A DNA stretch of 64,000 bases from Naegleria gruberi (lineage: Eukaryota). This document shows positions 1 through 64,000 of this stretch, piece after piece. The stretch lies in assembly GCA_000004985.1 (NCBI GenBank), contig GG738887.1. One strand, 5' to 3'. Position numbers and translations under genes: made by a program. Under the pieces are notes generated by a model that worked only from the letters and a program-made list of their open reading frames with translations, made no database searches and was not told the origin of the DNA. Position 1 is the stretch's first letter. The number at the start of each line of letters is the position of its first letter.

Positions 1-645
1 TTTTTCAAAACTGAATTTTTCAATATCCAAAAAGAAAAGAATATTTCAGTTTATATAATCAAAGTTAAAGGACATGAAGATAAGGAAAATATAATAGTAG
101 ATCGCCTTGCGAAAGATGGAACTGAAAGAGATAAGATCTTTGATATCAAATCCTTACTAACCAACCAATATTTACTTATGAAAAACGATATTGTGATCTT
201 TGATTGCAAAAGAATGACTGTAAATCGCCAACTTAAGGAGATGCACGAAGCAATTGATAGTAATCCCAACTTTATTCCAAACCAAAGCTGGTCATCAATT
301 AATGTAGCCTACCTCAAGTCACGACTGTCACCTAAAACCAAATATCAAATTTGGCGAAACGCTTCAAATTCTCATATCAAATATACACAGAAGAAAGATG
401 AATTGAATCCAACCTGCTCAGATTGTAATTGTCCCTCAAATTTAGAACATTACATACATGAATGCCCCAGACTAGACAATCAAAGAAGATATTGTCAAAA
501 TAGATTAACAGAAATACTTGATAGACCTGAGTGTTCACTCTCCCCTATCCAAGAAATTCCTTTCCAATACTCATATGTGCTATATTTCCATCACTCAGGC
601 ATAACCTTTTTTGAGAATGAATATATAGATAGATCCCCACCATAA
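1..645 (+). mobile_element. 3' fragment of a non-LTR retrotransposon ORF2 (end of RNase H domain plus C-terminal CCHC zinc knuckle), truncated at the window edge
   Basis: Frame 1 is open from nt 1 to the TAA at 643-645. The translation contains 'KVKGHEDKENIIVDRLAKDG', which matches the RNase H C-terminal motif (HxG..GNE.AD.LAK). Downstream is 'CSDCNCPSNLEHYIHECP', a C-x2-C-x8-H-x3-C knuckle typical of non-LTR ORF2 C-termini. Confidence 0.55.
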
Positions 646-784
646 CGTCTTAAAGAAATGGCCAGAGATCCAAGCTGCTATTTCCAAATTTATTGGAAGA
701 GCCTTCCTTATTTATCAAATTGATTCAAAACCTATTTACAAACGAAGTGAGAAATAGAATCTGAATAGATTCGCCAAAATGCAT

Positions 785-1514
785 TAAAAGATTTTTTTTG
801 ATTAATATTTTTAGCGGTTTGTTTTGATGAAGTTTTTTTGTTTTCGAAAACAAGAAAATTTCCATCAAATAATGGAATGATATTTTCTTTTAAAAAATGG
901 AAGTCAATTGATACAGACAATCTGCAGTTTTCAACATTGAAAGTGCCTTAGATTCATTTCCATTCTAATTCTAGGCAAATTTGGCTTCAAAGTTAAATAA
1001 ATATTTCAACTTTTGAAATCTTCTCCAACACCAGAGCTTACTTGTTTCGAATAATGAATTTTCCATCAGAATTCTGAAAAGATTAGAACGAACGAAATCA
1101 AACAGCGATTCTCTTTGAGTTCTTTCTCCTCAGTTCCAACTAATCAATGTCTAACAATAATCGAACACTGCTTCAATCCTTAATTCCACCTAATTTAAAA
1201 ATTTCGTCATCCACCAAACCAATTATCGATATCAACACCCTCAAATTAATTTCCACATACAACCGATTCAAACTCAACTCAAAATCCGATTATTATTTTC
1301 AATTTGAATGAGAAGAAGAACTGCCGAGTATTACCATCACCCTCATCTAATTTTTCTTCCGTTTTCCCGCCAAACTTTCACTGAAGATGAAGACTGATAA
1401 AAAGCCAAGCAGTAAAATTTTGTTTTATGAACAACCCAAATTCGTCCAAGCTATCAACGTCTCATCCCAACCCAAAAAGAATTAGAAAAAAATCGCATCA
1501 ACATTTCATATACT
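785..1514. repeat. Left arm of a long inverted repeat; the homology continues into the N gap
   Basis: 785-1514 aligns by eye, with few mismatches and small indels, to the reverse complement of 62990-63697. For example, 1427-1514 'atgaacaacccaaattcgtcc...catttcatatact' matches the RC of ~62993-63087. Confidence 0.8.
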
Positions 1515-4500
1515 NNNNNNNNNNNNNNNNNNNNNNNNNNNNNNNNNNNNNNNNNNNNNNNNNNNNNNNNNNNNNNNNNNNNNNNNNNNNNNNNNNNNNN
1601 NNNNNNNNNNNNNNNNNNNNNNNNNNNNNNNNNNNNNNNNNNNNNNNNNNNNNNNNNNNNNNNNNNNNNNNNNNNNNNNNNNNNNNNNNNNNNNNNNNNN
1701 NNNNNNNNNNNNNNNNNNNNNNNNNNNNNNNNNNNNNNNNNNNNNNNNNNNNNNNNNNNNNNNNNNNNNNNNNNNNNNNNNNNNNNNNNNNNNNNNNNNN
1801 NNNNNNNNNNNNNNNNNNNNNNNNNNNNNNNNNNNNNNNNNNNNNNNNNNNNNNNNNNNNNNNNNNNNNNNNNNNNNNNNNNNNNNNNNNNNNNNNNNNN
1901 NNNNNNNNNNNNNNNNNNNNNNNNNNNNNNNNNNNNNNNNNNNNNNNNNNNNNNNNNNNNNNNNNNNNNNNNNNNNNNNNNNNNNNNNNNNNNNNNNNNN
2001 NNNNNNNNNNNNNNNNNNNNNNNNNNNNNNNNNNNNNNNNNNNNNNNNNNNNNNNNNNNNNNNNNNNNNNNNNNNNNNNNNNNNNNNNNNNNNNNNNNNN
2101 NNNNNNNNNNNNNNNNNNNNNNNNNNNNNNNNNNNNNNNNNNNNNNNNNNNNNNNNNNNNNNNNNNNNNNNNNNNNNNNNNNNNNNNNNNNNNNNNNNNN
2201 NNNNNNNNNNNNNNNNNNNNNNNNNNNNNNNNNNNNNNNNNNNNNNNNNNNNNNNNNNNNNNNNNNNNNNNNNNNNNNNNNNNNNNNNNNNNNNNNNNNN
2301 NNNNNNNNNNNNNNNNNNNNNNNNNNNNNNNNNNNNNNNNNNNNNNNNNNNNNNNNNNNNNNNNNNNNNNNNNNNNNNNNNNNNNNNNNNNNNNNNNNNN
2401 NNNNNNNNNNNNNNNNNNNNNNNNNNNNNNNNNNNNNNNNNNNNNNNNNNNNNNNNNNNNNNNNNNNNNNNNNNNNNNNNNNNNNNNNNNNNNNNNNNNN
2501 NNNNNNNNNNNNNNNNNNNNNNNNNNNNNNNNNNNNNNNNNNNNNNNNNNNNNNNNNNNNNNNNNNNNNNNNNNNNNNNNNNNNNNNNNNNNNNNNNNNN
2601 NNNNNNNNNNNNNNNNNNNNNNNNNNNNNNNNNNNNNNNNNNNNNNNNNNNNNNNNNNNNNNNNNNNNNNNNNNNNNNNNNNNNNNNNNNNNNNNNNNNN
2701 NNNNNNNNNNNNNNNNNNNNNNNNNNNNNNNNNNNNNNNNNNNNNNNNNNNNNNNNNNNNNNNNNNNNNNNNNNNNNNNNNNNNNNNNNNNNNNNNNNNN
2801 NNNNNNNNNNNNNNNNNNNNNNNNNNNNNNNNNNNNNNNNNNNNNNNNNNNNNNNNNNNNNNNNNNNNNNNNNNNNNNNNNNNNNNNNNNNNNNNNNNNN
2901 NNNNNNNNNNNNNNNNNNNNNNNNNNNNNNNNNNNNNNNNNNNNNNNNNNNNNNNNNNNNNNNNNNNNNNNNNNNNNNNNNNNNNNNNNNNNNNNNNNNN
3001 NNNNNNNNNNNNNNNNNNNNNNNNNNNNNNNNNNNNNNNNNNNNNNNNNNNNNNNNNNNNNNNNNNNNNNNNNNNNNNNNNNNNNNNNNNNNNNNNNNNN
3101 NNNNNNNNNNNNNNNNNNNNNNNNNNNNNNNNNNNNNNNNNNNNNNNNNNNNNNNNNNNNNNNNNNNNNNNNNNNNNNNNNNNNNNNNNNNNNNNNNNNN
3201 NNNNNNNNNNNNNNNNNNNNNNNNNNNNNNNNNNNNNNNNNNNNNNNNNNNNNNNNNNNNNNNNNNNNNNNNNNNNNNNNNNNNNNNNNNNNNNNNNNNN
3301 NNNNNNNNNNNNNNNNNNNNNNNNNNNNNNNNNNNNNNNNNNNNNNNNNNNNNNNNNNNNNNNNNNNNNNNNNNNNNNNNNNNNNNNNNNNNNNNNNNNN
3401 NNNNNNNNNNNNNNNNNNNNNNNNNNNNNNNNNNNNNNNNNNNNNNNNNNNNNNNNNNNNNNNNNNNNNNNNNNNNNNNNNNNNNNNNNNNNNNNNNNNN
3501 NNNNNNNNNNNNNNNNNNNNNNNNNNNNNNNNNNNNNNNNNNNNNNNNNNNNNNNNNNNNNNNNNNNNNNNNNNNNNNNNNNNNNNNNNNNNNNNNNNNN
3601 NNNNNNNNNNNNNNNNNNNNNNNNNNNNNNNNNNNNNNNNNNNNNNNNNNNNNNNNNNNNNNNNNNNNNNNNNNNNNNNNNNNNNNNNNNNNNNNNNNNN
3701 NNNNNNNNNNNNNNNNNNNNNNNNNNNNNNNNNNNNNNNNNNNNNNNNNNNNNNNNNNNNNNNNNNNNNNNNNNNNNNNNNNNNNNNNNNNNNNNNNNNN
3801 NNNNNNNNNNNNNNNNNNNNNNNNNNNNNNNNNNNNNNNNNNNNNNNNNNNNNNNNNNNNNNNNNNNNNNNNNNNNNNNNNNNNNNNNNNNNNNNNNNNN
3901 NNNNNNNNNNNNNNNNNNNNNNNNNNNNNNNNNNNNNNNNNNNNNNNNNNNNNNNNNNNNNNNNNNNNNNNNNNNNNNNNNNNNNNNNNNNNNNNNNNNN
4001 NNNNNNNNNNNNNNNNNNNNNNNNNNNNNNNNNNNNNNNNNNNNNNNNNNNNNNNNNNNNNNNNNNNNNNNNNNNNNNNNNNNNNNNNNNNNNNNNNNNN
4101 NNNNNNNNNNNNNNNNNNNNNNNNNNNNNNNNNNNNNNNNNNNNNNNNNNNNNNNNNNNNNNNNNNNNNNNNNNNNNNNNNNNNNNNNNNNNNNNNNNNN
4201 NNNNNNNNNNNNNNNNNNNNNNNNNNNNNNNNNNNNNNNNNNNNNNNNNNNNNNNNNNNNNNNNNNNNNNNNNNNNNNNNNNNNNNNNNNNNNNNNNNNN
4301 NNNNNNNNNNNNNNNNNNNNNNNNNNNNNNNNNNNNNNNNNNNNNNNNNNNNNNNNNNNNNNNNNNNNNNNNNNNNNNNNNNNNNNNNNNNNNNNNNNNN
4401 NNNNNNNNNNNNNNNNNNNNNNNNNNNNNNNNNNNNNNNNNNNNNNNNNNNNNNNNNNNNNNNNNNNNNNNNNNNNNNNNNNNNNNNNNNNNNNNNNNNN

Positions 4501-7500
4501 NNNNNNNNNNNNNNNNNNNNNNNNNNNNNNNNNNNNNNNNNNNNNNNNNNNNNNNNNNNNNNNNNNNNNNNNNNNNNNNNNNNNNNNNNNNNNNNNNNNN
4601 NNNNNNNNNNNNNNNNNNNNNNNNNNNNNNNNNNNNNNNNNNNNNNNNNNNNNNNNNNNNNNNNNNNNNNNNNNNNNNNNNNNNNNNNNNNNNNNNNNNN
4701 NNNNNNNNNNNNNNNNNNNNNNNNNNNNNNNNNNNNNNNNNNNNNNNNNNNNNNNNNNNNNNNNNNNNNNNNNNNNNNNNNNNNNNNNNNNNNNNNNNNN
4801 NNNNNNNNNNNNNNNNNNNNNNNNNNNNNNNNNNNNNNNNNNNNNNNNNNNNNNNNNNNNNNNNNNNNNNNNNNNNNNNNNNNNNNNNNNNNNNNNNNNN
4901 NNNNNNNNNNNNNNNNNNNNNNNNNNNNNNNNNNNNNNNNNNNNNNNNNNNNNNNNNNNNNNNNNNNNNNNNNNNNNNNNNNNNNNNNNNNNNNNNNNNN
5001 NNNNNNNNNNNNNNNNNNNNNNNNNNNNNNNNNNNNNNNNNNNNNNNNNNNNNNNNNNNNNNNNNNNNNNNNNNNNNNNNNNNNNNNNNNNNNNNNNNNN
5101 NNNNNNNNNNNNNNNNNNNNNNNNNNNNNNNNNNNNNNNNNNNNNNNNNNNNNNNNNNNNNNNNNNNNNNNNNNNNNNNNNNNNNNNNNNNNNNNNNNNN
5201 NNNNNNNNNNNNNNNNNNNNNNNNNNNNNNNNNNNNNNNNNNNNNNNNNNNNNNNNNNNNNNNNNNNNNNNNNNNNNNNNNNNNNNNNNNNNNNNNNNNN
5301 NNNNNNNNNNNNNNNNNNNNNNNNNNNNNNNNNNNNNNNNNNNNNNNNNNNNNNNNNNNNNNNNNNNNNNNNNNNNNNNNNNNNNNNNNNNNNNNNNNNN
5401 NNNNNNNNNNNNNNNNNNNNNNNNNNNNNNNNNNNNNNNNNNNNNNNNNNNNNNNNNNNNNNNNNNNNNNNNNNNNNNNNNNNNNNNNNNNNNNNNNNNN
5501 NNNNNNNNNNNNNNNNNNNNNNNNNNNNNNNNNNNNNNNNNNNNNNNNNNNNNNNNNNNNNNNNNNNNNNNNNNNNNNNNNNNNNNNNNNNNNNNNNNNN
5601 NNNNNNNNNNNNNNNNNNNNNNNNNNNNNNNNNNNNNNNNNNNNNNNNNNNNNNNNNNNNNNNNNNNNNNNNNNNNNNNNNNNNNNNNNNNNNNNNNNNN
5701 NNNNNNNNNNNNNNNNNNNNNNNNNNNNNNNNNNNNNNNNNNNNNNNNNNNNNNNNNNNNNNNNNNNNNNNNNNNNNNNNNNNNNNNNNNNNNNNNNNNN
5801 NNNNNNNNNNNNNNNNNNNNNNNNNNNNNNNNNNNNNNNNNNNNNNNNNNNNNNNNNNNNNNNNNNNNNNNNNNNNNNNNNNNNNNNNNNNNNNNNNNNN
5901 NNNNNNNNNNNNNNNNNNNNNNNNNNNNNNNNNNNNNNNNNNNNNNNNNNNNNNNNNNNNNNNNNNNNNNNNNNNNNNNNNNNNNNNNNNNNNNNNNNNN
6001 NNNNNNNNNNNNNNNNNNNNNNNNNNNNNNNNNNNNNNNNNNNNNNNNNNNNNNNNNNNNNNNNNNNNNNNNNNNNNNNNNNNNNNNNNNNNNNNNNNNN
6101 NNNNNNNNNNNNNNNNNNNNNNNNNNNNNNNNNNNNNNNNNNNNNNNNNNNNNNNNNNNNNNNNNNNNNNNNNNNNNNNNNNNNNNNNNNNNNNNNNNNN
6201 NNNNNNNNNNNNNNNNNNNNNNNNNNNNNNNNNNNNNNNNNNNNNNNNNNNNNNNNNNNNNNNNNNNNNNNNNNNNNNNNNNNNNNNNNNNNNNNNNNNN
6301 NNNNNNNNNNNNNNNNNNNNNNNNNNNNNNNNNNNNNNNNNNNNNNNNNNNNNNNNNNNNNNNNNNNNNNNNNNNNNNNNNNNNNNNNNNNNNNNNNNNN
6401 NNNNNNNNNNNNNNNNNNNNNNNNNNNNNNNNNNNNNNNNNNNNNNNNNNNNNNNNNNNNNNNNNNNNNNNNNNNNNNNNNNNNNNNNNNNNNNNNNNNN
6501 NNNNNNNNNNNNNNNNNNNNNNNNNNNNNNNNNNNNNNNNNNNNNNNNNNNNNNNNNNNNNNNNNNNNNNNNNNNNNNNNNNNNNNNNNNNNNNNNNNNN
6601 NNNNNNNNNNNNNNNNNNNNNNNNNNNNNNNNNNNNNNNNNNNNNNNNNNNNNNNNNNNNNNNNNNNNNNNNNNNNNNNNNNNNNNNNNNNNNNNNNNNN
6701 NNNNNNNNNNNNNNNNNNNNNNNNNNNNNNNNNNNNNNNNNNNNNNNNNNNNNNNNNNNNNNNNNNNNNNNNNNNNNNNNNNNNNNNNNNNNNNNNNNNN
6801 NNNNNNNNNNNNNNNNNNNNNNNNNNNNNNNNNNNNNNNNNNNNNNNNNNNNNNNNNNNNNNNNNNNNNNNNNNNNNNNNNNNNNNNNNNNNNNNNNNNN
6901 NNNNNNNNNNNNNNNNNNNNNNNNNNNNNNNNNNNNNNNNNNNNNNNNNNNNNNNNNNNNNNNNNNNNNNNNNNNNNNNNNNNNNNNNNNNNNNNNNNNN
7001 NNNNNNNNNNNNNNNNNNNNNNNNNNNNNNNNNNNNNNNNNNNNNNNNNNNNNNNNNNNNNNNNNNNNNNNNNNNNNNNNNNNNNNNNNNNNNNNNNNNN
7101 NNNNNNNNNNNNNNNNNNNNNNNNNNNNNNNNNNNNNNNNNNNNNNNNNNNNNNNNNNNNNNNNNNNNNNNNNNNNNNNNNNNNNNNNNNNNNNNNNNNN
7201 NNNNNNNNNNNNNNNNNNNNNNNNNNNNNNNNNNNNNNNNNNNNNNNNNNNNNNNNNNNNNNNNNNNNNNNNNNNNNNNNNNNNNNNNNNNNNNNNNNNN
7301 NNNNNNNNNNNNNNNNNNNNNNNNNNNNNNNNNNNNNNNNNNNNNNNNNNNNNNNNNNNNNNNNNNNNNNNNNNNNNNNNNNNNNNNNNNNNNNNNNNNN
7401 NNNNNNNNNNNNNNNNNNNNNNNNNNNNNNNNNNNNNNNNNNNNNNNNNNNNNNNNNNNNNNNNNNNNNNNNNNNNNNNNNNNNNNNNNNNNNNNNNNNN

Positions 7501-10500
7501 NNNNNNNNNNNNNNNNNNNNNNNNNNNNNNNNNNNNNNNNNNNNNNNNNNNNNNNNNNNNNNNNNNNNNNNNNNNNNNNNNNNNNNNNNNNNNNNNNNNN
7601 NNNNNNNNNNNNNNNNNNNNNNNNNNNNNNNNNNNNNNNNNNNNNNNNNNNNNNNNNNNNNNNNNNNNNNNNNNNNNNNNNNNNNNNNNNNNNNNNNNNN
7701 NNNNNNNNNNNNNNNNNNNNNNNNNNNNNNNNNNNNNNNNNNNNNNNNNNNNNNNNNNNNNNNNNNNNNNNNNNNNNNNNNNNNNNNNNNNNNNNNNNNN
7801 NNNNNNNNNNNNNNNNNNNNNNNNNNNNNNNNNNNNNNNNNNNNNNNNNNNNNNNNNNNNNNNNNNNNNNNNNNNNNNNNNNNNNNNNNNNNNNNNNNNN
7901 NNNNNNNNNNNNNNNNNNNNNNNNNNNNNNNNNNNNNNNNNNNNNNNNNNNNNNNNNNNNNNNNNNNNNNNNNNNNNNNNNNNNNNNNNNNNNNNNNNNN
8001 NNNNNNNNNNNNNNNNNNNNNNNNNNNNNNNNNNNNNNNNNNNNNNNNNNNNNNNNNNNNNNNNNNNNNNNNNNNNNNNNNNNNNNNNNNNNNNNNNNNN
8101 NNNNNNNNNNNNNNNNNNNNNNNNNNNNNNNNNNNNNNNNNNNNNNNNNNNNNNNNNNNNNNNNNNNNNNNNNNNNNNNNNNNNNNNNNNNNNNNNNNNN
8201 NNNNNNNNNNNNNNNNNNNNNNNNNNNNNNNNNNNNNNNNNNNNNNNNNNNNNNNNNNNNNNNNNNNNNNNNNNNNNNNNNNNNNNNNNNNNNNNNNNNN
8301 NNNNNNNNNNNNNNNNNNNNNNNNNNNNNNNNNNNNNNNNNNNNNNNNNNNNNNNNNNNNNNNNNNNNNNNNNNNNNNNNNNNNNNNNNNNNNNNNNNNN
8401 NNNNNNNNNNNNNNNNNNNNNNNNNNNNNNNNNNNNNNNNNNNNNNNNNNNNNNNNNNNNNNNNNNNNNNNNNNNNNNNNNNNNNNNNNNNNNNNNNNNN
8501 NNNNNNNNNNNNNNNNNNNNNNNNNNNNNNNNNNNNNNNNNNNNNNNNNNNNNNNNNNNNNNNNNNNNNNNNNNNNNNNNNNNNNNNNNNNNNNNNNNNN
8601 NNNNNNNNNNNNNNNNNNNNNNNNNNNNNNNNNNNNNNNNNNNNNNNNNNNNNNNNNNNNNNNNNNNNNNNNNNNNNNNNNNNNNNNNNNNNNNNNNNNN
8701 NNNNNNNNNNNNNNNNNNNNNNNNNNNNNNNNNNNNNNNNNNNNNNNNNNNNNNNNNNNNNNNNNNNNNNNNNNNNNNNNNNNNNNNNNNNNNNNNNNNN
8801 NNNNNNNNNNNNNNNNNNNNNNNNNNNNNNNNNNNNNNNNNNNNNNNNNNNNNNNNNNNNNNNNNNNNNNNNNNNNNNNNNNNNNNNNNNNNNNNNNNNN
8901 NNNNNNNNNNNNNNNNNNNNNNNNNNNNNNNNNNNNNNNNNNNNNNNNNNNNNNNNNNNNNNNNNNNNNNNNNNNNNNNNNNNNNNNNNNNNNNNNNNNN
9001 NNNNNNNNNNNNNNNNNNNNNNNNNNNNNNNNNNNNNNNNNNNNNNNNNNNNNNNNNNNNNNNNNNNNNNNNNNNNNNNNNNNNNNNNNNNNNNNNNNNN
9101 NNNNNNNNNNNNNNNNNNNNNNNNNNNNNNNNNNNNNNNNNNNNNNNNNNNNNNNNNNNNNNNNNNNNNNNNNNNNNNNNNNNNNNNNNNNNNNNNNNNN
9201 NNNNNNNNNNNNNNNNNNNNNNNNNNNNNNNNNNNNNNNNNNNNNNNNNNNNNNNNNNNNNNNNNNNNNNNNNNNNNNNNNNNNNNNNNNNNNNNNNNNN
9301 NNNNNNNNNNNNNNNNNNNNNNNNNNNNNNNNNNNNNNNNNNNNNNNNNNNNNNNNNNNNNNNNNNNNNNNNNNNNNNNNNNNNNNNNNNNNNNNNNNNN
9401 NNNNNNNNNNNNNNNNNNNNNNNNNNNNNNNNNNNNNNNNNNNNNNNNNNNNNNNNNNNNNNNNNNNNNNNNNNNNNNNNNNNNNNNNNNNNNNNNNNNN
9501 NNNNNNNNNNNNNNNNNNNNNNNNNNNNNNNNNNNNNNNNNNNNNNNNNNNNNNNNNNNNNNNNNNNNNNNNNNNNNNNNNNNNNNNNNNNNNNNNNNNN
9601 NNNNNNNNNNNNNNNNNNNNNNNNNNNNNNNNNNNNNNNNNNNNNNNNNNNNNNNNNNNNNNNNNNNNNNNNNNNNNNNNNNNNNNNNNNNNNNNNNNNN
9701 NNNNNNNNNNNNNNNNNNNNNNNNNNNNNNNNNNNNNNNNNNNNNNNNNNNNNNNNNNNNNNNNNNNNNNNNNNNNNNNNNNNNNNNNNNNNNNNNNNNN
9801 NNNNNNNNNNNNNNNNNNNNNNNNNNNNNNNNNNNNNNNNNNNNNNNNNNNNNNNNNNNNNNNNNNNNNNNNNNNNNNNNNNNNNNNNNNNNNNNNNNNN
9901 NNNNNNNNNNNNNNNNNNNNNNNNNNNNNNNNNNNNNNNNNNNNNNNNNNNNNNNNNNNNNNNNNNNNNNNNNNNNNNNNNNNNNNNNNNNNNNNNNNNN
10001 NNNNNNNNNNNNNNNNNNNNNNNNNNNNNNNNNNNNNNNNNNNNNNNNNNNNNNNNNNNNNNNNNNNNNNNNNNNNNNNNNNNNNNNNNNNNNNNNNNNN
10101 NNNNNNNNNNNNNNNNNNNNNNNNNNNNNNNNNNNNNNNNNNNNNNNNNNNNNNNNNNNNNNNNNNNNNNNNNNNNNNNNNNNNNNNNNNNNNNNNNNNN
10201 NNNNNNNNNNNNNNNNNNNNNNNNNNNNNNNNNNNNNNNNNNNNNNNNNNNNNNNNNNNNNNNNNNNNNNNNNNNNNNNNNNNNNNNNNNNNNNNNNNNN
10301 NNNNNNNNNNNNNNNNNNNNNNNNNNNNNNNNNNNNNNNNNNNNNNNNNNNNNNNNNNNNNNNNNNNNNNNNNNNNNNNNNNNNNNNNNNNNNNNNNNNN
10401 NNNNNNNNNNNNNNNNNNNNNNNNNNNNNNNNNNNNNNNNNNNNNNNNNNNNNNNNNNNNNNNNNNNNNNNNNNNNNNNNNNNNNNNNNNNNNNNNNNNN

Positions 10501-10780
10501 NNNNNNNNNNNNNNNNNNNNNNNNNNNNNNNNNNNNNNNNNNNNNNNNNNNNNNNNNNNNNNNNNNNNNNNNNNNNNNNNNNNNNNNNNNNNNNNNNNNN
10601 NNNNNNNNNNNNNNNNNNNNNNNNNNNNNNNNNNNNNNNNNNNNNNNNNNNNNNNNNNNNNNNNNNNNNNNNNNNNNNNNNNNNNNNNNNNNNNNNNNNN
10701 NNNNNNNNNNNNNNNNNNNNNNNNNNNNNNNNNNNNNNNNNNNNNNNNNNNNNNNNNNNNNNNNNNNNNNNNNNNNNNNN
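1515..10780. other. Assembly gap (9,266 consecutive N)
   Basis: Uninterrupted n run. The track ORFs 1427..10864(+) and 1498..10821(-) are artefacts of translating N. Confidence 0.99.
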
Positions 10781-11159
10781 GGAATATATAATGATGATAA
10801 AAATACTGTAATATATTGCAATCTTAAATATTATTACTATTATAACTATATTGAAAATAGATGAGGAGTATTGTTCTTATTTACAAAACAGAAGAATATG
10901 AGAGAGTATAATACTAAATTTTAACAAAGGCTTTCAAATTCTTCTATTTTTTTATTAATAGAATTTTAAGCAACAATTCTGAAACAAAGCCTTGGTAGTA
11001 ATTGAGCTTTGAGAGAGAATTAATTTCAAATGAGTGTTTATTGAGAGTGTGATGTTTTTTATTGTACAATATATTTAGATTTTTTTGTTATTATGTTAGT
11101 TTTTCAATTTATATATGGAGTGAGAGAGGTTTGAATGGAATATTAAAATATTATTATTA

Positions 11160-11579
11160 TTATAAATTATTTAAATTATCTTTAATTGAATGAATGTATT
11201 GTTCTAAATCTTTAACATCTTCAAAATGAGTATAATTTCTATCAATGATAAATAATTTATTTTCCAATTCCTTAATACTTGATTTTAATTGTTCAAAATC
11301 TTTTTTAACTTGATTACTTGTTAAATATATATTTGTATTATTATTTAATGAATTATTATTATTAACAGATGATGAATGTATACTTTGTCTATCATAAAAT
11401 CTATTTATATTATTAAATGATGATGATAGTGAGGAAGAGGAGGATGATTGTTGTTGATTTAATATTTGAGAGAGTGATGTTTTATGGTAGGATGGTTGTT
11501 GTGAATGTGAATGAGATGATAAAGAAGAGGCACTACTCAGTACTGATAGATTATTATTAAGGTATGATGATGATTTCAT
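11160..11579 (-). CDS. Hypothetical Ser/Asn-rich protein with a C-terminal coiled-coil segment
   Basis: 139-aa ORF with a low-complexity N-terminal half. The C-terminal 'KKDFEQLKSSIKELENKLFIIDRNYTHFEDVKDLEQYIHSIKDNL' has a heptad-like pattern. No family recognised. Confidence 0.3.
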   Translation of the reverse strand: MKSSSYLNNNLSVLSSASSLSSHSHSQQPSYHKTSLSQILNQQQSSSSSSLSSSFNNINRFYDRQSIHSSSVNNNNSLNNNTNIYLTSNQVKKDFEQLKSSIKELENKLFIIDRNYTHFEDVKDLEQYIHSIKDNLNNL

Positions 11580-11699
11580 TTTTTTTAAGGTTTTTTAAAA
11601 ATATAACCGTTACTCTATCATTCAACTTGATCATCATTTAAAAATATATTAATTAAAATAAAATAAAATATTAAAATTTATTATTATTTAAATAAAATA

Positions 11700-12764
11700 T
11701 TAAAAAACAAATAAATGAATAAAATAAATAATTGGGAATGAAAATAATAAACCATCAATTCTATCTAAAACACCACCATGTGCACCAAAGAAAGAACCAG
11801 AATCTTTAACTTTTGCAATTCTTTTTAAATAAGATTCAATTAAATCACCAATTATACCTAAAATACCTAAAATAATACCATAAATAATATAATAATATAA
11901 TGAATTACAATTATAAGTACAATTATTTGAACTTGCAATTGTAATATTTGATTGTTCAAAAAATAAATGTAAATCAAAAATAAAATAATTAATAAAATAT
12001 AAAATAATAGATAATAAAACACTTCCAAATATAGCACCAATACCACCTTCAATAGTTTTATTAGGTGATAAATATTGATGTAATTTATATTTACCAAATG
12101 ATTTACCAAATGCTAATGCAAATGCATCAGATGACCAATTATCAAATAAAGTAATTACTAATAATAAACGATGTGTTTTTACCATAATTAGTGCTCCTGA
12201 AAATCCTAATCCAATATATAATACTGAAAATGTTCTCAAAAATATTTTAATAAATGTTCTTGTATGTTCTTCATCACTCTTTCCAAATGATGAAAATAAA
12301 ATCATATCAATTATAAAAATACTAAAATAAATAAATATAACATAACTAAATAATAATTCTAAATTATTTGGATAAAAATATGAAATAAATGTTAATACAA
12401 GTGTTAATATTAAATCAATATAAAAAGATGAATTGGATAGAATTTTTAAATCATGAGGTGTTGATATTTCTTTAATAGATGAAAGTTTAATTGTTGTTGT
12501 TGTTGTTGTATTGTTATTATTATTATTAGATGTATTAGTAGTAGTATCATTGTTATTATTATTGTTATTGATATTATTATTTGAGGATAAAGGTAAAATT
12601 AAATCAACAATTCTATTAGTAATACCATGTAATTCAAAAATACCAACAATGGATAACAATGTTGTAATTAAAATTAATAATGAATGATATTTAATACAAA
12701 ATATTACTATTGGTATAGCTACTCCTGCTACTATAAATCTTTGAATTAAATTCATTAAATTCAT
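11700..12764 (-). CDS. Phosphatidate cytidylyltransferase (CDP-diacylglycerol synthase / CTP-transferase-1 family) multi-pass membrane protein
   Basis: C-terminal signature 'ESYLKRIAKVKDSGSFFGAHGGVLDRIDGLLF' matches the CDS-family motif S-x-[LIVMF]-K-R-x4-K-D-x-[GSA]-x2-[LIF]-[PG]-x-H-G-G-[LIVMF]-x-D-R-[LIVMFT]-D. There is also 'NKTIEGGIGAIFGS' (KTxEG motif), several hydrophobic helices and an internal poly-N/T insert. Confidence 0.6.
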   Translation of the reverse strand: MNLMNLIQRFIVAGVAIPIVIFCIKYHSLLILITTLLSIVGIFELHGITNRIVDLILPLSSNNNINNNNNNNDTTTNTSNNNNNNTTTTTTIKLSSIKEISTPHDLKILSNSSFYIDLILTLVLTFISYFYPNNLELLFSYVIFIYFSIFIIDMILFSSFGKSDEEHTRTFIKIFLRTFSVLYIGLGFSGALIMVKTHRLLLVITLFDNWSSDAFALAFGKSFGKYKLHQYLSPNKTIEGGIGAIFGSVLLSIILYFINYFIFDLHLFFEQSNITIASSNNCTYNCNSLYYYIIYGIILGILGIIGDLIESYLKRIAKVKDSGSFFGAHGGVLDRIDGLLFSFPIIYFIHLFVF

Positions 12765-13210
12765 CTTTGAAAATTGTTATTATTGTTGTACAAGTGATGA
12801 TAAAGTAATCAGATGATGAATAATTTAATGATGATTTTTTTTTTGATTTTAATTGATATGTGTGTGATCCGAAAGTTAAAAATCATCAACAGACAAATTG
12901 TTTTTAAATTAATTGGCGATGCGACAATGTGAACTTTTTAATACATGATAACAATTCAAGAGTGTTCCAATTTCATTTTAATAGGTGTTTTTTGTAATAT
13001 TGGGAATGTAACTTGGAAATTGGTTGTTTAATTTTAAAACATTTATGCTAAGTCAGAATTTTTTAAATTCATTTACAATACAATATATTTAAAGTTAAAT
13101 AATAATTTAAAAAAAACTGTAGATGGAGTGCGTGTAGATTCTCAAACAAGAATATATTCAGTAATTTTACATTTATATCTTTTCAAAAGAATCAATTATT
13201 ATTAAAAAAA

Positions 13211-13777
13211 ATGTCATCACCAACATCACTAAATAACAAATTAAAAGTCCTATCACTCTATCGTCAAATATTAAAATTAGGAAATGAATGGGAAAAACAC
13301 TGTACCAAACAAATGACAAGTTTTCATAAGAATATCTATGAAAGACAATTTATTACATTTGAACAAGATGCACAAGATTATCATAAAGGTGATGAAGAAA
13401 TTGAACGTGAAAAGGAATATATTATTGATCAGGCAAAATCACAATTCCGATCCTTTAAAAATTTAACCAATCCAGAAGAAATTAAATCTAAAATTGAATT
13501 AGCTGAAAAAAGACTTTTATTAACTCTTCATTATGGAATTCCATTTGAAAGACCTGAACATGTAAATATTTATGATAACTTTTGGAAAGGTCAAATAGAT
13601 CCTACTTCAACAGATTATTCAGAATTTAATAGTAGTAGTACTACTACCACTACCACTACATTCAATGAATCAAATATTCATTCAATGAAAGGTTTAAATC
13701 CAAATTATGATGAATTAGAACCTAAATTTCCAACTCATAAATCTCTAGATTTAGATGAAGATGAAAATTGGAAATAA
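13211..13777 (+). CDS. LYR-motif (Complex1_LYR-like) family protein
   Basis: N-terminus 'LKVLSLYRQILKLGNEW' carries an L-x-x-LYR-x-x-LK motif. It is small and basic with an acidic/Thr-rich tail. Confidence 0.45.
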   Translation: MSSPTSLNNKLKVLSLYRQILKLGNEWEKHCTKQMTSFHKNIYERQFITFEQDAQDYHKGDEEIEREKEYIIDQAKSQFRSFKNLTNPEEIKSKIELAEKRLLLTLHYGIPFERPEHVNIYDNFWKGQIDPTSTDYSEFNSSSTTTTTTTFNESNIHSMKGLNPNYDELEPKFPTHKSLDLDEDENWK

Positions 13778-13909
13778 TTACATTCATTACCACCATTAAT
13801 ACCACTCTCACCAATACTATCACCACCTGAAATTGTTTCTCAATCTCCCACTTGTTTAATAATAGAATTTATATATATTATACTAATACTCCTACCACTA
13901 CCACTACTA

Positions 13910-15220
13910 CTATTCATGTACTGATGCATTCACTCCATTATTTCCTAAATTATTTTGATGTAGATGATTATTACCACCCTTAATTATAGAATTTACAATA
14001 ATTTCAACATCTTGTATTCTATTTTGAATAGCTTGTAAATGTTTATACTCTTCTGAAATATTCTTTTCAAGTCTATCTGTAATAAATTTAGGTTGTTCAG
14101 TTGGTTTAAATTTTCTAGTTTCCATACAACGTTGATGTAAATTTGTAATACTCATTATAACTTGTGAATATAATTGTGATAATTTTCTATTGGCTAAATC
14201 TTGATGTGAATAGGCTGATTCTAAATTATAGGATTTAGTTTTCAATTTTTCTAATAATAATCTCTTTTGTTGATTTTCAACATTTAATTCATATAATCTA
14301 TTTTGTGCTTGTTTTTGATAGGTTTTAAATTCTGTTTGAGTTTGCTTAATTAATTGTTTGTAATTTTCTTTTTGATTTTCTAAATCAATTATTGATTCAT
14401 GTAATATTTCATATCTTTTTAATATTTTATCCATATCATCTTCAAATGTATTATTATCATGTCTAGCTACTATATTCAGATAATTTTGAAATAAATGAAT
14501 TTTTTTCAATTCTTCTTCCTTTTTCTTTTTTTCATCTGTTAATTGAGTTATATTTTTAGTAAGGCTAACAATTTGTTTCATCTTTTCTTCATTTTGATTT
14601 TGTTCTTCTTTTACTTTTTTATAATACTTGTCAATTTTAGATTCATTAATTTGATTAAATTGTTTCATATCTTTTTGACTATTATCTAATTCTTGTCTTC
14701 TTCTTGTTAATTCTAATTCTTGATCTTTCCATTTTGTATCATTAGATTCATATTCTTTCCTTTTTTGATCAAGCATTTGTTGAACTTTTTGTAGTTCAGC
14801 TTTTTTACTTTCCAATGCTGCATCAACATTATTAACTTTTTGTGGTTTTTTACCATTGGAAACAACACTCGGAAATTGTATTTGAGGTCCTCTCGTAATA
14901 AAGAATGAATCACCACCTTCATTAATGGCAGATATATCATTCAGATTAATAGCAGCAGAAGAAACAGCAGCTGATGATGAATTCATTAAATTAAGTTGAG
15001 ATGCATCTTTACGTTTCCTTATTATTGATCCTTTTCTTCCTTTACTATTAGCTCTATGTGATGATTTTGGATTAGTACTATCCTCTTCATCTTCTTCATT
15101 CTGATTATATTTAGTGATGGGTCCATCATGAGACACTCGGGGTGATGGAAGTGGATTTGATGTTGGCAAAAACACTGAACCTGCTCTAAAGTTACTAGTC
15201 ATATTATTGTTGTTATCCAA
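13910..15220 (-). CDS. Hypothetical coiled-coil protein (436 aa)
   Basis: Long uninterrupted ORF. The central ~250 aa are K/E/Q-rich with heptad periodicity ('LQKVQQMLDQKRKEYESNDTKWKDQELELTRRRQELD...'). The N-terminus is Ser/Pro-rich. Confidence 0.45.
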   Translation of the reverse strand: MDNNNNMTSNFRAGSVFLPTSNPLPSPRVSHDGPITKYNQNEEDEEDSTNPKSSHRANSKGRKGSIIRKRKDASQLNLMNSSSAAVSSAAINLNDISAINEGGDSFFITRGPQIQFPSVVSNGKKPQKVNNVDAALESKKAELQKVQQMLDQKRKEYESNDTKWKDQELELTRRRQELDNSQKDMKQFNQINESKIDKYYKKVKEEQNQNEEKMKQIVSLTKNITQLTDEKKKKEEELKKIHLFQNYLNIVARHDNNTFEDDMDKILKRYEILHESIIDLENQKENYKQLIKQTQTEFKTYQKQAQNRLYELNVENQQKRLLLEKLKTKSYNLESAYSHQDLANRKLSQLYSQVIMSITNLHQRCMETRKFKPTEQPKFITDRLEKNISEEYKHLQAIQNRIQDVEIIVNSIIKGGNNHLHQNNLGNNGVNASVHE

Positions 15221-15685
15221 AAAAGATCAGTCCTGATTAATTGATTAATGATGATGATAATTATATTGATGATGTTTCTTATTCTTAAAGTTCACTACGA
15301 TAGCATAAAAAAAGGTTCCTTGTTGTTGTTGTGTTGTTGAGGTGTAAGGAAGTGTAGGGTAATTTTTTTTTAAATAAGATATGCTCAAACGTTTAACTAC
15401 AAATAATTTGGCGGGGGAAAATCGGTTAGAAATCCATCACCACTTAATATCCATGATAATTATCATCAGCCAACTCTGAGAGTTTATCTTAATAACAACA
15501 CAACTATATACCCTTGCTATTCAACAATCCATTTAATGAAATTCATTTGATTGACTTGGTGTGTTTGTTATAATTGTTAAGACTAGCTAAATTTACCTCA
15601 ATGATTACATTATTCACTGTAAACAATTTGCGTACATTTAATAACTTTATAAGGAAGATTCCTAATTTGTAAACTAGTTAAAAAA

Positions 15686-16396
15686 ATGAGCAAATATACA
15701 TTACTTGTTCTTTTATTCATATTGTTATCTCCTCCTCATCAATTTATTCATCATCATTTATTTAATTATCATTCCAACAATTCTAATAATAATAATAATA
15801 TAAATAGTAATAATAATAATAATAATAATAATATAAATAACATGAATAATATAAATAATAATTTAATAGAATGTAAAGAAATTAATTTATCATTATCACC
15901 ATGTTTAATGAATGAATATAATAAATATGATTATTTAAAAATAGAAAATAAAAGTGAAATATTAAATTATATAAATAATAATGAATATATAAATAATAAT
16001 AATTTAATTGAATGTATTTCAATAGTTGAACATCCATTATATTTAAAAGAATGTGAAATAATATATTTAAATAATATAATATATGATACATGTCATTTAT
16101 CATCAACATTTAAATATTTAAAATGTTATAATAAACAATGTGTACCATGTATTAATAATAGTGTTTATATTAATAATGGTTTATATTGTTATAATTTTAA
16201 TTATATTTCAAATTATATTGGTTGGAATAATTTAGATAAATTATTATTACTTTGGATTATTTTTATTTCTTTATTATTATTTTATTTATTTACTTATTTA
16301 GTAATTAATTATTTTAAATATAATAATAGACATTTTAAAAGACAATATCAAATGTATATATATGATTTTATTATAAATAAAATTAATAAATATTAA
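15686..16396 (+). CDS. Hypothetical Asn-rich, Cys-containing protein with N-terminal signal-like and C-terminal TM segments
   Basis: 236-aa ORF. The hydrophobic start 'MSKYTLLVLLFILL' suggests a signal peptide. There is a long poly-N tract, spaced Cys residues, and a C-terminal TM 'LLLWIIFISLLLFYLFTYLVI'. Strong low-complexity bias lowers confidence. Confidence 0.3.
   Translation: MSKYTLLVLLFILLSPPHQFIHHHLFNYHSNNSNNNNNINSNNNNNNNNINNMNNINNNLIECKEINLSLSPCLMNEYNKYDYLKIENKSEILNYINNNEYINNNNLIECISIVEHPLYLKECEIIYLNNIIYDTCHLSSTFKYLKCYNKQCVPCINNSVYINNGLYCYNFNYISNYIGWNNLDKLLLLWIIFISLLLFYLFTYLVINYFKYNNRHFKRQYQMYIYDFIINKINKY
15783..15838. repeat. Imperfect (AAT)n microsatellite encoding a poly-Asn tract
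   Basis: Directly visible 'aataataataataat...' run inside the CDS above. Confidence 0.8.
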
Positions 16397-16527
16397 ATCT
16401 TTTTTAAACCTTTTTCTTCCATAATTACTTTCTAATAATTGTTATCATTTCAATCCAATATATAATAATAATAATAAAAATAATAATAATATTATATAAG
16501 GATGATAATTAATAATTTTAAATAATA

Positions 16528-16878
16528 TTAATTTGTATTATTATTATTATCATTATTTTTATGTATATATAATTCAGGAGAGTATAATCTTTTATCAAAT
16601 AATTGATAAGCGTGTTCAGGTAGAGTAGTTAATTTCTTTAAAAAAGGTAAATCATGAGTTAACATATTTGATAATAATTGTTGTTGTTCTTGTTCTGTTC
16701 CGAAGAGTGATACTACTGAAAAGGCTTCTTTAACATTGTGTGCAAATTTTGATCTCATAGGAAGTGGATATTTATATTTCAGACGAAGTAATTCCCGAAG
16801 TAATGTATATGATTCACGTGTTGTTTTAGGTAATTGAGAATATGATGAATATTTATAAAGGAATTGTTTAGTTAACAT
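16528..16878 (-). CDS. Small hypothetical protein, possibly LYR-like or mitochondrial
   Basis: 116-aa ORF 'MLTKQFLYKYSSYSQLPKTTRESYTLLRELLRLKYKY...' with a basic, LYK/LLR-containing N-terminus. Annotation is weak. Confidence 0.3.
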   Translation of the reverse strand: MLTKQFLYKYSSYSQLPKTTRESYTLLRELLRLKYKYPLPMRSKFAHNVKEAFSVVSLFGTEQEQQQLLSNMLTHDLPFLKKLTTLPEHAYQLFDKRLYSPELYIHKNNDNNNNTN

Positions 16879-17397
16879 TTTTTTTAATTAATTTATATTT
16901 ATTATTTGAAGAGATGATTAATTTGATTGAAGTAAAAAGTTTGAAGAAATTAGATGAATATTTTAGGCTTTCACGTTCGAGTTTTAAATATCACGTTACT
17001 GGTTTTATGTTGAATGAAGAGCAAAGGCTTGGTAAATCAATTTGTTCAAACTCAATAAGGCTTGTTGTCCTCCCCATAGGCTAAGCAGCATAGGAGTTTT
17101 GAGTGAAGTTTGGAATTGATTGATGAACACCAAATCTACCCTCAATACTGAAAACACCAAATTGAGAATTATTCAACAACCTCCTCATACGTGCCACACA
17201 CATCTTAATTGGTCCGAAAATGGTTGTTTTCATTCAGGCTGGTGTGATGATCACGCTCAACAAGAAGCAACTGAAAGAATTTATAATTGTACAAAATGAT
17301 GGTACTTTCCTCATTAGAGAAAATTTTATCAATACACAACTTGTAAAAAAACCCCTAAAATCCATCCACACATTTTTGTACAGAATCTATCCACAAG

Positions 17398-19125
17398 ATG
17401 ACTAAAAAGAAGGAGAAAAAGGTTGAAGAAAAGAAAGTGGTGGTAGAAGAAAAGAAACCAGAGCCTGAAAAACCTAAAAAGTCCTTAACACCATCATTCT
17501 TCTCAAGGAAAAAGAAGGATGATAAGAAGCAAGATGCCCAAACACCATCAACTCCAGGTTCTTCACAAATCTTTGAACAACAACCAACAACACCAAGAGA
17601 CGCAACAAGTAGTGAACAAACACCTGTAGTATTATCTTCCGATAATCATTTACTTGAAGATACAACAACTCAAGCCTCCACAACTCTTCAAAGTGATGAA
17701 GTTTCTACTACTTCAGGAACAACAACAACTGATGATAGTATGCTCAATAGTACAAGTGATGTTCCTGTTATTACAAATAATGAACCAATTTCATCATTAG
17801 AATTAATTAATACAACCACAACTGTAATGACTGAACAATATCAAGAAAATAATTTGGGTGATTCTGTTCAATCTATTGATACTACATTAACTTCAAGTCA
17901 AATTAATGATTCAATGCTTGCTTCTGTTACAAGTGTAGAATCAAGTCCAGCAACTCCTGTTGATGAAAAGAAGGAAGAAGAAACACCAGTTCAACAAGAA
18001 ACTCAACCAGTAGTTGTTGAAACTATTGTAGAAGAAAAGAAGGAAGAAATTGTTGTTGTAGAGACCACTCCAGAAGTAGTTGTTGATGAAAAGAAGGAAG
18101 AATCAGTTGTTACTGAAACTACACCAACTAGTCCAGTTGTTGTTGAAGAAAAGAAGGAAGTTGAAGTTGTTCCAGAATCTGTAGTTTCCGAAAAGAAGGA
18201 AGAAACACAAGAAACTCCAATTGTTGAAGACAAGAAGGAAGTTGTTATTGAAACACCAGTTGTTGAAGACAAGAAGGAAGAAACACCAGTTGTTGTTGAA
18301 GAAACTCAACCAGTTGTTGAAACTGTTGTAGAAAAGAAGGAAGAAGAAACACCAATTGAATCTACACCAGCTGTTACTGAATCACCAGTTGAAACAATTA
18401 TTGTAGAAGAAACTCAACCAGTTGTTGTTGAAGAAAAGAAGGAAGAAATTGTTTCCGAAAATGTTGAAACTGTTGTTGCTGAAACAACTCCAGTTCAACA
18501 AGAAGTTACTGAAGTTAGTGAAGAAAAGAAGGAAGAAACACCAGTTGTTGTTGAAGAATCTCAACCAGTTATTGAAGAAAAGAAGGAAGAATCAGTTAAG
18601 GAAGATCATGAAGCAATTTTGGAAAAGGCTTTGGAATCTACTAGTATTGAATCAATTCCAGAACCTGTTGTTGAACAACCAACTCCAGTTACTGAAACTG
18701 TTGTTGCTGAACCAACACCTGTTCCAGTTGTAACTGAAACAACTGAATCATCAGATGATCAAGATAAGAAGATTTTAGATCAAGTTACTTCTGAATTCTT
18801 TGCTGAAAAATCAGAACTCAGACAAATTGTTCATGATAAGGCTGAAACTGTTGATTTATATCATCAATATAGAGAACAAGATGAAAAGGAAAAGAAGAAA
18901 CTTTTGGAAAAACAAGAACAAACTAAGGCTGCTTCAACAAGTACTTCTACTACTACATCTACAACAACAACAGAAAAACCATCTAGTACTAAAACTACTA
19001 AAACAACTACTAAAACAACTATTGAGGAAAGTTCATCAGCTTTGAATTGGGTTATTGGTATCGGAGCTGTTGCTGCTAGTGCTGTGATAGGTATTTTCGC
19101 AGCTAAGAAATTCAAATTATTTTAA
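17398..19125 (+). CDS. Tail-anchored acidic repeat protein with about 12 tandem copies of a V-V-E-E-K-K-E-E-(T/I)-P motif and a C-terminal TM anchor
   Basis: 575-aa ORF. The repeats 'VVEEKKEE' recur at near-regular spacing. The C-terminus 'NWVIGIGAVAASAVIGIFAAKKFKLF*' is one hydrophobic helix followed by a short basic tail. Antisense and out-of-frame track ORFs in this region are repeat artefacts. Confidence 0.55.
   Translation: MTKKKEKKVEEKKVVVEEKKPEPEKPKKSLTPSFFSRKKKDDKKQDAQTPSTPGSSQIFEQQPTTPRDATSSEQTPVVLSSDNHLLEDTTTQASTTLQSDEVSTTSGTTTTDDSMLNSTSDVPVITNNEPISSLELINTTTTVMTEQYQENNLGDSVQSIDTTLTSSQINDSMLASVTSVESSPATPVDEKKEEETPVQQETQPVVVETIVEEKKEEIVVVETTPEVVVDEKKEESVVTETTPTSPVVVEEKKEVEVVPESVVSEKKEETQETPIVEDKKEVVIETPVVEDKKEETPVVVEETQPVVETVVEKKEEETPIESTPAVTESPVETIIVEETQPVVVEEKKEEIVSENVETVVAETTPVQQEVTEVSEEKKEETPVVVEESQPVIEEKKEESVKEDHEAILEKALESTSIESIPEPVVEQPTPVTETVVAEPTPVPVVTETTESSDDQDKKILDQVTSEFFAEKSELRQIVHDKAETVDLYHQYREQDEKEKKKLLEKQEQTKAASTSTSTTTSTTTTEKPSSTKTTKTTTKTTIEESSSALNWVIGIGAVAASAVIGIFAAKKFKLF
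17940..18600. repeat. Coding tandem repeat array (about 30-60 nt units, 'gaagaaaagaaggaagaa...ccagttgttgtt')
   Basis: Recurring 'gaaaagaaggaagaa' and 'ccagt(t/a)gttgttga' blocks are visible across this span. Confidence 0.7.
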
Positions 19126-19796
19126 ATTTTTGTAACAATATAGAGTAGTTTATTATATTATCCTATAATTATTTTGTTTTTAATAGATGACGATTATTAA
19201 TATCACATCTTGATTGAGTTTGTGGAATAAATTGTGAATGTTGAAAAGGATTCTGAAATAAAGCGAAAAAAAATTAACACACAAATACACGTGTTCACAC
19301 ATTAAATTTTCTACTTCGGAATATTAGTACTATATAGAATGGGTTTTCTTACAGAAATGATTGGCTTTATTGCCATTTCAAATTGGGGAAAGTATGTTTA
19401 TTATTTCTCTTATTATTTATTATTTATTATTATTATTATTATTAATTTAATTATTGATGACGATCGTCATCATTTACACTAATATTACAATTCTATAATA
19501 ATAATTCACAACAATTGATGACACAATTAAATAATATACATTTAAAATAGTTTATTCCGTACATTTGGTGGTAGTGCTTTCAGTTTCCATTCCACTAAAA
19601 TGTTTGTCTATGGTAAATATGTTAGGTAGGTGGAATTTATCAAATTTAAATAATATACATTTATTAATATTTAAAACAATGAATCAAAATATTATCAAAA
19701 TAATAATAATAATCAAAATAATATTAATAATCAAAATATATTATCAAATAATCAAAATAATAATTAAAAAGAGTAATTGAATATCCATTTGGAGAT

Positions 19797-20423
19797 ATGC
19801 GTACAATTCGATTAAATTTAAATAGTTATGAACATTTACGAAAACGTATTGCAGAATCACATGGACTTGATAATGAATCAATTCAACAAGTTTACAAATA
19901 TGAAGAAAATTGGTGGACTGAAAAAATTAATGATAATGAAGATGTAAGATCTCTAAGAGAATATCATATTTTATTATGGAGTAGAAGTACAGGTCAAATA
20001 CCATCACGTAATGTTAATTTAAAGGAAATTCCAGATGAAATTAATCAAGAAGCAGAAAATGAAGTTGTATCAACAAGTACAAGTGGTGAAGTTGAAAAGA
20101 AATCTGAAACTTATTCATCACATGATAAGACTGTTAGTGCTCTTTCACTTATTCATTCATTGAGAAAGAAGGATTCATTCACAGATGATGAATATCAAAT
20201 ACTGACTGAATTAATTTTACAACATGATCCATACATTTTATCTTTACATTCAAATTTCAAAGATGATGAAGATAGCTTTGTCATTTATGCAAAGAGAAAA
20301 GTAATTGATTATACTGTTGGTTTTCATGCAATTTCACTTCCACAAAATTTAAGACAAAAGAAGAATGTACAACGAGATGATAAGGATAAGGATGAAGAAA
20401 ATGATTTAAATGCTGTCTATTAA
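19797..20423 (+). CDS. Hypothetical protein (208 aa)
   Basis: Clean ATG-initiated ORF with coding-like composition and an acidic C-terminus. No family recognised. Confidence 0.4.
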   Translation: MRTIRLNLNSYEHLRKRIAESHGLDNESIQQVYKYEENWWTEKINDNEDVRSLREYHILLWSRSTGQIPSRNVNLKEIPDEINQEAENEVVSTSTSGEVEKKSETYSSHDKTVSALSLIHSLRKKDSFTDDEYQILTELILQHDPYILSLHSNFKDDEDSFVIYAKRKVIDYTVGFHAISLPQNLRQKKNVQRDDKDKDEENDLNAVY

Positions 20424-20444
20424 TTGTATTGTACATTAAATTTT

Positions 20445-20790
20445 CTATTGTAAAAGATTAGCTTCTTCTACTTGTGTGATGGCTGATACTGCATTCTTAT
20501 ATTCCTCTGTTTCAACAATGGATTCTTCTTCAACTTCATCAAGGAATTTCTTCAAATCAGAATAGGCTTGATTTAATCGTGATTGAGTATTAGGAATCAT
20601 TTGTTTTGTTTCCTCAATGACATTTTGTTGTTGTTTTAATTTGGTTTCTTCATCTCCTCTTTCTTGCATTCCTGTGAGTCTATCGGTTTCCTTTTGAAGT
20701 TCAATTTTGTAGTAATTATATTCCTTGAAACATCTATTACAGCTTCCAGTCTTGATTTTAAGTTTTTGTGTTGTAGCCTTTGTGGACGAT
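20445..20790 (-). CDS. TBCA: Tubulin-folding cofactor A (TBCA), 3' exon; initiator exon unresolved
   Basis: The translation '..ATTQKLKIKTGSCNRCFKEYNYYKIELQKETDRLTGMQERGDEETKLKQQQNVIEETKQMIPNTQSRLNQAYSDLKKFLDEVEEESIVETEEY...' matches the TBCA N-terminal 'QIKIKTG' motif, the TBCA central motif 'E.R(M/Q)MIPD.Q.RL..AY.DL...L' and overall TBCA length. The open frame extends upstream to ~20790 without an in-frame ATG, so a 5' micro-exon or non-canonical start is likely. Confidence 0.6.
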
Positions 20791-21020
20791 GATGAATAAA
20801 TTAAGTGAGGTGTAGTTGTTGTTTTGTTTTTTTTGATTTTGTATTTGGCGCCAAATACTTTACATTTTTAAACCTTAGCTGTTAATTGTATGGAAGGTAA
20901 AAAGCTAACAATATCCATACAACAAGGGAACTCGATTACAAACATTGTTCTACAACACCAACAACATGAAACACACAAATAATAATCAATTAAAAAAATA
21001 GAATCAAATTTTTTACAAGT

Positions 21021-22067
21021 TTAGATTTGAGTAAGATCTGGCTTTTCTGGATAAGTACAACCTTCATATTGAATAATAGTTGAGGAAGTATAAATACCAG
21101 CCTTAACACAATCATCAATAGGATAACCCTTAGCAAGATAGGACAAGAAACCACCAACGAAACTATCACCAGCACCATTAGTATCAACAATCATTTCCTT
21201 TGAAATCTTTCTAACTGGAACCTTATGTGATTGACCATTAATACCAATACAAACATCATCAGCACCTTGAGTGAAAACAACAATACGTTGTCTCTTTTCA
21301 TTCTTCTTTTCGAGGAGAGAAGTCTTGGCAGCAATTTCAGCAACATCAGTAAGATCCCATTTCATTGAAGTAGCAAATGTTCTAGCTTCTTCTTCATTAC
21401 CAAATAAATAATCAGCATATGGTAAAATTTGCATCAACTTGTCATTAAAGAATTGAATAATGAAAGGAGCAGATAAATTGAAAGAGAAAATCTTATCATT
21501 TTCACAAGCATGTTGAGCAGTAGCCAAAACACTTTCAAATGAAACAGTCAAGAAAAATCCAGAAATGTAATACATTTGAGCTTGTTTGACAGCAATTTGA
21601 ACTTGTTCACTTTGATAATGTTCAAATGAATACTTTTCAGCAGCACCCAAATTAGCAACAAGAGCTCTTTCATTATCACAAACTAAAACAGCACAAGTAC
21701 CAGTTGGCTTTTCCTTTGTAACTTGATAAATAACTTTCAATCCATCCTTTGTGACAGTATCTCTCATAATAGAACCAAATTCATCATCACCAACACAACC
21801 TAAAAAGACAGCAGTTGGAACACTTGATTGATTCATCCATTGGAAAACACGCATAACATTTTGTGTAGCACCACCAGCAATATATTTAACTGGATAATTA
21901 GAAACAAGTTCTCCATATAATGGAAGTTGTTTTTCACTAGCTAAACAAGCAGAACCATGAGGAGCTTCATACTTGTCAATAAATTCCTTTGGAACAACAG
22001 CAGAAATATCCAACAATGGGTTACACATACCCAACAAGAAGCCTTCTGGAACAGTGGTAGCAGACAT
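21021..22067 (-). CDS. adk: Adenosine kinase (ribokinase/pfkB family)
   Basis: 'GMCNPLLDISAVV', 'IAGGATQN', 'GCVGDDEFG' and the C-terminal 'DTNGAGDSFVGGFL' (pfkB signature DTxGAGD) match adenosine kinase. The start is set to the ATG of 'MSATTVPEGFLLG' (22067), which gives about 348 aa. The track ORF extends further 5' through a non-homologous low-complexity leader. Confidence 0.8.
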   Translation of the reverse strand: MSATTVPEGFLLGMCNPLLDISAVVPKEFIDKYEAPHGSACLASEKQLPLYGELVSNYPVKYIAGGATQNVMRVFQWMNQSSVPTAVFLGCVGDDEFGSIMRDTVTKDGLKVIYQVTKEKPTGTCAVLVCDNERALVANLGAAEKYSFEHYQSEQVQIAVKQAQMYYISGFFLTVSFESVLATAQHACENDKIFSFNLSAPFIIQFFNDKLMQILPYADYLFGNEEEARTFATSMKWDLTDVAEIAAKTSLLEKKNEKRQRIVVFTQGADDVCIGINGQSHKVPVRKISKEMIVDTNGAGDSFVGGFLSYLAKGYPIDDCVKAGIYTSSTIIQYEGCTYPEKPDLTQI

Positions 22068-22505
22068 TTTGAAATGATGAAGAAAATGGGTCCTAGTATG
22101 AAATGAAGGTATTTTTTTAAAAACGAAAAAATCAAATTTTCCAGCACGACAAGTTGAACATTGAATATTTTTTATGCTGGTGATGGTGAAGGAAGCAGTG
22201 GTTAGAGTGGATAACGATGATGAACAACAAGAGAGCAATGAAGAGGAGGATGATATTATTGGTGACAATTTTTTCATATGTTTTGCTCTAACATTGAAAA
22301 GAAGTTGTTGTTTTTTTAAATATATAGGTGAGAATGATGATCCATATATTGATATCCAATGAAATTTATTGAAATAAGAATCAAATAAGGCTTTTGAATT
22401 TATATTCAAAGCCTTTGATGAGTCATCAAATAAGATGCAACAACACAACTTTAAAAAAAAGCCTTCTTTCTAACCAACTGTTCTCCTGTAATCATTTTCA
22501 GCATT

Positions 22506-22898
22506 ATGGCAACACCTATTGAATCATTAAATTCAGTATTTGTTTATTATGTTGATAAGAATACATATCCCCACAAGGAAATAATAGATGATGATGAATC
22601 TCCTTCTAGTCCAACTATTGCCATAGAGGAAGGAGGAGGAGGATCATCATTGTCATCATCATCATCATCATCATCATCTGCAGCATTGAATAGATCGGGG
22701 AGTGCTTCACCACCTCCTTTTAATTTAACTGAAGTGATGAATACATCATATCCATATTTTCATAATTCAAAATTTCAAATCGGAAGTTCATTGATGGTAC
22801 ATTCATATTCTTCATTTCCTGTTGGAGTTTCAATATCAAAAATAGAGGAAGGAAGATTTGGAAATTCATTATTTGTAGTTTTATTTGGTAGGTTTTAA
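22506..22898 (+). CDS. Small hypothetical protein, or first exon of one
   Basis: 130-aa ATG ORF with a (TCA)n-encoded poly-Ser tract. It may continue via a GTAGGT donor near its end. Weak. Confidence 0.25.
   Translation: MATPIESLNSVFVYYVDKNTYPHKEIIDDDESPSSPTIAIEEGGGGSSLSSSSSSSSSAALNRSGSASPPPFNLTEVMNTSYPYFHNSKFQIGSSLMVHSYSSFPVGVSISKIEEGRFGNSLFVVLFGRF
22644..22679. repeat. (TCA)n microsatellite (about 12 units)
   Basis: Directly visible 'tcatcatcatcatcatcatcatca'. Confidence 0.8.
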
Positions 22899-23303
22899 AA
22901 AGATTGGAATATTGATGAAAATTTATTTTGATCAATTAATATTATAATATGAATGGATGATTAAATATATATTCTAAAATATCATGTTAATAATAATTTC
23001 ATCATCCTATACCTAGGTATTACTCGTAGAAAAAAATGGTTAGGATCAATTTATACTGAATATATACAAAATCAAGCCTGTAATTTAAATGAAATTGCAC
23101 AACCCGGGGAAGAATTTACTTCCGCCATTTCTGTTTTTCTTTCCAAGAAGCACAATACAGATACTGAGAAATCAACAAATCATCAGTTTCCAGTGTAATA
23201 TAGGTAACATTCATTGCTTTCATTGTGTTTGTGCAAAGCAGGGTCAAGAAATAACCAATGTCTCAAAATTCGAAATTTGCCTTAATAATTTTCTGAGCAT
23301 AAG

Positions 23304-23392
23304 GGGTGGTTAGCTCAGCGGTAGAGCACCGGATTGCAAAGATATTTGCAGCAGACATCCGATGGTCACGTGTTCGATCCACGTACCACCCT
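23304..23392 (+). tRNA. tRNA-Cys (anticodon GCA) with a 17-nt intron 3' of anticodon position 37
   Basis: Acceptor stem gggtggt/accaccc. D-arm gctc-agcggta-gagc. Anticodon stem ccgga/tccga (one C.A mismatch). Anticodon loop 'ttGCAa[agatatttgcagcagac]a', with the intron containing 'tgcag', complementary to the anticodon region. T-arm acgtg-ttcgatc-cacgt. Discriminator t, no encoded CCA, and a 'cttcctttta' T-run just downstream. Confidence 0.75.
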
Positions 23393-23723
23393 TCCTTTTA
23401 GATATTGCACCTAACGGTCATTATTGATGCTTAGAGCTCGCTTATTGTGACACCAAAATAAATCCTACCTTTATAACCAAGCTTTGCCTAATTGTACACT
23501 AACTTTAATGAAATCCTCCCTAGAACTTTTTTTCACCCGAGATTGTTAACTGCCTGGATCTTCAGGCGAGTCAAGTGGGCGGACGTATCCAATAAGGATG
23601 CACCATCTCAGAAAGTGGACATTTAAATTCCAAGATTTTAACAATCATAATTAAAACGTTGGAAAAATCAACGATTATCAAGCAATCCAATTCGAGTGAA
23701 AAAAAAAGTGCAACAATAATATT

Positions 23724-24692
23724 ATGGACTGTTTCGACATTGATGCTTATCTGAAACGTATTGGTTTGAATTCACGTATCCATGTGGAAGAGGAATTTAA
23801 GTCAATTTCGTATGGATTGTTGCATGCCATTGTGTGGAATCATGCAACTCATATTCCATTCGAAAATCTGGCAACTATTTATCCAGATGAATATCGTATA
23901 GTTTCCGATTCAAATTCTAAAATCAAAGTATCTCTGGATCCAAATGATATTTTCAGGAAAATGGTGTTAAATGATCGTGGAGGTTTTTGTTTCGAACAGA
24001 ATCTTCTATTGGCGAGAGCTTTGAGAGAATTTGGCTTTACTGTCAAACCCATTGGAGCCAGAGGTGTTAATCGCTTGGCAACAGTAGATCCAATCTCTGG
24101 ATTGCCAGTTGGTCCTTTCACTCACTTGGCTCTATTGGTTGATTGCCAAGATGGAAACACTTATTTGGTGGATAACGGTTTAGGATGGGGTGGTATGCCA
24201 AGATCTCCACTCCCACTTGTCAATGGAAGTGAAAAGACAGAAAATACAGGAGAAGTATTTCGATTGGTATTGGGAACTATTTCACAAAGCACAAAATTAA
24301 ATTTTGACAAATGGGGTTGCTTTAGATTTCAAACAGGTGTCAATACAGATCATCAAGATATAAAAGATGGGAAAGTTGTTAGTGGACAGTGGTTTCTCCA
24401 ATATAAAAACAAGGCAGAATCTGACTGGTGGGATATTATGCATTTTCAGGAGGATAACGTCATGTCTTTCTTGGATGCTGAGATGGGAGCTTGGTATGCA
24501 AGTACTAATCCAAATCATCCCCAAACAAAGATGGTTTTGGTTGCCTTAATGACAACTGAAGGTAGATATTCAATTGTTGACAGGAAATTCACAATCAGAA
24601 GATTGGGAACCACTACAGAAAAATTGATAGAAAGTGATGAAGAATTGTGGTCCATTTTGGATGAATATTTTGGAATTAAGAAAATAATTTAA
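23724..24692 (+). CDS. Arylamine N-acetyltransferase (NAT family)
   Basis: 'RGGFCFEQN' is the NAT catalytic Cys motif. 'FTHLALLV' and 'LVDNGLGWGG' occupy the His and Asp positions of the Cys-His-Asp triad. Length (322 aa) and the N-terminal 'DAYLKRIGL' fit the NAT fold. Confidence 0.75.
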   Translation: MDCFDIDAYLKRIGLNSRIHVEEEFKSISYGLLHAIVWNHATHIPFENLATIYPDEYRIVSDSNSKIKVSLDPNDIFRKMVLNDRGGFCFEQNLLLARALREFGFTVKPIGARGVNRLATVDPISGLPVGPFTHLALLVDCQDGNTYLVDNGLGWGGMPRSPLPLVNGSEKTENTGEVFRLVLGTISQSTKLNFDKWGCFRFQTGVNTDHQDIKDGKVVSGQWFLQYKNKAESDWWDIMHFQEDNVMSFLDAEMGAWYASTNPNHPQTKMVLVALMTTEGRYSIVDRKFTIRRLGTTTEKLIESDEELWSILDEYFGIKKII

Positions 24693-24782
24693 AATTTTTG
24701 GAAGAATCATCAATACCCAATAATTGATGCCATGAAAATTCCCAATAGATTACCTTGAAAGGTTCCTTATTATCCATTCATC

Positions 24783-25547
24783 TTATTTAGTGACATCTTT
24801 CGATCTATTTTTGATAAAATTAACAATCTCCTTATCTCTACTAATGGCCAAAGACTGAAAATGTTTGCTTTCAGTATTGAGTCCATTTTCAATAGCCATC
24901 TTTGTAAAGTGCCTTAATCTGTCTACACTTAACTTGGAATACCCTATTTTGAGAGAAGGGAATATAATCAAATGAAGTGGAGCTACCGATATAACATTCT
25001 CCAATACAATGTCGTTCAAGTAGGCTTTTTTCATTGCACGTACAATAAAGGTTGAATCAATTTCCAAAAGGGATTGTAGATGGTCACGTGATGATAATAG
25101 AGATGTCAAACATGTGGTACTAATATGATCAATTATTCTTGGATTTTTTTTCAAGCATTTGATAAGAAAGTCGTTGGATAATGAAAACATATTGCTAATC
25201 AATGAAGGACTTTTCTGAACAACCTCAAACATCAAGTCCTCCTCAAGAATTATTTCTTCAATTAGTAGTCTATCAAACGAAAATAATATTGAAGGAACAA
25301 TTTTGATTGCCTTACGACAAAGATTTCTATGCTTATTCAAGATGTAAGGAATATATGAAACTCCCCTATCAATAACATGTTTTTTCAATAGATAGTTGGT
25401 TAATTCATCATCATTGGGATAGCAGTCAGCTACAATCTCGTCAGTATGCCAATTATGGAATCCATTTTCATATAACCAATGTATCACATCTCCTTTTTCA
25501 GCAATCTTTTTTGGAATATTGTTAATACTGGGGCTTTCATTTTTCAT
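24783..25547 (-). CDS. DUF4116-like repeat protein (254 aa)
   Basis: Repeated 'D.E.V...V..N...L.Y' segments resemble the DUF4116 repeat, and the sequence resembles the neighbouring gene and the 46520..48007 gene. Confidence 0.4.
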   Translation of the reverse strand: MKNESPSINNIPKKIAEKGDVIHWLYENGFHNWHTDEIVADCYPNDDELTNYLLKKHVIDRGVSYIPYILNKHRNLCRKAIKIVPSILFSFDRLLIEEIILEEDLMFEVVQKSPSLISNMFSLSNDFLIKCLKKNPRIIDHISTTCLTSLLSSRDHLQSLLEIDSTFIVRAMKKAYLNDIVLENVISVAPLHLIIFPSLKIGYSKLSVDRLRHFTKMAIENGLNTESKHFQSLAISRDKEIVNFIKNRSKDVTK

Positions 25548-25587
25548 TGCAAGTTTAAATAATTCTACATCCTCTCGGATAATTTCA

Positions 25588-26361
25588 CTATCTTTTCACA
25601 ATTTCTTTCATTAACAGTGTTTCAGTCATCGAATATTTCAAGGTTTTTAAATTTTTGCTCTTTGATAAGCATTTCCTCAATATATCAATATCATCTAATA
25701 GACTTTCTCCAACAAACATAATAGTTCCATAGTTTTTCCCTAAAGATTTCATCACTATTTCCTTATCATTTCTAATACCTCTCTTACAATGCTGAAGAGA
25801 ATTAGGTTTAAACTCAAGAGATGATGAAATTATTTCTGAATCAATAGTACATAAAGCAAACTTTAGAGCATCTCTATAATATTTAACAGCTTTAGAAACA
25901 AAGGTCTTTGCTTTCCACAAATCACCTTGGAAAAAAATCTTTCCCTTCTTATTCCTCAAAACTTGAATCATAAAATCTTCATCCTTTTCAAATGAGTTAC
26001 CATATATAAAGCCGCAATCTCTCATGACATATCCTAATATAAATTGTCTTTTCATTTCCAATGTAGGAATGGAATTAAATAATTCAGTAACACGTTTCCT
26101 TTTCATCATTTTAGAATGATGAATAATTATTAAATATTTCCAATATTCCTTCAAGTTTTGTAAAGTTTCTTCTCTTTTCTTGTTCATTGTATTCCGCAGC
26201 ATATTATACATGATGGGGGTGTTGTTTTGTCCATCTAAAATTATCGTAACTGGTTTAGCATCTTCGTGTGATGACATTTTTTTATGGTTTTCATGTAAAT
26301 GAACTTGCACAAGTTGAATTGTTGTGAGATTGTGAACAATAGATATTTCTCTGTTTTGCAC
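25588..26361 (-). CDS. DUF4116-like repeat protein (257 aa), tandem neighbour of the previous gene
   Basis: 'GDLWKAKTFVSKAVKYYRDALKFA', 'NDKEIVMKSLGKNYGTIMFVGESLLDDIDILRKCL' are DUF4116-type repeats. Same strand as and adjacent to 24783..25547. Confidence 0.4.
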   Translation of the reverse strand: MQNREISIVHNLTTIQLVQVHLHENHKKMSSHEDAKPVTIILDGQNNTPIMYNMLRNTMNKKREETLQNLKEYWKYLIIIHHSKMMKRKRVTELFNSIPTLEMKRQFILGYVMRDCGFIYGNSFEKDEDFMIQVLRNKKGKIFFQGDLWKAKTFVSKAVKYYRDALKFALCTIDSEIISSSLEFKPNSLQHCKRGIRNDKEIVMKSLGKNYGTIMFVGESLLDDIDILRKCLSKSKNLKTLKYSMTETLLMKEIVKR

Positions 26362-26889
26362 ACTTTGATTTGTTGGATTTTGTGAAAATTAACTTGTCGA
26401 GATGATCAACTTTATTGCTCTGGAGAAAGAAACATGGACTATTCCTTATTATTCTGGTTCGTTGCTTAGTTTCCTTTCTGATTCATCATTTAATTGAGAA
26501 CAATATTGTTGCAAGCTTAACAAGCCTTCAGTAAATTCTTGTTCTTTCTTCTTCCGATAGTGGTCATTGATATTAAAAACACAACTTTCAATAGTTGTAA
26601 TTAAGGTATTTTTTCCAGTGCTCCCACAAGGTGAAATTAATGCATTTCCTACACTCATTGCTGAAAGCATTTTTTTTAATGCGATACGAAATGGCAGTTC
26701 TTAGTATGTAACGAGATGATCTAAGGTAGAACTCTTTCTTCATAAAAGCTCTCTGAGCATGGGTGAATAGATAGTACAACAATAGGTACGAAGTAGGATA
26801 GTTTGGATTTTTGGATTTTCAAATTCTTGCTTGGAGTTTGGCAAAGTGTTGAATATTGGTGAAAGTAAAATTATATACATTTATAATAT

Positions 26890-27785
26890 TTAGTTAATAC
26901 CCAACAATTTCTTTACATATGAATAGAGATCAAGTAATTGAGAACACAATTGAGAATTGGCCATCTTTTTAACAAAATCTGGTATCCATCCTATAATTAC
27001 ACATTGTAAATATTTCAATATTTGAAATGACTTACCCTTAACATCAGTTTGAATAACATATGTTACATGACAACTAGTAGCAGTTGTTTCGTTTGGTTTC
27101 TTAACTGGTTTAATGACATAACCAGAAACTAACAAATCTCCTCTAACATATCCTGATTGTTCTGGATACAATGCATTATCTACAACACTCTTTTGACATA
27201 AAACAATTGATCCATCTTCTCTCTTTTTCAATCTTCTACAAATCAAATAATCTCTCTTTGAAACACCAAATGCAGGTGATTTATGGGAGTGAACAACAAC
27301 TTCAATATCCTCAACCTTTTTCAATGATTTAATTTCGGAGAGGGAAGTACTCAATTTTAAAACATGATTACTATCCCACAATACATTGGCAACTTGTTCA
27401 GGTGTCAATCCTAATTATTAATAAATTATTTAAAGTAATTTTCATGATGATCAATAATAATTTAATCATGATATAAATTATTCATAAACATCATGTGGAT
27501 AAAGGTCAAGATATTAGAATCATAAATCTACATACCAGACATTAAGAAGGTAACCTTGTAAGATCCAGTATGTGGTGGAGGCTCAGCAAATTCCTGCAAG
27601 CAATAAAATTGATGATCAAATTGTTGTTCATTAAATATTATCAATCAATACTATAAACCTACTGCTGTACATCCATTCTTTTCATCAATCTTTTGCCAAA
27701 CCTTTCCGGTTGGATTCTTACTATCTGCCAATTCAATTACACGTGATTCAGCAATATTAATTTCATCAGCAATATTGGATGTCAT
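26890..27785 (-). CDS. START (StAR-related lipid-transfer / Bet v1-like) domain protein, 3 exons
   Basis: Exons are approximately 27785..27663, 27593..27536 and 27410..26890. The introns are 69 nt (GTAGGT...TTGCAG) and 125 nt (GTATGT...ATTAG). Spliced product 'MTSNIADEINIAESRVIELADSKNPTGKVWQKIDEKNGCTAEFAEPPPHTGSYKVTFLMSGLTPEQVANVLWDSNHVLKL...IGWIPDFVKKMANSQ...' is about 234 aa, a typical START-domain size with the conserved C-terminal amphipathic helix. Confidence 0.5.
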
Positions 27786-27890
27786 TTTTTTTATTTTTAA
27801 AGATGAACAAGGAATTGGAAATGAAATTGCATGCTAGAATGTTTCTAAATAGTAGATGATGAATATTAGTTAAAGATCTATTCAGTAAAA

Positions 27891-29194
27891 TTATAAAATT
27901 GTGAATTTTTGTGAAATATCTTCCTTCTTTTGTTTGTTGATGGTGGCTTCTCTTAATTGTTCGACAACATGTCTGTTAAATTCATTAATTGTAATAACAT
28001 CATTAGATTCAATTCCTAATACGCTCTTAATTAGTGGATCCATACTAATCCTGTGATTTTCATTGAATAATTGTTTTTCGTAAAGATATTCCCAGAGTTT
28101 TTTAAATACTTCGACTTTTGTTGCTATTTTGGTTCCAATAGCTTTTATAATTGGTTCTGTAAGTGCAACTGGTTCCTTATCATCAGAATCAAACAAGTAA
28201 GGTTCCTTATCACAAGTTGAAATATCAATTACATTACTATTACTTTCACCATTAGATGATGACGATGATGAACCATTGGTATTATTGGTAACTGTTGTAG
28301 GTGTAGATTGAGCAGTTTCCTTCGCTTTCTTAGATTTAGATTTAGATTTGGTAGGAGTTGTCTCCACTTGCTTTTCCAATATTTTCTCCAATTCTTCCAA
28401 TGGTTGTTTAGTTCCTTCCTTAGGTGTTTTAACTTTTGGTAATGTTTTGGTATTAATTTTCTTCCATTTTGCAATTTCCCTATTCCAAAATTTCTGTATT
28501 AATCATATGATTTGTGTCATTGAATAAATTACAATAAAGACCTACCATATCAAATATATTCTCAATAACTGGTTCTTCATCACTATCATAGATGACATCA
28601 CTCTTCCTTGATTGTTGCCTAGTTTTTCTAGTAGAAGATTCCTCTTCAGTTGATTCGTCTTCCTCTTCATCCTCTTCATCTTCTTCACTATCACTACTTG
28701 ATTCCTCTTCTTCTTGTTGAAATTTTCTCTTCTTAATTGGAGTAGTTGTAGTGGAGGCTTGTTGTTTTGTATTATTATTAGGTTGTGTTTTAGCTTTTTT
28801 AGTAGAAGATTCTGTTTTAGTAATCGCCTTGTGTTGATTCTCACCATCATTATCATTCCTTCTTGTTGTTGATGATGATTGATGTTATTACACTATTATT
28901 ATTTGATAAATTAGATTGGGATATTGGTGGAATATTATTAGTTGATGTTGTTGTTGGTGTTGGTGTTGTTGTTATTGATGGTACTACTACAGATAAAAGA
29001 ATGGATTGAGAGAAGAAAGGACTAGTCATGATCTTCTCCATCGAAGACTGGAAATGTTCCTTCAATGATTGTAATTCACTCTCCAATAATTTAATATATT
29101 CTCGCTGTTGTTGAATGATTGTTTGATCATTGGTTTCGGATGATGATGAAGTGGTAGGTTCATCAATGATCATCTTGTTTCCATTTGTAATCAT
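27891..29194 (-). CDS. SWIB/MDM2-domain protein with an acidic Ser/Glu/Asp tract, 3 exons
   Basis: The C-terminal exon 'PIIKAIGTKIATKVEVFKKLWEYLYEKQLFNENHRISMDPLIKSVLG...FNRHVVEQL' is a SWIB domain. It joins upstream to an acidic exon ('...SSDSEEDEEDEEEDESTEEE...VIENIFDM') through a 52-nt GTAGGT..TACAG intron (about 28545..28494), and further to the N-terminal exon 29194..28892 through a 64-nt GTAATA..CAAG intron. Track ORFs 28229..28474 and 28542..28856 are other frames of the same exons. Confidence 0.55.
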
Positions 29195-29279
29195 TTTTTT
29201 TTAATTGTTTAATATTTTGATAAAATTTAAAAAAACAAGAAATTGTGAATTTAATTTTATATTTACAATAAAAATGTTG

Positions 29280-29639
29280 TTAAATATCTGGAATGAATTT
29301 TCCAATACCAGTACTTCTTTTATACATAAAAATTCCCCAAAATATACTCATAATCCACCCAACTAGAATTGGCGCCAAAAACAATTGAAGTAATCCAAAT
29401 AAAACACAATATTTAACCTTCTTCTTTTTAGATGTGACACATCCTGCTATGAGTGTTCCAATTCCAGGTAGGAAAATGTTAATAACTAATATTGGAATGC
29501 TCCAACGTTTCTTTAATTTTGGAATAAATTTGTTAAATGTTTTAAAGATTGTAATTTCATCTTTCTGAACAACATGTTGTGTTCCTTCTTGTCAATAATA
29601 CTATTCGGAAGATGTGATACGTACTGTACTCAGACTCAT
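29280..29639 (-). CDS. SPEC3/Stum-like small two-TM protein, 2 exons (15-nt first exon)
   Basis: Exon 2 (29510..29280) encodes 'KRWSIPILVINIFLPGIGTLIAGCVTSKKKKVKYCVLFGLLQLFLAPILVGWIMSIFWGIFMYK...', matching the SPEC3/stum motif (PGxGTxxAG ... GWIWSIxWG). The proposed exon 1 'ATGAGTCTGAGTACA' (29639..29625) is followed by a GTACGT donor and an acceptor 'aattaaAG' at 29511. Confidence 0.4.
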
Positions 29640-29774
29640 TGATCTTTGTGTTGATTTTTTATGATTAATTTCACATGTCAATTTTGTTATTTGTCCATGT
29701 GAATATGTGAATGATGTTTTCTAAATCAGCAATAATACACAGTTAATGCGATTTGAATCTACTAGTTCCAATGT

Positions 29775-31559
29775 TTATTTCCATAAATTAATGTTTTCCT
29801 GAGAGAAGGAGAGTAGAATTGATTCGTGTAACGAAAGAGAATGAACAGTCTTTTTGTGTTGCAAGTCATCAGTTCTTAGTGGAGTTATTTCTTCACATTT
29901 CATTGGGATGTGAGATGGAATTTGATAGATGCAACACTTGTTGGAATTGGTAGCTCCGTACAGATAGTTATTATCATGTGTAATTGAAACAAAGACGTCT
30001 TCCTCCTTATTACTCACAAATTTAAATACTTCTCTTCCTGTTTCCATATTTAAAACTGAGATGGAATTGGATGGATGGCAAACAAAGAGGAATCCTTCCA
30101 TGTTTGGGTATTTGAGAATTTGTTGAATTGGTAAATCTAGGGTTGAACTTGATGATTCTTCCTCTGTAAGTTTTGGCTTTCTCATAGAAGAGATTGTATA
30201 GACTTTTTCACAATGTTGACTCTTGGTGTTCCACTTTCTAATAGATCCATCACTACTGCACGATAACATGTGCTCATTATCTAGTTGAATAATACAATTA
30301 ATGAATGAAGTGTGTCCAGAAAGATCCTTCAGTTCAGTACCACCAGATGTTAATCCGTGTACTTTAATTGAACCATTTGGATAACCTGAAATAATAGTAT
30401 TGTCATAATCTGAAAAGTAAATACAATTTGCACCTGTTGCAGTTGGAATTTTCAAAAGACATTTTCCTGTTAATAAATTCCACAATTTGATTGTCTTGTC
30501 AATAGCTGAAGTAGCAAGAAGAATACCTGATGGTTGAACTTTAGTACCAACACAAGTTACGGAATCTTCATGAACAATTAGTTCATCATTTGCCTGATAA
30601 GCCAATTCCTTATTCATTTTGCCTGTTAAATAATCATAAATCTCCACAAATCCATCACTTGTGCCTACTATCAGATAATCAGAAACAAAGTGACAGCAAT
30701 TAACTTGAGTCTTTTTTCCAAATTTGATAATCTTGTATGGTCTGTCCAATATTTTAATTTCGGCATTGGTAGTCTCGTCACTTTCCATACTGTCATCCTC
30801 CTCTTGTTTGACTTGAGTAGTGCTGGCAATGGCTGTCGGCTTATCAGATGATTTTTTAATATTCTTAACAGTGTGATCCAATAGATGGAAAGTATTTGGA
30901 TCAAAATCATCACCTTGTTTCATCTTTTGATATTGAATTGCATTTCCAATAATATTTAACATTGAACTAGAAGGAATTGATAAAATTTCTTGTTGAAATA
31001 AAGAGGAAAGCTCTCTTCTAATATCATTCTTATTCTTTCCATCATAGGCGATTAAATTATCAAAATGTTTTGCATTATTTACAACATGTTCCAATTTTTT
31101 AAATCTAGCAGGTTCTTCCTCTCGTAAATCAACAGAAATTACTTGAATATTATTCATCAAAAACCTAGCAACATTCTCTTCCGATAATTCAATCAATTCA
31201 AATATAACATGTTCATATAATTTGATCAATAACCCTTTAGAAAATGTTAAATAGGGTTGTTGCAAGGTTTCCAACACAAATGTCCAACTTCCCTTTTCAA
31301 TACTTGTTAGAAATTGTTTTCTATGTTGGGGCAGCATTGTATTACATGTTAATCCACTCTCTTTACTGATAGCCTTGAAACTCTCTGTCATGTTATTTTC
31401 CATACAAAATTGTAACATTAATTTAACTACATCACGACTATCCACTGTAACTTGTTCATTGTTTTGTTGGTGGAGATCGGAAGATGATGAAGCCTTTTTC
31501 GATATTTTTAAATTAGGCTTGATAATGTGAGATTGTTTTTGAGTGTTGTTGTTTTGCAT
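29775..31559 (-). CDS. smu1: SMU1-like WD40 protein (LisH + CTLH + 7 WD40 repeats)
   Basis: N-terminal 'DVVKLMLQFCMENNMTESFKAISKESG' (LisH). Central 'KIIKFGKKTQVNCCHFVSDYLIVGTSDGFVEIYDYLTGKMNKELAYQ' aligns with SMU1. There are multiple WD40 repeats and the length is 594 aa. Confidence 0.8.
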   Translation of the reverse strand: MQNNNTQKQSHIIKPNLKISKKASSSSDLHQQNNEQVTVDSRDVVKLMLQFCMENNMTESFKAISKESGLTCNTMLPQHRKQFLTSIEKGSWTFVLETLQQPYLTFSKGLLIKLYEHVIFELIELSEENVARFLMNNIQVISVDLREEEPARFKKLEHVVNNAKHFDNLIAYDGKNKNDIRRELSSLFQQEILSIPSSSMLNIIGNAIQYQKMKQGDDFDPNTFHLLDHTVKNIKKSSDKPTAIASTTQVKQEEDDSMESDETTNAEIKILDRPYKIIKFGKKTQVNCCHFVSDYLIVGTSDGFVEIYDYLTGKMNKELAYQANDELIVHEDSVTCVGTKVQPSGILLATSAIDKTIKLWNLLTGKCLLKIPTATGANCIYFSDYDNTIISGYPNGSIKVHGLTSGGTELKDLSGHTSFINCIIQLDNEHMLSCSSDGSIRKWNTKSQHCEKVYTISSMRKPKLTEEESSSSTLDLPIQQILKYPNMEGFLFVCHPSNSISVLNMETGREVFKFVSNKEEDVFVSITHDNNYLYGATNSNKCCIYQIPSHIPMKCEEITPLRTDDLQHKKTVHSLSLHESILLSFSQENINLWK

Positions 31560-31655
31560 TTTTTGCTGTTGTTACAAAATAGCAAAAAAATTGTTGGAAG
31601 ACTTTGTCATGACAAACCTCACAACATACAATGGAATTTATTATCAAATGTTAAA

Positions 31656-32119
31656 ATGCCATCTCTAAAAGTTTTACATTTAAATCTTTGTGAGGAAACT
31701 CATTTACCAGATCAATTGAATGTAGAATCTTTTAAAAATGTTAAATATTTCTATTTAGAATCAGAACATAAAATAGACATTTCAGAATTGAGCAAATTAA
31801 CAAATTTAGAAATATTAATTCTGGCAATTTCAAATCACAATAATTTATTTACTCACATTTCTAAAATATCAAGTTTGAAAGATTTCACATGGCGTGATCC
31901 AATTAGTGAAGCAGATTTACAATTAGTTTGCAAATTACCAGGTATGATAACAATCATATTTGGTGGTTACAATCACTCTTTCCCAATTTACAAGGTACTG
32001 TTGCCTCAGTAATATTTGGAATGGATGAATATGGCTTTCATTTTGACTTTGATATTTTACAAAAAATGGCAGATACTATGAACGAATTTGTATTTCTCTT
32101 TCCAAAGAATAATATTTAA
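31656..32119 (+). CDS. Small LRR-like hypothetical protein, 2 exons
   Basis: ATG at 31656 ('MPSLKVLHLNLCEETHLP...LTNLEILILAISN'). A donor at about 31942 (GTATGA) and an acceptor at about 31994 (ACAAG) join in phase to '...TVASVIFGMDEYGFHFDFDILQKMADTMNEF*'. The upstream part of track ORF 31527 begins at GTG and overlaps the smu1 start, so it is excluded. Confidence 0.35.
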
Positions 32120-32307
32120 TAATTTGAACAAGCAGTAGCAAAAAATACTCTTGTTCATTGACCTTGGCAATTAGCATTCTAGCTTTGATAGGAGATAATT
32201 TTACAGACATAGAAGAGACCCAAAACCTAAACTTATTTTAATATCAATTTGTAATTTTTATATTGAAGGTGAAGTTTCTTTTTATTTTACAAAATTTAAT
32301 ATATAAT

Positions 32308-33270
32308 TTACAAATCAATGGCTGGATAATATTCTTCTGTTTCTTGAGTTTCATTTCTTTGTTTTGGTCTAGTTGGTACATAATTTCCAAAATTGTAATC
32401 GCCTCCAATTATGGAATTATCAATAATTTCAGAAAATGATTTTTCAAGAGGATTAAATGGACATGAATTTTCACCTCTTTCATTCTTTAGTGGTAAATAT
32501 TCTTCCTTTCTTTGACTACTTGCCAATCTTAACCAAAATGCTCTATCAAATGCTTTTAACAATAATTCATCGGACATTCCTTCAGCACTGAGGAAATATT
32601 TTGGTAATTTCTCTTGAACTTTCATGTAAAATTCATCCAATTCCTTGTGAGTTTTAAATTGAACACTTTTTTGTGAAGGGAAAATCTTTTTGAGCGATTC
32701 TGAAAGTTGAAATTCCATTTTACAATATCCATCATTCTTCAATCTTTGGAAATATAATTTAAGTGATCCAGATAATCTATTTTCTACTCCTAATGTTTGT
32801 AATACTTGTGTTACAAAATGTTGACAATTACACTTATCAGTTGAGTAAGTCATTTCACCATTCCATTTACAAATAATATCTCCTAATGAAGTAATAGCAT
32901 TATTAATAGATTCTTGTCCTCTAAATGTATGAATATCATAAGCTAATACTGCCTTACTTGAACTTCTGGATCGAATGGTAACAATTGAATTATCTGTCCA
33001 TTCTAAATAAAATGCTCCAAATACTAAAGCTGCATGGAAATAACCATATTCTTGGTTGACTTTACCAAATTTATGAGCTAAACTACGTTGTAATCTGTGA
33101 ACTGTTGTATCACTCAGCTCTGTAATGACTAATTTTAACTTGACAAATGGTGCAGTAATCTTTCTTTTCAGAGGTTGTTGAATTGTTGAAGAGGGATCTA
33201 CAAGTAATGGATCAGCAAGATATGGATTGATCTTTAAAAATAACAATCTTTCACTATATTGTTTTTTCAT
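32308..33270 (-). CDS. LRAT / H-rev107 (PLA-AT, NlpC/P60 superfamily) domain protein
   Basis: 'GYFHAALVFGAFYLEW' (His strand) and 'DKCNCQHFVTQVLQ' (Cys in the NCEHF-type motif) come in the order characteristic of LRAT-like permuted papain-fold enzymes. Confidence 0.55.
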   Translation of the reverse strand: MKKQYSERLLFLKINPYLADPLLVDPSSTIQQPLKRKITAPFVKLKLVITELSDTTVHRLQRSLAHKFGKVNQEYGYFHAALVFGAFYLEWTDNSIVTIRSRSSSKAVLAYDIHTFRGQESINNAITSLGDIICKWNGEMTYSTDKCNCQHFVTQVLQTLGVENRLSGSLKLYFQRLKNDGYCKMEFQLSESLKKIFPSQKSVQFKTHKELDEFYMKVQEKLPKYFLSAEGMSDELLLKAFDRAFWLRLASSQRKEEYLPLKNERGENSCPFNPLEKSFSEIIDNSIIGGDYNFGNYVPTRPKQRNETQETEEYYPAIDL

Positions 33271-33326
33271 AAATGAACCAATTAATAGGTTGATGAGTAT
33301 ATGTTTTGATTAGTATAATATTATAC

Positions 33327-34701
33327 TTACTCGATTACTAAATTTTGGGAAAGAATAATGTAAGCTCTCTCACTTAAATATGGATCAATCTTTCTCAATT
33401 TATCAATACACATTCTAATTCTCTTCAATTCCATTTCTGTCAAATGTTCTCTCTCAATAGGTGGTAAATATTCACATCTTTCAACATTTGAAGCAAAAGA
33501 ATCACTTCTTCCCAATGATGATGGTGTTTCGGTACTCGATAACTTTAAATTATTTGAAAAATCAAATGAAATATCAAATGATTCACCTCCAAATGTTTTT
33601 GGTTCTTCAATTTCTCTCTTGTCATAAATTAAACTTCCCTCATTTGATTCAGATAAAATATTTAGAGAGCTAGTGCTACTCTTCTCCAAACTCTTTTGTT
33701 CAGCAATCGCTCTTTGAAATGTGTGAACTTGACGAAGATGATTAAATAAATTCAATACTCTTCCAGGTGTAATTCCTGTCATTGAGAAGTATATGTTAAA
33801 TAGTTATTCAATTCACAATTACAATTAACTACGAAAAAGAAACATACCAACTAATTTATCCTTATCACCAGTCACTGCATAATTCCAAATCTTTTCACCA
33901 TTCCATTCAGGATGATTTTCAAAAACATCAATTAAACCATGCATATCACGTGAACACATCCAAATCATTAAATCTTCATGTGTCCATTCAATAATTGGTA
34001 ATTCATATTCAAGAAAATGTTTAGATTGATTTCCACCATTTTGATTGCTATTCGAATGTAGTACTGAATTTAAAATATGTCGATGAGAAGCTAACACTCT
34101 CAATAAGGAAAAATCTGTTGGAATTCCAAGAAAATCTCTGAAATATGAATTTGCATAAATTTGTCCATGTTCCAACATTTCACATAACAATATTTGAAAT
34201 TGATTCTTTCTTTCCTCAATTACTTTATCATCAAATCGATCTATTTACATTTATATGAACATTAATATATTTAAAAAATATATTCAATAGTTTACAATCA
34301 ATATATTAAATATTAAATAGTAAATATTAAATATTAAATTTCCATATCAATACAAAAATAACAATAACAACAAACATACTAAATGCATTCTTTTCAGGCA
34401 TTTCCGATAACACAACATTCGGCAACTTGACACACAAATCATACAATTCTTTAAATTCCTTAAATCTCCGCGATACTTTAAAATTAATAATTGTCTCACG
34501 AATTCGAGTTGTAATATCGTAGAGTGTTTTTTTAGATAAAAAACCATCACTCTCATCAATTTTATTATCTGTAATAGTGATGGTGATGAATTTGTGTGGA
34601 ATAATTCCGATATCTTGGAAGGCTAGGTCTTCGTGTTCTTCCTCCATTTCAACGTAGTGGTTTTTTTCATCTTGTGAATGTTTGCTAATGTAGTGAAACA
34701 T
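33327..34701 (-). CDS. PX-domain + SAM-domain protein, 3 exons
   Basis: Exon 1 (34701..about 34380) encodes '...FKVSRRFKEFKELYDLCVKLPNVVLSEMPEKNAF', the PX 'RR(F/Y)S(E/D)F..L' and 'P.LP.K' motifs. A GTATGT donor and a 138-nt AT-rich intron lead to the acceptor 'aaatAG' at about 34242. Exon 2 continues in phase 'NRFDDKVIEERKNQFQILLCEMLEHGQIYANSYFRDFLGI' (PX C-terminal half), then a SAM-like segment 'IIEWTHEDLMIWMCSRDMHGLIDVFENHPEWNGEKIWNYAVTGDKDKLVG|ITPGRVLNLFNHL' that spans a about 72-nt GTATGT..GACAG intron (about 33847..33776). My reading of the sequence text and the ORF track differ by 1 nt locally, so junctions are ±2. Confidence 0.5.
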
Positions 34702-34993
34702 TTTTTTTTTTTAGGAGTTTCGAATAGAGTTGATTTTTAAAGGTCAACGAATGAGATTTTTAGTGAACACCATTTTCGGAGCACGATCTATTTAACATTT
34801 GGAACATGAATTGTAAAGTTGTTTATTCGAATATTTAAATAAACTTCAGTGCAATAACATTTAAATTGTACAAAATTGTTACGTACTTTACAAAGAAAAT
34901 TAAATTTTCAAGATGAACTTGCAAATAAATTCTTTAAAAAAAAATATCTTCACATGATTGAACCCATTCACTATATACACACACAATCTAAAA

Positions 34994-36583
34994 ATGAATG
35001 ATATTGATAAAGTTAATATTTTATTAATTAATGATATTTGTTATGAAATATTGGAATGGTTAGAATTTCAGGAAATTATTTGTACTTGTTCACTCGTTTG
35101 TAAAAAGTGGAATGAAATTTCCCGATCAGCATGTAAAATTCACATCCGAATAGAAACTAAATTAATGTTTCAAAATTTACTTTTCACATTGGAAAAATTC
35201 AATAATAATTTAATGTATTATCATATTCATGGATTAACATTTTCATTTTCAAAGGCAATTTCAGATAAAACGAATTTAATTTCCATTGAGAAATTAATGC
35301 CAAATTTAATACATTTAGATATTTATGGAAGTGATATTGAAGATAGTGGAGTTGCTTGTTTATGTAAATTAAAAGAATTGAAAATATTGAATATTGGTAG
35401 TAACAAATTAACATCTAAGGGAAGAGGAATAGAAATGATAAGCAAGTTTATGAAATGTTTAACAAATTTGGATATTTCTTTTAATTCTTTGGGAAATTCT
35501 GGTATGAAACAATTAAAATTGGATAAATTGACCGATTTGAATGTTTCATATTGTGATATAGATGCAACAGGCATTCAATTTATTAGAAATATGACTTGTC
35601 TTATCAAGCTCAATATTTCAGGTAATAATATTAATTGTAAAGGTGCTTTGTTGCTTTCCAATTTGAAGAATTTACAAGAACTTGATATTGCGTCTGCCTG
35701 TTTAAAAGAAGAAGGGGCTAAACATATTTCTCGAATGGATAATTTAAAGTTTCTCTCTATTTCACATAATCAAATTCTTAATGGTGGAGCCAAGGCCATT
35801 TCATCACTTTCTAAATTGGAAATATTGCATATTTCGAATTGTGATATTGGATGTGAAGGTCTTCAATATATTTCAAAGAATTTGAAAAACCTTACTGAAA
35901 TTGATATTGGAGGCAATCATTTTGGGATGGATGGTGTTATTGTAATTGCCTCCATGAATAATCTGAAAGTACTTTCAATAGCTGAAAGCTGTTTAGGTTT
36001 ACTTGGAGTTCAATATTTATCCAAAATGGAAAATTTGACCTATCTTAATATTTCAGATAATATTGACGATATTTTTATTGGAGAGTCGATTAATGATTTA
36101 CAAAATTTAACAACATTATTGTATACAAATAATAGTCTTTCTATGGATGAAGCTATTACAATTAGTTCACTAACTCAACTTACAACACTTAATATTGAAT
36201 CAACAGAGATCAGTGATGTACATATTGAAATATTATGTAGCTCACTTCATCATTTAATCAATCTATATGCAGATACCAATTTCATTACAAGTTGGGGAGT
36301 TAAACTAATTAGTGAATCAATGATTGATTTAGAAAGTTTATATTTGAGTGGTAATAGAATTGGAGATGAAGGATTAACATATATTTGTTCCCTTCAACAT
36401 TTGAGAATTCTTGGAGTTTGTAATTGTGAAATTGGGGATAGAGGTGTGCAAGTATTGGTTAATTGTGCCCCAAAAAAATTAAGGGAACTTTTAATTGATT
36501 GTAATGAAAATATTACTTCAAAAGGATGTAAATTAATATATTCAATACCTCAATTAAATTCTATTTATTTAGAAAATAATTAA
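34994..36583 (+). CDS. F-box / leucine-rich-repeat (RNI-like) protein
   Basis: N-terminal 'INDICYEILEWLEFQEIICTCSLVCKKWNEISRS' is an F-box. It is followed by about 16 RNI-type LRRs ('L..L..LDISFNSLGNSGMKQL', 'LNISGNNINCKGALLL', and so on). The start is set to ATG 34994; track ORF 34958 begins at TTG. Confidence 0.65.
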   Translation: MNDIDKVNILLINDICYEILEWLEFQEIICTCSLVCKKWNEISRSACKIHIRIETKLMFQNLLFTLEKFNNNLMYYHIHGLTFSFSKAISDKTNLISIEKLMPNLIHLDIYGSDIEDSGVACLCKLKELKILNIGSNKLTSKGRGIEMISKFMKCLTNLDISFNSLGNSGMKQLKLDKLTDLNVSYCDIDATGIQFIRNMTCLIKLNISGNNINCKGALLLSNLKNLQELDIASACLKEEGAKHISRMDNLKFLSISHNQILNGGAKAISSLSKLEILHISNCDIGCEGLQYISKNLKNLTEIDIGGNHFGMDGVIVIASMNNLKVLSIAESCLGLLGVQYLSKMENLTYLNISDNIDDIFIGESINDLQNLTTLLYTNNSLSMDEAITISSLTQLTTLNIESTEISDVHIEILCSSLHHLINLYADTNFITSWGVKLISESMIDLESLYLSGNRIGDEGLTYICSLQHLRILGVCNCEIGDRGVQVLVNCAPKKLRELLIDCNENITSKGCKLIYSIPQLNSIYLENN

Positions 36584-36689
36584 TTATGGATTTTAATAAA
36601 GGAAAATCCTAAAAATTTCGACAAGTTCAATTAAATGAAAAATATTTATGATTAAAATTACAATTTTATTATGAATTTTATTTAAATAT

Positions 36690-38402
36690 TTAATTAATAA
36701 TAACAATCAATACCATCATCACCATCATTGAAAATAAAACTATAAACTTTCCATTAAATTGATTTCCACTTGAAATTCTTGTACTGTTCGTTGCAATTTT
36801 AGAACTATTCTTTGGTGTTATTGAATTTGTACCATTATTATTACCAAGTGAATTCTCTGGTTGAGTTGATTCTTTTGAAAATGTAAATTTAACAATTCTC
36901 AAATTAGTTTGTACATCTATGGTAATATTTTCCAAATCTTTAGGAAGAGTATTATTAATAATAATATTAGAAAGTGGATCATAGACAATGAAACTAGTAA
37001 TGTTATATCCTGTTAATTTGATCATATCCTTAATTGGTTGTGAGTTCAATTTAATTCCATTAGAAATTTGATTTCCCCAATAAAACCACAGCAAAGATCC
37101 TTCTCCATTATGAACAGTTACTGAATGCATATTTCCTGGATCATTTGTTGGAGTGAAAACATTTGAAACTCCATATAATTGCTTTCTTTCTCCAATAAAT
37201 TGTAAATAATTCAATAAAGCAAAATAGGAAGGTTTAGCCATTTGTTGAATATTTTCCCAATTTGATTTAGATGAATCAATTGTAATATTATTTCTCAACA
37301 TTCCATAATAGGTATCTCTTTGAGAAGCTCCAATACTAGTTGGAAAATCAAACATTGCAAATTGATAAACTCTATCAAAACATAAATGCATTAAAATTGT
37401 CAAACGTCTGAGAATGTAATCAGCTTGAACTTTTTCTGAAATGAATGGTTGTTCAGAGAAATCAGTTGTATAAGTTGACCAACCCCATTCTGTTGCAAAT
37501 ATTCTTTTACCATACTTGGCTAATAAAGGATATGCAATTTCCTTTGCTTTTGTTTCAAAATCATAAACATCTGATGAAACACTTCCTTCAGGTGTTGCAT
37601 AATAAGGATGATATGCAACAATATCACATTTATCATATGCTCCCAAAGGTTCCAATGCATAAAACATTGGTGTTTGTGAATGATATGGCATTTCACTAAA
37701 ATAAGCCATGCCTGCCATTGAAATTTTCACATTTTTCATTGAGGAATATTCAGGATTTGATGTATTGGAAATGAATGTTTGAACTCTATCATAGGATTCT
37801 CTAAGTAAATTTGTATAATTTTGAGGATTTTCCATTGGCATCCAAAAGGCAGGTAAATTAACTTCATTCCAAATTTGAACAATTTCTAATCCTTTCTTTG
37901 CATATCTTTCAATTAACCAAACAAGTCTATCTGTATATGGTGTTATACTAGTTGGTGGATAAGTATCTGATTTACTAGTTGTTGGATCTGAACTAATCCA
38001 TGGTGCACTTCCACTGAAAAAGAATAAACTCTTAATTCCATTTTTAGATAATTTGTCCATTGCCAAATCAACTCTAGCTAAATAAACATCATATAATTGA
38101 TTTCGAATAGGTTCAAGTAATGCCCAATGAATTGGTATTCTAATATGTGTAATATTAACTCTCTTTAAACTTTCAATCATTAAATCATAACTAAATAAAG
38201 AATTATCATAAAATGGAAATGGAAGATTTGTTGCTAGAAATTCTGGAATTGAAATGTTAGTTGTAGTTGATAATGGATTTGCATTCAATGAACATTTAAT
38301 AGTATTATGCGGAGATACAGTTGCATGAACATGATGTGAATTAACAATCATGCAAAATAAAAATACTACTACTATTAAAACTGTCAATTGTCTAGTCGAC
38401 AT
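36690..38402 (-). CDS. Secreted glycoside hydrolase, GH5-like (TIM-barrel) with signal peptide and hydrophobic C-terminus (possible GPI anchor)
   Basis: 'MSTRQLTVLIVVVFLFCMIVNSHHVHA' is a signal peptide. 'NITHIRIPIHWALLEP' and 'IVQIWNEVNLPAFW' are GH5-type NEP-like motifs around the catalytic Glu. The C-terminus 'FIVLFSMMVMMVLIVIIN*' is hydrophobic. The start is set to ATG 38402. Confidence 0.55.
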   Translation of the reverse strand: MSTRQLTVLIVVVFLFCMIVNSHHVHATVSPHNTIKCSLNANPLSTTTNISIPEFLATNLPFPFYDNSLFSYDLMIESLKRVNITHIRIPIHWALLEPIRNQLYDVYLARVDLAMDKLSKNGIKSLFFFSGSAPWISSDPTTSKSDTYPPTSITPYTDRLVWLIERYAKKGLEIVQIWNEVNLPAFWMPMENPQNYTNLLRESYDRVQTFISNTSNPEYSSMKNVKISMAGMAYFSEMPYHSQTPMFYALEPLGAYDKCDIVAYHPYYATPEGSVSSDVYDFETKAKEIAYPLLAKYGKRIFATEWGWSTYTTDFSEQPFISEKVQADYILRRLTILMHLCFDRVYQFAMFDFPTSIGASQRDTYYGMLRNNITIDSSKSNWENIQQMAKPSYFALLNYLQFIGERKQLYGVSNVFTPTNDPGNMHSVTVHNGEGSLLWFYWGNQISNGIKLNSQPIKDMIKLTGYNITSFIVYDPLSNIIINNTLPKDLENITIDVQTNLRIVKFTFSKESTQPENSLGNNNGTNSITPKNSSKIATNSTRISSGNQFNGKFIVLFSMMVMMVLIVIIN

Positions 38403-38711
38403 TTTTTTTTTGAAGATGATAAGATCTTGTCCCAAATCACCAACAATAATGACTTTACAACGGAAGGAAGGACACAATGTTGTTTTATAATGTATCTTAG
38501 AAACCATTTCCACTTCCAAATTTGTACATTCGTGAAATAATAAATTGTTATTTATTATTCCATTGTAACACTGATAACGTTCACATGATGATGTTCCAAT
38601 GTTCTAATATCTCCGTATTCAAATTCATTCAATCTTTTAATTGTCCATTGTAATAATGATTGTACCATACACTTTACAAATTATTGAAAATTAATTTTTA
38701 CAATACTACTA

Positions 38712-39797
38712 CTACAAACGAGGTTTTTCACCCCTTTTAGGAGCATTAGGATTCAAAATATAATTACATGAAAGTAATGGATACAAAGTAACTGCCTTCT
38801 TTGGACATAATGCAATAATTGGATAATAAATAACATTATCCTCCATAGATGATTCAATGGTCATGACATGAACTCCATTTCTGAAAAAGTAAACTAAATT
38901 TTCCTCAAAATTAATATAAAGTGAAAATCTTTCACCAATTTTAACAATTTCAGTGTCGATAATATTGGAAGCATCTGAAATGTGATTCCCAAGTATTTTA
39001 ACTCTTTTACTATCAACTATATATGCAAATCCCTTATTTTCTCTCAAATATTGAGTGGTAGACTTGTCATTATTAAATGTATTAAAATCAATTCCAATTC
39101 CAAATAAAATTCTCCATGAATTTTGACATGCAAAATATTCATTAATAACAATTTCATATCCCTTGAATGTAAATAGACCATTGACTTGTTCAATTCTATT
39201 TGTCAAGTAATAATTTTGACATAGAAATGAATTCCAATCTTTGATATCATTATTTCTAATATATCTTCCATTTATAGTAACTCCAGTATCTGATTTTTCA
39301 CAAGTAGCTTCCTCTTGATATTTAAATTTAATTTCAAGTAATTGTTTAACCAAATCTCTATAATTGTTTTCTCCATCTTTAAATAATTGTTTTTTAATAT
39401 ACGAATCTAAACTATTCTCTGTAAAATTATCCAGCATACTCGTGTATACAAAATGATTAGTAATATTTTCATTGATTTGATCAACCCATAGATTCATTAA
39501 ACCTTTCAATTTTGATTTCCAAAGTGAGTTTCTATATCCAGAATATTCATCATCTGAATTCATTGATTTTCCTCCTCCTCCAAATATTAAATGATTATAA
39601 AAATGATTCACTTGAGCCAATGATTGTAAACTATCACCTGAGCAATACCATAAAATATGAACTCTAATTTCCAATGGAAGATCTTCAAATAATAATAAAC
39701 AATATTCATCATTCGTACGAGTAATACAATCATTAGCAATATCATCAACATCACCACCTAATACAATCATCATTAGTAGCATGATGATCAACATCAA
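38712..39797 (-). CDS. F-box / SPRY (B30.2)-domain protein (FBXO45-like architecture)
   Basis: 'LPLEIRVHILWYCSGDSLQSLAQVNHFYNHL' is an F-box. The C-terminal 'WRILFGIGIDFN...KGFAYIVDSKRVKILGNH...GERFSLYINFEENLVYFFRNGVHVMT' has a SPRY-like beta-sandwich pattern. Confidence 0.5.
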   Translation of the reverse strand: MMLIIMLLMMIVLGGDVDDIANDCITRTNDEYCLLLFEDLPLEIRVHILWYCSGDSLQSLAQVNHFYNHLIFGGGGKSMNSDDEYSGYRNSLWKSKLKGLMNLWVDQINENITNHFVYTSMLDNFTENSLDSYIKKQLFKDGENNYRDLVKQLLEIKFKYQEEATCEKSDTGVTINGRYIRNNDIKDWNSFLCQNYYLTNRIEQVNGLFTFKGYEIVINEYFACQNSWRILFGIGIDFNTFNNDKSTTQYLRENKGFAYIVDSKRVKILGNHISDASNIIDTEIVKIGERFSLYINFEENLVYFFRNGVHVMTIESSMEDNVIYYPIIALCPKKAVTLYPLLSCNYILNPNAPKRGEKPRL

Positions 39798-39922
39798 GGC
39801 TTCTTGTTTCGTTTCGTTGTAGTGGTAATGATGGTGGTGATGACATTTTTTATTTGTTCTATTAATAGAAAAAGTTCATCATTTTATTTTAAAGTCTTTG
39901 ATCGGAAGAATTAGAAAAAAAA

Positions 39923-41374
39923 ATGTCAACATCATCATTACATAATTGTGATGATCAAAACAAAAAAATAACAATTAATTCATTTTCACGTGATGATCTA
40001 ATATCTATTTGTTCATTTTTATCACCTTCTGATATTTTTAGATTTTCCCAAATTAATCAATTTTATTATTTTAATTTATTTGAATTTTCTAAATATAATC
40101 AATTAATTTCATATTTTCAAAAACAAGTTATTAATCATATTGAAAAGAAAATTAAATTATTTTTCTATTCACAAGATGAATTTAATTTTTTAATGAAAAT
40201 TAAAAATTATAAAATTAAAACTAGAAGTGAAATGAAAAAATGTGTAAAATTGGCAATTAAATTAAATTATTTATTATTAAATGATGAAAATTGTGAAGAT
40301 TGTGAATTTTTAATTAATACACCTGGAAATTGTTTATTAAATTTGAAAGAAAATGAAATGAATGAACAGGTGACAGATCAAAATACTAATCAAATTGAAA
40401 ATTTATGGATGAATCAATTTGGTAAATTATTTAATTCTATTAATTTCAACAATTTTAATGAAATTAAAAAAGATACCACTTATCTCATTCATGGTTTTAG
40501 AACTAGTTCAATAATTACAATCAATTCAATTGAACAAATTAACAAATTAACAACATTTTCATTATTATATGATAAATCTATTGATTATCAATATATTCGT
40601 TCAGATTCTATTATTAAAAATTATTTATCTAAAAGTAAGAAACGTTACAAATTCAAATATCAATTACAAGATTTGAGTAGTTTATTATTTGTACATGAAA
40701 TTCAAATTCCAAAACGTGAATTTATTATTAAAACTCCTAAACATGTTGCATTTTCAAGGGGTATTTTAAAACCCTACCAAAACAAACCAAATCATTTGAG
40801 AATTTTAAATTCCAATAATATTAATCATCAATATTATACTCAATTACTTCCTCCTCAATTAATTCCACATTATTTTGTTAATGAATTTCTACCAACATGT
40901 GGAACAATTGGATATTTCATACTATATGTATATTTAAATTCTAAAACATTTGGATTTATCAAATATGAACATATCATTGGTCGTTATCCAAATTCATTTT
41001 TAAAATTTTTTGGAATTTTATGTTTTTATTGTTGTGTTGGAGCATTTACATTTGTAAAGGTACATGACAGTGCTAAACCTTATTATAAATATTTGATACA
41101 TGTGTCAATGATTCCATTTATTTCGAGTTGTTACATGAAATGGAAAGGAATTGAATTGAAAAATATAAATAGTAATGTGATACCATTTTTGGAAACTGAA
41201 CATAATTTTATATGTGCTCTTCAAATAATAATGATGCTATTTAGAAGTTACAAGTTGTGGTTTTGGGCTAGTTCAGTATGGAGAAATTTTAAACAATTAA
41301 ATGTGAAAAAAATTGGAAGAGAAATTTTTAATGAATTGAAAAGAAATTTCACACAATTCTTTTTTAGAAAGTAA
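39923..41374 (+). CDS. Hypothetical protein with an F-box-like N-terminus and C-terminal transmembrane segments
   Basis: 'FSRDDLISICSFLSPSDIFRFSQINQFYYFNLF' is F-box-like. The C-terminal third holds 3-4 hydrophobic helices ('YFILYVYL', 'FFGILCFYCCVGAFTFV', 'FICALQIIMMLF'). Confidence 0.4.
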   Translation: MSTSSLHNCDDQNKKITINSFSRDDLISICSFLSPSDIFRFSQINQFYYFNLFEFSKYNQLISYFQKQVINHIEKKIKLFFYSQDEFNFLMKIKNYKIKTRSEMKKCVKLAIKLNYLLLNDENCEDCEFLINTPGNCLLNLKENEMNEQVTDQNTNQIENLWMNQFGKLFNSINFNNFNEIKKDTTYLIHGFRTSSIITINSIEQINKLTTFSLLYDKSIDYQYIRSDSIIKNYLSKSKKRYKFKYQLQDLSSLLFVHEIQIPKREFIIKTPKHVAFSRGILKPYQNKPNHLRILNSNNINHQYYTQLLPPQLIPHYFVNEFLPTCGTIGYFILYVYLNSKTFGFIKYEHIIGRYPNSFLKFFGILCFYCCVGAFTFVKVHDSAKPYYKYLIHVSMIPFISSCYMKWKGIELKNINSNVIPFLETEHNFICALQIIMMLFRSYKLWFWASSVWRNFKQLNVKKIGREIFNELKRNFTQFFFRK

Positions 41375-41422
41375 ACAACAATATTAATAATATTAATAAT
41401 AAATTATTTGTATATGATTAAT

Positions 41423-42808
41423 TTACAATAAATATTGAGAAATTCCAAAAATGATAAAAATTACCATAAAAGTGTAAATGAAATAATTTCCATTTCTAAT
41501 AGCACCATTAACACTAGTTCTATTCACAAATGATTGACCTGTTGTAGGTTGAATTGGTGTTGGATTTACAACATCACTTGATTTCTTTTGAGCCAAATAA
41601 AATTGTTTACAATTTCCATTTTCTCCTTGAGTTAATAAATATCCAAATGCAGGATAATAATAAGCATATCCAAATGAATCAATTGCTTTAACATAATATT
41701 TTCTACATGTTGCTGTAGAGTTGACTGAAGTTGTAAATTCAAAAGTTCCCATTCCATTTGCTGATTTATCATCAAATTGATTAGTGACAGGTAATGTCAT
41801 GGTATATCCCTTATCATCAATGAATAATTGAATGGATTTTAATTGTTTGGAATTGGTAATATCATATTTATGATAATAATTAGCTAAAAATGTTAATTGA
41901 CCAGATGTTAAAATTAAATGTGAAACTGAAACAATTGGATTTGAAATACCATGTGAACCTGATACAAAGTTTTGAGTCCAATAATCTGAATAATCAGCAT
42001 CTATATAACTTTAAATATTAGTAATTTAATATAAAACTTACTATTCAATTTAGGAAAATAACCAACTCCTAATAAAGAAAAAGAACCAAGAATATTAGCA
42101 CGATGTAAATCTGAATTAATCCATGTCATTGTAACATCGAGAGGAGTTGTTTGACCTGCTGCAATATTTTCAGCCATTCCAATCTGTTTATATATTTCAC
42201 ACGATAGACGAATAGTCATTTCACACACAAGTCAGAACTTAGTAAAAATGTTGAGCTCAATAACTTACATTATTCCTATTATAAAAAGTTGCAATTCTAA
42301 CAAAAGTATCTTCACCATTACAAGAAGCATGTGAAAAACAATTATTGAATGACATGTCATATGAATGATATCTGGCAGATTCCACAAGATTAAAATGTTC
42401 AAATAATGGAACTAGTCCACTAGCTGCCAAACTAACACCTGATTTAAACAAGGATCCAAATCTTGATTTAAATCCAACAGGTGACATTCTTGCCCAATTT
42501 GTTAACACGTGAACTGTTTTCTCAAAATAGAGAGAATAGAGATAGGTCTTTTCTGAACGTGAATTTGTACCTGCTTGTTGAGAACCATAATAAATCCATT
42601 GACCATTATCTAATGTTCCATTATTTTGAGTATTTCCTCCATCATTAACTGAAATGGATTGTTGAGTAAAGGTTTCGAATACATTTTCAGTTTTACTTGT
42701 ATCACTTATTATGGATGGATTGCAAGTAATGAATGATACACAGGACAAGATAACTAGGAATACAAATAATATTTTGATTATGAATGGAATGAAATGAAGA
42801 GTTGCCAT
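41423..42808 (-). CDS. Secreted, probably GPI-anchored hypothetical protein, 3 exons (possible CAP/SCP-like region, low confidence)
   Basis: Exons 42808..42269, 42183..42042 and 42000..41423. Introns are 85 nt (GTAAGT..AAACAG) and 41 nt (GTAAGT..TATAG), both in phase. Signal peptide 'MATLHFIPFIIKILFVFLVILSCVSFITC'. C-terminal hydrophobic tail 'YFIYTFMVIFIIFGISQYLL*'. Track ORFs 42257.., 42001.. and 41423.. are its three exons. Confidence 0.45.
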
Positions 42809-43105
42809 TTTTTTTCTGTTGGATAAATGAAAGGTTTCGTATTTATGATTGATAACTGATATTTCATTGTTCGATTTGGAGCTGAAAAGCCACAACAGAC
42901 TATTGAGGATGCCATTTATGAAATATCGTTCCAAATCAACCATTAAACCAATAGAATTGTTCATTAATTTTTACAACATTCTACTAGTATCAATGAATTG
43001 AATGAGACACAACATGTAATCTTTGTTAAAACCAATTTTCATAAAGATAGAATCTATCCAATATATCAATATATATATGTATGTGAGTGGTGTATGGTAT
43101 ATGGT

Positions 43106-44494
43106 TTATTGAGATGATGAAAATAATGAACCTAAACTTGATGAAGGTCCCTCATCTCTATTTGTTGAATTAAAGAAAATATCAGAAGTGTTAAATGGAT
43201 TACTACTACTCGTTTCTTGACTTGTAATTGGTCCATCTATTAAGGGAAATAGTCCATTTTCTTGTGAAGATAATATTCTAGATTGAGGTAAAGGAGAAAG
43301 TGGTGGTGTCAGGAATGGAGGAGGTGAAGATTGAATATATTCATAATTCTTATTGGTGGTTATGATTGGACTTTGTACAGTATTCGATTCAATATCATTT
43401 GTATTAAAATCATCAGATGATGGAAAATTGGAAGATTTCACAAGAATTGGACTTGATGCTCCTCCTTCATCCAAAACTATTTCATCTCTAGATTCATCCA
43501 ATAAATTAATAACAGTGGTAGTAGTAGTAATAGTGGAACTACCACTTGGTTTTGATACAGCAGCAGTTGCACTACTTGAATTTTTCATTGTATTCTTCAA
43601 AGTAGGAATTGATAAATTATTCTTGACAGCATTTGGTGAAATTTTAACCTTTTTCTTTGAATTAGATGAGGAAGATGTAGCTACACTATGTGAATCAGTA
43701 TCATCTTCTTCATCTTCTTCTTCTTCATCATTGGTTATTGAAGATCCCTTTCTCTTATTCTTAGTCTTTGCTAAACTTTTAAGATAAACTTCAGGTTTTG
43801 AAAGTAATCTGAATGGAGATGAAATCTTTGTTGCAACTTTTTTCATTACATCTCTATCTGTACAAGCTCTATATACATCAATTTCAAATCTAAATTTGGC
43901 ACTTGGTTTAAATTTAAAAACCTTTGCATTTTGCCAATATAATGTAATTTTCCAAACTCCATTTTCATAATCCTCTGTATGAGAATCAGTAATAACAGGT
44001 CTACTTTCAGATGAAAAACATTCAGTCCATTCTCCATTATCATAATTCTCTGTCAAGTCCTGTTCACTCGATATTAGCATAAATAATTTAATTTTACTAT
44101 AAAATCCATAATCAATTTTAGCCCATTCAAGTAATTCTTTTGTTGGTGTTAATGTAAAATCGTATTGATGAGTACGAAATAAACAATCACTTGGATAATT
44201 ATCTAAATTTTTGACTAGCCTACTTTTAACTTCAATAGTTATATCAGCTCCATTGTTTGGTTCATCTTTTGTTTGTGATGGTATGATAACTTGTCCAACA
44301 GAGAGTGGTACCCATGTTAATGGTACAATAACCTTCTTTTGATCATTTGTTGCTGCTGTTGTTGTTGAAGAAGAAGATGAACCTTTTGATGAAGAAGCCT
44401 CCGATGTTGATGACTTTTTAGACTTTTTTTCTGTCGTTTTATTATTCGTTGTTGTTGCTGATGTTGTTGATATCACTGATTTTTTCTTTCCCAT
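43106..44494 (-). CDS. Hypothetical Ser/Thr-rich protein with a central folded domain (462 aa)
   Basis: Long ATG ORF. The termini are low-complexity S/T. The central about 180 aa ('VPLTWVPLSVGQVIIPSQTKDEPNN...ITLYWQNAKVFKFKPSAKFRFEIDVYRACTD') look like a beta-sandwich. There is also an acidic tract 'DEEEEDEEDDTD'. Confidence 0.45.
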   Translation of the reverse strand: MGKKKSVISTTSATTTNNKTTEKKSKKSSTSEASSSKGSSSSSTTTAATNDQKKVIVPLTWVPLSVGQVIIPSQTKDEPNNGADITIEVKSRLVKNLDNYPSDCLFRTHQYDFTLTPTKELLEWAKIDYGFYSKIKLFMLISSEQDLTENYDNGEWTECFSSESRPVITDSHTEDYENGVWKITLYWQNAKVFKFKPSAKFRFEIDVYRACTDRDVMKKVATKISSPFRLLSKPEVYLKSLAKTKNKRKGSSITNDEEEEDEEDDTDSHSVATSSSSNSKKKVKISPNAVKNNLSIPTLKNTMKNSSSATAAVSKPSGSSTITTTTTVINLLDESRDEIVLDEGGASSPILVKSSNFPSSDDFNTNDIESNTVQSPIITTNKNYEYIQSSPPPFLTPPLSPLPQSRILSSQENGLFPLIDGPITSQETSSSNPFNTSDIFFNSTNRDEGPSSSLGSLFSSSQ

Positions 44495-44875
44495 TATTTA
44501 TTCTCTTTTCTTATTCTATTAAAGTCTTTAATAACAAACATTAAAGGCTTGTGTGAGTTTTCTTGATGATGTGCCTAAATTTTTTTTTACTTATTTTTAG
44601 ATGGAATTTAGCAAGAGATCGAAAATCTGCTGGAACTATTTAATTATCACAGTATTTAACAAATCTTTAAATTCACCATTTTCACTCACGCATCATACAC
44701 ATTTGATTAGGTTCTAAAAAGTTGTGCATGTTTGATCATTCAAAAATCAATTGAATTCATTAAATTTCATTGTATAACAGTATATCAATACCATATAACT
44801 ATTAACAATAATATTCTCACCATGATCATTCAATTATATAATTAATTAAAATTTCAAAATTATATTTATTCTTGT

Positions 44876-45880
44876 TCAATTACATATCAATATAATATCT
44901 GAAAATCTTAAATTATTAACTAAATTACAAGATAAATAATTAATTCTACTCGTATCAAAATAAATAATTGCAGTATCCAAATCTGAACAATAAAATTTTG
45001 GTATTAAATAAGGTCTTCTATCAATAAAACGATTTAAATCATCCATTTTAATTAAACCATATAAAGTAGAAAAATAATAACATTCCAATGTTTTTCTATC
45101 TTGAAACATGAATTGATTTTTGTATCCATAGAAATTTTCAATATCAAATTTAAAAAATAGAGCTGTTGGAAAGTAAACGAAATTTGGAGATGGCATTTCT
45201 TGTCCAATTGAAACAAATGCATTCATTCTTTTATAGACAAGTGTATTTCCTCTAAAAAATACCCAAGATACATTATTATCTATACATGTAAATAATTCAT
45301 AATTATATTTATATTTTGGATTATCTGCACTTAATCCACACATCCATAATGTTTTATCTTTTGATAATAAAACTGTATGATCATAATCAGCACATATATC
45401 AATTATTTCTCCTCCAGAAAATTTAATTTCAGTTAGTGTTTTTAATTGTTCTTCTAAATTACATCCAAATTGTTTTTGTCTTTTATCCTTTATATTAATA
45501 ATTATTATTATCATTATTTATATTTTAATTATTATAAATATTATTATTATTATATAATAAATTTATGAATATTAAAAGAAGAAAATACTAACTTGTTCAA
45601 TCCAAATGCGAATATTCTTCCCATAGTTGTTAAAAGTAAAAGAAATTTTCGACCAGTTTCAATTTTCTTAATATATTCAAGTTCCATTAAATTTAATCCT
45701 TTAATTTCATTACAAGAACCAGCTGATTTAATATGATACACTTTCCATCTCGAACAACAAATAAAATGATTTTCAGTAGTTGAAATATCTATAATTTTCT
45801 CTCCAATTTGAATTTTATGAATATTATTCTTTTCTATTAAAAAACATTCTCCATTTTCTATTCAATCCAGATTGAATGGT
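44876..45880 (-). CDS. RCC1-like repeat protein, multi-exon partial model
   Basis: 'GGEIIDICADYDHTVLLSKDKTLWMCG' and 'MGRIFAFGLNK' resemble RCC1 blades. The track ORFs 44876..45514 and 45550..45741 share a strand and are probably joined by a short intron. The 5' end near 45880 is not resolved. Confidence 0.3.
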
Positions 45881-46519
45881 ATCATTTAAAGTAATCTTTC
45901 TTTTCTTTTCAAACAATGCTGACTTGTAAAATGAATCCAAAGTAACCTAAGTCAACTTTCTTATAACCATATTATCAAAATATAACTCCTCTCAGAGAGA
46001 GATTCAAAAATAGCTAAAGCACCTCTTGTAATAAGAAATGTACTCTATTCATTGCCATGGTTATTTAAAAGACATACTAATTACAAACGTAGTGATTATA
46101 ATTTAGTTTTAATATTGTCCCAATGATTCATCATAAACTTTTTCAGGATCCTATTCTTGATTTGAATTCTATCCGGGTAGAATTTGACCGTCTTGTACCA
46201 TGTCTTCACTTGGACTAATTATTATAGGGTGCCGTAATGAAATGAAGAATAAGTAAATTCCAAAAACGATTCAATGTAAAAATCATTGGACCGGTTACGC
46301 AATAGAACTTTTCTACCTTATCAAATATTTTCAAGACTTTATTTCTTGTACGTAATGCAAAAATGTTAGGTGTTCCTCCGTATCATGTAAAATATTGCCG
46401 AGCAAGAATTTGTGTTGCAAACAATTTTATTTGTTATCAATTCATTTAAAACATGTTTTGCAAATATATCCAACTTTTTATTAATAAAAAAAAATAAGAT
46501 CAAAACAACAAAAGAAACC

Positions 46520-48007
46520 ATGAATCCATCACAAGAAGCAAGGACAACAATAGAAGAAGAACAGGATCCAGTGGTTGTCCATCTTGATTTATCAATCTTA
46601 AGTGGTACCCTAAAGAGTACCTTTGCCCACCAAACCAAATTGTTCCTGGAATGGTACAAGGAGGAGCAATTATTTTCCTTTACCAATTCCTTAATTATTC
46701 CATTGGAATATTGCACAAGACCTACAAAATCTGATGTTTGGGCTTTTAGATCTCCTATTCCAAGAGAGGGAATATTTATATTTGGAAAGGGAGAAACACT
46801 TTCTGATGCCGTATGTAACAGAGCAAATTGGTGGCAGGGTGGTGCAACAGTCTTGATAGACCCTTCAGCTCCTCACATGCGAGCTTCTATTCCTCGTCTA
46901 TCAACAAAAAGGCGAAAAAAGAAGAATAATAATAAGTGTGACCAGGTGCCAGGTGAAATTGACACTTTGGAAGTAATTTCACTTGAATTACGAAATGATC
47001 CGGAATATATGAAAGCTCGTGTCAAGGAAAATGGATTATTTCTCTACTACGCACATCCAGATATTCTTCAAAATCGAGATATTGTTCTTGAAGCCATAAG
47101 AAATAATGGAGCTGCTTTCAAGTTTCTTCCATTCAATCTGAGACAAGATGAAGAATTTGTAAAGAAAGCAGTAGAATTGAACGGAGATTCTTTTTACTAC
47201 CTAAATAGAGAATTTAGAAATAGACAGGATTTGTTTGAGACTTCCATATTCACAAGTGGAACGGCTATTCAAAGAGCTGGTGAAAATATTAGAAAGAGTC
47301 GCTGTTCCATCTTCAAATCTGTTTCAAATGACTGGAGAGCCATCTATTGGGTTGAAAAAAGCTACCCATTCTATTCCAATTTAATTGAATCGATTCTCAC
47401 TTCCAAAGTTAATGAATCTGAATTGCTCCACTCAAACTTGATTTCCTCGAAAGAACAACTTTTGAAGTTTCTTGATATTTCACACAAAGCTTTTTTCATG
47501 AGCACCAAAGAGATTACATTGGATGAACAGGTTATTGTAAAGGCAATGAACAAGAATATTTTGATTGCGAACCATCTCAGTCTTGATCATCTCACTATAG
47601 TATTGAATGATCATGCCCTTATAAAACAAATGATCCAACATCAAGGTGTGGAATGGAATGAAGATATGGCCGAATTAATTTTGAAAAATTCATCCTCTAC
47701 TGACATTGCCAGAGAATTAATAAGAAAATATCCTTGTTGTGCAAAGCATGTCTCCGGCAAATCTCCAATATTGTTGGACCCATTCATTATGAGAAATTTC
47801 GAACAACAATTCCTATTTTTGTACGGGCATTCTCGTTTTATTTTTGATAAGAATAATAGAGAATATTTGGAAAAATTAGGGTATTGCTTTCATGGAACTA
47901 ATTATTTGGATGCTTTGAAAGAAAGATTTGCACAATCCTATCCAGATCTTGTTATTCCATGGCATAGATTTGGAAATTTTGAAACATTTGCTCCACAATT
48001 GAACTAA
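46520..48007 (+). CDS. DUF4116 repeat protein (496 aa)
   Basis: 'NDPEYMKARVKENGLFLYYAHPDILQNRDIVLEAIRNNGAAFKFLPFNLRQDEEFVKKAVELNGDSFYYLNREFRNRQDLF' is a series of canonical DUF4116 repeats. The start is set to ATG 46520; the track start 46412 is a non-ATG codon. The antisense track ORF 46366..46716 is spurious. Confidence 0.55.
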   Translation: MNPSQEARTTIEEEQDPVVVHLDLSILSGTLKSTFAHQTKLFLEWYKEEQLFSFTNSLIIPLEYCTRPTKSDVWAFRSPIPREGIFIFGKGETLSDAVCNRANWWQGGATVLIDPSAPHMRASIPRLSTKRRKKKNNNKCDQVPGEIDTLEVISLELRNDPEYMKARVKENGLFLYYAHPDILQNRDIVLEAIRNNGAAFKFLPFNLRQDEEFVKKAVELNGDSFYYLNREFRNRQDLFETSIFTSGTAIQRAGENIRKSRCSIFKSVSNDWRAIYWVEKSYPFYSNLIESILTSKVNESELLHSNLISSKEQLLKFLDISHKAFFMSTKEITLDEQVIVKAMNKNILIANHLSLDHLTIVLNDHALIKQMIQHQGVEWNEDMAELILKNSSSTDIARELIRKYPCCAKHVSGKSPILLDPFIMRNFEQQFLFLYGHSRFIFDKNNREYLEKLGYCFHGTNYLDALKERFAQSYPDLVIPWHRFGNFETFAPQLN

Positions 48008-48153
48008 CAATAAATTCAATATTTCATACAAACTGAACCATTCTTTACCAAATATGTATTTTAAACAAATAAGTAATTGAATAATTAAGGTATGTTGTAG
48101 ATTGACTGAATATGGAAAAGAGTTTAGCAAACTTTTAAATTACATAAAATTCT

Positions 48154-48834
48154 TCATCTTACTAAAGCAACAGCCAACGTGGCCAATAAAGCAGCAATGA
48201 TAAATCCAACCACAAGTCCAACTGCAAAAAACACTACTGAATACTTGTGTGGGAGAGCACATTTTCTTCCCAATTCTTCACAATTACACAAAAAATCACA
48301 TTTCCCACCATCCAAATCAGCTTCAAGTTCTTCCTCTTGTGTCGTTTCAATAAATCTTTGTTTCTTCTTTTTTCTTTCTTTGGTTTCTTCCTTGATTGGA
48401 GGTGATTCGATCATTGGTTGAATAGTTGGTGTTTCGTCTGGAATAGTTTTTGCATTCTTTGGTGGTGAAATATCTCTTGAACAAACTAAAAGTTTCATTT
48501 CCTTTACCTGATTTTCTCTAAAGAATTCCAAAGTCGAATTGGAAATTTGATAAAACATCTTTTTCTTTTTTGATTTTAGTGGATTTTCACCAATTGGTGA
48601 AAGTAACCATTCATATTCAATGACATTTTCTTGTGTTTGCAATCCACTTTCTTCAATAACATTTTTAATATCCGAAACTTGATGAATTTGATAAACTCCT
48701 CTCAGAGATGTTCCATTAATTTTCTTTTTTGGATGATCAAAGAATAACCACAGTGGAGTTGTTACAGCAGTATTGATGGCTGTGGAGAAGGCAAGGGATC
48801 CCAAAGGTTGTGAAGTATTGTTGTTTTCAGCCAT
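48154..48834 (-). CDS. Tail-anchored membrane protein with a PH/GRAM-like N-terminal region and a Cys cluster
   Basis: 226 aa. The C-terminal 'VVFFAVGLVVGFIIAALLATLAVALVR*' is a single TM at the extreme C-terminus. There is a 'KKKKQR' basic stretch and a 'CDFLCNCEELGRKCA' Cys motif. Confidence 0.4.
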   Translation of the reverse strand: MAENNNTSQPLGSLAFSTAINTAVTTPLWLFFDHPKKKINGTSLRGVYQIHQVSDIKNVIEESGLQTQENVIEYEWLLSPIGENPLKSKKKKMFYQISNSTLEFFRENQVKEMKLLVCSRDISPPKNAKTIPDETPTIQPMIESPPIKEETKERKKKKQRFIETTQEEELEADLDGGKCDFLCNCEELGRKCALPHKYSVVFFAVGLVVGFIIAALLATLAVALVR

Positions 48835-49183
48835 TTTTTTATTGTTGTGCTAAAGATAAACAACTCAGGTGTCACGCTATTTAACAAGCCAAATATGTAA
48901 ATTTTGGTGGATATTGACATTATGGAGCTAATACAGACAGTAAGCGTCATAATTGGTTAATCCAATGTATTGATTGGGGTAGAATTCAAAAATTCATCAC
49001 TCAAATATGTTTTAATTGTGTTTTTGTTGAGATGTTTGTTTTGAGCAACATTTTCTCTGGTGTGATTCAAACCCACCATATACAAACCGCCACAATCCTC
49101 TCATTACAGTTACCATGATTAATAAGGTGAAACGTAGTTCTCTCTGTAAATCCTGCCGTATCAAAAAAAACTTGAACAAAATA

Positions 49184-49858
49184 ATGAAGGGCTCAATCCT
49201 CGTGTCCATTGTTCTTCTTCTCATTGTTAGCTTGCAATTGGTCTCAGCTTTTGGTGTTGCCGATAGCACTGTTGATAGAGTGAGAAAGACTCTTGTTGAA
49301 AAACAGGAACAACTCAAGAAAGTTCAAGATGGCATTCAATATCAAGAGGTTCTTCTCTCGGGATCTAAGAATTATGGAAATAAGGAAAGTCCAATAATGA
49401 TATCTTATAATCAAGAGAAGGAACAACAAATTTCCGAATTAAAACAACTTGAAAAGACAATCAATTTTGAAGTGGATTTCTTAAAGAAGAATTGGGAGGA
49501 AAGAGTTGTTATTGCCTTGTATCGTAATTTACTCAATAGAGCTCCAGAACCAACTGGATTGGCTCATTGGGCTAGTGTCTTGAGAGTGAATGATGTTAGA
49601 AAGACCATCAAAGCGATCGCCCATTCCGAAGAATACAAGCAAAAGAATATGAATACTCCAACTGAAACTGTCAAGAATGGTTATAGAATTATCTTGGGCA
49701 GAGAAGTTGAATCAGATAGTGTATTGGCTGAACAAGTTAAAAATGTGGAAAAGTTTGGACCTTTGGCTGTTATTGTTGCTTTGATTGATTCTGATGAATA
49801 TACTAAGGCATTTGGAGATTATTCAGTGCCTATTCCTGCTCAAATTACAAAGAAATAA
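49184..49858 (+). CDS. Secreted DUF4214-domain protein
   Basis: Signal peptide 'MKGSILVSIVLLLIVSLQLVSAFG'. 'VVIALYRNLLNRAPEPTGLAHWASVLRVNDVRKTIKAIAHSEEYK' matches the DUF4214 core (L-Y-x-x-L-L-x-R-x-P-[DE]-x-x-G-L-x-[HY]-W ... S-x-E-[FY]), a domain that is mostly bacterial. Confidence 0.5.
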   Translation: MKGSILVSIVLLLIVSLQLVSAFGVADSTVDRVRKTLVEKQEQLKKVQDGIQYQEVLLSGSKNYGNKESPIMISYNQEKEQQISELKQLEKTINFEVDFLKKNWEERVVIALYRNLLNRAPEPTGLAHWASVLRVNDVRKTIKAIAHSEEYKQKNMNTPTETVKNGYRIILGREVESDSVLAEQVKNVEKFGPLAVIVALIDSDEYTKAFGDYSVPIPAQITKK

Positions 49859-50234
49859 ACTCAGTTCAGAACATGTTTCAACATTGTTTAAGTAAATACA
49901 TCCAAGTAATTGTAATACATGATTTTGCAGGCAAGCTGTTAAGAATAAATGTATTCAACTGCACTATTATCCTTCAATTTTCACTTCCGTGGTCAAACAG
50001 AATTAGAAGACATCCAATATCAACTTAGCTTCCGGAGTTTAAACTTGTTGTCCAGAACAACTTCAATTCCCATAATATCCACTTAGCTTGACTAATGACA
50101 CATGACTTCCTCATATCCTAGATATTTCCAATGTGGAGTTGGTTTATTGTAAAAGGTTCGAGGATATTTCCATTTAGTTTCATTTAAATATTTCAGATGT
50201 TTGTATTTGTAATAATTTTCTCATTCAAAAAAAA

Positions 50235-50921
50235 ATGTTTAAACAAGCAATTCTTTCAGTCTTGATCGTTGCAATCATTGCTTCCTCTGCCTATGCTTCT
50301 CCTATTTTTTCTTTCGTTAAACAATTCGAAAGTGCCAACAAGAGATCTCCAACCTCTTCAAACATCTGTTGTTTGCCAAATGTCTTCTCCATGAAGGGTG
50401 TTTTCAATCAAGTTTCCATCGTTGCCAATAACAGTACCTTACAACCAGTCGATGGTGGTTTCAACTTTGTTGTTGATTACAATGCTGGTAAAATTAGACA
50501 AGATATCACTTACACAGTTGATGGAGCTGTCAATACCTATACTAATTGGGACTTTAAGATTAGTTCTTCTATTACTGTTTCCTATGATTTACAAAGTGGC
50601 AAATGTCATTGTCATAAGGTTACAGATTTCAATCAATGGGAGGCATACTGTATTCCAAATACTGGAACCGTTACCAAAGCAAAGATTGGTTCCTATGATG
50701 CTTTGAAGATTGTCAATACTCAAAATGGTGCAATTGGTACTTTCTGGACATTCAGAGAACCACAAATGGCCAATGATAAGTGTTGGATTTTGAATACCTT
50801 GGCTGTTTCTTCAACTGCTTCTCTAGAGCAAATGTATTATGATATGGTTGAAAAGGTTGATTCAAATGTTTTCACTGTCCCTGCTTCTTGTCCATCAATT
50901 AATACTTGTTTGTCTCAATAA
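50235..50921 (+). CDS. Secreted Cys-containing hypothetical protein (228 aa)
   Basis: Signal peptide 'MFKQAILSVLIVAIIASSAYA'. Eight or more Cys residues (CC..., CHC, C...C), no TM, and beta-rich composition. Confidence 0.45.
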   Translation: MFKQAILSVLIVAIIASSAYASPIFSFVKQFESANKRSPTSSNICCLPNVFSMKGVFNQVSIVANNSTLQPVDGGFNFVVDYNAGKIRQDITYTVDGAVNTYTNWDFKISSSITVSYDLQSGKCHCHKVTDFNQWEAYCIPNTGTVTKAKIGSYDALKIVNTQNGAIGTFWTFREPQMANDKCWILNTLAVSSTASLEQMYYDMVEKVDSNVFTVPASCPSINTCLSQ

Positions 50922-51380
50922 ATTATCATAACATGAGTTGTGTTAATTGATACAATTTCTACACAATAGTTCCTTGTTTTGGAAAAGGAAAAAGAAAGGA
51001 GAATCTCTAATACAACAAGAATAAATTTGGACAATTTGAAACGTTGTTACACTATGGCATGTTTGTGTTTGTAATTATGGCCGGATAGAAATGGTTTACA
51101 GAATGCATATTTAACATGCTAGTTGATGATATTTATAACATGTGAATTATGCTCTCCTTAATGGGATATTTGGAAAGTTGAACAATATGTGATGTGAATG
51201 TGTTTCTTGTAAAATATAATCGATTTCCTATCAAATGGTTTTCTGTAGTGGAGCTAATAATTTCACTTCGCACATGCTCCCAACATGAAGGCGCAACTTT
51301 CAAATGTCAACACGTCAAAACGAATTACCTTTTAAACTGTTTCAGTAACTTCAGTTTCACTCCAAAACAAAAAAGAAAAA

Positions 51381-52795
51381 ATGTTTCTTAGTAATTCAGC
51401 AGGTGATGCTATTGCCCCAAGACACTTTGGTGTCAATAGCTCTTTCCAAAGCAAAACCTTTCACATGAAGTTGACCATTATTGCTGCCAAAGGATTGATT
51501 AACACGGATTCAGGAAAGAATGGTAAGTTTTTATTCGAAATTCATCATTTTAATAGATTATTCTTATTCGAAATGTAGGTGATGTTTCGGATCCATATTG
51601 TGTTGCTTGGTTGGGAGGTAAAAAGAAGGAACAATTCAAAACTCGTGTCATTGATGATAATCTGAATCCAGTGTGGGACGAAACTTTTGAGATTCCTCTC
51701 GAGCATAATCCCGAGCAATATGTTCTAATTTGTCAATTATATGATAAGGACACTTTCACATCAGATGATTCTTTAGGATTTGCAGCAGTTTCACTTTCCA
51801 TCCTAAAGCTCAAAGAAGGAGAACCATTTGAAATGTGGTTGAATTTACAAGGAGTTCCAAAAGGATCATTGAATGTACGAATTGAACCTTTGGATTTTTC
51901 TATCAATGATGGATTTGTCTCAAGTAATTCAGAGGAAATACCACAAATTGATCTGACAAACTTTTTGAAGGAATATAAGAATGAGAAGGGAGGAGGATTT
52001 TCCACACGAGGCAGAAGTTTGGCATCTATTTTGAGTGGAAATATTTCAGAAAAGGAATCACATCGTTTGGATAAGTTGTTTGGTGTTGAATATTTGGAGG
52101 ATGTTTATGATAGTTTGAGAACTGGAGATGTGTTACTTCACTCTGGAAAGGGAAATTTCTCTAAAGCTATTCAATTGGGATTTTCTTCGACTTGGTCTCA
52201 CTTATCTGTGATTATTAGAAATCCACCGAAAGAAGTATTGGATGCATACAATGTTAAAGTTGATCATTCATCTCATTATTCAACTGTTTTTGTTGCTGAA
52301 TCAGAAACTGATACAGTTGATAATAAGGAAGGAGGTGGAATTCAATTGGTTGAGTTGAGAAGATGGTTTTTGGATTACTTGACAAGAGATCCAACTGATT
52401 TGTGTTGTCTGAGAAGATTAAATATTCCATCAATGGGAGAAAGACCTAAGGAAGAGAATATTACAGAACATTTCCCATCCCTTGTTGAATATTTAAAGAG
52501 ATGCACAACCAAAAAATATGAAACATCAAAATCTGAATTGTTGAAATGTGTCATTAAGAGAAATACTCAATCAAATGATTCAAATGTTTTCTGTTCAGAG
52601 TTTGTGGCAGAATGTTATACTAAAATGGGTCTTTTACCACAAAATACAATCACATGCAACTATGGTCCACGAGACTTTAGTCAGGAATCCAATTTAGTTA
52701 ACACAGTTCTATTGAAAGGAGCCAATTTGACACCAGAAAAGAGAGTGAGAGTCAAGGAATGGGACAAGGAGCACGATTGGGCCATTCATCCTTAA
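51381..52795 (+). CDS. C2-domain protein with a C-terminal LRAT/NlpC-P60-like His...Cys domain, 2 exons
   Basis: Exon 1 is 51381..51522. The intron is 51523..51578 (GTAAGT...TGTAG, phase 1). Exon 2 is 51579..52795. The junction gives 'KLTIIAAKGLINTDSGKNG|DVSDPYCVAWLGGKKKEQFKTRVIDDNLNPVWDETFEIP', a textbook C2 beta-sandwich start. The C-terminal half contains 'STWSHLSVII' (His) and 'NVFCSEFVAECY' (Cys-x-E-F-V, compare LRAT NCEHFV). Confidence 0.6.
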
Positions 52796-52922
52796 AATCT
52801 CTAGTAAATTACAGGTGCACAGTTTCACGCCAACTTTAATTCTTCCGTGTGACACGTTTTTGTAACTAAGAAAATGAAACATTGAACTTGAACTCATAAG
52901 TTCGCTTAAATTGTCAAAAAAA

Positions 52923-53900
52923 ATGAAGCAAAAGAGGGCTAACCAATCACCATCGTCATTTCGTTGGTATGAAACATGTGGAGAAGCCTTTTTTACACAA
53001 TTAATCATATCCTTCCTTGGTGATGCACCCCGAGAGTTAAAATCACTGGCACAAACATGTAGATTTATTTATCAAATTTACTCTCAACATTGCGATGAGT
53101 TTTGGAAGAATTTACTATTAAAGAAATATCATGATTTAAATCGAGAGGTATTGGAGATGGAGAAAATGAAAGGAAAACTAATGATGGCATATTATCAATT
53201 GAGGTATTTTGAAAATAATTTGGATAAGGTTTCTGAACAGTTATTGAACTGCACTGGAATAGATCCAAAGAACATGAATAATTCATATCATGATCCAAGA
53301 CCTTGTTTTATTTGTGCATCTTCTTATGGATATTATTATGCTCAGGGATTTATAACCCAGTTGATTAGCTCTTTCTTTTTAGAGGAATATGATCCATGCA
53401 CAATAGATTCTTATAGATATAATTTGGAAATGGATAATTCTTCAAAGAGAATGATTTCAATGTATCCTATTTCATTGTATGAGGAATACCCAATACTACT
53501 CGACAATCATATAAATATGAGTGATGGAATGATTTTTTCTCTGGTTATTAGGAACGATTTCAATCCCAATAACTTTACCTCAGAATTTGCAGGATTTACT
53601 CCTTACTACAATCAATTAGCCAAATCAGTTTTTTTTAATAGATATATTATTACAATTGCAATTCATTACAAGGATATTGTGGAAGATTCATTCAAGAAAA
53701 TTGTGGAGGAGGAATTGAGAAAGTTTTTAAAGCAAAATTATGATTTTAGAAATTATCTGATTATGGAATGCAATCTTTTTAATAGAGAACAAGTGCTGAG
53801 AACAACTGTGGAGTCTGTGAAAAGATTTAGATTTATTGACACCAACCAATTCTTGAAATACATGATTCAGTCAGACAAGAAGAAGTGCTCCTTAATGTAA
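52923..53900 (+). CDS. F-box-like hypothetical protein
   Basis: N-terminal 'FFTQLIISFLGDAPRELKSLAQTCRFIYQIYSQHCDEFWKNLL' is F-box-like. The start is set to ATG 52923. Confidence 0.4.
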   Translation: MKQKRANQSPSSFRWYETCGEAFFTQLIISFLGDAPRELKSLAQTCRFIYQIYSQHCDEFWKNLLLKKYHDLNREVLEMEKMKGKLMMAYYQLRYFENNLDKVSEQLLNCTGIDPKNMNNSYHDPRPCFICASSYGYYYAQGFITQLISSFFLEEYDPCTIDSYRYNLEMDNSSKRMISMYPISLYEEYPILLDNHINMSDGMIFSLVIRNDFNPNNFTSEFAGFTPYYNQLAKSVFFNRYIITIAIHYKDIVEDSFKKIVEEELRKFLKQNYDFRNYLIMECNLFNREQVLRTTVESVKRFRFIDTNQFLKYMIQSDKKKCSLM

Positions 53901-54324
53901 ATCAATTTACTTGAATATTTACTTCTAGCGATTGGAAATTAATATCAACCAAATCCCTTACAAAATACTCGAATTTTAGTGTGAAAATATCATACACACA
54001 TCTCATGGGAGAATAATGTCTCGTGGTATTGGCTAATAAAGTGTGAAATAACAATAGAATAGGTTGGATTTATTTCAAAGAAAATCATTTAATTCCACAC
54101 AGTTTTTAGTTCTTCTCTTTATTTGAAGTGCTATCTTTTAACCGCCAAAGCACTTGTAACGGTCAACCGCTTCAATATTTAAATTTTTAAAAAAATTGCG
54201 CAAAAATTTAGTTAGGCGGTTAAATTGAAAATTTTGCTGCTTTTTAAAGAGAAACGGAAAGCTACCCTCTAGATTTTTATTGAACAATTTGTTCTCCTCA
54301 CTCTGAAGAAGAACAACAACAAGT

Positions 54325-57195
54325 ATGAAAAAGAAAACCAATTCCCAACCCTATGGTGGTGGGCAAAAGAAGAACAATAATAACAATAACCGCAACAATA
54401 ACAAACAAAAACCATCCAATACAACAACACAACAGCAAACAACAACATCATCTTCAATAATTCAGCAACAACAACAAGCTAATGCGACTGCTACCACTAC
54501 TCCTATTGTTAACAATAATACCACAACTGCCACTCAACAAAATTCCACAACTACTGCTAGTAGCAGCAATGTTAACAAACAAGAAGGTAAAGCATCAGTT
54601 CTTATTGGTGATAAACCATTGGATCCATATTTGACTGAATTATTCTCTGTCTTGATGAGTGGAACAAAAGCTTCCAATGAAATCCCATCTTCCAAGGAAT
54701 TTGACTTTCTCACTTCACATTTTCCACAATTTAGAGGTGCTATGGATGAGTCTGCAAATGCTTTGAAGTTAGCATTATCTTCATTCCTTGGTCAAAAGAA
54801 CAAGTCCAATTCTGTTATGGATGACCCAGAAGTAATGTTTGAATCAACAGTTGATTTACTTGACCAATATTTTGAAAATGTAGATATGGCTCTTGATGAA
54901 ATGGATATGGAATCTAACGCTGATAGTGTCGGAGTGAATCCTTCACAAAGTAATTCAGGTTCTTCTGACCAAACCCTTAAATCAATGAGCAGACCCCAAT
55001 TGAAATGGAACGATGTTGATAACAGAAACATGCCGTTCGTACCAAATTTGAAATCAAAACCTAACGCATTTGTTGCCTCACTCGAAAAGTCAATGAAGAT
55101 TGGTTCCTTAGATGATGATGATGAAGAAATGAGTGGTGGTACTAAAAAGATGGGTGTAACCTTTGAACATAGCACTTTACCTCCATTCCCATTCCGTTTT
55201 GGAGTAGGTAATGGTGTTGGTGGTGAAACAACTCGCCAAAGTTCTCCTCATCCATACTTGCCTGAATTGTTGAGTCTTCAATTTATGAAATCACAAACGA
55301 CGCCTCCTGAGAAGGCTATTTCTTATGCTCCTCTAGAAAACTCACCTTGCACATGGATTAGCACTGTGGAAGATCTTCACAAGCTAGCTACAATCTTGGA
55401 AGGCCAAGATGCTTTCGCAATAGATTTGGAACAACACAGTTATCGTTCATTCCAAGGTTTTGTTTGCCTTATGCAAATTTCTACAAGAAGTGAAGACTTC
55501 CTCATAGATACTCTTGAATTGAGACAACACATGCATATTCTTAATTCCTCCTTCACACATCCTAAGATTGTTAAGGTTATGCATGGTTCCGATTGTGATA
55601 TTTTGTGGCTGCAGAGAGATTTTGCAATTTATTGTGTTAACTTGTTTGATACCGGTCAGGCTTGTAGAACTCTTGCTTTACCTGGTTGTTCTCTTGCCTA
55701 CTTGCTTAAGCACTATTGCGGAATTGATGCTGATAAAAAGTATCAATTGGCTGATTGGCGAGTGAGACCTCTCCCAAGTGAAATGGTAAAATATGCTAGA
55801 GAAGATACTCACTATCTATTATACATTTATGATAGATTGAGACAAGATATTTTCAACACCAAACCCAACACTTCTACTGTTTCTGGATTTGAAAGAATGG
55901 AAGAAGTTTTGGTAAGATCTAAGGAATTGTGTATGAGAAGATATGAAAAGGAACTCTTCTCAGAAACTTCATATCTTTCCCTTATCAAATTCTCTAGAGG
56001 ATGTACAGCATCCATTAGTGAAAATGTTATTCGAGTTTTATTCAAGTGGAGAGATACTGTAGCTAGAAAAGATGACGAAAGTATTCGTTACGTTTTACCT
56101 GATCACATGATTCTCTCAATAGCCCAAGAAGCTCCAACTGAGGTTAGTCAATTGTTAAGTTGTTGTAACCCAGTTCCTAAACTTGTCAGAAGAGATGCTA
56201 AAATTATTGTTGACTTGATAACCAAGGCATTACAAAGTCGTGATATGCCAGAGCCAACATTCTCCACACCATCTAAGATCCCTGATGAAAGCTATATTAA
56301 TCAACATGCCAAACCATCTTTTGAACTTGAATCACCAATTGTTAATCCACATTACAAGACTCCTTCAAGAATGAGTCCTGTTATGAATACTGATGATTTA
56401 TATAACATTGCTGGATGGATTGAATCCAAGAATTATTATCCATCATCTTCAATGTCCAAACTTACATTTTCTGAGGAGGAAGATGAAGTTTTGGAAACCA
56501 TTGAAAATATCAGAAAACACTCCAATGTAAATGTCACTCCAAGCAAGAAATCATCTCTTTTCTTCCCTCCTAGCAACAGTAGCTTTAACAAAGATAAGGT
56601 ATCACAAATCATGTCTTCATTCTCTCTAGGTAATGGACAAACATCCAACAAGCAACAAAACGATGAAGATACATCCATGATGGACAGTAGTAATATCCTT
56701 ACAGACGATCCAACATTGGATGATGCTATGGATACATCCTCTAGCTTTATTAACACTCCTATTAATAACACAAAGAACCCATCTGCACGTGTGACTCCAG
56801 AAGAAGAGCGTGTTCCATTGAGTCTCAACGAAATTTACAAACTTTCTCAAAAGAATAGAAAGAAGAACAAGCAAAAGAAGAAGCTCAAACAAGATTCTGT
56901 CTCTGATCCATCTCCAGCTTATGATGGTGATGATAATGATGATGAAGACATTGTTATTCATCAACCAACTATTCCAACACCATCAGAATCAATTCCAACT
57001 CAAAAACCAGTCGATTTTATGAAAAAGATTGGTTGGTTGGGAGCTGAAGAAGAATTATCTGCTTCAGAAGAAGAAAAGGAAGAAGAAGTTAATGCTTCAG
57101 TTGCTGTTAAGGTTCCAAACTATAGCAAACCAAACATGAATGTTCGTAAAAAACCATCTAAAAATTATGTGCAGAATAGGCAACATAAATACTAA
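54325..57195 (+). CDS. rrp6: Exosome 3'-5' exoribonuclease RRP6 / PM-Scl100 (PMC2NT + DEDDy exonuclease + HRDC)
   Basis: 'FAIDLEQHSYRSFQGFVCLMQISTRSEDFLIDTL' (Exo I/II), 'YAREDTHYLLYIYDRL' (Exo III, the Y of DEDDy), the following HRDC-like segment, and the N-terminal PMC2NT-like helix bundle. A single 956-aa ORF with Q/N/T-rich termini. Confidence 0.8.
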   Translation: MKKKTNSQPYGGGQKKNNNNNNRNNNKQKPSNTTTQQQTTTSSSIIQQQQQANATATTTPIVNNNTTTATQQNSTTTASSSNVNKQEGKASVLIGDKPLDPYLTELFSVLMSGTKASNEIPSSKEFDFLTSHFPQFRGAMDESANALKLALSSFLGQKNKSNSVMDDPEVMFESTVDLLDQYFENVDMALDEMDMESNADSVGVNPSQSNSGSSDQTLKSMSRPQLKWNDVDNRNMPFVPNLKSKPNAFVASLEKSMKIGSLDDDDEEMSGGTKKMGVTFEHSTLPPFPFRFGVGNGVGGETTRQSSPHPYLPELLSLQFMKSQTTPPEKAISYAPLENSPCTWISTVEDLHKLATILEGQDAFAIDLEQHSYRSFQGFVCLMQISTRSEDFLIDTLELRQHMHILNSSFTHPKIVKVMHGSDCDILWLQRDFAIYCVNLFDTGQACRTLALPGCSLAYLLKHYCGIDADKKYQLADWRVRPLPSEMVKYAREDTHYLLYIYDRLRQDIFNTKPNTSTVSGFERMEEVLVRSKELCMRRYEKELFSETSYLSLIKFSRGCTASISENVIRVLFKWRDTVARKDDESIRYVLPDHMILSIAQEAPTEVSQLLSCCNPVPKLVRRDAKIIVDLITKALQSRDMPEPTFSTPSKIPDESYINQHAKPSFELESPIVNPHYKTPSRMSPVMNTDDLYNIAGWIESKNYYPSSSMSKLTFSEEEDEVLETIENIRKHSNVNVTPSKKSSLFFPPSNSSFNKDKVSQIMSSFSLGNGQTSNKQQNDEDTSMMDSSNILTDDPTLDDAMDTSSSFINTPINNTKNPSARVTPEEERVPLSLNEIYKLSQKNRKKNKQKKKLKQDSVSDPSPAYDGDDNDDEDIVIHQPTIPTPSESIPTQKPVDFMKKIGWLGAEEELSASEEEKEEEVNASVAVKVPNYSKPNMNVRKKPSKNYVQNRQHKY

Positions 57196-57259
57196 ACCTA
57201 AGCTTATTAAAATGGAAGTTTCCTATTTAGTTGATCTCTATTTTTCAAAATCAAAAACA

Positions 57260-57898
57260 ATGAAACAACGAATAATCATAATATTAATTGTATTAGTAAT
57301 TTTCTCCTTAGGACTGGTAACTTCTTCAAGATCTAACTCTACAAACCTTAGAGGCACTCGGGCTGCTCAAACAACATGTGAGGATTATCAAGTTTCTTTC
57401 TATGTGGACGATGATTCAACAAGCCAACAGCAGTGCGGAGAATGTATACCAGGATCATCAGGAATCGACACTAAAGAGTTTTGTCAAATTGATGAATACT
57501 GTACAGACGAAGGAAAATGTGAAAGCATTACAAAACAACCCTTATTTATGACAACGTGTCCTAGAGAGCTAGGTAAAACCTTAACAAAAGATGGATTTTG
57601 TGGACCAGGTTTGAGATGTATCCAACATAAATGTATTCAATGTGTGACAGGTATGATGGATTATGCTGATGGTAAAATCTGTATTGATTCAGTGTGGACA
57701 TTCAACAATTTAAAGATTGGATTTTATCATCCTACTGTCATCTTTCTAACATCTTTTGTAGTTCTAGTAGGATTCAACATGTCAATTGATTGTTGTTTCG
57801 ATATTGTATATTCCATTCGAAAAAAGAAGAGAAAGCAAATTGAGGAAAGATACAGGATATTCTATCAATATATTCGTACAAGAAGTAATAAATTATAA
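57260..57898 (+). CDS. Type I membrane protein with a Cys-rich ectodomain
   Basis: Signal peptide 'MKQRIIIILIVLVIFSLGLVTS'. Twelve or more ectodomain Cys. TM 'VIFLTSFVVLVGFNMSI' followed by a basic tail 'RKKKRKQ'. The start is set to ATG 57260. Confidence 0.45.
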   Translation: MKQRIIIILIVLVIFSLGLVTSSRSNSTNLRGTRAAQTTCEDYQVSFYVDDDSTSQQQCGECIPGSSGIDTKEFCQIDEYCTDEGKCESITKQPLFMTTCPRELGKTLTKDGFCGPGLRCIQHKCIQCVTGMMDYADGKICIDSVWTFNNLKIGFYHPTVIFLTSFVVLVGFNMSIDCCFDIVYSIRKKKRKQIEERYRIFYQYIRTRSNKL

Positions 57899-58330
57899 AG
57901 TTAAATTTTCCAACATTTCATCAGTTATATCATCATCAATAATACCCACACCGGTTGGCAAATCCTTAGCTGATAATTTCGATGAGTCCTTTTTCTCTAA
58001 TTGTGCTAATCTTTCCTTGATTAATTCAACTTGTTTTTTAAATCTTTCAATCACTTCCATATTCTCAGCTATTGCCTCCACTAAATCAGAATCTTCTCCA
58101 TCAGGATCAATTTCCTTCATTTCTCTATTAGATCGTTCCAAATGATAAATCTTATTATTCAATTCACTCAAATCACATTGTGTTGTAGCAAGTAAACTTT
58201 CATATTCTTCTTTTAGACTTGGTGTTGATTGTGGTGTGGTTTGTTTTTTCCTAAAATCTGTAATATAAACACCTTCCGATACTTTTTGTTCTTTAGGAAA
58301 TGAATTTTCGTTATTTGATGAGGATTGCAT
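57893..58330 (-). CDS. Small coiled-coil protein (145 aa)
   Basis: ATG ORF. 'LSELNNKIYHLERSNREMKEI...IERFKKQVELIKERLAQLEKK' is a coiled coil with an acidic C-terminus. Its stop codon overlaps the previous gene's stop in a shared TTATAA. Confidence 0.4.
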   Translation of the reverse strand: MQSSSNNENSFPKEQKVSEGVYITDFRKKQTTPQSTPSLKEEYESLLATTQCDLSELNNKIYHLERSNREMKEIDPDGEDSDLVEAIAENMEVIERFKKQVELIKERLAQLEKKDSSKLSAKDLPTGVGIIDDDITDEMLENLTL

Positions 58331-58543
58331 TGTTTAATGTTGTTCTATTTTTTTTGATTTCTATTTTTAAACTTTAAATTACTAAATTTTATACAAAGAA
58401 TAGCTTCTATGCTCATACTTTTCATTCAATGGATTGAATTGTCATTTTGAATAAATATTTCTATTCACTTTCTTCAATTTAAAGTAGCATCTTAATTTAT
58501 GCAACGGTTCCCGCCAAAAATTTGAATTAAAAAATTTTAAAAA

Positions 58544-60262
58544 ATGTCCAAACCAGGTAACAGTGGAAATATTGGAAGGTGAGTTATTTGATGATAAAAT
58601 TGATGATGCGATGACAGAATAAAGTTATTTGACATCGTTGTTTGGTAAACCAACAACCAAAAAGCCATCAGCCACACCAAAGAAAAAAACCAGCCAAATA
58701 GAAGTATCAAAGGCTTCCTCTTCAGTCGCTGCTATTGATGATATTGCTGAGGTATCACACTCCGAAGTTTATGATGAAGAACCACAACATCATCACATCA
58801 TGGAAGATGATGAAATTATTGAACAACATTCAAAGAAAGTAGTTTTAATGACATCGCAACAACAATTGCAATCTGCACATACTATTGTTAATTGGAAAGA
58901 TAGAGATAATCAAGGAAAGATACTTTGTGATTTTGGAGATTCCGATATTGATAATGTAGCTAGTGAAACAGATGTTAAAATTGTAAAACCAACCAAAAGT
59001 GGACCAGTTAAATATATGTATGACAAATTGTACAAACAAGCATCAGTGCTGTTAGAAAGATTGGAAGATGTCGGTGCTAAAATTCTTGAATATCATAATA
59101 TTGAATCAGCAAAACCTTTAAATTATGTAAGTGAATCAATTTGCTAAATTATTTACTTTGAAAGCATTCTGATCAACCAGAAGTTTATATTGGAAGAATT
59201 CTTGCAGAATCTGTAACTGGTGATGACAAGCTCAATCCTGCTTCTATTTTATTGGAAGGTTTAACAAATGCTGAGACATCAGATTGTAAAGTTATCAAGT
59301 TGAGTTTTGATAAGTTTGGTCTTGATTCAGGTGTTTCACAAACTCTCTTCCCAGGCCAAATTGTTGCTATCAAAGGATTAAACTCAGTACAAGGATTGAA
59401 AGTGGAAAAGATTTACACTGGAGCTCCACTTGATGCTCCAGAAGATCAACCACAGCCAAGTGATGAAAAGAAAAAGATCAAAATTATGGTTGCTTGTGGT
59501 CCATTCACTCTCCAACATAATGTCTTATACGATCCTCTCAAAAATCTTATAACTTTGGTCGAAACAAACGAACCAAATGTTTTGGTACTTGTTGGACCAT
59601 TTCTGAGTGAGGATAATGCTCTTGTGAAATCTGGATTTATGGACGAAACTTTTGAATCAACCTTTGAAAATAGATTCATTGCCAAACTGAAGACTATCGA
59701 AACTGATTGTCGTGTTATTTTAATTCCTTCCCTTAAAGATGTAAATAGTGATTTTGTTTTCCCACAGCCTGCCATTGAAATTGAAAATGGTTCTTCCAAG
59801 ATTCAAAGCTTTCCTAATCCATCAACATTTTCCATCTCATCTCCGTCCTTCAATCCAATCAAGATTGGTGTTACCTCAATAGATGCCATTAAAACCATCA
59901 AGGAAAAAGAATATACTTTTGGTTATGTTGAGGATCAAACTGAACACTATTTAAAGGCAGTACTGGAACAACAATATTACTATCCAAGATTGCTTCCTTC
60001 CTCAGAAATTCCACTTGACCATTCACTTTTAAATGGTACCAAGTCATCTCTTAAGATTGAGGAATCACCTAATATTATCATCCTTCCTTCTGATCATTTA
60101 GAAACATGTTGTAAAGTGATTAGTAACACAATTGTTATTAATCCAACAAGATTGTGTAATAATCAAAACCGAAAGGAAGGAAGTTATGCAATTATTGATA
60201 TTGTGAATGATACTTCATTAACATTGGACAAGAGAGTTCACGTTCAAGTAGTTAATATCTAA
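58544..60262 (+). CDS. pola2: DNA polymerase alpha subunit B (POLA2-like), 3 exons
   Basis: Exon 1 is 58544..58578 ('MSKPGNSGNIG', phase 2). Intron 58579..58624 (GTGAGT..AAAG). Exon 2 is 58625..59126. Intron 59127..59164 (GTAAGT..AAAG, 38 nt). Exon 3 is 59165..60262. The product contains 'YMYDKLYKQASVLLERLEDVG', 'IKIMVACGPFT', 'VLVLVGPF' and 'RVILIPSLKDV' (the B-subunit phosphoesterase-like fold). Confidence 0.7.
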
Positions 60263-60290
60263 AATAAATTATTCAAAATTTCAAAATCAT

Positions 60291-62633
60291 TTATTCATTG
60301 TTCGAAGATGTTGATGGAGCTCCACCTGATGTTCTTGGAGTATCATTGTTGCTTTCGGAAGTGGAGGCAAATCCACCCAATAGAGAAGCAAATAAAGAGC
60401 TGGCTCCCGACGAATTACTGGAATAGTTATAATTTGGGGGGTTCAACACGCTAGGTTTTTCGTCCTTTCGTTTAAATAGTCTCTCATCTGTTTGAGAGTC
60501 GAAAACTTCCACTCTGTTCTTTGTTGGTGGTTTGTTAGTTGTTCTTGTTGGTGTTGGAGTAGCTGCTTGATCTGTTCCAAACAATTCATTGTTGAATACC
60601 TTCAATTCATTGTAAAATTTGGTATTTGGTTTGATTATATTTCTGATAGCATAAACTTCCTTGTATGCTTCTTGCAGCTTCTTATTTTCTTCTTTCATTA
60701 AATATGAAATGACTATTGTACTTGATCTACTGACACCTGCCATGCAATGTACCATACATGCAGTGCCTTGCTTTTTAGCTTCATTGATAAACTCGCGTGT
60801 TTCCTCAAAGTGAGATCTAAGGGATGCTTCATTAGTATCTTCAGCAAATATTACCATATACTTGAAATCATTCTTATGTCTTGGTGGGATATCTTTGGCA
60901 ATAGTAATAACATGTGAGACGTTTAGTGATTTGAGAAGTCTCCTAGATCCAGCTGGTGGTGCACTACTCAAAAACAAATAATCTCTAATCTTGCTTGGTT
61001 CTTCGTATGTGTATTGGAATACTATATCATTATCTTCCATATGTTTTTTGATATTTTCTTGAGGTTTCAATTCATAGTTATTAATGATTGAAAAGTTTTT
61101 CAGCTTTTTCAAAAGCATAACCTCTTCGGGTATAGATAATATTTCATTATTATCTAAGTTCAATGTTTCCAATTCGACAAGATTGCAAATTTTTGCGTCC
61201 AAACTTTCCAGCGAGTTGTGTTTCAATTTACAATTTCTAAGATTTACCAGATCATAAAAGTAGTCAGGTATAGCTCCTCTTAATCTGTTCATAGTTAAAT
61301 CGAGAGAAGTAAGATTTTTACAGCCACCAATTTTAGGGAACTCTTCCAAATAATTGTATGTCACGTCTAATCTTTCCAAGTTGGTCATTTTCGAACAATC
61401 AAACATCTTCTTCAAGTCATTTTCGCTCAAATCAATCTCTTTCAAACTCTCAAGCTCACATAACTCGTCAGGAATCTCGAATAGTCTATTAGATTTAAGC
61501 TTGAATATCTCCAGTTTTTTGAGGTTTCCAAAAGCGGGATCAATATCTTCAATATTGTTCTCTGATAAATCTAAATAAACCAAATTTACAAATTCACTAA
61601 AGTGTTCAGGAATATGTGTGATAAAATTTTTGGAAAGCACCAACTCTTCTAGTAGTGAAAGAGTTCTAACTTCTGTCGGAACACCTCTTATCTTATTATT
61701 TGAAAGTTGTAAAATTACCAATTTTGCTTGGCAAAATAATTGAGACCACCCATGTAATTTACAAGAATTGGCATATAGTTCTGATAACTGGCTCAATTGA
61801 CTCATCAAACCTTGAGTTTGTGGAAACCATTCGAATTCGTTATTGCTTACATTTAAAACCTTGAGATTGAGTAAGTTACAAATAGTTATTGGAAATGTTG
61901 TAAATCCACAACCTTCTAACATTAATTCCTTCAAAGTATCTGCCATTTTACCCAGGTCAGGCAAGGTTACCAAATCGTTCTTTGTCAAGTCTAATTTTTC
62001 AAGAGCAGAAAATTTTAACAAATCTGTTGGAAAATTTGTAAAGTAGTTATAACTTAGATTCAATTCTCTTAAAGATGTTTGTAATGGTACTGAACGTTCA
62101 CCAAATATAAAGCTCGATAAATTTGGAGACGAAACAGATATCTTATTCAAACGATTAAAACTTAGATCTAATCTTTGAAGGTTAATTTTGTTGAGTTGAA
62201 TTGGCCAATCTTTGAAATTATTTAATCTGAACTGGACATCGGTCAGTGAAGGTTCCAAAAGTTCAAAGTTTTTAGGGGGAGCAACAAGCTCACTCTTATT
62301 CATCACCAGTGTTCGTAAATTTGCTAAATTTGTTATATTTGAAGGAAGAGCTTGTATACAATGTCCAGTCAAATCTAAATGTTGTAAATTTACCAATAGA
62401 CATATCTATCATTGTTAAAACAATCAATCCAATATATATAATTATTATAAACATACTTTTGAAAGATCTCTTTCTGTGAACCTCTTAGAACTTTGATTAT
62501 CCTTTTGTATTGAAGCATTGAGTATTTTGTGAGAGTTTGCATTCTCTACCATTTTGTCAACAACTTCCCTTGGATCTTCACTTGTTGATGATCCATTCTT
62601 GGACTCAACTCTTTTGCGATAGGGTTGTAACAT
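60291..62633 (-). CDS. MAP-kinase-phosphatase-like dual-specificity phosphatase with an N-terminal leucine-rich-repeat array ('mpl' architecture), 2 exons
   Basis: Exon 1 is 62633..62457 ('MLQPYRKRVESKNG...FTERDLSK'). A GTATGT..GATAG intron of 51 nt follows (62456..62406). Exon 2 is 62405..60291: about 20 LRRs ('L..L.L..N.L..LP') and then 'VHCMAGVSRSSTIVISYLM', the DSP catalytic loop HCxxGxxRS. The LRR+DSP combination is known from Dictyostelium mpl genes. Confidence 0.75.
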
Positions 62634-62989
62634 ATTTAATAATAACAAGTCTTATTTCCAAAGTCAATTATCAACTCTGAGCTTGTTATTGTTGTAGAAA
62701 AAGTAAAAAGGCTAAACTCCAACTTTCGTCTACTATAAACAACTCTACTATTATTACTAGTTAATTTTCAAGAACAAAAAGCCTCTTGTCAATTTGAATA
62801 TAATTCCTTTCTATTTGTTTCTATATCTTCTCTCTATACAAAATTCAAATAGATGATAAACAAACTGAATTCTCTCCACTTTTTGAAAATTGATGATGAA
62901 GGCTAATGTTGTTCTCGTGAATGATGATGTACAAATCGATGACAAAGACGACAGAATGATGATGGGTCAACGAGAAACAACACGGTTGC

Positions 62990-63697
62990 TGAAAGTAATA
63001 TGAAATGTTGATGCGATTTTTTTCTAATTCTTTTTGGGTTGGGATGAGACGTTGATAGCTTGGACGAATTTGGGTTGTTCATAAAACAAAATTTTACTGC
63101 TTGGCTTTTTATCAGTCTTCATCTCTTTCAGTGAAAGTTTGGCGGGAAAACGGAAGAAAAATTAGATGAGGGTGATGGTAATACTCGGGCAGTTCTTCTT
63201 CTCATTCAAAGTGATAATAATAATCGGATTTTGAGTTGAGTTTGGATCGGTTGTATGTGGAAATTAATTTGAGGGTGTTGATATCGATAATTGGTTTGGT
63301 GACGAAATTTTTAAATTAGGTGGAATTAAGGATTGAAGCAGTGTTCGATTATTGTTAGACATTGATTAGTTGGAACTGAGGAGAAAGAACTCAAAGAGAA
63401 TCGCTGTTTGATATCATTCGTACTAATCTTTTCAGAATTCTGATGGAAAATTCATTATTCGAAACAAGTAAGCTCCCCATATTGGAGTATATTTCAAAAG
63501 TTGAAATATTTGAAGCCAAATTCTAGAATGAAAATGAATCTAAGGCACTTTCAATGTTAAAACTTCAGATTCTGTATCAATTGACTTCCATTTTTTAAAA
63601 GAAAATATCATTCCATTATTTGATGGAAATTTTCTTGTTTTCGAAAACAAAAAAACTTCACCAAAACAAACCGCTAAAAATATTAATCAAAAAAAAT
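62990..63697. repeat. Right arm of the long inverted repeat (RC of 785-1514+), ending exactly at the ATG of the next gene
   Basis: See feature 785..1514. The homology breaks at 'caaaaaaaa|TGCCAG', the A-run preceding the ATG at 63696. Confidence 0.8.
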
Positions 63698-64000
63698 GCC
63701 AGAAAATCTCGTAGAAATCATCAACAATGCAAATGACGCTTCCCAAGTTCGTATGCCTGTTTTGATGGCCACTCTCAAAAGCCCACAATTAATCAGTAAA
63801 CAGCCCTCTGCAAAAACTCCAGGTCAAGTTTTATATAAAGTAAACTTGTATGATACATCTTTACCAACACCATCATCACAAAATACTCTCACCGCAGTAA
63901 TTCCAAAAGATAGATTTCCTTCTGATGTTAGTGATCCTGAAACAATAGCACCAGGAACAATATTTAATATTTCAAAATTTACTTTTAAAGCTCAGCCTGG
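63696..64000 (+). CDS. Hypothetical protein, 5' partial (runs off the window)
   Basis: ATG at 63696 opens a frame with no stop before the window end ('MPENLVEIINNANDASQVRMPVLMATLKSPQLISKQPSAKTPGQVLYKVNLYD...'). No family recognised. Confidence 0.35.
   Translation, partial: MPENLVEIINNANDASQVRMPVLMATLKSPQLISKQPSAKTPGQVLYKVNLYDTSLPTPSSQNTLTAVIPKDRFPSDVSDPETIAPGTIFNISKFTFKAQP

What the first reader, a model, noticed from the sequence alone, without database searches (positions are those of the whole stretch)
1..10780. Non-LTR retrotransposon ORF2 tail next to a 9.3-kb unresolved gap
The RNase H motif and CCHC knuckle indicate a LINE-like element reading left to right. Its 3' UTR should lie in 646-~800, and the inverted repeat begins right there. 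Gaps in amoebozoan assemblies typically sit in transposon clusters, and dictyostelid non-LTR elements (TRE family) target tRNA genes. The gap may therefore hide more elements or a tRNA.
Basis: partly seen in the sequence, partly recalled or inferred. Interest (0 to 1): 0.5.

Follow-up and report, generated by a model that had tools for sequence, protein, structure and literature searches.

The report
Naegleria LINE tail beside assembly gap
The left end of the window is the broken 3' end of an ordinary jumping gene (a LINE retrotransposon) of the amoeboflagellate Naegleria gruberi, not of a slime mould. It sits at a run of eight T's next to duplicated host DNA in which the assembly gap begins.

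Summary
Frame 1 of 1..642 is open (214 codons, stop 643-645), and the N run is exactly 1515..10780 (9,266 N).

The translation is the C-terminus of a non-LTR ORF2. It is 99% identical to N. gruberi protein EFC36780. It is 33-54% identical to Naegleria and environmental proteins built APE endonuclease, then RT, then RNase H, then a tail with an invariant CX2CX7HX4C.

The host is Naegleria gruberi (Discoba), not an amoebozoan. The element is not a TRE, has no poly(A), and shows no tRNA link.

This copy is frameshifted at 631-640. The family stop is TAG 755-757, the 3' UTR is 758-791, and T8 follows at 792-799.

In N. fowleri relatives, seven copies diverge right after a T7-9 run. Two relatives carry 15-16-bp target-site duplications that begin with that T run. 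These LINEs therefore integrate at oligo(dT) tracts.

Sequence 791..1514 is not part of the LINE. It has an inverted paralog at 63697..62994 whose homology starts exactly at the T8, so it looks like an unoccupied target site. The gap opens where the two copies become identical. Its content cannot be determined.

The finding is ordinary overall. The T-tract targeting is a modestly interesting detail.

The parts
1..642 (+). ORF2 C-terminal tail in frame 1 (214 codons). The end of the RNase H domain is at nt 34-123. A conserved IWRN block follows, and the CX2CX7HX4C knuckle is at nt 415-465.
631..645 (+). Frameshift zone (631-640) and the resulting premature stop TAA at 643-645.
   Evidence: tblastn with P0001, P0003, P0030, P0044, P0059 and P0072 switches from frame 1 to frame 2 here.
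635..757 (+). Last 40 codons of the family ORF2 in frame 2 (PHHNVLKKWPEIQ...KRSEK) plus the family stop TAG at 755-757.
   Evidence: 39 of 40 residues identical to the C-terminus of P0001/P0028. The WPEIQ..G motif is conserved.
758..791 (+). 34-nt 3' UTR ending in ...AAAAGA. It contains ATTAAA. A 6-bp hairpin (stems 757-762 and 767-772) starts at the last base of the stop codon. There is no poly(A).
   Evidence: 34 of 43 nt identical and the same length as the UTR of Logan contig L002, against 51-57% identity in coding DNA. The hairpin appears in the folds but is not more stable than shuffled sequence.
792..799 (+). T8 tract: the inferred integration target and the start of the expected target-site duplication.
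   Evidence: A T7-9 run is the last shared sequence in 7 N. fowleri copies. TSDs that begin with the T run are seen in L004 and L009. The T8 is present at the paralogous empty site.
791..1514 (+). Left arm of the inverted repeat. It is host, non-LINE sequence and is cut off by the gap.
   Evidence: No LINE-related coding sequence.
1515..10780 (.). Assembly gap of 9,266 N.
62994..63697 (-). Right arm of the inverted repeat. It is the unoccupied counterpart of the LINE insertion site. Its T8 (63689-63696 on the - strand, A8 on the + strand) abuts an ATG at 63696-63698 (+).

Best explanation
Shown: bases 1-791 are the 3' end of a degenerate copy of a Naegleria gruberi non-LTR retrotransposon. Its ORF2 is built APE endonuclease, then reverse transcriptase, then RNase H, then a C-terminal domain with a CX2CX7HX4C knuckle. 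This copy has a frameshift at 631-640. The family ORF ends at 755-757, followed by a 34-nt conserved 3' UTR and no poly(A).

Shown in relatives and inferred for this copy: the family integrates by target-primed reverse transcription at oligo(dA)/(dT) tracts. The endonuclease nicks the bottom strand at the 3' end of an A7-9 run, and that oligo(dA) 3'-OH primes cDNA synthesis. Every copy therefore ends directly in front of T7-9 on its sense strand, and the T run is the start of the target-site duplication.

Inferred: priming is probably helped by pairing with a U run carried on read-through transcripts.

Shown: bases 791/792-1514 are not part of the element. They are host sequence with an inverted paralog 61.5 kb away (63697..62994). 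That paralog lacks the LINE and starts at the same T8.

Inferred: the right arm is the unoccupied version of the insertion site. The LINE entered one copy after the duplication. The 9.3-kb gap starts inside this duplicated sequence, where the two copies become identical, which is the likely reason the contig broke there.
For: Identity of the element:
- phmmer against 1.84 billion representatives gave 27 hits. The best was P0001 at 99% identity, E 2.7e-139. P0001 is N. gruberi EFC36780.
- Every hit that carries an organism name is from Naegleria gruberi, N. fowleri or N. lovaniensis.
- Pfam on the homologues finds Exo_endo_phos_2, RVT_1 and RNase_H in that order.
- A family profile hits R2 RT (E 1e-25), human L1 ORF2p (E 1e-12) and E. 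coli RNase HI (E 2e-4) in the PDB.

Host: five ORFs of the window are exact N. gruberi gene models on one 508,457-bp scaffold.

Frameshift and true stop.

3' end of the family:
- Seven N. fowleri copies are identical through TAA-TTAGA-T7-9 and unrelated afterwards.
- Logan contig L002 has the same stop, hairpin, 18-nt spacer and T8 layout and ends at the T8.
- L009 and L010 also carry an AATAAA followed by T7-8.

Target-site duplications:
- L004, a 5'-truncated copy, has ATTTTTTTTGTTTTCC at both junctions.
- L009, a full-length copy, has ATTTTTTTTGTTGTTC at both junctions.
- Against 300 random 60-nt windows, the longest shared stretch was 9 nt.

Chance: T runs of 7 or more occur only 0.55 times per kb per strand in the window.

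Empty site: homology between the two repeat arms begins at the A plus T8, which is where family comparison puts the LINE end. The repeat arms contain no LINE coding sequence.
Against: - Only one copy of the N. gruberi element could be read at the DNA level, and its 5' end lies outside the window. Its own target-site duplication is therefore unseen.
- The T-tract rule rests on N. fowleri relatives that are only 33-37% identical in the tail, plus one Logan contig.
- The left repeat arm is cut by the gap, so the length and nature of the repeat are unknown, and its copy number in the genome could not be checked.
- The ORF that starts at the empty site (63696 onward) has no homologue and no Pfam match.
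- The hairpin is not thermodynamically distinctive.
- Pairing of an RNA U run with the oligo(dA) primer is inference only.
Confidence: 0.75

Rival explanations
1. One reading: a dictyostelid TRE-type LINE that targets tRNA genes, so the gap hides a tRNA or a transposon cluster.
For: The region is AT-rich with Asn-rich ORFs that look dictyostelid. The ORF2 tail carries a zinc knuckle. Some dictyostelid non-LTR elements (NLTR-A and NLTR-B) do carry RNase H (PMC5006619).
Against: The host is N. gruberi. TREs lack RNase H and end in poly(A). No homologue that carries an organism name is from a dictyostelid. The only tRNA in the window is at 23303-23395. No tRNA lies within 3 kb of eight N. fowleri copies.
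Confidence: 0.02
2. The repeat arms are part of the LINE itself, as a long 3' UTR. The right arm would then be a severely 5'-truncated LINE copy, or an orphan 3' transduction from the left locus.
For: LINE copies are often 5'-truncated, as L004 shows. GATTAATA occurs both in the UTR of L002 and just after the T8 in the window.
Against: Seven N. fowleri copies and L002 end at the T run. The T run lies inside target-site duplications. The truncation point would have to fall by chance exactly at the element/flank boundary, out of about 5-6 kb.
Confidence: 0.05
3. The repeat arms are two copies of another dispersed repeat or non-autonomous element. The LINE is nested against it, and the gap hides the rest of a repeat cluster.
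For: The contig breaks inside the repeat. The repeat has no long ORF. Its GC content of 0.31 is higher than several nearby intergenic stretches. A related LINE in N. fowleri (L001) sits next to what looks like another retroelement (by eye only).
Against: Only two copies are visible. The right arm fills an ordinary gap between two divergent ORFs. No terminal structure, poly(A) or target-site duplication could be found. Rfam finds nothing there.
Confidence: 0.1
4. The left contig is an allelic (haplotype) or mis-scaffolded version of the right-hand locus that carries a hemizygous LINE insertion. It would not be a true second locus.
For: The contig ends just where the two sequences become 100% identical, over the last roughly 190 bp. 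That is typical of a haplotype bubble. The arms differ mostly by indels in non-coding DNA.
Against: 2.3% substitutions plus 9 indels in 730 columns is high for alleles. The contig is placed in inverted orientation 61.5 kb away. The length of the contig to the left of the window is unknown.
Confidence: 0.1

Closest known systems
Naegleria gruberi gene models EFC36780.1 / EFC36306.1 (P0001 / P0028, 'predicted protein') and related N. gruberi, N. fowleri and N. lovaniensis 'reverse transcriptase / RNase H domain-containing' proteins
   Same: 99% identity over 212 aa plus 39 of 40 aa after the frameshift. They belong to the same LINE family. Full-length relatives are about 1,180-1,210 aa and built APE-RT-RNase H-CCHC, preceded by an ORF1 of about 520-530 aa with no Pfam domain.
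   Different: The window copy is frameshifted at 631-640. P0001 and P0028 lack a detectable RT domain, so they are internally deleted copies or gene-model artefacts.
RNase H-bearing APE-type non-LTR clades (I, LOA, Tad1, Ingi/L1Tc, some R1 and L1). This rests on my knowledge of Malik et al. 1999 and on PMC5006619.
   Same: The domain order is APE, RT, then RNase H downstream of RT. Other shared features are the Cys-His knuckle, 5' truncation and variable target-site duplications.
   Different: There is no poly(A) or simple-repeat tail, and the element ends in front of a T7-9 tract. Outside Naegleria the best named hit is only E 7e-28, at 21% identity. Clade placement by RT phylogeny was not done.
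Dictyostelium TRE5/TRE3
   Same: These are APE-type LINEs with two ORFs and a zinc-finger-like C-terminus, living in a compact AT-rich protist genome.
   Different: TRE ORF2 has no RNase H. TREs end in poly(A) and sit about 50 bp upstream or about 100 bp downstream of tRNA genes (PMC5006619). None of this is seen here, and the host is a different supergroup.
Entamoeba histolytica EhLINE1/EhSINE1
   Same: [quoted passage not shown] This is the nearest precedent for a T-tract-associated 3' end.
   Different: To my knowledge, EhLINE1 uses a restriction-enzyme-like endonuclease and lacks an RNase H domain. [quoted passage not shown] No sequence relationship was tested.
Human L1
   Same: It integrates by TPRT from a homopolymer tract exposed by an APE nick, has a C-terminal Cys-rich domain, and ORF2p aligns over APE and RT.
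   Different: The polarity is opposite. From established knowledge, L1 primes from oligo(dT) on a poly(A) tail. Here the primer would be oligo(dA) and there is no poly(A). L1 also has no RNase H.

Membership tests
Non-LTR (LINE) retrotransposon, APE type | Reverse transcriptase domain in the same ORF | tested here: met
   The RT is not inside the window. Homologues of the tail (P0003, P0005, P0010, P0012) have RVT_1 at E 1e-24 to 1e-29 upstream of the matching region. The family profile hits R2 and L1 RTs in the PDB.
Non-LTR (LINE) retrotransposon, APE type | N-terminal apurinic/apyrimidinic-type endonuclease | tested here: met
   Exo_endo_phos_2 and Exo_endo_phos are found in P0003 and P0001. 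This is by homology only, outside the window.
Non-LTR (LINE) retrotransposon, APE type | TPRT hallmarks: variable 5' truncation, target-site duplications, no LTRs | tested here: met
   Shown in relatives. L004 is truncated at the equivalent of L001:5971 and has a 15-16-bp TSD. L009 is full length with a 15-16-bp TSD. This could not be tested for the window copy, whose 5' end is off-window.
Non-LTR (LINE) retrotransposon, APE type | 3' poly(A) or A-rich tail (usual but not universal) | tested here: not met
   The window has ...AAAAGA followed by T8. Seven N. fowleri copies have no A tail.
RNase H-bearing LINE clades (I / LOA / Tad1 / Ingi and others) | RNase H domain downstream of RT | tested here: met
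   RNase_H at E 1e-12 to 1e-17 downstream of RVT_1 in the homologues. The window holds the last 30 residues, including H25, N30 and D34.
RNase H-bearing LINE clades (I / LOA / Tad1 / Ingi and others) | Placement inside a named clade by RT phylogeny | not tested
   No reference clade sequences were available. Non-Naegleria hits are weak and unnamed.
Dictyostelium TRE5/TRE3 | ORF2 built APE-RT-zinc finger without RNase H | tested here: not met
   RNase H is present. The TRE definition comes from PMC5006619.
Dictyostelium TRE5/TRE3 | Integration about 50 bp upstream or about 100 bp downstream of tRNA genes | tested here: not met
   No tRNA in 1-1514. The nearest is tRNA-Cys at 23303-23395. None lies near eight related N. 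fowleri copies. The gap itself cannot be tested.
Dictyostelium TRE5/TRE3 | Dictyostelid host and poly(A) tail | tested here: not met
   The host is N. gruberi. There is no poly(A).
Dictyostelid NLTR-A / NLTR-B | Sequence relationship of RT/RNase H and integration upstream of tRNA genes | tested here: inconclusive
   No sequences of these elements were available. None of the 20 looked-up hit clusters was dictyostelid. No tRNA association was seen.
EhLINE1-like (R4-type) elements with a T-rich tail | Restriction-enzyme-like endonuclease downstream of RT | tested here: not met
   The family has an N-terminal APE, and an RNase H plus CCHC tail downstream of RT.

The most novel reading that the evidence does not exclude
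Naegleria LINEs are a distinct RNase H-bearing lineage that dispenses with poly(A). They integrate specifically at the A-tract/ATG junction in front of genes, head-to-head with the gene, priming from the oligo(dA) 3'-OH.

In all four sites where the upstream flank is visible, the target reads CA-T8-G. In three of them the T run is the A8 leader directly before a start codon on the opposite strand: the window's empty site, L001 and L009. In the fourth, L004, the T run lies 32 nt upstream of such a start codon.

In 8 of 9 sites the next downstream gene has the LINE's orientation, which points to divergent promoter regions. In the window, 17 of 57 A runs of 7 or more are followed by TG. All four observed sites being followed by TG is therefore only mildly unexpected, about 0.008 under that background.
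Probability: 0.3. Interest if true: 0.55.

Novelty: new member of a known kind. Interest (0 to 1): 0.27.

Why it matters
For the genome scan, this corrects the provenance. The window is Naegleria gruberi, so dictyostelid TRE and tRNA-targeting reasoning does not apply. It also shows that the flagged region is an ordinary, degenerate LINE remnant plus an assembly gap.

For transposon biology, the small added value is a first outline of a Naegleria-restricted LINE family. The family has a very short, conserved 3' UTR, no poly(A), and integration in front of T7-9 tracts, with one natural filled-site/empty-site pair in this window. If the preference for start-codon A-tract leaders holds genome-wide, it would be a new way for a LINE to choose sites in a compact genome. 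It would also raise the question of how the neighbouring genes stay expressed.

Tried and rejected
- The word-indexed protein search with the 214-aa tail found nothing. Only the exhaustive HMMER search did.
- N. gruberi DNA could not be fetched. Exact-protein look-ups for window genes and for P0001, P0028 and P0030 were not on record. Other N. gruberi copies, the LINE's 5' end and the repeat's copy number could therefore not be examined.
- Metagenome scans led nowhere. The protein-pattern scan gave 41 pattern matches and no relative. The 17-nt hairpin motif gave 70 exact matches, all unrelated and some of them bacterial terminator-like hairpins, with no tblastn hit.
- The hairpin after the stop codon is conserved in sequence with L002, and a different 6-bp hairpin sits at the same distance from the T run in N. 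fowleri. However, folding energies are no better than shuffles, with z between -0.9 and +0.9. I do not claim a proven structure.
- The sigma-70 promoter and terminator scan is irrelevant for a eukaryote.
- A search for homologues of the ORF at 63696 onward, meant to find a paralog beyond the LINE, found nothing, not even an annotated N. gruberi protein.
- No target-site duplication could be found for L010, because its 5' boundary is unknown.
- The idea that the very AT-rich post-gap segment is foreign or contaminant was rejected. Its ORFs are exact N. gruberi gene models on the same scaffold.
- Literature searches found no description of Naegleria LINEs in the held library.
Full report
**1. 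What is in the sequence**

The N run is exactly 1515..10780, 9,266 bases. Frame 1 is open from base 1 to 642, and a TAA follows at 643-645. The other two forward frames are full of stops.

The translation contains KVKGHEDKENIIVDRLAKDG, which is the C-terminal end of an RNase H fold. Pfam RNase_H matches aa 12-41 against profile positions 109-140 of 141, at E 0.0075. That is below the cut-off only because the window starts inside the domain. The translation also contains CSDCNCPSNLEHYIHEC, a CX2CX7HX4C motif.

**2. Identity of the ORF**

The word-indexed protein search found nothing. The exhaustive HMMER search of 1.84 billion representative proteins found 27 hits. The best were P0001 (99% identity, E 2.7e-139), P0002 (54%), P0003 (41%, 1,213 aa) and P0005 (35%).

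Pfam on these proteins gives Exo_endo_phos_2, RVT_1 and RNase_H in that order, followed by the region that matches the window. A profile of five full-length relatives hits R2 reverse transcriptases (E 1e-25), human L1 ORF2p over APE plus RT (E 1e-12) and E. coli RNase HI (E 2e-4) among solved structures.

In a 10-sequence alignment of the tail, H25, N30 and D34 (the RNase H end), K114, W118-R119-N120, H125, the four CCHC ligands, Q223 and G231 are invariant. The window therefore holds the last roughly 250 codons of a non-LTR retrotransposon ORF2.

**3. The host is not an amoebozoan**

P0001 and P0028 are Naegleria gruberi EFC36780.1 and EFC36306.1. Every homologue that carries an organism name comes from N. 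gruberi, N. fowleri or N. lovaniensis. The rest are unnamed Logan, ENA or JGI contigs.

Five ORFs elsewhere in the window, at 11160-11579, 11700-12764, 13211-13777, 54325-57195 and 57893-58330, are exact N. gruberi gene models on one 508,457-bp scaffold. N. gruberi belongs to Discoba, Heterolobosea.

Dictyostelid TREs have ORF2 built APE-RT-zinc finger, no RNase H and a poly(A) tail. They sit about 50 bp upstream or about 100 bp downstream of tRNA genes (PMC5006619). None of this applies here.

The only tRNA in the window is an intron-containing tRNA-Cys(GCA) at 23303-23395. No tRNA or other Rfam family lies within 3 kb of eight N. fowleri copies of related elements.

**4. True end of the ORF**

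P0001 continues 40 residues past the window's stop. The same peptide (PHHNVLKKWPEIQAAISKFIGRAFLIYQIDSKPIYKRSEK) is encoded at 635-754 in frame 2, followed by TAG at 755-757. Five further relatives show the same frame switch.

The window copy therefore carries a frameshift within 631-640. This is either a decayed copy or a sequencing error. The family's 3' UTR is 758-791, not 646-800.

**5. How the element ends**

Ungapped comparison with Logan contig L002 gives 34 of 43 identical bases from the stop-adjacent GAATCTGAATAGATTCG through an 18-nt A-rich spacer to a T8. L002's ORF2 tail is 41% identical to the window's. Coding DNA is only 51-57% identical. L002 ends at that T8.

For N. fowleri I fetched seven copies of one family. 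They are identical through TAA-TTAGA-T7-9 and completely unrelated afterwards. A second N. fowleri family (L009) and an ENA contig (L010) also have an AATAAA followed within 11 nt by T8 or T7. None has a poly(A) tail.

The 5'-truncated copy L004 is flanked by ATTTTTTTTGTTTTCC on both sides. The full-length L009 is flanked by ATTTTTTTTGTTGTTC. Against 300 random 60-nt windows, the longest shared stretch was 9 nt. The T run is therefore part of the target-site duplication, meaning it pre-exists in the target.

T runs of 7 or more occur only 0.55 times per kb per strand in the window, so the association cannot be chance.

The inferred mechanism is as follows. The APE nicks the bottom strand at the 3' end of an A7-9 run, and cDNA synthesis starts from that oligo(dA) 3'-OH at the exact end of the conserved UTR. 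Pairing with a U run on read-through transcripts is a plausible aid, but it is inference only. A T-rich 3' tail pairing with an A-rich bottom strand has been proposed for Entamoeba EhLINE1/SINE1 (PMC1635306), so there is precedent.

A 6-bp hairpin lies 18-19 nt before the T run in the window, in L002 and, with a different stem sequence, in N. fowleri. Its folding energy is not better than that of shuffled sequence, so it remains a lead only.

**6. The inverted repeat and the empty site**

Positions 791..1514 match 63697..62994 on the opposite strand. Of 730 columns, 682 are identical, with 16 substitutions and 9 indels. The last roughly 190 bp before the gap are 100% identical.

Homology starts at the A plus T8. 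That is the base where the family comparison places the LINE's end (AGA at 789-791, T8 at 792-799). To the left of that point, the left copy has the LINE. The right copy instead has ...TTCTGGCA, the reverse complement of an ATG-initiated ORF of at least 101 codons that runs off the window.

The right arm therefore behaves as the unoccupied version of the insertion site. It lies between that ORF and the LRR/dual-specificity-phosphatase gene at 60291-62633. The repeat has no long ORF and no LINE-related coding sequence.

The simplest history is an inverted local duplication of about 2% divergence, followed by a more recent LINE insertion at the T8 of one copy. The LINE is 99% identical to its paralogs at the protein level.

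The alternatives are listed among the rival explanations. They are that the repeat is a long LINE UTR or a 3' transduction, that it is another dispersed repeat, or that it is an allelic or mis-scaffolded copy. The first is contradicted by the evidence in section 5. The other two cannot be excluded without the rest of the genome.

**7. The gap**

The LINE does not touch the gap. About 720 bp of duplicated host sequence lie between them. The contig ends where the two repeat copies become identical, which is a sufficient reason for an assembly break.

The sequence right of the gap (10781 onward) shows no similarity to the continuation of the right arm and no LINE coding sequence. What the 9.3 kb contains cannot be determined with these tools.

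**8. Comparison and novelty**

The element is a member of an N. gruberi LINE family whose proteins are deposited only as 'predicted' or 'hypothetical' proteins. I found no description of Naegleria LINEs in the searchable literature.

In architecture it is a standard RNase H-bearing APE LINE, but its clade was not determined. The best named non-Naegleria hit is only E 7e-28 at 21% identity.

The unusual points are the absence of poly(A) and the integration in front of T7-9 tracts.

In the four sites where the upstream flank is visible, the target reads CA-T8-G. In three of these the T run is the A8 leader directly before a start codon on the other strand: the window's empty site, L001 and L009. 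In the fourth, L004, it lies 32 nt upstream of such a start codon. A-tract leaders are common in N. gruberi, where 17 of 57 A runs of 7 or more in the window are followed by TG and 14 of these open ORFs of at least 80 aa. With only four sites, this remains a hypothesis.

**9. Verdict**

The LINE interpretation is right, and the taxonomic, TRE and tRNA framing is wrong. The feature is an ordinary degenerate LINE remnant next to duplicated sequence and an assembly gap. The family's T-tract targeting and the natural filled-site/empty-site pair are a modest point of interest.

Noticed in passing
window 23303-23395 (+): tRNA-Cys(GCA) with a 17-nt intron. Rfam finds it at 54.7 bits. ARAGORN finds it only when introns are allowed, and the default ARAGORN run reported no tRNA in the window.
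   Followed up: yes
window 11700-16400 versus 46000-62400: Strong compositional heterogeneity within one N. gruberi scaffold. ORFs just right of the gap have third-position GC of 0.05-0.13, for example 0.05 at 11703-12776 and 15653-16393. ORFs at 46-62 kb have about 0.24-0.32, and there is a second dip to 0.09-0.12 at 40-45.5 kb. The low-GC3 ORFs are exact N. gruberi gene models, so this is not contamination.
   Followed up: partly
window, both strands (e.g. 13204-13211, 39915-39923, 50227-50235, 38402-38411): A runs of 7-12 directly abutting the start codon (A(n)TG) are frequent. 17 of 57 A runs of 7 or more are followed by TG, and 14 of those open ORFs of at least 80 aa. This looks like a common leader or start-context feature of N. 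gruberi genes.
   Followed up: partly
window 63696-64000 (+): An ORF of at least 101 codons (MPENLVEIINNANDASQVRMPVLMATLKS...) starts at an A8-ATG and runs off the window. It has no Pfam match and no homologue in the 5.8-billion-protein search, not even an annotated N. gruberi protein. It may be an unannotated gene or a first exon.
   Followed up: partly
window 17920-18750 (+): Imperfect tandem repeats of 47-87 nt inside the ORF at 17359-19122. They encode a Glu/Lys/Val-rich repetitive protein (the EEKKEE motif recurs).
   Followed up: no
L001 7800-8300 (N. fowleri VFQX01000016.1): About 200 bp downstream of the LINE's T8, the same strand reads by eye like the RT/RNase H part of a DIRS-like or other retroelement (...DAS..GY...INxKELLAI...). 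This would be a nested TE cluster in N. fowleri. It was not checked with any tool.
   Followed up: no
P0001 / P0028 (N. gruberi EFC36780.1, EFC36306.1): These 813-aa gene models have APE and RNase H Pfam hits but no RVT_1. The annotated paralogs of the window's LINE are either internally deleted copies or gene models that splice out the RT.
   Followed up: no
L001, L003-L009 and the window's empty site: Related LINE copies sit in divergent intergenic regions. The gene upstream of the 5' end is on the opposite strand in 4 of 4 visible cases. The next called gene downstream has the LINE's orientation in 8 of 9 cases. L009 has only a 14-nt 5' UTR and an 11-nt 3' UTR.
   Followed up: partly

What the first reader, a model, noticed from the sequence alone, without database searches (positions are those of the whole stretch)
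785..63697. Pair of about 730-bp inverted repeats bracketing the window
785-1514 (running into the N gap) and 62990-63697 are near-identical reverse complements, with a few substitutions and 1-3 nt indels. One arm lies about 140 bp downstream of the retroelement ORF2 stop. The other ends precisely at the A8 tract and ATG of the partial gene at 63696. The repeat has no conserved ORF of its own (a 1-nt indel breaks the only shared ATG frame). Possible explanations: (a) 3'UTR or terminal sequence of a repeat-element family present as full-length and 5'-truncated copies; (b) a duplicated promoter or 5' region of the 63696 gene family, with a retroelement inserted into one copy; (c) a large inverted segmental duplication or assembly artefact linked to the adjacent gap.
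Basis: seen in the sequence. Interest (0 to 1): 0.7.

Follow-up and report, generated by a model that had tools for sequence, protein, structure and literature searches.

The report
Duplicated gene-upstream region cut by retroelement
The two inverted 0.7-kb repeats are two copies of the DNA upstream of a Naegleria gruberi replication-protein-A gene; one copy is intact and the other has a LINE retrotransposon inserted at the A-run that runs into the start codon, so the pair is an ordinary empty-site/filled-site pair and not a new kind of element.

Summary
The inverted repeat is real. Positions 791-1514 and 62994-63697 align over 730 columns, with 684 identities, 14 substitutions and 11 indel events. 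The window comes from Naegleria gruberi.

The right arm fills two thirds of the 1062-bp spacer between two divergent host genes: an LRR/dual-specificity-phosphatase gene and an RPA70-like gene that starts at 63696. N. fowleri has the same gene pair with a 1246-bp spacer.

The left arm abuts the 3' end of an APE-RT-RNaseH non-LTR retrotransposon (LINE). The ORF2 in the window carries a frameshift, and its true stop is at 755-757. Related elements end the same way, 7-38 nt after the stop and directly before a T-run. The element therefore ends at 791, and the repeat is flanking DNA, not a 3' UTR.

Four N. fowleri insertions from two families all sit at the A-run that runs into a host start codon. 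All are antisense to the host gene and carry 9-16 nt target-site duplications. The left junction (AGA+T8+GATTAATATT) matches the sequence upstream of the RPA70-like ATG (CA+T8+GATTAATATT).

I could not tell whether the second copy is a true inverted paralogous duplication or a mis-scaffolded allele. The LINE target preference is the more interesting by-product.

The parts
1..757 (+). 3' part of ORF2 of a non-LTR retrotransposon: the end of the RNase H domain, a CX2CX7HX4C motif and a conserved C-terminus. This copy has a frameshift near 625-640, giving an apparent stop at 643-645. The true stop is TAG 755-757.
   Evidence: Pfam RNase_H on the tail. The matching stretch of N. gruberi P0001 is 99% identical and P0001 reads through to ...KPIYKRSEK. 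Full-length relatives carry Exo_endo_phos + RVT_1 + RNase_H.
758..791 (+). Short 3' UTR of the retrotransposon. It holds the hairpin GAATCTGAATAGATTC (757-772), then 18 nt, and ends in AGA.
   Evidence: The related element L001 has the same hairpin, the same 18-nt spacing and then T8. N. fowleri elements end in ...TTAGA followed by a T-run.
792..799 (+). T8 tract. It is the target-site homopolymer (A8 on the other strand) and forms the junction between the retrotransposon and the left arm.
   Evidence: T-runs flank both ends of all four N. fowleri copies as part of their target-site duplications. The same T8+GATTAATATT lies upstream of the ATG at 63696.
791..1514 (+). Left arm: the second copy, inverted, of the upstream region of the RPA70-like gene. 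It runs into the assembly gap.
1515..10780 (.). Assembly gap of 9266 N that hides the far end of the left copy.
62994..63697 (-). Right arm: the RPA70-proximal 0.7 kb of the 1062-bp spacer between two divergent host genes. It is the 'empty site'.
   Evidence: N. fowleri has the same divergent gene pair with a 1246-bp spacer. There is no target-site duplication and no A/T run at a possible far end.
63689..63696 (+). A8 run whose last A is the A of the start codon. It is the uninterrupted counterpart of the T8 at 792-799.
63696..64000 (+). First 101 codons of a host gene, the ortholog of the N. fowleri RPA70-like gene. It is cut by the window end.
   Evidence: Synteny in L003. Local alignment score 62 against 30.2 +/- 5.6 for shuffles, reached by 1 of 2000 shuffles. 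Pfam REPA_OB_2 and Rep_fac-A_C on the N. fowleri protein. No similarity to retroelement ORF1.
60291..62633 (-). Host LRR + dual-specificity-phosphatase gene (NAEGRDRAFT_80763): exon 1 at 62445-62633, an intron, and the main exon at 60291-62396. It is divergent from the RPA70-like gene.
   Evidence: Pfam hits. 100% match to N. gruberi P0060 and 67% to N. fowleri P0061. Exon 1 is conserved with N. fowleri.
822..870 (+). Imperfect 48-nt palindrome centred on TTTTCGAAAA, present in both arms (the right copy is about 63618-63666), 26-75 nt upstream of the RPA70-like ATG. Its function is unknown.
   Evidence: Secondary BLASTN hit. Folds of -23.1 and -22.5 kcal/mol, z about -2.7, on the strand antisense to the RPA gene.

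Best explanation
The repeat is not part of a mobile element. It is the 5'-flanking (promoter and spacer) DNA of a Naegleria gruberi RPA70-like gene, and it is present twice in the assembly.

The right arm is the native, uninterrupted copy. It lies between the divergent LRR-phosphatase gene and the RPA70-like gene, and it ends at the A8 run that runs into the ATG.

The left arm is a second, inverted copy. A recently active APE-RT-RNaseH non-LTR retrotransposon inserted into it at that same A-run, antisense to the gene. Similarity between the arms therefore stops exactly at the T8/A8 tract. On the left, the next sequence is the retroelement's 3' end (...AAAAGA). On the right, it is the gene's ATG.

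Inferred mechanism: the element's endonuclease nicks the host sense strand at the 3' end of the A-run (5'-A(n)/TG). The A-run primes reverse transcription. A second nick 9-16 nt away produces a target-site duplication that begins with the T-run.

Shown: the repeat; the element's 3' end; the identity of the flanking genes; and the insertion rule in N. fowleri.

Inferred: that the left copy has, beyond the element's 5' end and outside the window, a matching CA+T8(+GATTAAT...) followed by an RPA70-like gene or allele.

Not resolved: whether the second copy is a true paralogous inverted duplication about 62 kb away, or the other allele (a heterozygous insertion) placed wrongly next to the gap.
For: 1. 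Repeat.

2. Organism and genes: the LRR-phosphatase exon is 100% identical to N. gruberi NAEGRDRAFT_80763. The ORF2 tail matches N. gruberi P0001 at 99% identity over the matching stretch.

3. The 63696 ORF is a host gene. In N. fowleri locus L003 an RPA70-like gene (Pfam REPA_OB_2, Rep_fac-A_C) is divergent from the LRR-phosphatase ortholog, and Rrp6 lies on the other side as in the window. The N-termini align with score 62 against shuffles of 30.2 +/- 5.6, reached by 1 of 2000. There is no similarity to retroelement ORF1 of L001 or of N. gruberi P0030.

4. The element ends before the T-run. Window: stop, hairpin GAATCTGAATAGATTC, 18 nt, T8. L001 has the same hairpin, 18 nt and T8, and the contig stops there. 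Two N. fowleri copies that are 99.6% identical (L002, L007) lose similarity right after ...TTAGA+T8. Two copies of a second family (L008, L009) lose it after ...CAA+T6.

5. Target rule. All four N. fowleri copies lie next to a host start codon on the opposite strand, as CAT followed by a T-run and then the element. Their duplications are T9GATATTA, T8GTTGTTC, T6AGGAGGATG and T8-9. Runs directly followed by TG that opens an ORF of at least 60 codons make up 4% of A>=5 runs, 23% of A>=7 runs and 32% of A>=8 runs. The joint chance of four such sites is about 1e-3.

6. The left junction AGA+T8+GATTAATATTTTTAGCGG equals the right-arm sequence CA+T8+GATTAATATTTTTAGCGG.

7. The spacer is about as long in N. 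fowleri (1246 bp) as in N. gruberi (1062 bp), so no insertion is needed to explain the right arm. No target-site duplication of 8 nt or more, and no A6+/T6+ run, was found for a putative insertion.
Against: The 5' junction of the retroelement and whatever lies beyond it are outside the window, so the predicted CA+T8 and second RPA70-like gene or allele were not seen.

No N. gruberi genomic DNA other than the window could be retrieved. The copy number of the repeat in the genome is therefore unknown.

The N. gruberi and N. fowleri spacers are too diverged to prove orthology. The best local alignment was reached by 8 of 200 shuffles.

The insertion rule rests on four N. fowleri copies from two families, plus sequence resemblance of the 3' ends.

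The left contig is short (1514 bases visible). It starts inside a repeated element and ends where the two arms become 100% identical. Haplotype or mis-scaffolded contigs also look like this.
Confidence: 0.72

Rival explanations
1. The repeat is the long 3' UTR or terminal region of the non-LTR retrotransposon. The right arm would then be a 5'-truncated, dead-on-arrival copy on the minus strand, inserted between the two host genes.
For: The left arm follows ORF2 on the same strand with only 34 nt between them. The G+C content of the arms (31%) is like that of the element (33%). 5'-truncated copies are common for LINEs (general knowledge).
Against: Three related families end 7-38 nt after the stop, immediately before a T-run, and their flanks then diverge. 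The window copy has the same hairpin, 18-nt spacing and T8 as L001. The right arm has no target-site duplication and no A/T tail at any possible distal end within 62601-63000. An insertion would leave an ancestral spacer of 360 bp or less, against 1246 bp in N. fowleri.
Confidence: 0.07
2. 3' transduction. A source copy of the LINE once sat, or still sits on the other allele, at the RPA70-like A-run. Read-through transcription carried the adjacent spacer along. The left arm would then be transduced DNA inserted with the LINE at an unrelated locus.
For: It would produce the same junction, AGA+T8+GATTAATATT, as seen. 3' transduction is well documented for L1 (general knowledge). It would explain an isolated inverted copy far from the gene.
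Against: No source copy is visible at the RPA70-like locus in this assembly. The arms differ by 2% substitutions and 11 indels, whereas the ORF2 tail is nearly identical to another copy. This argues that the flank is older than the insertion. Zorro3, the closest analogue, gave no 3' transduction in 30 of 30 new insertions (PMC1965478).
Confidence: 0.1
3. Assembly artefact. Contig 1-1514 is the alternative haplotype of the RPA70/LRR-phosphatase spacer, carrying a heterozygous LINE insertion, and it was mis-scaffolded in inverted orientation next to the 9.3-kb gap. This is a variant of the best explanation: the sequence has the same nature, but there is no real second locus.
For: The visible contig starts inside a multi-copy element. 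It ends 3 nt after a stretch (1385-1511) that is 100% identical to the right arm, as haplotype bubbles do. N. gruberi is reported to show mosaic heterozygosity (PMC6201504, citing Fritz-Laylin 2010). The ORF2 frameshift consists of two 1-nt deletions in or next to short homopolymer runs.
Against: Divergence of 2% plus 11 indels, including a 10-nt indel, over about 600 bp is high for alleles. My recollection of the genome paper gives an average of about 0.6%. Mate-pair scaffolding placed the contig 62 kb away in the opposite orientation, which an allele would not predict.
Confidence: 0.3
4. The repeat is an independent, non-autonomous mobile element or a solo LTR/ITR that happens to lie next to the LINE and next to the gene.
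For: There are two copies in opposite orientation with one sharp common end. An internal 48-nt palindrome lies near that end.
Against: The sharp end is fully explained by the LINE junction and the start codon. There are no terminal inverted repeats, no target-site duplication and no coding capacity. Rfam finds nothing. The adjacent element is an APE-type LINE, not an LTR or DIRS element. 62 kb of host genes lie between the arms.
Confidence: 0.04

Closest known systems
Empty-site/filled-site pairs of LINE insertions, in paralogous or allelic loci
   Same: Two near-identical copies of host DNA whose similarity stops exactly at the 3' end of a non-LTR retrotransposon in one copy. The other copy shows the uninterrupted target.
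   Different: Only the 3' junction is visible. The two copies lie in inverted orientation on one scaffold beside a gap, so paralogy and allelism cannot be told apart.
Zorro3 of Candida albicans, an L1-like LINE that integrates into genomic poly-A tracts (PMC1965478)
   Same: It inserts into short homopolymer A:T tracts. The tract is found at both ends of the element. The 5' UTR is very short. The genome is compact.
   Different: Zorro3 carries the tract as poly-A in its own sense orientation and has a poly-A tail. The Naegleria elements carry it as poly-T, have an RNase H domain, produce 9-16 nt duplications, and in 4 of 4 cases sit at the A-run that runs into a host start codon, antisense to the gene.
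Dictyostelid NLTR-A and NLTR-B elements, RNase H-bearing non-LTR retrotransposons of compact protist genomes (PMC5006619)
   Same: APE-RT-RNH architecture. The RNase H C-terminal motif is similar (FIKVKAHSNLIGNEIADKLAK against YIIKVKGHEDKENIIVDRLAK). Integration is position-specific in a gene-dense genome.
   Different: Those elements target positions upstream of tRNA genes. No tRNA gene is near either arm; the only one in the window is at 23304-23392. The host lineage is different (Amoebozoa against Heterolobosea). Relatedness beyond architecture was not tested.
DIRS-1 inverted terminal repeats
   Same: Inverted repeats of several hundred bp associated with a retroelement that has an RNase H domain.
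   Different: DIRS elements encode a tyrosine recombinase, and their ITRs flank one element. Here the element is an APE-type LINE, the ORF next to the right arm is a host RPA70-like gene, and 62 kb of host genes separate the arms.

Membership tests
LINE 3' UTR / 5'-truncated LINE copy | The sequence is part of the element: it follows ORF2 in independent copies of the family. | tested here: not met
   Relatives end 7-38 nt after the stop, just before a T-run, and their flanks then differ. Other N. gruberi copies of the same family could not be fetched.
LINE 3' UTR / 5'-truncated LINE copy | The truncated copy is bounded by a 3' tail and a target-site duplication. | tested here: not met
   No direct repeat of 8 nt or more links 63681-63740 with 62601-63000, and there is no A6+/T6+ run in 62601-63000.
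Duplicated host 5'-flanking region (paralogue or allele) | One copy sits in the ancestral gene context. | tested here: met
   The order RPA70-like, LRR-phosphatase..., Rrp6 is conserved in N. fowleri L003, and partly in L004, with a comparably long spacer.
Duplicated host 5'-flanking region (paralogue or allele) | The spacer sequence itself is orthologous between species. | tested here: inconclusive
   The best N. gruberi/N. fowleri local alignment was reached by 8 of 200 dinucleotide shuffles. There are no conserved ORFs.
Duplicated host 5'-flanking region (paralogue or allele) | The second copy is also joined to an RPA70-like gene on the far side of the inserted element. | not testable with these tools
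   The element's 5' end lies left of window position 1, and the N. gruberi assembly is not in the contig collection.
Homopolymer-tract-targeting non-LTR retrotransposons (Zorro3-like behaviour) | The same A:T tract is present at both ends of the element and in the empty site. | tested here: met
   Four N. fowleri copies show this. In the window, the 3' junction T8 corresponds to the empty-site A8 at 63689-63696. The window copy's 5' junction was not visible.
Homopolymer-tract-targeting non-LTR retrotransposons (Zorro3-like behaviour) | Membership of the L1 clade and a poly-A 3' tail, as in Zorro3. | tested here: not met
   The elements carry RNase H and end in ...AGA followed by a T-run, not poly-A. 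No RT phylogeny was made.
LTR / DIRS-type terminal repeats | The repeats flank a single element that encodes an integrase or a tyrosine recombinase. | tested here: not met
   The element has Exo_endo_phos + RVT_1 + RNase_H domains. Host genes fill the 62 kb between the arms.

The most novel reading that the evidence does not exclude
Naegleria APE-RT-RNaseH LINEs are start-codon-proximal integrators. They nick the host sense strand at the end of the A-run that runs into the ATG (5'-A(n)/TG) and insert antisense to the gene with their 5' end against the start codon. The whole promoter is thereby displaced by about 5.2-5.6 kb. For the host gene to stay expressed, the element's short 5' end would have to act as an outward-facing (bidirectional) promoter. 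The inverted repeat in this window would then be a fifth, N. gruberi example, seen as a filled site and its empty site.
Probability: 0.45. Interest if true: 0.65.

Novelty: new member of a known kind. Interest (0 to 1): 0.35.

Why it matters
The repeat itself matters mainly for assembly and annotation. It marks either an unrecognised inverted duplication of the RPA70-like upstream region or a heterozygous LINE insertion that was mis-scaffolded. It also shows that the apparent ORF2 stop in this copy comes from a frameshift.

The wider point is the insertion rule it exposed. In a genome with very little transposon DNA, LINEs appear to land precisely at the A-run that runs into host start codons. 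If this holds genome-wide, it would be a new 'safe-site' strategy for retrotransposons in compact genomes, comparable in spirit to tRNA-gene targeting in Dictyostelium and yeast. It would also raise a testable question: how do the targeted genes, which here include TELO2 and an RPA70-like gene, remain expressed?

Tried and rejected
1. Dictyostelid origin. I first took the window for Dictyostelium DNA and the element for a TRE or NLTR element. I rejected this when the ORF2 tail and the LRR-phosphatase gene matched N. gruberi proteins.

2. The 63696 ORF as ORF1 of a second element copy, which would have made the repeat a long inverted terminal repeat. The idea came from the shared 'TC-A8-TG' context with L001. 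I rejected it because there is no similarity to ORF1 of L001 or of N. gruberi P0030, while synteny and alignment point to the N. fowleri RPA70-like gene. N. fowleri elements also have no long inverted repeats.

3. A structured RNA or a tRNA target in the arms. ARAGORN and Rfam found nothing there.

4. A conserved small ORF in the spacer. tblastx against N. fowleri and L006 was negative.

5. Retrieving more N. gruberi DNA. All attempts failed: exact-protein look-ups for window ORFs and N. gruberi proteins, a 24-mer scan of metagenome contigs, and a protein-pattern scan of metagenome contigs.

6. The word-index protein search missed even a relative whose matching stretch is 99% identical (compared). 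Its negative results therefore carry no weight.


Full report
OBSERVATION

The inverted repeat exists. The repeat finder returns five collinear inverted segments between 791-1511 and 62998-63697, each 96-100% complementary. Gapped BLASTN joins them into one alignment, 791-1514 against 62994-63697, with 684 identities in 730 columns. A global alignment counts 14 substitutions and 11 indel events of 1-10 nt, which is 98.0% identity in aligned columns. The sequence has 31% G+C, is not simple sequence, and occurs nowhere else in the window. The left arm runs into a gap of 9266 N (1515-10780), so its true length is unknown.

ORGANISM AND GENES

I first took the window for dictyostelid DNA. It is Naegleria gruberi.
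- The 214-residue ORF2 tail (1-645) matches N. gruberi protein P0001 (XP_002669524) at 99% identity over the matching stretch.
- The large minus-strand exon at 60291-62396 is 100% identical to NAEGRDRAFT_80763, an LRR plus dual-specificity-phosphatase protein.
- Its first exon starts at 62633, so the spacer to the ATG at 63696 is 1062 bp. The right arm occupies the 0.7 kb of this spacer nearest that ATG.

THE RETROELEMENT

Relatives of the ORF2 tail carry Exo_endo_phos, RVT_1 and RNase_H domains, followed by a CX2CX7HX4C motif. It is therefore an APE-type non-LTR retrotransposon with RNase H.

Comparison with P0001 shows that the window copy has a frameshift near 625-640. In the correct frame the protein continues with ...NVLKKWPEIQAAISKFIGRAFLIYQIDSKPIYKRSEK. 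This C-terminus is conserved in all relatives, and the true stop is TAG 755-757. Only 34 nt then separate the stop from the repeat.

WHERE THE ELEMENT ENDS

- L001, a related full-length element from a Logan assembly, has directly after its stop codon the same hairpin GAATCTGAATAGATTC, then 18 nt, then T8. The contig ends there. The window has the hairpin, 18 nt and T8 (792-799).
- In N. fowleri, two copies of one family (L002, L007) are 99.6% identical from just upstream of the element's 5' end to ...AACTAATTAGA+T8. Their flanks then diverge.
- Two copies of a second N. fowleri family (L008, L009) lose similarity after ...TTTTTTCAA+T6.

These elements therefore have 3' UTRs of 7-38 nt, and the T-run marks the boundary. 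The 0.7-kb repeat lies outside the element, which rules out the 3'-UTR reading.

THE T-RUN IS TARGET DNA

All four N. fowleri copies are flanked by a duplication that starts with the T-run:
- L007: T9GATATTA
- L008: T8GTTGTTC
- L009: T6AGGAGGATG
- L002: T8-9 only

In all four, the upstream copy of the run is directly preceded by CA. That gives CAT, the complement of a host gene's start codon on the other strand. The host genes are a Nas2/PDZ gene, TELO2, an unnamed gene and Img2. The elements thus sit antisense to the host gene, with their 5' ends against its ATG.

A-runs that run into the ATG are a common start context in Naegleria. In the window, 13 of 28 A8+ runs are followed by TG. In N. 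fowleri host DNA the fraction of A-runs that do so and open an ORF of at least 60 codons is 4% for A>=5, 23% for A>=7 and 32% for A>=8. Four out of four, with runs of 9, 9, 8 and 6 T's counting the T of CAT, is unlikely by run preference alone (about 1e-3). The sample is small.

THE ORF AT 63696

It is not the element's ORF1. It shows no similarity to ORF1 of L001 or to the ORF1 part of N. gruberi P0030.

In N. fowleri the LRR-phosphatase ortholog has, divergently upstream, a 692-residue RPA70-like gene (REPA_OB_2, Rep_fac-A_C). Rrp6 lies on the other side, as in the window. The two N-termini align over about 95 residues with score 62, against 30.2 +/- 5.6 for shuffles; 1 of 2000 shuffles reaches that score.

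The N. fowleri spacer is 1246 bp and its RPA ATG is also preceded by an A-run. The right arm is therefore best read as native spacer and promoter DNA. The two species' spacers cannot be aligned significantly, and they share no ORF. Treated as an insertion, the right arm would lack both a target-site duplication and a homopolymer tail.

PUTTING IT TOGETHER

- Left junction: ...AAAAGA | TTTTTTTT GATTAATATTTTTAGCGG...
- Right arm, reverse complement...CTGGCA | TTTTTTTT GATTAATATTTTTAGCGG...

The left arm is a second copy of the RPA70-like upstream region, into which the LINE inserted at the family's preferred site. The right arm is the matching empty site.

The ORF2 tail is almost identical to another genomic copy, whereas the arms differ by 2% plus 11 indels. 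The insertion therefore looks younger than the divergence between the two copies of flanking DNA.

WHAT REMAINS OPEN

I could not obtain any other N. gruberi DNA. Three things are therefore untested:
- the 5' junction of the window's element;
- the presence of a second RPA70-like gene beyond that junction;
- the genomic copy number of the repeat.

The visible left contig starts inside a multi-copy element. It ends 3 nt after a 127-nt stretch that is 100% identical to the right arm. This pattern fits a real inverted paralogous duplication whose remainder lies in the gap. It fits equally a haplotype contig carrying a heterozygous insertion that was scaffolded wrongly. A 3'-transduction origin of the left arm is a further, less likely, possibility.

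COMPARISON WITH KNOWN SYSTEMS

The situation is an ordinary filled-site/empty-site pair.

The element's behaviour most resembles Zorro3 of Candida albicans, which integrates into genomic poly-A tracts, carries the tract at both ends and has a very short 5' UTR (PMC1965478). The Naegleria elements differ in four ways: the tract is poly-T in the element's own orientation, they have RNase H, they make 9-16 nt duplications, and in the cases seen they sit at start codons.

In architecture they resemble the RNase H-bearing NLTR elements of dictyostelids, which target tRNA genes (PMC5006619).

I found nothing on Naegleria LINE target sites in the searchable literature.

VERDICT

The repeat is duplicated host upstream DNA interrupted by a LINE, so it is ordinary as a feature. 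The possible start-codon-proximal targeting of Naegleria LINEs is worth a genome-wide check.

Noticed in passing
L002 3001-8625, L007 1368-6988, L008 1888-7058, L009 1896-7128 (N. fowleri): All four LINE copies, from two families, sit directly at the A-run that runs into a host gene's start codon. They are antisense to that gene and carry 9-16 nt target-site duplications that begin with the T-run. This suggests start-codon-proximal target specificity.
   Followed up: partly
window 23304-23392 (+): Rfam finds a tRNA gene (54.7 bits, 89 nt, probably with an intron) that ARAGORN missed. It is not near either arm.
   Followed up: no
N. gruberi proteins P0001 and P0030, compared with L001 2849-4029: Gene models of two N. 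gruberi LINE subfamilies both lack the reverse-transcriptase domain and resume at the same point before RNase H. These may be RT-deleted non-autonomous derivatives, or gene models that splice out a damaged region. P0030 also fuses ORF1 to ORF2.
   Followed up: no
L002 8626-10621: Downstream of the N. fowleri LINE lies a fragment of a tyrosine-recombinase (DIRS-like) retroelement, with an RNase H ...ADRLSRL motif and a GHSLRIGASTE recombinase motif.
   Followed up: no
L004 1, L005 1, L006 1 (metagenome and Logan contigs of an unnamed Naegleria-like species): Three independent assemblies of the syntenic locus all break within the spacer, 150-492 nt upstream of the LRR-phosphatase start codon. 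This hints at a repeat or a polymorphism in the same spacer in that species.
   Followed up: no
window 822-870 and about 63618-63666: An imperfect 48-nt palindrome centred on TTTTCGAAAA lies 26-75 nt upstream of the RPA70-like ATG and is kept in both arms. The single A/G difference preserves pairing as G-U. It could be a promoter or 5'-UTR element.
   Followed up: partly
window, 28 A8+ runs (e.g. 13204-13211, 39915-39923, 50227-50235): 13 of 28 A8+ runs in the window run straight into an ATG, and 12 of those open an ORF of at least 60 codons. An A-run leader is a dominant start-codon context in N. gruberi.
   Followed up: yes
window 17961-18605: Three diverged copies of an 87-nt unit, spaced 258-300 nt apart, lie inside the ORF at 17398-19125. 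It is a repetitive E/K/V-rich protein, unrelated to the finding.
   Followed up: no

What the first reader, a model, noticed from the sequence alone, without database searches (positions are those of the whole stretch)
49184..49858. Secreted DUF4214 protein, a predominantly bacterial domain in an amoebozoan gene
The DUF4214 core motif is well preserved and attached to a eukaryotic signal peptide. The gene is intronless, and its upstream region (49012-49150) differs in composition from the rest of the locus. This is a candidate horizontally acquired gene.
Basis: partly seen in the sequence, partly recalled or inferred. Interest (0 to 1): 0.5.

Follow-up and report, generated by a model that had tools for sequence, protein, structure and literature searches.

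The report
Bacterial-type DUF4214 gene in Naegleria
A small Naegleria gruberi gene encodes a secretory-pathway protein whose only recognisable part is a bacterial DUF4214 / phycobilisome-linker-fold domain; it was probably acquired from a bacterium, one wild relative carries a deleted copy, and it is a plausible but fairly ordinary gene-transfer candidate of unknown function.

Summary
The ORF at 49184-49858 (+) is real. It is 100% identical to a 224-aa "predicted protein" of Naegleria gruberi, which is a heterolobosean, not an amoebozoan. The protein has three parts: a hydrophobic signal peptide or anchor (aa 1-22), an orphan helical hairpin (aa 23-99), and one complete two-lobed DUF4214 / phycobilisome-linker-fold domain (aa 100-217). 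Pfam scores PF00427 at E=1.5e-17 and PF13946 at E=1.1e-8. The AlphaFold model superposes on solved linker domains at 2.0-2.2 Å.

An exhaustive HMMER search of 1.84 billion representatives found no relative above about 40% identity. Every hit aligns only to the domain. The nearest relatives are small secreted single-domain proteins of non-photosynthetic bacteria. Naegleria fowleri, N. lovaniensis, Willaertia and Acrasis are in the database, as a positive control showed, and none has a homolog.

Horizontal acquisition from bacteria is therefore the most economical reading. The tree is unresolved, however, and codon usage is fully native. Being intronless is not distinctive here. The "odd" upstream composition is not real.

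New here: an environmental N. gruberi-like contig carries a clean 609-bp deletion that removes the promoter-proximal DNA and codons 1-156. The gene is therefore dispensable in that genotype. Function is inferred only: a non-catalytic surface or glycan-binding module. Interest is modest.

The parts
49184..49858 (+). Complete single-exon CDS (224 aa plus TAA). It equals the N. gruberi 'predicted protein' P0001. It lies between NAEGRDRAFT_70874 and NAEGRDRAFT_70876, so it is presumably NAEGRDRAFT_70875 (inference).
49184..49249 (+). aa 1-22: N-terminal hydrophobic signal peptide, or possibly an uncleaved signal anchor. The predicted cleavage site is VSA|FG.
   Evidence: hydropathy and the -3/-1 rule; helix 3-22. 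No dedicated predictor was available.
49250..49480 (+). aa 23-99: orphan charged, Q/N-rich region predicted as a long helical hairpin (helices 27-61 and 70-117). It has no homolog anywhere.
   Evidence: almost all best-matching stretches start at aa 95 or later, none before aa 76; pLDDT 60-84
49481..49834 (+). aa 100-217: one complete two-lobed DUF4214 / phycobilisome-linker-fold domain (Pfam PF00427 type, Gene3D 1.10.3130.20 superfamily).
   Evidence: pLDDT above 90; target-normalised TM-score 0.72-0.78, rmsd 2.0-2.2 Å
49505..49645 (+). aa 108-154: first lobe, a canonical DUF4214 motif (VVIALYRNLLNRAPEPTGLAHW...IAHSEEY).
   Evidence: half-domain profile scores (DUF4214 group 48 bits, cyanobacterial group 11 bits)
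49676..49834 (+). aa 165-217: second lobe. It lacks the DPxGLxxW motif and ends in the linker-type motif IDSDEYTKAFGDYSVP.
49115..49117 (+). Alternative in-frame upstream ATG. It would add 23 basic residues ahead of the hydrophobic segment. The annotated start is 49184.
   Evidence: (the annotated model is 224 aa)
49045..49653 (.). 609-bp segment absent from an environmental N. gruberi-like contig (L029). It covers 139 bp of promoter-proximal DNA plus codons 1-156. The breakpoints share 1 nt of microhomology.

Best explanation
This is a lineage-restricted N. gruberi gene whose only conserved module is a bacterial-type DUF4214 / phycobilisome-linker-fold domain.

Origin. It was most likely acquired horizontally from a non-photosynthetic bacterium that encoded a small secreted single-module protein of this kind. 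The transfer would have happened after N. gruberi split from the N. fowleri / N. lovaniensis lineage. It was long enough ago for codon usage to become native and for a new 77-residue helical N-terminal region to evolve.

Mechanism (inferred). The hydrophobic N-terminus directs the protein into the secretory pathway. The helical hairpin acts as a stalk or oligomerisation element. The compact all-helical domain, which has no catalytic signature, acts as a binding or anchoring module for a surface polymer. That polymer could be the amoeba's own surface or cyst material, or the envelope polysaccharide of bacterial prey. This follows exported bacterial DUF4214 proteins, which are thought to be surface-anchoring; one of them, Psh, is reported to bind LPS O-antigen.

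Dispensability. The gene is not essential: a closely related wild genotype carries a promoter-plus-5'-half deletion.
For: Shown:
- Domain identity and fold.
- No relative above 40% identity among 1.84e9 representatives, and hits confined to aa ~76-224, mostly ~95-220.
- The nearest hits, P0116 (40%, 79 bits) and P0110 (39%, 74 bits), are bacterial. There is an AGGAG Shine-Dalgarno sequence before the P0110 start. P0018 and P0182 sit in bacterial gene neighbourhoods. A related subfamily includes a Vicinamibacterales protein.
- Profiles built without the query score 86 bits (non-cyanobacterial single-module group) and 83 bits (tandem DUF4214 group) against 42 bits (cyanobacterial linkers). The result is robust to size-matched subsampling.
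- Sister-taxon proteomes are present in the database but lack the protein.
- The gene lies on a 508-kb Naegleria scaffold between eukaryotic genes: Rrp6, a C2-domain protein, an LRR-DSP phosphatase and a DUF4116 protein.
- GC3 and codon usage are native.
- A deletion allele exists in L029.

Inferred for function:
- Signal sequence.
- Bacterial relatives are also exported.
- Literature: DUF4214 as a likely surface-anchoring domain in segmented filamentous bacteria (SFB) (PMC12780176). S-layer or anchored-enzyme proposals (PMC11970703). The RTX-DUF4214 protein Psh binds O-antigen (bioRxiv 10.64898/2026.09.02.748959).
Against: - No supported phylogenetic nesting. The NJ sister of the query changes between bootstrap replicates.
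- A cyanobacterial-type linker is nearly as similar by BLASTP (37%, 58 bits).
- There is no compositional trace of transfer.
- Absence from sister species was tested only against annotated proteomes, not against genome DNA.
- Eukaryotic DUF4214 proteins outside the top hits were not systematically surveyed.
- No expression, secretion or binding data were available.
- The 17-19-residue hydrophobic core is long for a cleaved signal peptide.
- The deletion allele rests on a single metagenome contig.
- The allele is also compatible with the gene having no function at all.
Confidence: 0.55

Rival explanations
1. Neutral passenger or decaying orphan. The ORF is intact in strain NEG-M but has no current function. 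It is a transferred domain on its way to loss.
For: - An N. gruberi-like environmental genotype has lost the promoter-proximal DNA and codons 1-156. The remaining frame is closed by a stop 5 codons upstream of the junction and has no in-frame ATG.
- The protein is a singleton at both 90% and 50% clustering.
- There are no paralogs in the window.
Against: - A 224-codon ORF in 34%-GC DNA is very unlikely to stay open without selection or recent origin.
- All family-invariant residues (Y, L, L, L, R, G, S, G, P) are retained.
- The domain folds with pLDDT above 90.
- Codon usage is host-adapted.
Confidence: 0.2
2. Acquired through a giant virus (Nucleocytoviricota) rather than directly from a bacterium.
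For: - The best BFVD structural match is a DUF4214 protein of Hyperionvirus sp. (E=1.5e-4).
- Further DUF4214 proteins occur in ChoanoV1 and in tailed phages.
- From general knowledge, not tested here: giant viruses related to klosneuviruses infect Naegleria.
Against: - Identity to the viral protein is only 26% with a poor TM-score.
- There were no hits in IMG/VR by pattern plus tblastn, nor in phage records.
- Bacterial hits are closer at 39-40%.
- No viral-type genes flank the locus.
Confidence: 0.1
3. Derived from a genuine phycobilisome linker (CpcC, CpcG or ApcE REP domain) of a cyanobacterium or alga, for example from prey.
For: - Pfam's best model is PBS_linker_poly, and all PDB sequence and fold matches are phycobilisome linkers.
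- The second lobe and the motif IDSDEY..AFG...VP are very like cyanobacterial linkers (37% identity to P0031).
- The only GTDB genomes recovered by motif scan were cyanobacterial.
Against: - The PDB contains no non-photosynthetic members, so that result is biased.
- The first lobe has the DUF4214 signature R-x-P-E-P-x-G-L-x-x-W rather than the linker signature LGN....ESER. It scores 11 bits against the cyanobacterial profile and 42-48 bits against the others.
- The whole domain scores 42 bits against the cyanobacterial profile and 86 bits against the non-cyanobacterial one.
- The exported location matches the non-photosynthetic bacterial subfamily.
Confidence: 0.08
4. An ancient eukaryotic or vertically inherited gene that was lost, or diverged beyond recognition, in all other sampled eukaryotes.
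For: - Native codon usage and a eukaryote-specific N-terminal region.
- The very long branch prevents any firm placement.
Against: - It requires many independent losses.
- N. fowleri, N. lovaniensis, Willaertia and Acrasis are searchable and lack it.
- The domain family is overwhelmingly bacterial in every search.
Confidence: 0.07

Closest known systems
Small secreted single-module DUF4214 / PBS-linker-like proteins of non-photosynthetic bacteria. Examples are metagenomic P0116 and P0110, P0018, P0182, and the Acidobacteriota family that includes HKH70017.1 from Vicinamibacterales, annotated 'phycobilisome rod-core linker polypeptide'.
   Same: - N-terminal export signal followed by one two-lobed module.
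- DUF4214-type first lobe and a C-terminal FGDxxVP motif.
- Highest pairwise identity (39-40%) and highest profile score (86 bits).
   Different: - The Naegleria protein inserts a 77-aa helical hairpin between the signal and the domain.
- Its second lobe has lost the DPxGLxxW motif.
- It has no cysteines, whereas the Acidobacterial family has a conserved QQPCT...RYC pair.
- It has no EF-hand tail.
- Function is unknown for the bacterial proteins too.
Phycobilisome linker Pfam00427 domain (CpcC, CpcG, ApcE REP; for example PDB 3nph, 3pru, 3ohw, 2l8v).
   Same: - Same fold: target-normalised TM-score 0.72-0.78, rmsd about 2 Å over about 120 residues.
- Above the Pfam gathering score.
- Shared second-lobe motif.
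   Different: - Linkers are cytoplasmic or stromal and sit inside phycobiliprotein rings. From established knowledge, Naegleria has no plastid or phycobiliproteins.
- This protein has an export signal.
- The first lobe is not linker-like.
Exported multidomain bacterial DUF4214 proteins. Examples are Psh (RTX-DUF4214, P. putida), surface proteins of segmented filamentous bacteria (SFB), and S-layer-associated proteins.
   Same: Extracytoplasmic location and a helical DUF4214 module proposed to anchor or bind to cell-surface polymers.
   Different: - No RTX repeats, catalytic domains or tandem DUF4214 arrays are present here.
- The binding role is a proposal in those papers, not an established property of the domain.
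Giant-virus DUF4214 proteins (Hyperionvirus, ChoanoV1).
   Same: They show that the domain circulates in viruses of heterotrophic protists.
   Different: Only 26% identity, a different architecture and a longer protein (417 aa).

Membership tests
Pfam PF13946 DUF4214 | HMM match above the gathering score | tested here: met
   35.5 bits against a cut-off of 23.2, E=1.1e-8, aa 108-154
Pfam PF00427 PBS_linker_poly (sequence and fold family) | HMM match above the gathering score over the whole domain | tested here: met
   64.3 bits against 28.7, E=1.5e-17. Single-domain PDB chains such as 2l8v_A align to aa 100-217.
Pfam PF00427 PBS_linker_poly (sequence and fold family) | All-helical linker-domain fold | tested here: met
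   The AF2 domain has pLDDT above 90. The top 50 Foldseek PDB hits are all linker domains, with target-normalised TM-score 0.72-0.78 and rmsd 2.0-2.2 Å.
Functional phycobilisome linker (CpcC, CpcG, ApcE type) | Linker-type first lobe (VLGN....ESERL signature) | tested here: not met
   The first half scores 11.4 bits on the cyanobacterial profile and 42-48 bits on the non-cyanobacterial profiles. The motif present is LNRAPEPTGLAHW.
Functional phycobilisome linker (CpcC, CpcG, ApcE type) | Cytoplasmic or stromal protein without an export signal, in an organism with phycobiliproteins | tested here: not met
   A strong N-terminal signal sequence is present. The host is Naegleria gruberi, a plastid-less heterotroph by established knowledge. 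Phycobiliprotein genes were not searched genome-wide.
Bacterial secreted single-module DUF4214 / PBS-linker-like subfamily | Export signal plus exactly one two-lobed module ending in FGxxVP | tested here: met
   Alignments A1 and A3. Best profile score of 86 bits with the query excluded.
Bacterial secreted single-module DUF4214 / PBS-linker-like subfamily | Conserved cysteine pair (QQPCT ... RYC) of the Acidobacterial branch | tested here: not met
   The Naegleria protein has no cysteine. It is therefore not a member of that branch.
Psh-like RTX-DUF4214 proteins | N-terminal RTX calcium-binding repeats and T1SS export | tested here: not met
   No RTX or hemolysin-type Pfam hit. The N-terminal region is a helical hairpin.
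Horizontally acquired gene (operational criteria) | Absent from sister taxa that are demonstrably searchable | tested here: met
   Rrp6 control: N. lovaniensis 62%, N. fowleri 65%, Willaertia 59%, Acrasis 44%. The target finds only itself and bacterial-type hits of 40% identity or less. Proteomes only were searched, not genome DNA.
Horizontally acquired gene (operational criteria) | Nested with support inside a donor clade | tested here: inconclusive
   NJ on 94 domains and 112 columns. The sister group is unstable across 200 bootstraps: DUF4214 class 88, FGxxVP class 69, mixed 43. No maximum-likelihood software was available.
Horizontally acquired gene (operational criteria) | Physically integrated among host genes (not contamination) | tested here: met
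   508,457-bp scaffold. The flanking models NAEGRDRAFT_70874 and NAEGRDRAFT_70876 lie within 350-380 bp. Eukaryotic neighbours are present. The same junctions are seen in an independent environmental contig.
Horizontally acquired gene (operational criteria) | Deviant composition or codon usage | tested here: not met
   GC 0.363 and GC3 0.307 against 0.24-0.32 in neighbours. The codon log-likelihood of -0.95 is within the neighbours' range. Upstream DNA is not unusual.

The most novel reading that the evidence does not exclude
A heterotrophic, bacterivorous amoeboflagellate has domesticated a phycobilisome-linker-fold (DUF4214) module. The module is displayed on a coiled-coil stalk in the secretory pathway as a receptor or opsonin for bacterial surface polysaccharide or for its own cyst or surface matrix. 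This would be the first assigned function for this fold in a non-photosynthetic eukaryote. The gene would also be presence/absence polymorphic in natural N. gruberi populations.
Probability: 0.1. Interest if true: 0.55.

Novelty: new member of a known kind. Interest (0 to 1): 0.3.

Why it matters
If the transfer reading holds, this adds one more bacterial gene to the known set of prokaryote-derived genes in Naegleria. It also shows that the phycobilisome-linker / DUF4214 fold can be taken up by a non-photosynthetic eukaryote and routed to the secretory pathway.

It flags a practical annotation problem. PF00427 hits outside cyanobacteria and algae are not light-harvesting linkers. An example is 'phycobilisome rod-core linker' in Vicinamibacterales.

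The deletion allele gives a natural knockout for testing whether the gene does anything.

None of this touches a long-standing open question. The function of DUF4214 remains unknown in bacteria as well.

Tried and rejected
- Word-indexed homolog search with the single protein found only itself.
- The exact-sequence contig look-up had no record for the target.
- tblastn within the window found no paralog.
- IMG/VR, phage and plasmid searches found nothing.
- The GTDB scan with the single protein found nothing.
With a 3-sequence alignment it returned only cyanobacterial linkers at 31-36% identity.
- The JGI metagenome scan gave nothing closer than 35% identity.
- The afdb50 fold library was unavailable, so eukaryotic structural homologs with taxon labels could not be listed.
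- The first tree attempt with Biopython timed out. The numpy neighbour-joining tree ran but did not resolve placement.
- The repeat search found no flanking repeats or mobile-element ends around the gene.
- The literature search for Naegleria plus phycobilisome linker found no papers.
- Rejected: contamination or mis-assembly, because of the eukaryotic neighbours and the independent environmental contig.
- Rejected: a true phycobilisome linker, because of the first-lobe signature and the export signal.
- Rejected: the 'odd upstream composition' claim, because the stretch is statistically unremarkable.

Full report
WHAT IS THERE. Window 49184-49858 (+) is an uninterrupted ATG-to-TAA ORF of 224 codons. 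With the local base composition a codon is a stop with probability 0.074. About 0.004 stop-free stretches of 224 codons are therefore expected in the six frames of the non-gap window. The translation is 100% identical over its full length to a 224-aa NCBI/UniProt entry, 'predicted protein [Naegleria gruberi]', which lies on a 508,457-bp scaffold. The flanking ORFs 48154-48834 (-) and 50235-50921 (+) are exactly NAEGRDRAFT_70874 (D2VPI7) and NAEGRDRAFT_70876 (D2VPI9) on the same scaffold. The target is therefore presumably NAEGRDRAFT_70875, which is my inference. The organism is a heterolobosean (Discoba), not an amoebozoan.

ANATOMY.
- aa 1-22 (MKGSILVSIVLLLIVSLQLVSA|FG) form a very hydrophobic N-terminal segment. 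The 19-mer Kyte-Doolittle mean is 2.73, and small residues sit at positions -3 and -1. It is the only hydrophobic segment in the protein. It predicts entry into the secretory pathway. The core is long enough that an uncleaved signal anchor cannot be excluded. An in-frame ATG at 49115 would add 23 basic residues in front.
- aa 23-99 are charged and Q/N-rich, and they match nothing. In the exhaustive HMMER search almost every best-matching stretch starts at aa 95 or later, and none starts before aa 76. AlphaFold2 models this region as a helical hairpin (helices 27-61 and 70-117, pLDDT 60-84). The second helix runs into the domain.
- aa 100-217 form one compact all-helical domain with pLDDT above 90.

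DOMAIN MATCHES. Pfam gives PBS_linker_poly PF00427 at E=1.5e-17 (64.3 bits, cut-off 28.7). It gives DUF4214 PF13946 at E=1.1e-8 (35.5 bits, cut-off 23.2). The DUF4214 match covers only aa 108-154. All PDB sequence hits are phycobilisome linkers, and single-domain chains align to aa 100-217. All top 50 Foldseek hits are Pfam00427 domains, with target-normalised TM-score 0.72-0.78 and rmsd 2.0-2.2 Å. The domain is thus a full two-lobed module. The first lobe carries the canonical DUF4214 signature (YRNLLNRAPEPTGLAHW...HSEEY). The second lobe has lost that signature and ends in the linker-type motif IDSDEYTKAFGDYSVP.

- The upstream stretch 49012-49150 is 35.3% GC. All 139-nt windows between 46 and 64 kb average 33.7 +/- 4.3%, and 41% of them are as GC-rich or richer. 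C content is likewise ordinary.
- The gene's GC (0.363), GC3 (0.307) and codon-usage likelihood fall inside the range of its neighbours at 46-62 kb.
- Single-exon structure is shared by several neighbours whose ORFs equal their gene models.
- Neither composition nor intronlessness therefore argues for foreign origin.
- No repeats or mobile-element ends flank the gene.

RELATIVES. phmmer against 1.84 billion cluster representatives gave 2599 hits at E<=1e-3. Only the protein itself scored better than 1e-30, and the high total scores belong to multi-repeat proteins. Ranked by best single domain, the nearest are two short metagenomic proteins. P0116 (125 aa) gives BLASTP 40% identity and 79 bits. 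P0110 (259 aa) gives 39% and 74 bits.

Evidence that the nearest relatives are bacterial:
- The P0110 contig has an AGGAG Shine-Dalgarno sequence 7 nt before the start and a closely following downstream gene.
- P0018 and P0182 lie in long contigs among ordinary bacterial genes with no photosynthesis context.
- A profile search recovered a tight family of 150-225-aa proteins built as signal peptide plus one module, some with EF-hands. One member is a Vicinamibacterales (Acidobacteriota) protein annotated 'phycobilisome rod-core linker polypeptide'.

HMMs built from three groups of hits, without the query, scored the Naegleria domain as follows:
- Non-cyanobacterial single-module group: 86 bits.
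- Tandem-DUF4214 group: 83 bits.
- Cyanobacterial linkers: 42 bits.

Size-matched subsamples gave 60-91 bits for the first two groups. The first lobe alone scored 42, 48 and 11 bits on the three profiles. The second lobe alone scored 41, 28 and 30 bits.

The protein is therefore closest to exported bacterial modules, not to genuine light-harvesting linkers. A cyanobacterial-type linker (P0031) still reaches 37% identity and 58 bits. Neighbour joining on 94 non-redundant domains over 112 columns does not place the query stably. Motif scans of GTDB genomes and JGI metagenomes found nothing closer than 36% identity. IMG/VR, phage and plasmid searches were negative. The best viral structural match is a DUF4214 protein of the giant virus Hyperionvirus, at 26% identity and E=1.5e-4.

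SISTER SPECIES. As a positive control, the neighbouring Rrp6-like gene (54325-57195) was searched in the same collection. It returned orthologs from N. lovaniensis (62%), N. fowleri (65%), Willaertia magna (59%), Acrasis kona (44%) and Percolomonas, followed by eukaryotes generally. Those proteomes are therefore searchable, yet the target retrieves none of them. This is absence from annotated proteomes. Genome DNA of those species could not be searched here.

A SECOND GENOTYPE WITH A DELETION. The look-ups revealed that an ENA metagenome assembly (ERZ929261, run ERR1078381) contains N. gruberi-like DNA. Contig L028 equals window 54303-62421 at 99.4% identity. Contig L029 (1215 bp) carries the ortholog of NAEGRDRAFT_70874, intact at 224 aa against 226 aa. 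It matches window 47959-49044 at 96.7% identity and then continues directly into window 49653-49783 at 99.2%.

Relative to the window, 609 bp are missing, with 1 nt of microhomology at the junction. The missing piece comprises 139 bp upstream of the ATG plus codons 1-156. The residual frame is closed by a stop five codons before the junction and has no in-frame ATG.

A k-mer assembly error is unlikely, because the window has no long repeat at the breakpoints. It remains single-contig evidence. Taken at face value it shows three things:
- The gene sits at the same locus in an independent isolate, so it is not an assembly contaminant.
- It predates the split of these two genotypes.
- It can be lost without obvious cost.

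INTERPRETATION. The most economical origin is horizontal acquisition of a bacterial exported DUF4214 / linker-fold module in the N. gruberi lineage. Amelioration and the addition of a novel helical N-terminal region would have followed. The signal peptide may have come with the gene, since bacterial relatives have one too.

I put 0.55 on this combined reading. The weak points are the unresolved tree, the low identity and the proteome-only test of absence.

Rivals:
- A functionless decaying passenger: 0.2, and compatible with the same origin.
- Giant-virus-mediated transfer: 0.1.
- Descent from a true cyanobacterial or algal linker: 0.08.
- Vertical inheritance with massive loss: 0.07.

MECHANISM (INFERRED, NOT SHOWN). 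The protein has no catalytic signature, no cysteines and no N-glycosylation sequons. In phycobilisomes this fold is a pure protein-binding plug. In non-photosynthetic bacteria DUF4214 occurs in exported and surface proteins:
- It is regarded as a likely surface-anchoring domain in segmented filamentous bacteria (SFB) (PMC12780176).
- It is linked to S-layer-anchored enzymes (PMC11970703).
- In the RTX-DUF4214 protein Psh it is proposed to stabilise binding to LPS O-antigen (bioRxiv 10.64898/2026.09.02.748959). That preprint also notes that Gene3D 1.10.3130.20 groups DUF4214 with the phycobilisome-linker superfamily.

My best guess is therefore a secreted or membrane-tethered, possibly oligomeric, non-enzymatic binding module. 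Its target would be a surface polymer, either of the amoeba itself or of bacterial prey.

VERDICT. The transfer idea is reasonable and not refuted, but it is not demonstrated phylogenetically. The protein is already in public databases with both Pfam domains precomputed. No paper linking Naegleria to this fold was found. It is a new member of a known kind: a prokaryote-derived orphan domain gene in a phagotrophic protist. Interest is modest at about 0.3. The deletion allele is the most useful new handle.

Noticed in passing
L029 (ENA ERZ929261 contig k127_288068) against window 47959-49783; also L028 against window 54303-62421: An environmental metagenome assembly contains N. gruberi-like DNA that is 97-99% identical to the window. 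In it, 609 bp (window 49045-49653) are cleanly deleted, removing the target gene's promoter-proximal DNA and codons 1-156. The divergently transcribed neighbour is intact.
   Followed up: yes
window 11700-22448 and 32308-45514 against 23724-31559 and 46412-62396: There is strong compositional mosaicism among ORFs on one scaffold. GC3 is 0.05-0.20 in the first two blocks and 0.24-0.32 in the others. ORFs from both kinds of block are exact N. gruberi gene models (for example NAEGRDRAFT_70855 and NAEGRDRAFT_70872), so this is not contamination.
   Followed up: partly
window 1515-10780: An assembly gap of 9266 N lies here. The long 'ORFs' listed across it (1427-10864 and 1498-10821) are artefacts of the N run.
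   Followed up: yes
window 49027-49057 and 50192-50222: An imperfect 31-nt direct repeat (74% identity; TTGAGATGTTTGTTTTGAGCAACATTTTCTC) lies upstream of both the target gene and the next gene (NAEGRDRAFT_70876). It could be a shared promoter element or a chance match. The left breakpoint of the deletion allele (49044/49045) falls inside the first copy.
   Followed up: no
window 50235-50921 (+): The downstream neighbour NAEGRDRAFT_70876 (228 aa) also starts with a signal-peptide-like segment (MFKQAILSVLIVAIIASSAYA). It has no Pfam family and only insignificant PDB similarity (S-layer 8q1o, E=0.013). It is a singleton at 90% clustering. Two adjacent orphan secretory-type genes therefore sit side by side.
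   Followed up: partly
Proteins P0161-P0185 and P0227; loci L005, L006, L008: Soil bacteria, including Vicinamibacterales, carry a coherent family of proteins built as signal peptide, then QQPCT, then one PF00427/PF13946 module, then VPGSSVRYC, sometimes with a C-terminal EF-hand pair. Some are auto-annotated 'phycobilisome rod-core linker'. That is almost certainly a misnomer in non-photosynthetic organisms.
   Followed up: partly
window 46412-48007 (+): The upstream neighbour carries three DUF4116 repeats (E=7e-27), another poorly understood repeat family.
   Followed up: no
window 49115-49183: The in-frame upstream ATG at 49115 would give a 247-aa product with a 23-residue basic N-terminal extension (MINKVKRSSLCKSCRIKKNLNKI) ahead of the hydrophobic segment. 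The true start codon is untested.
   Followed up: no
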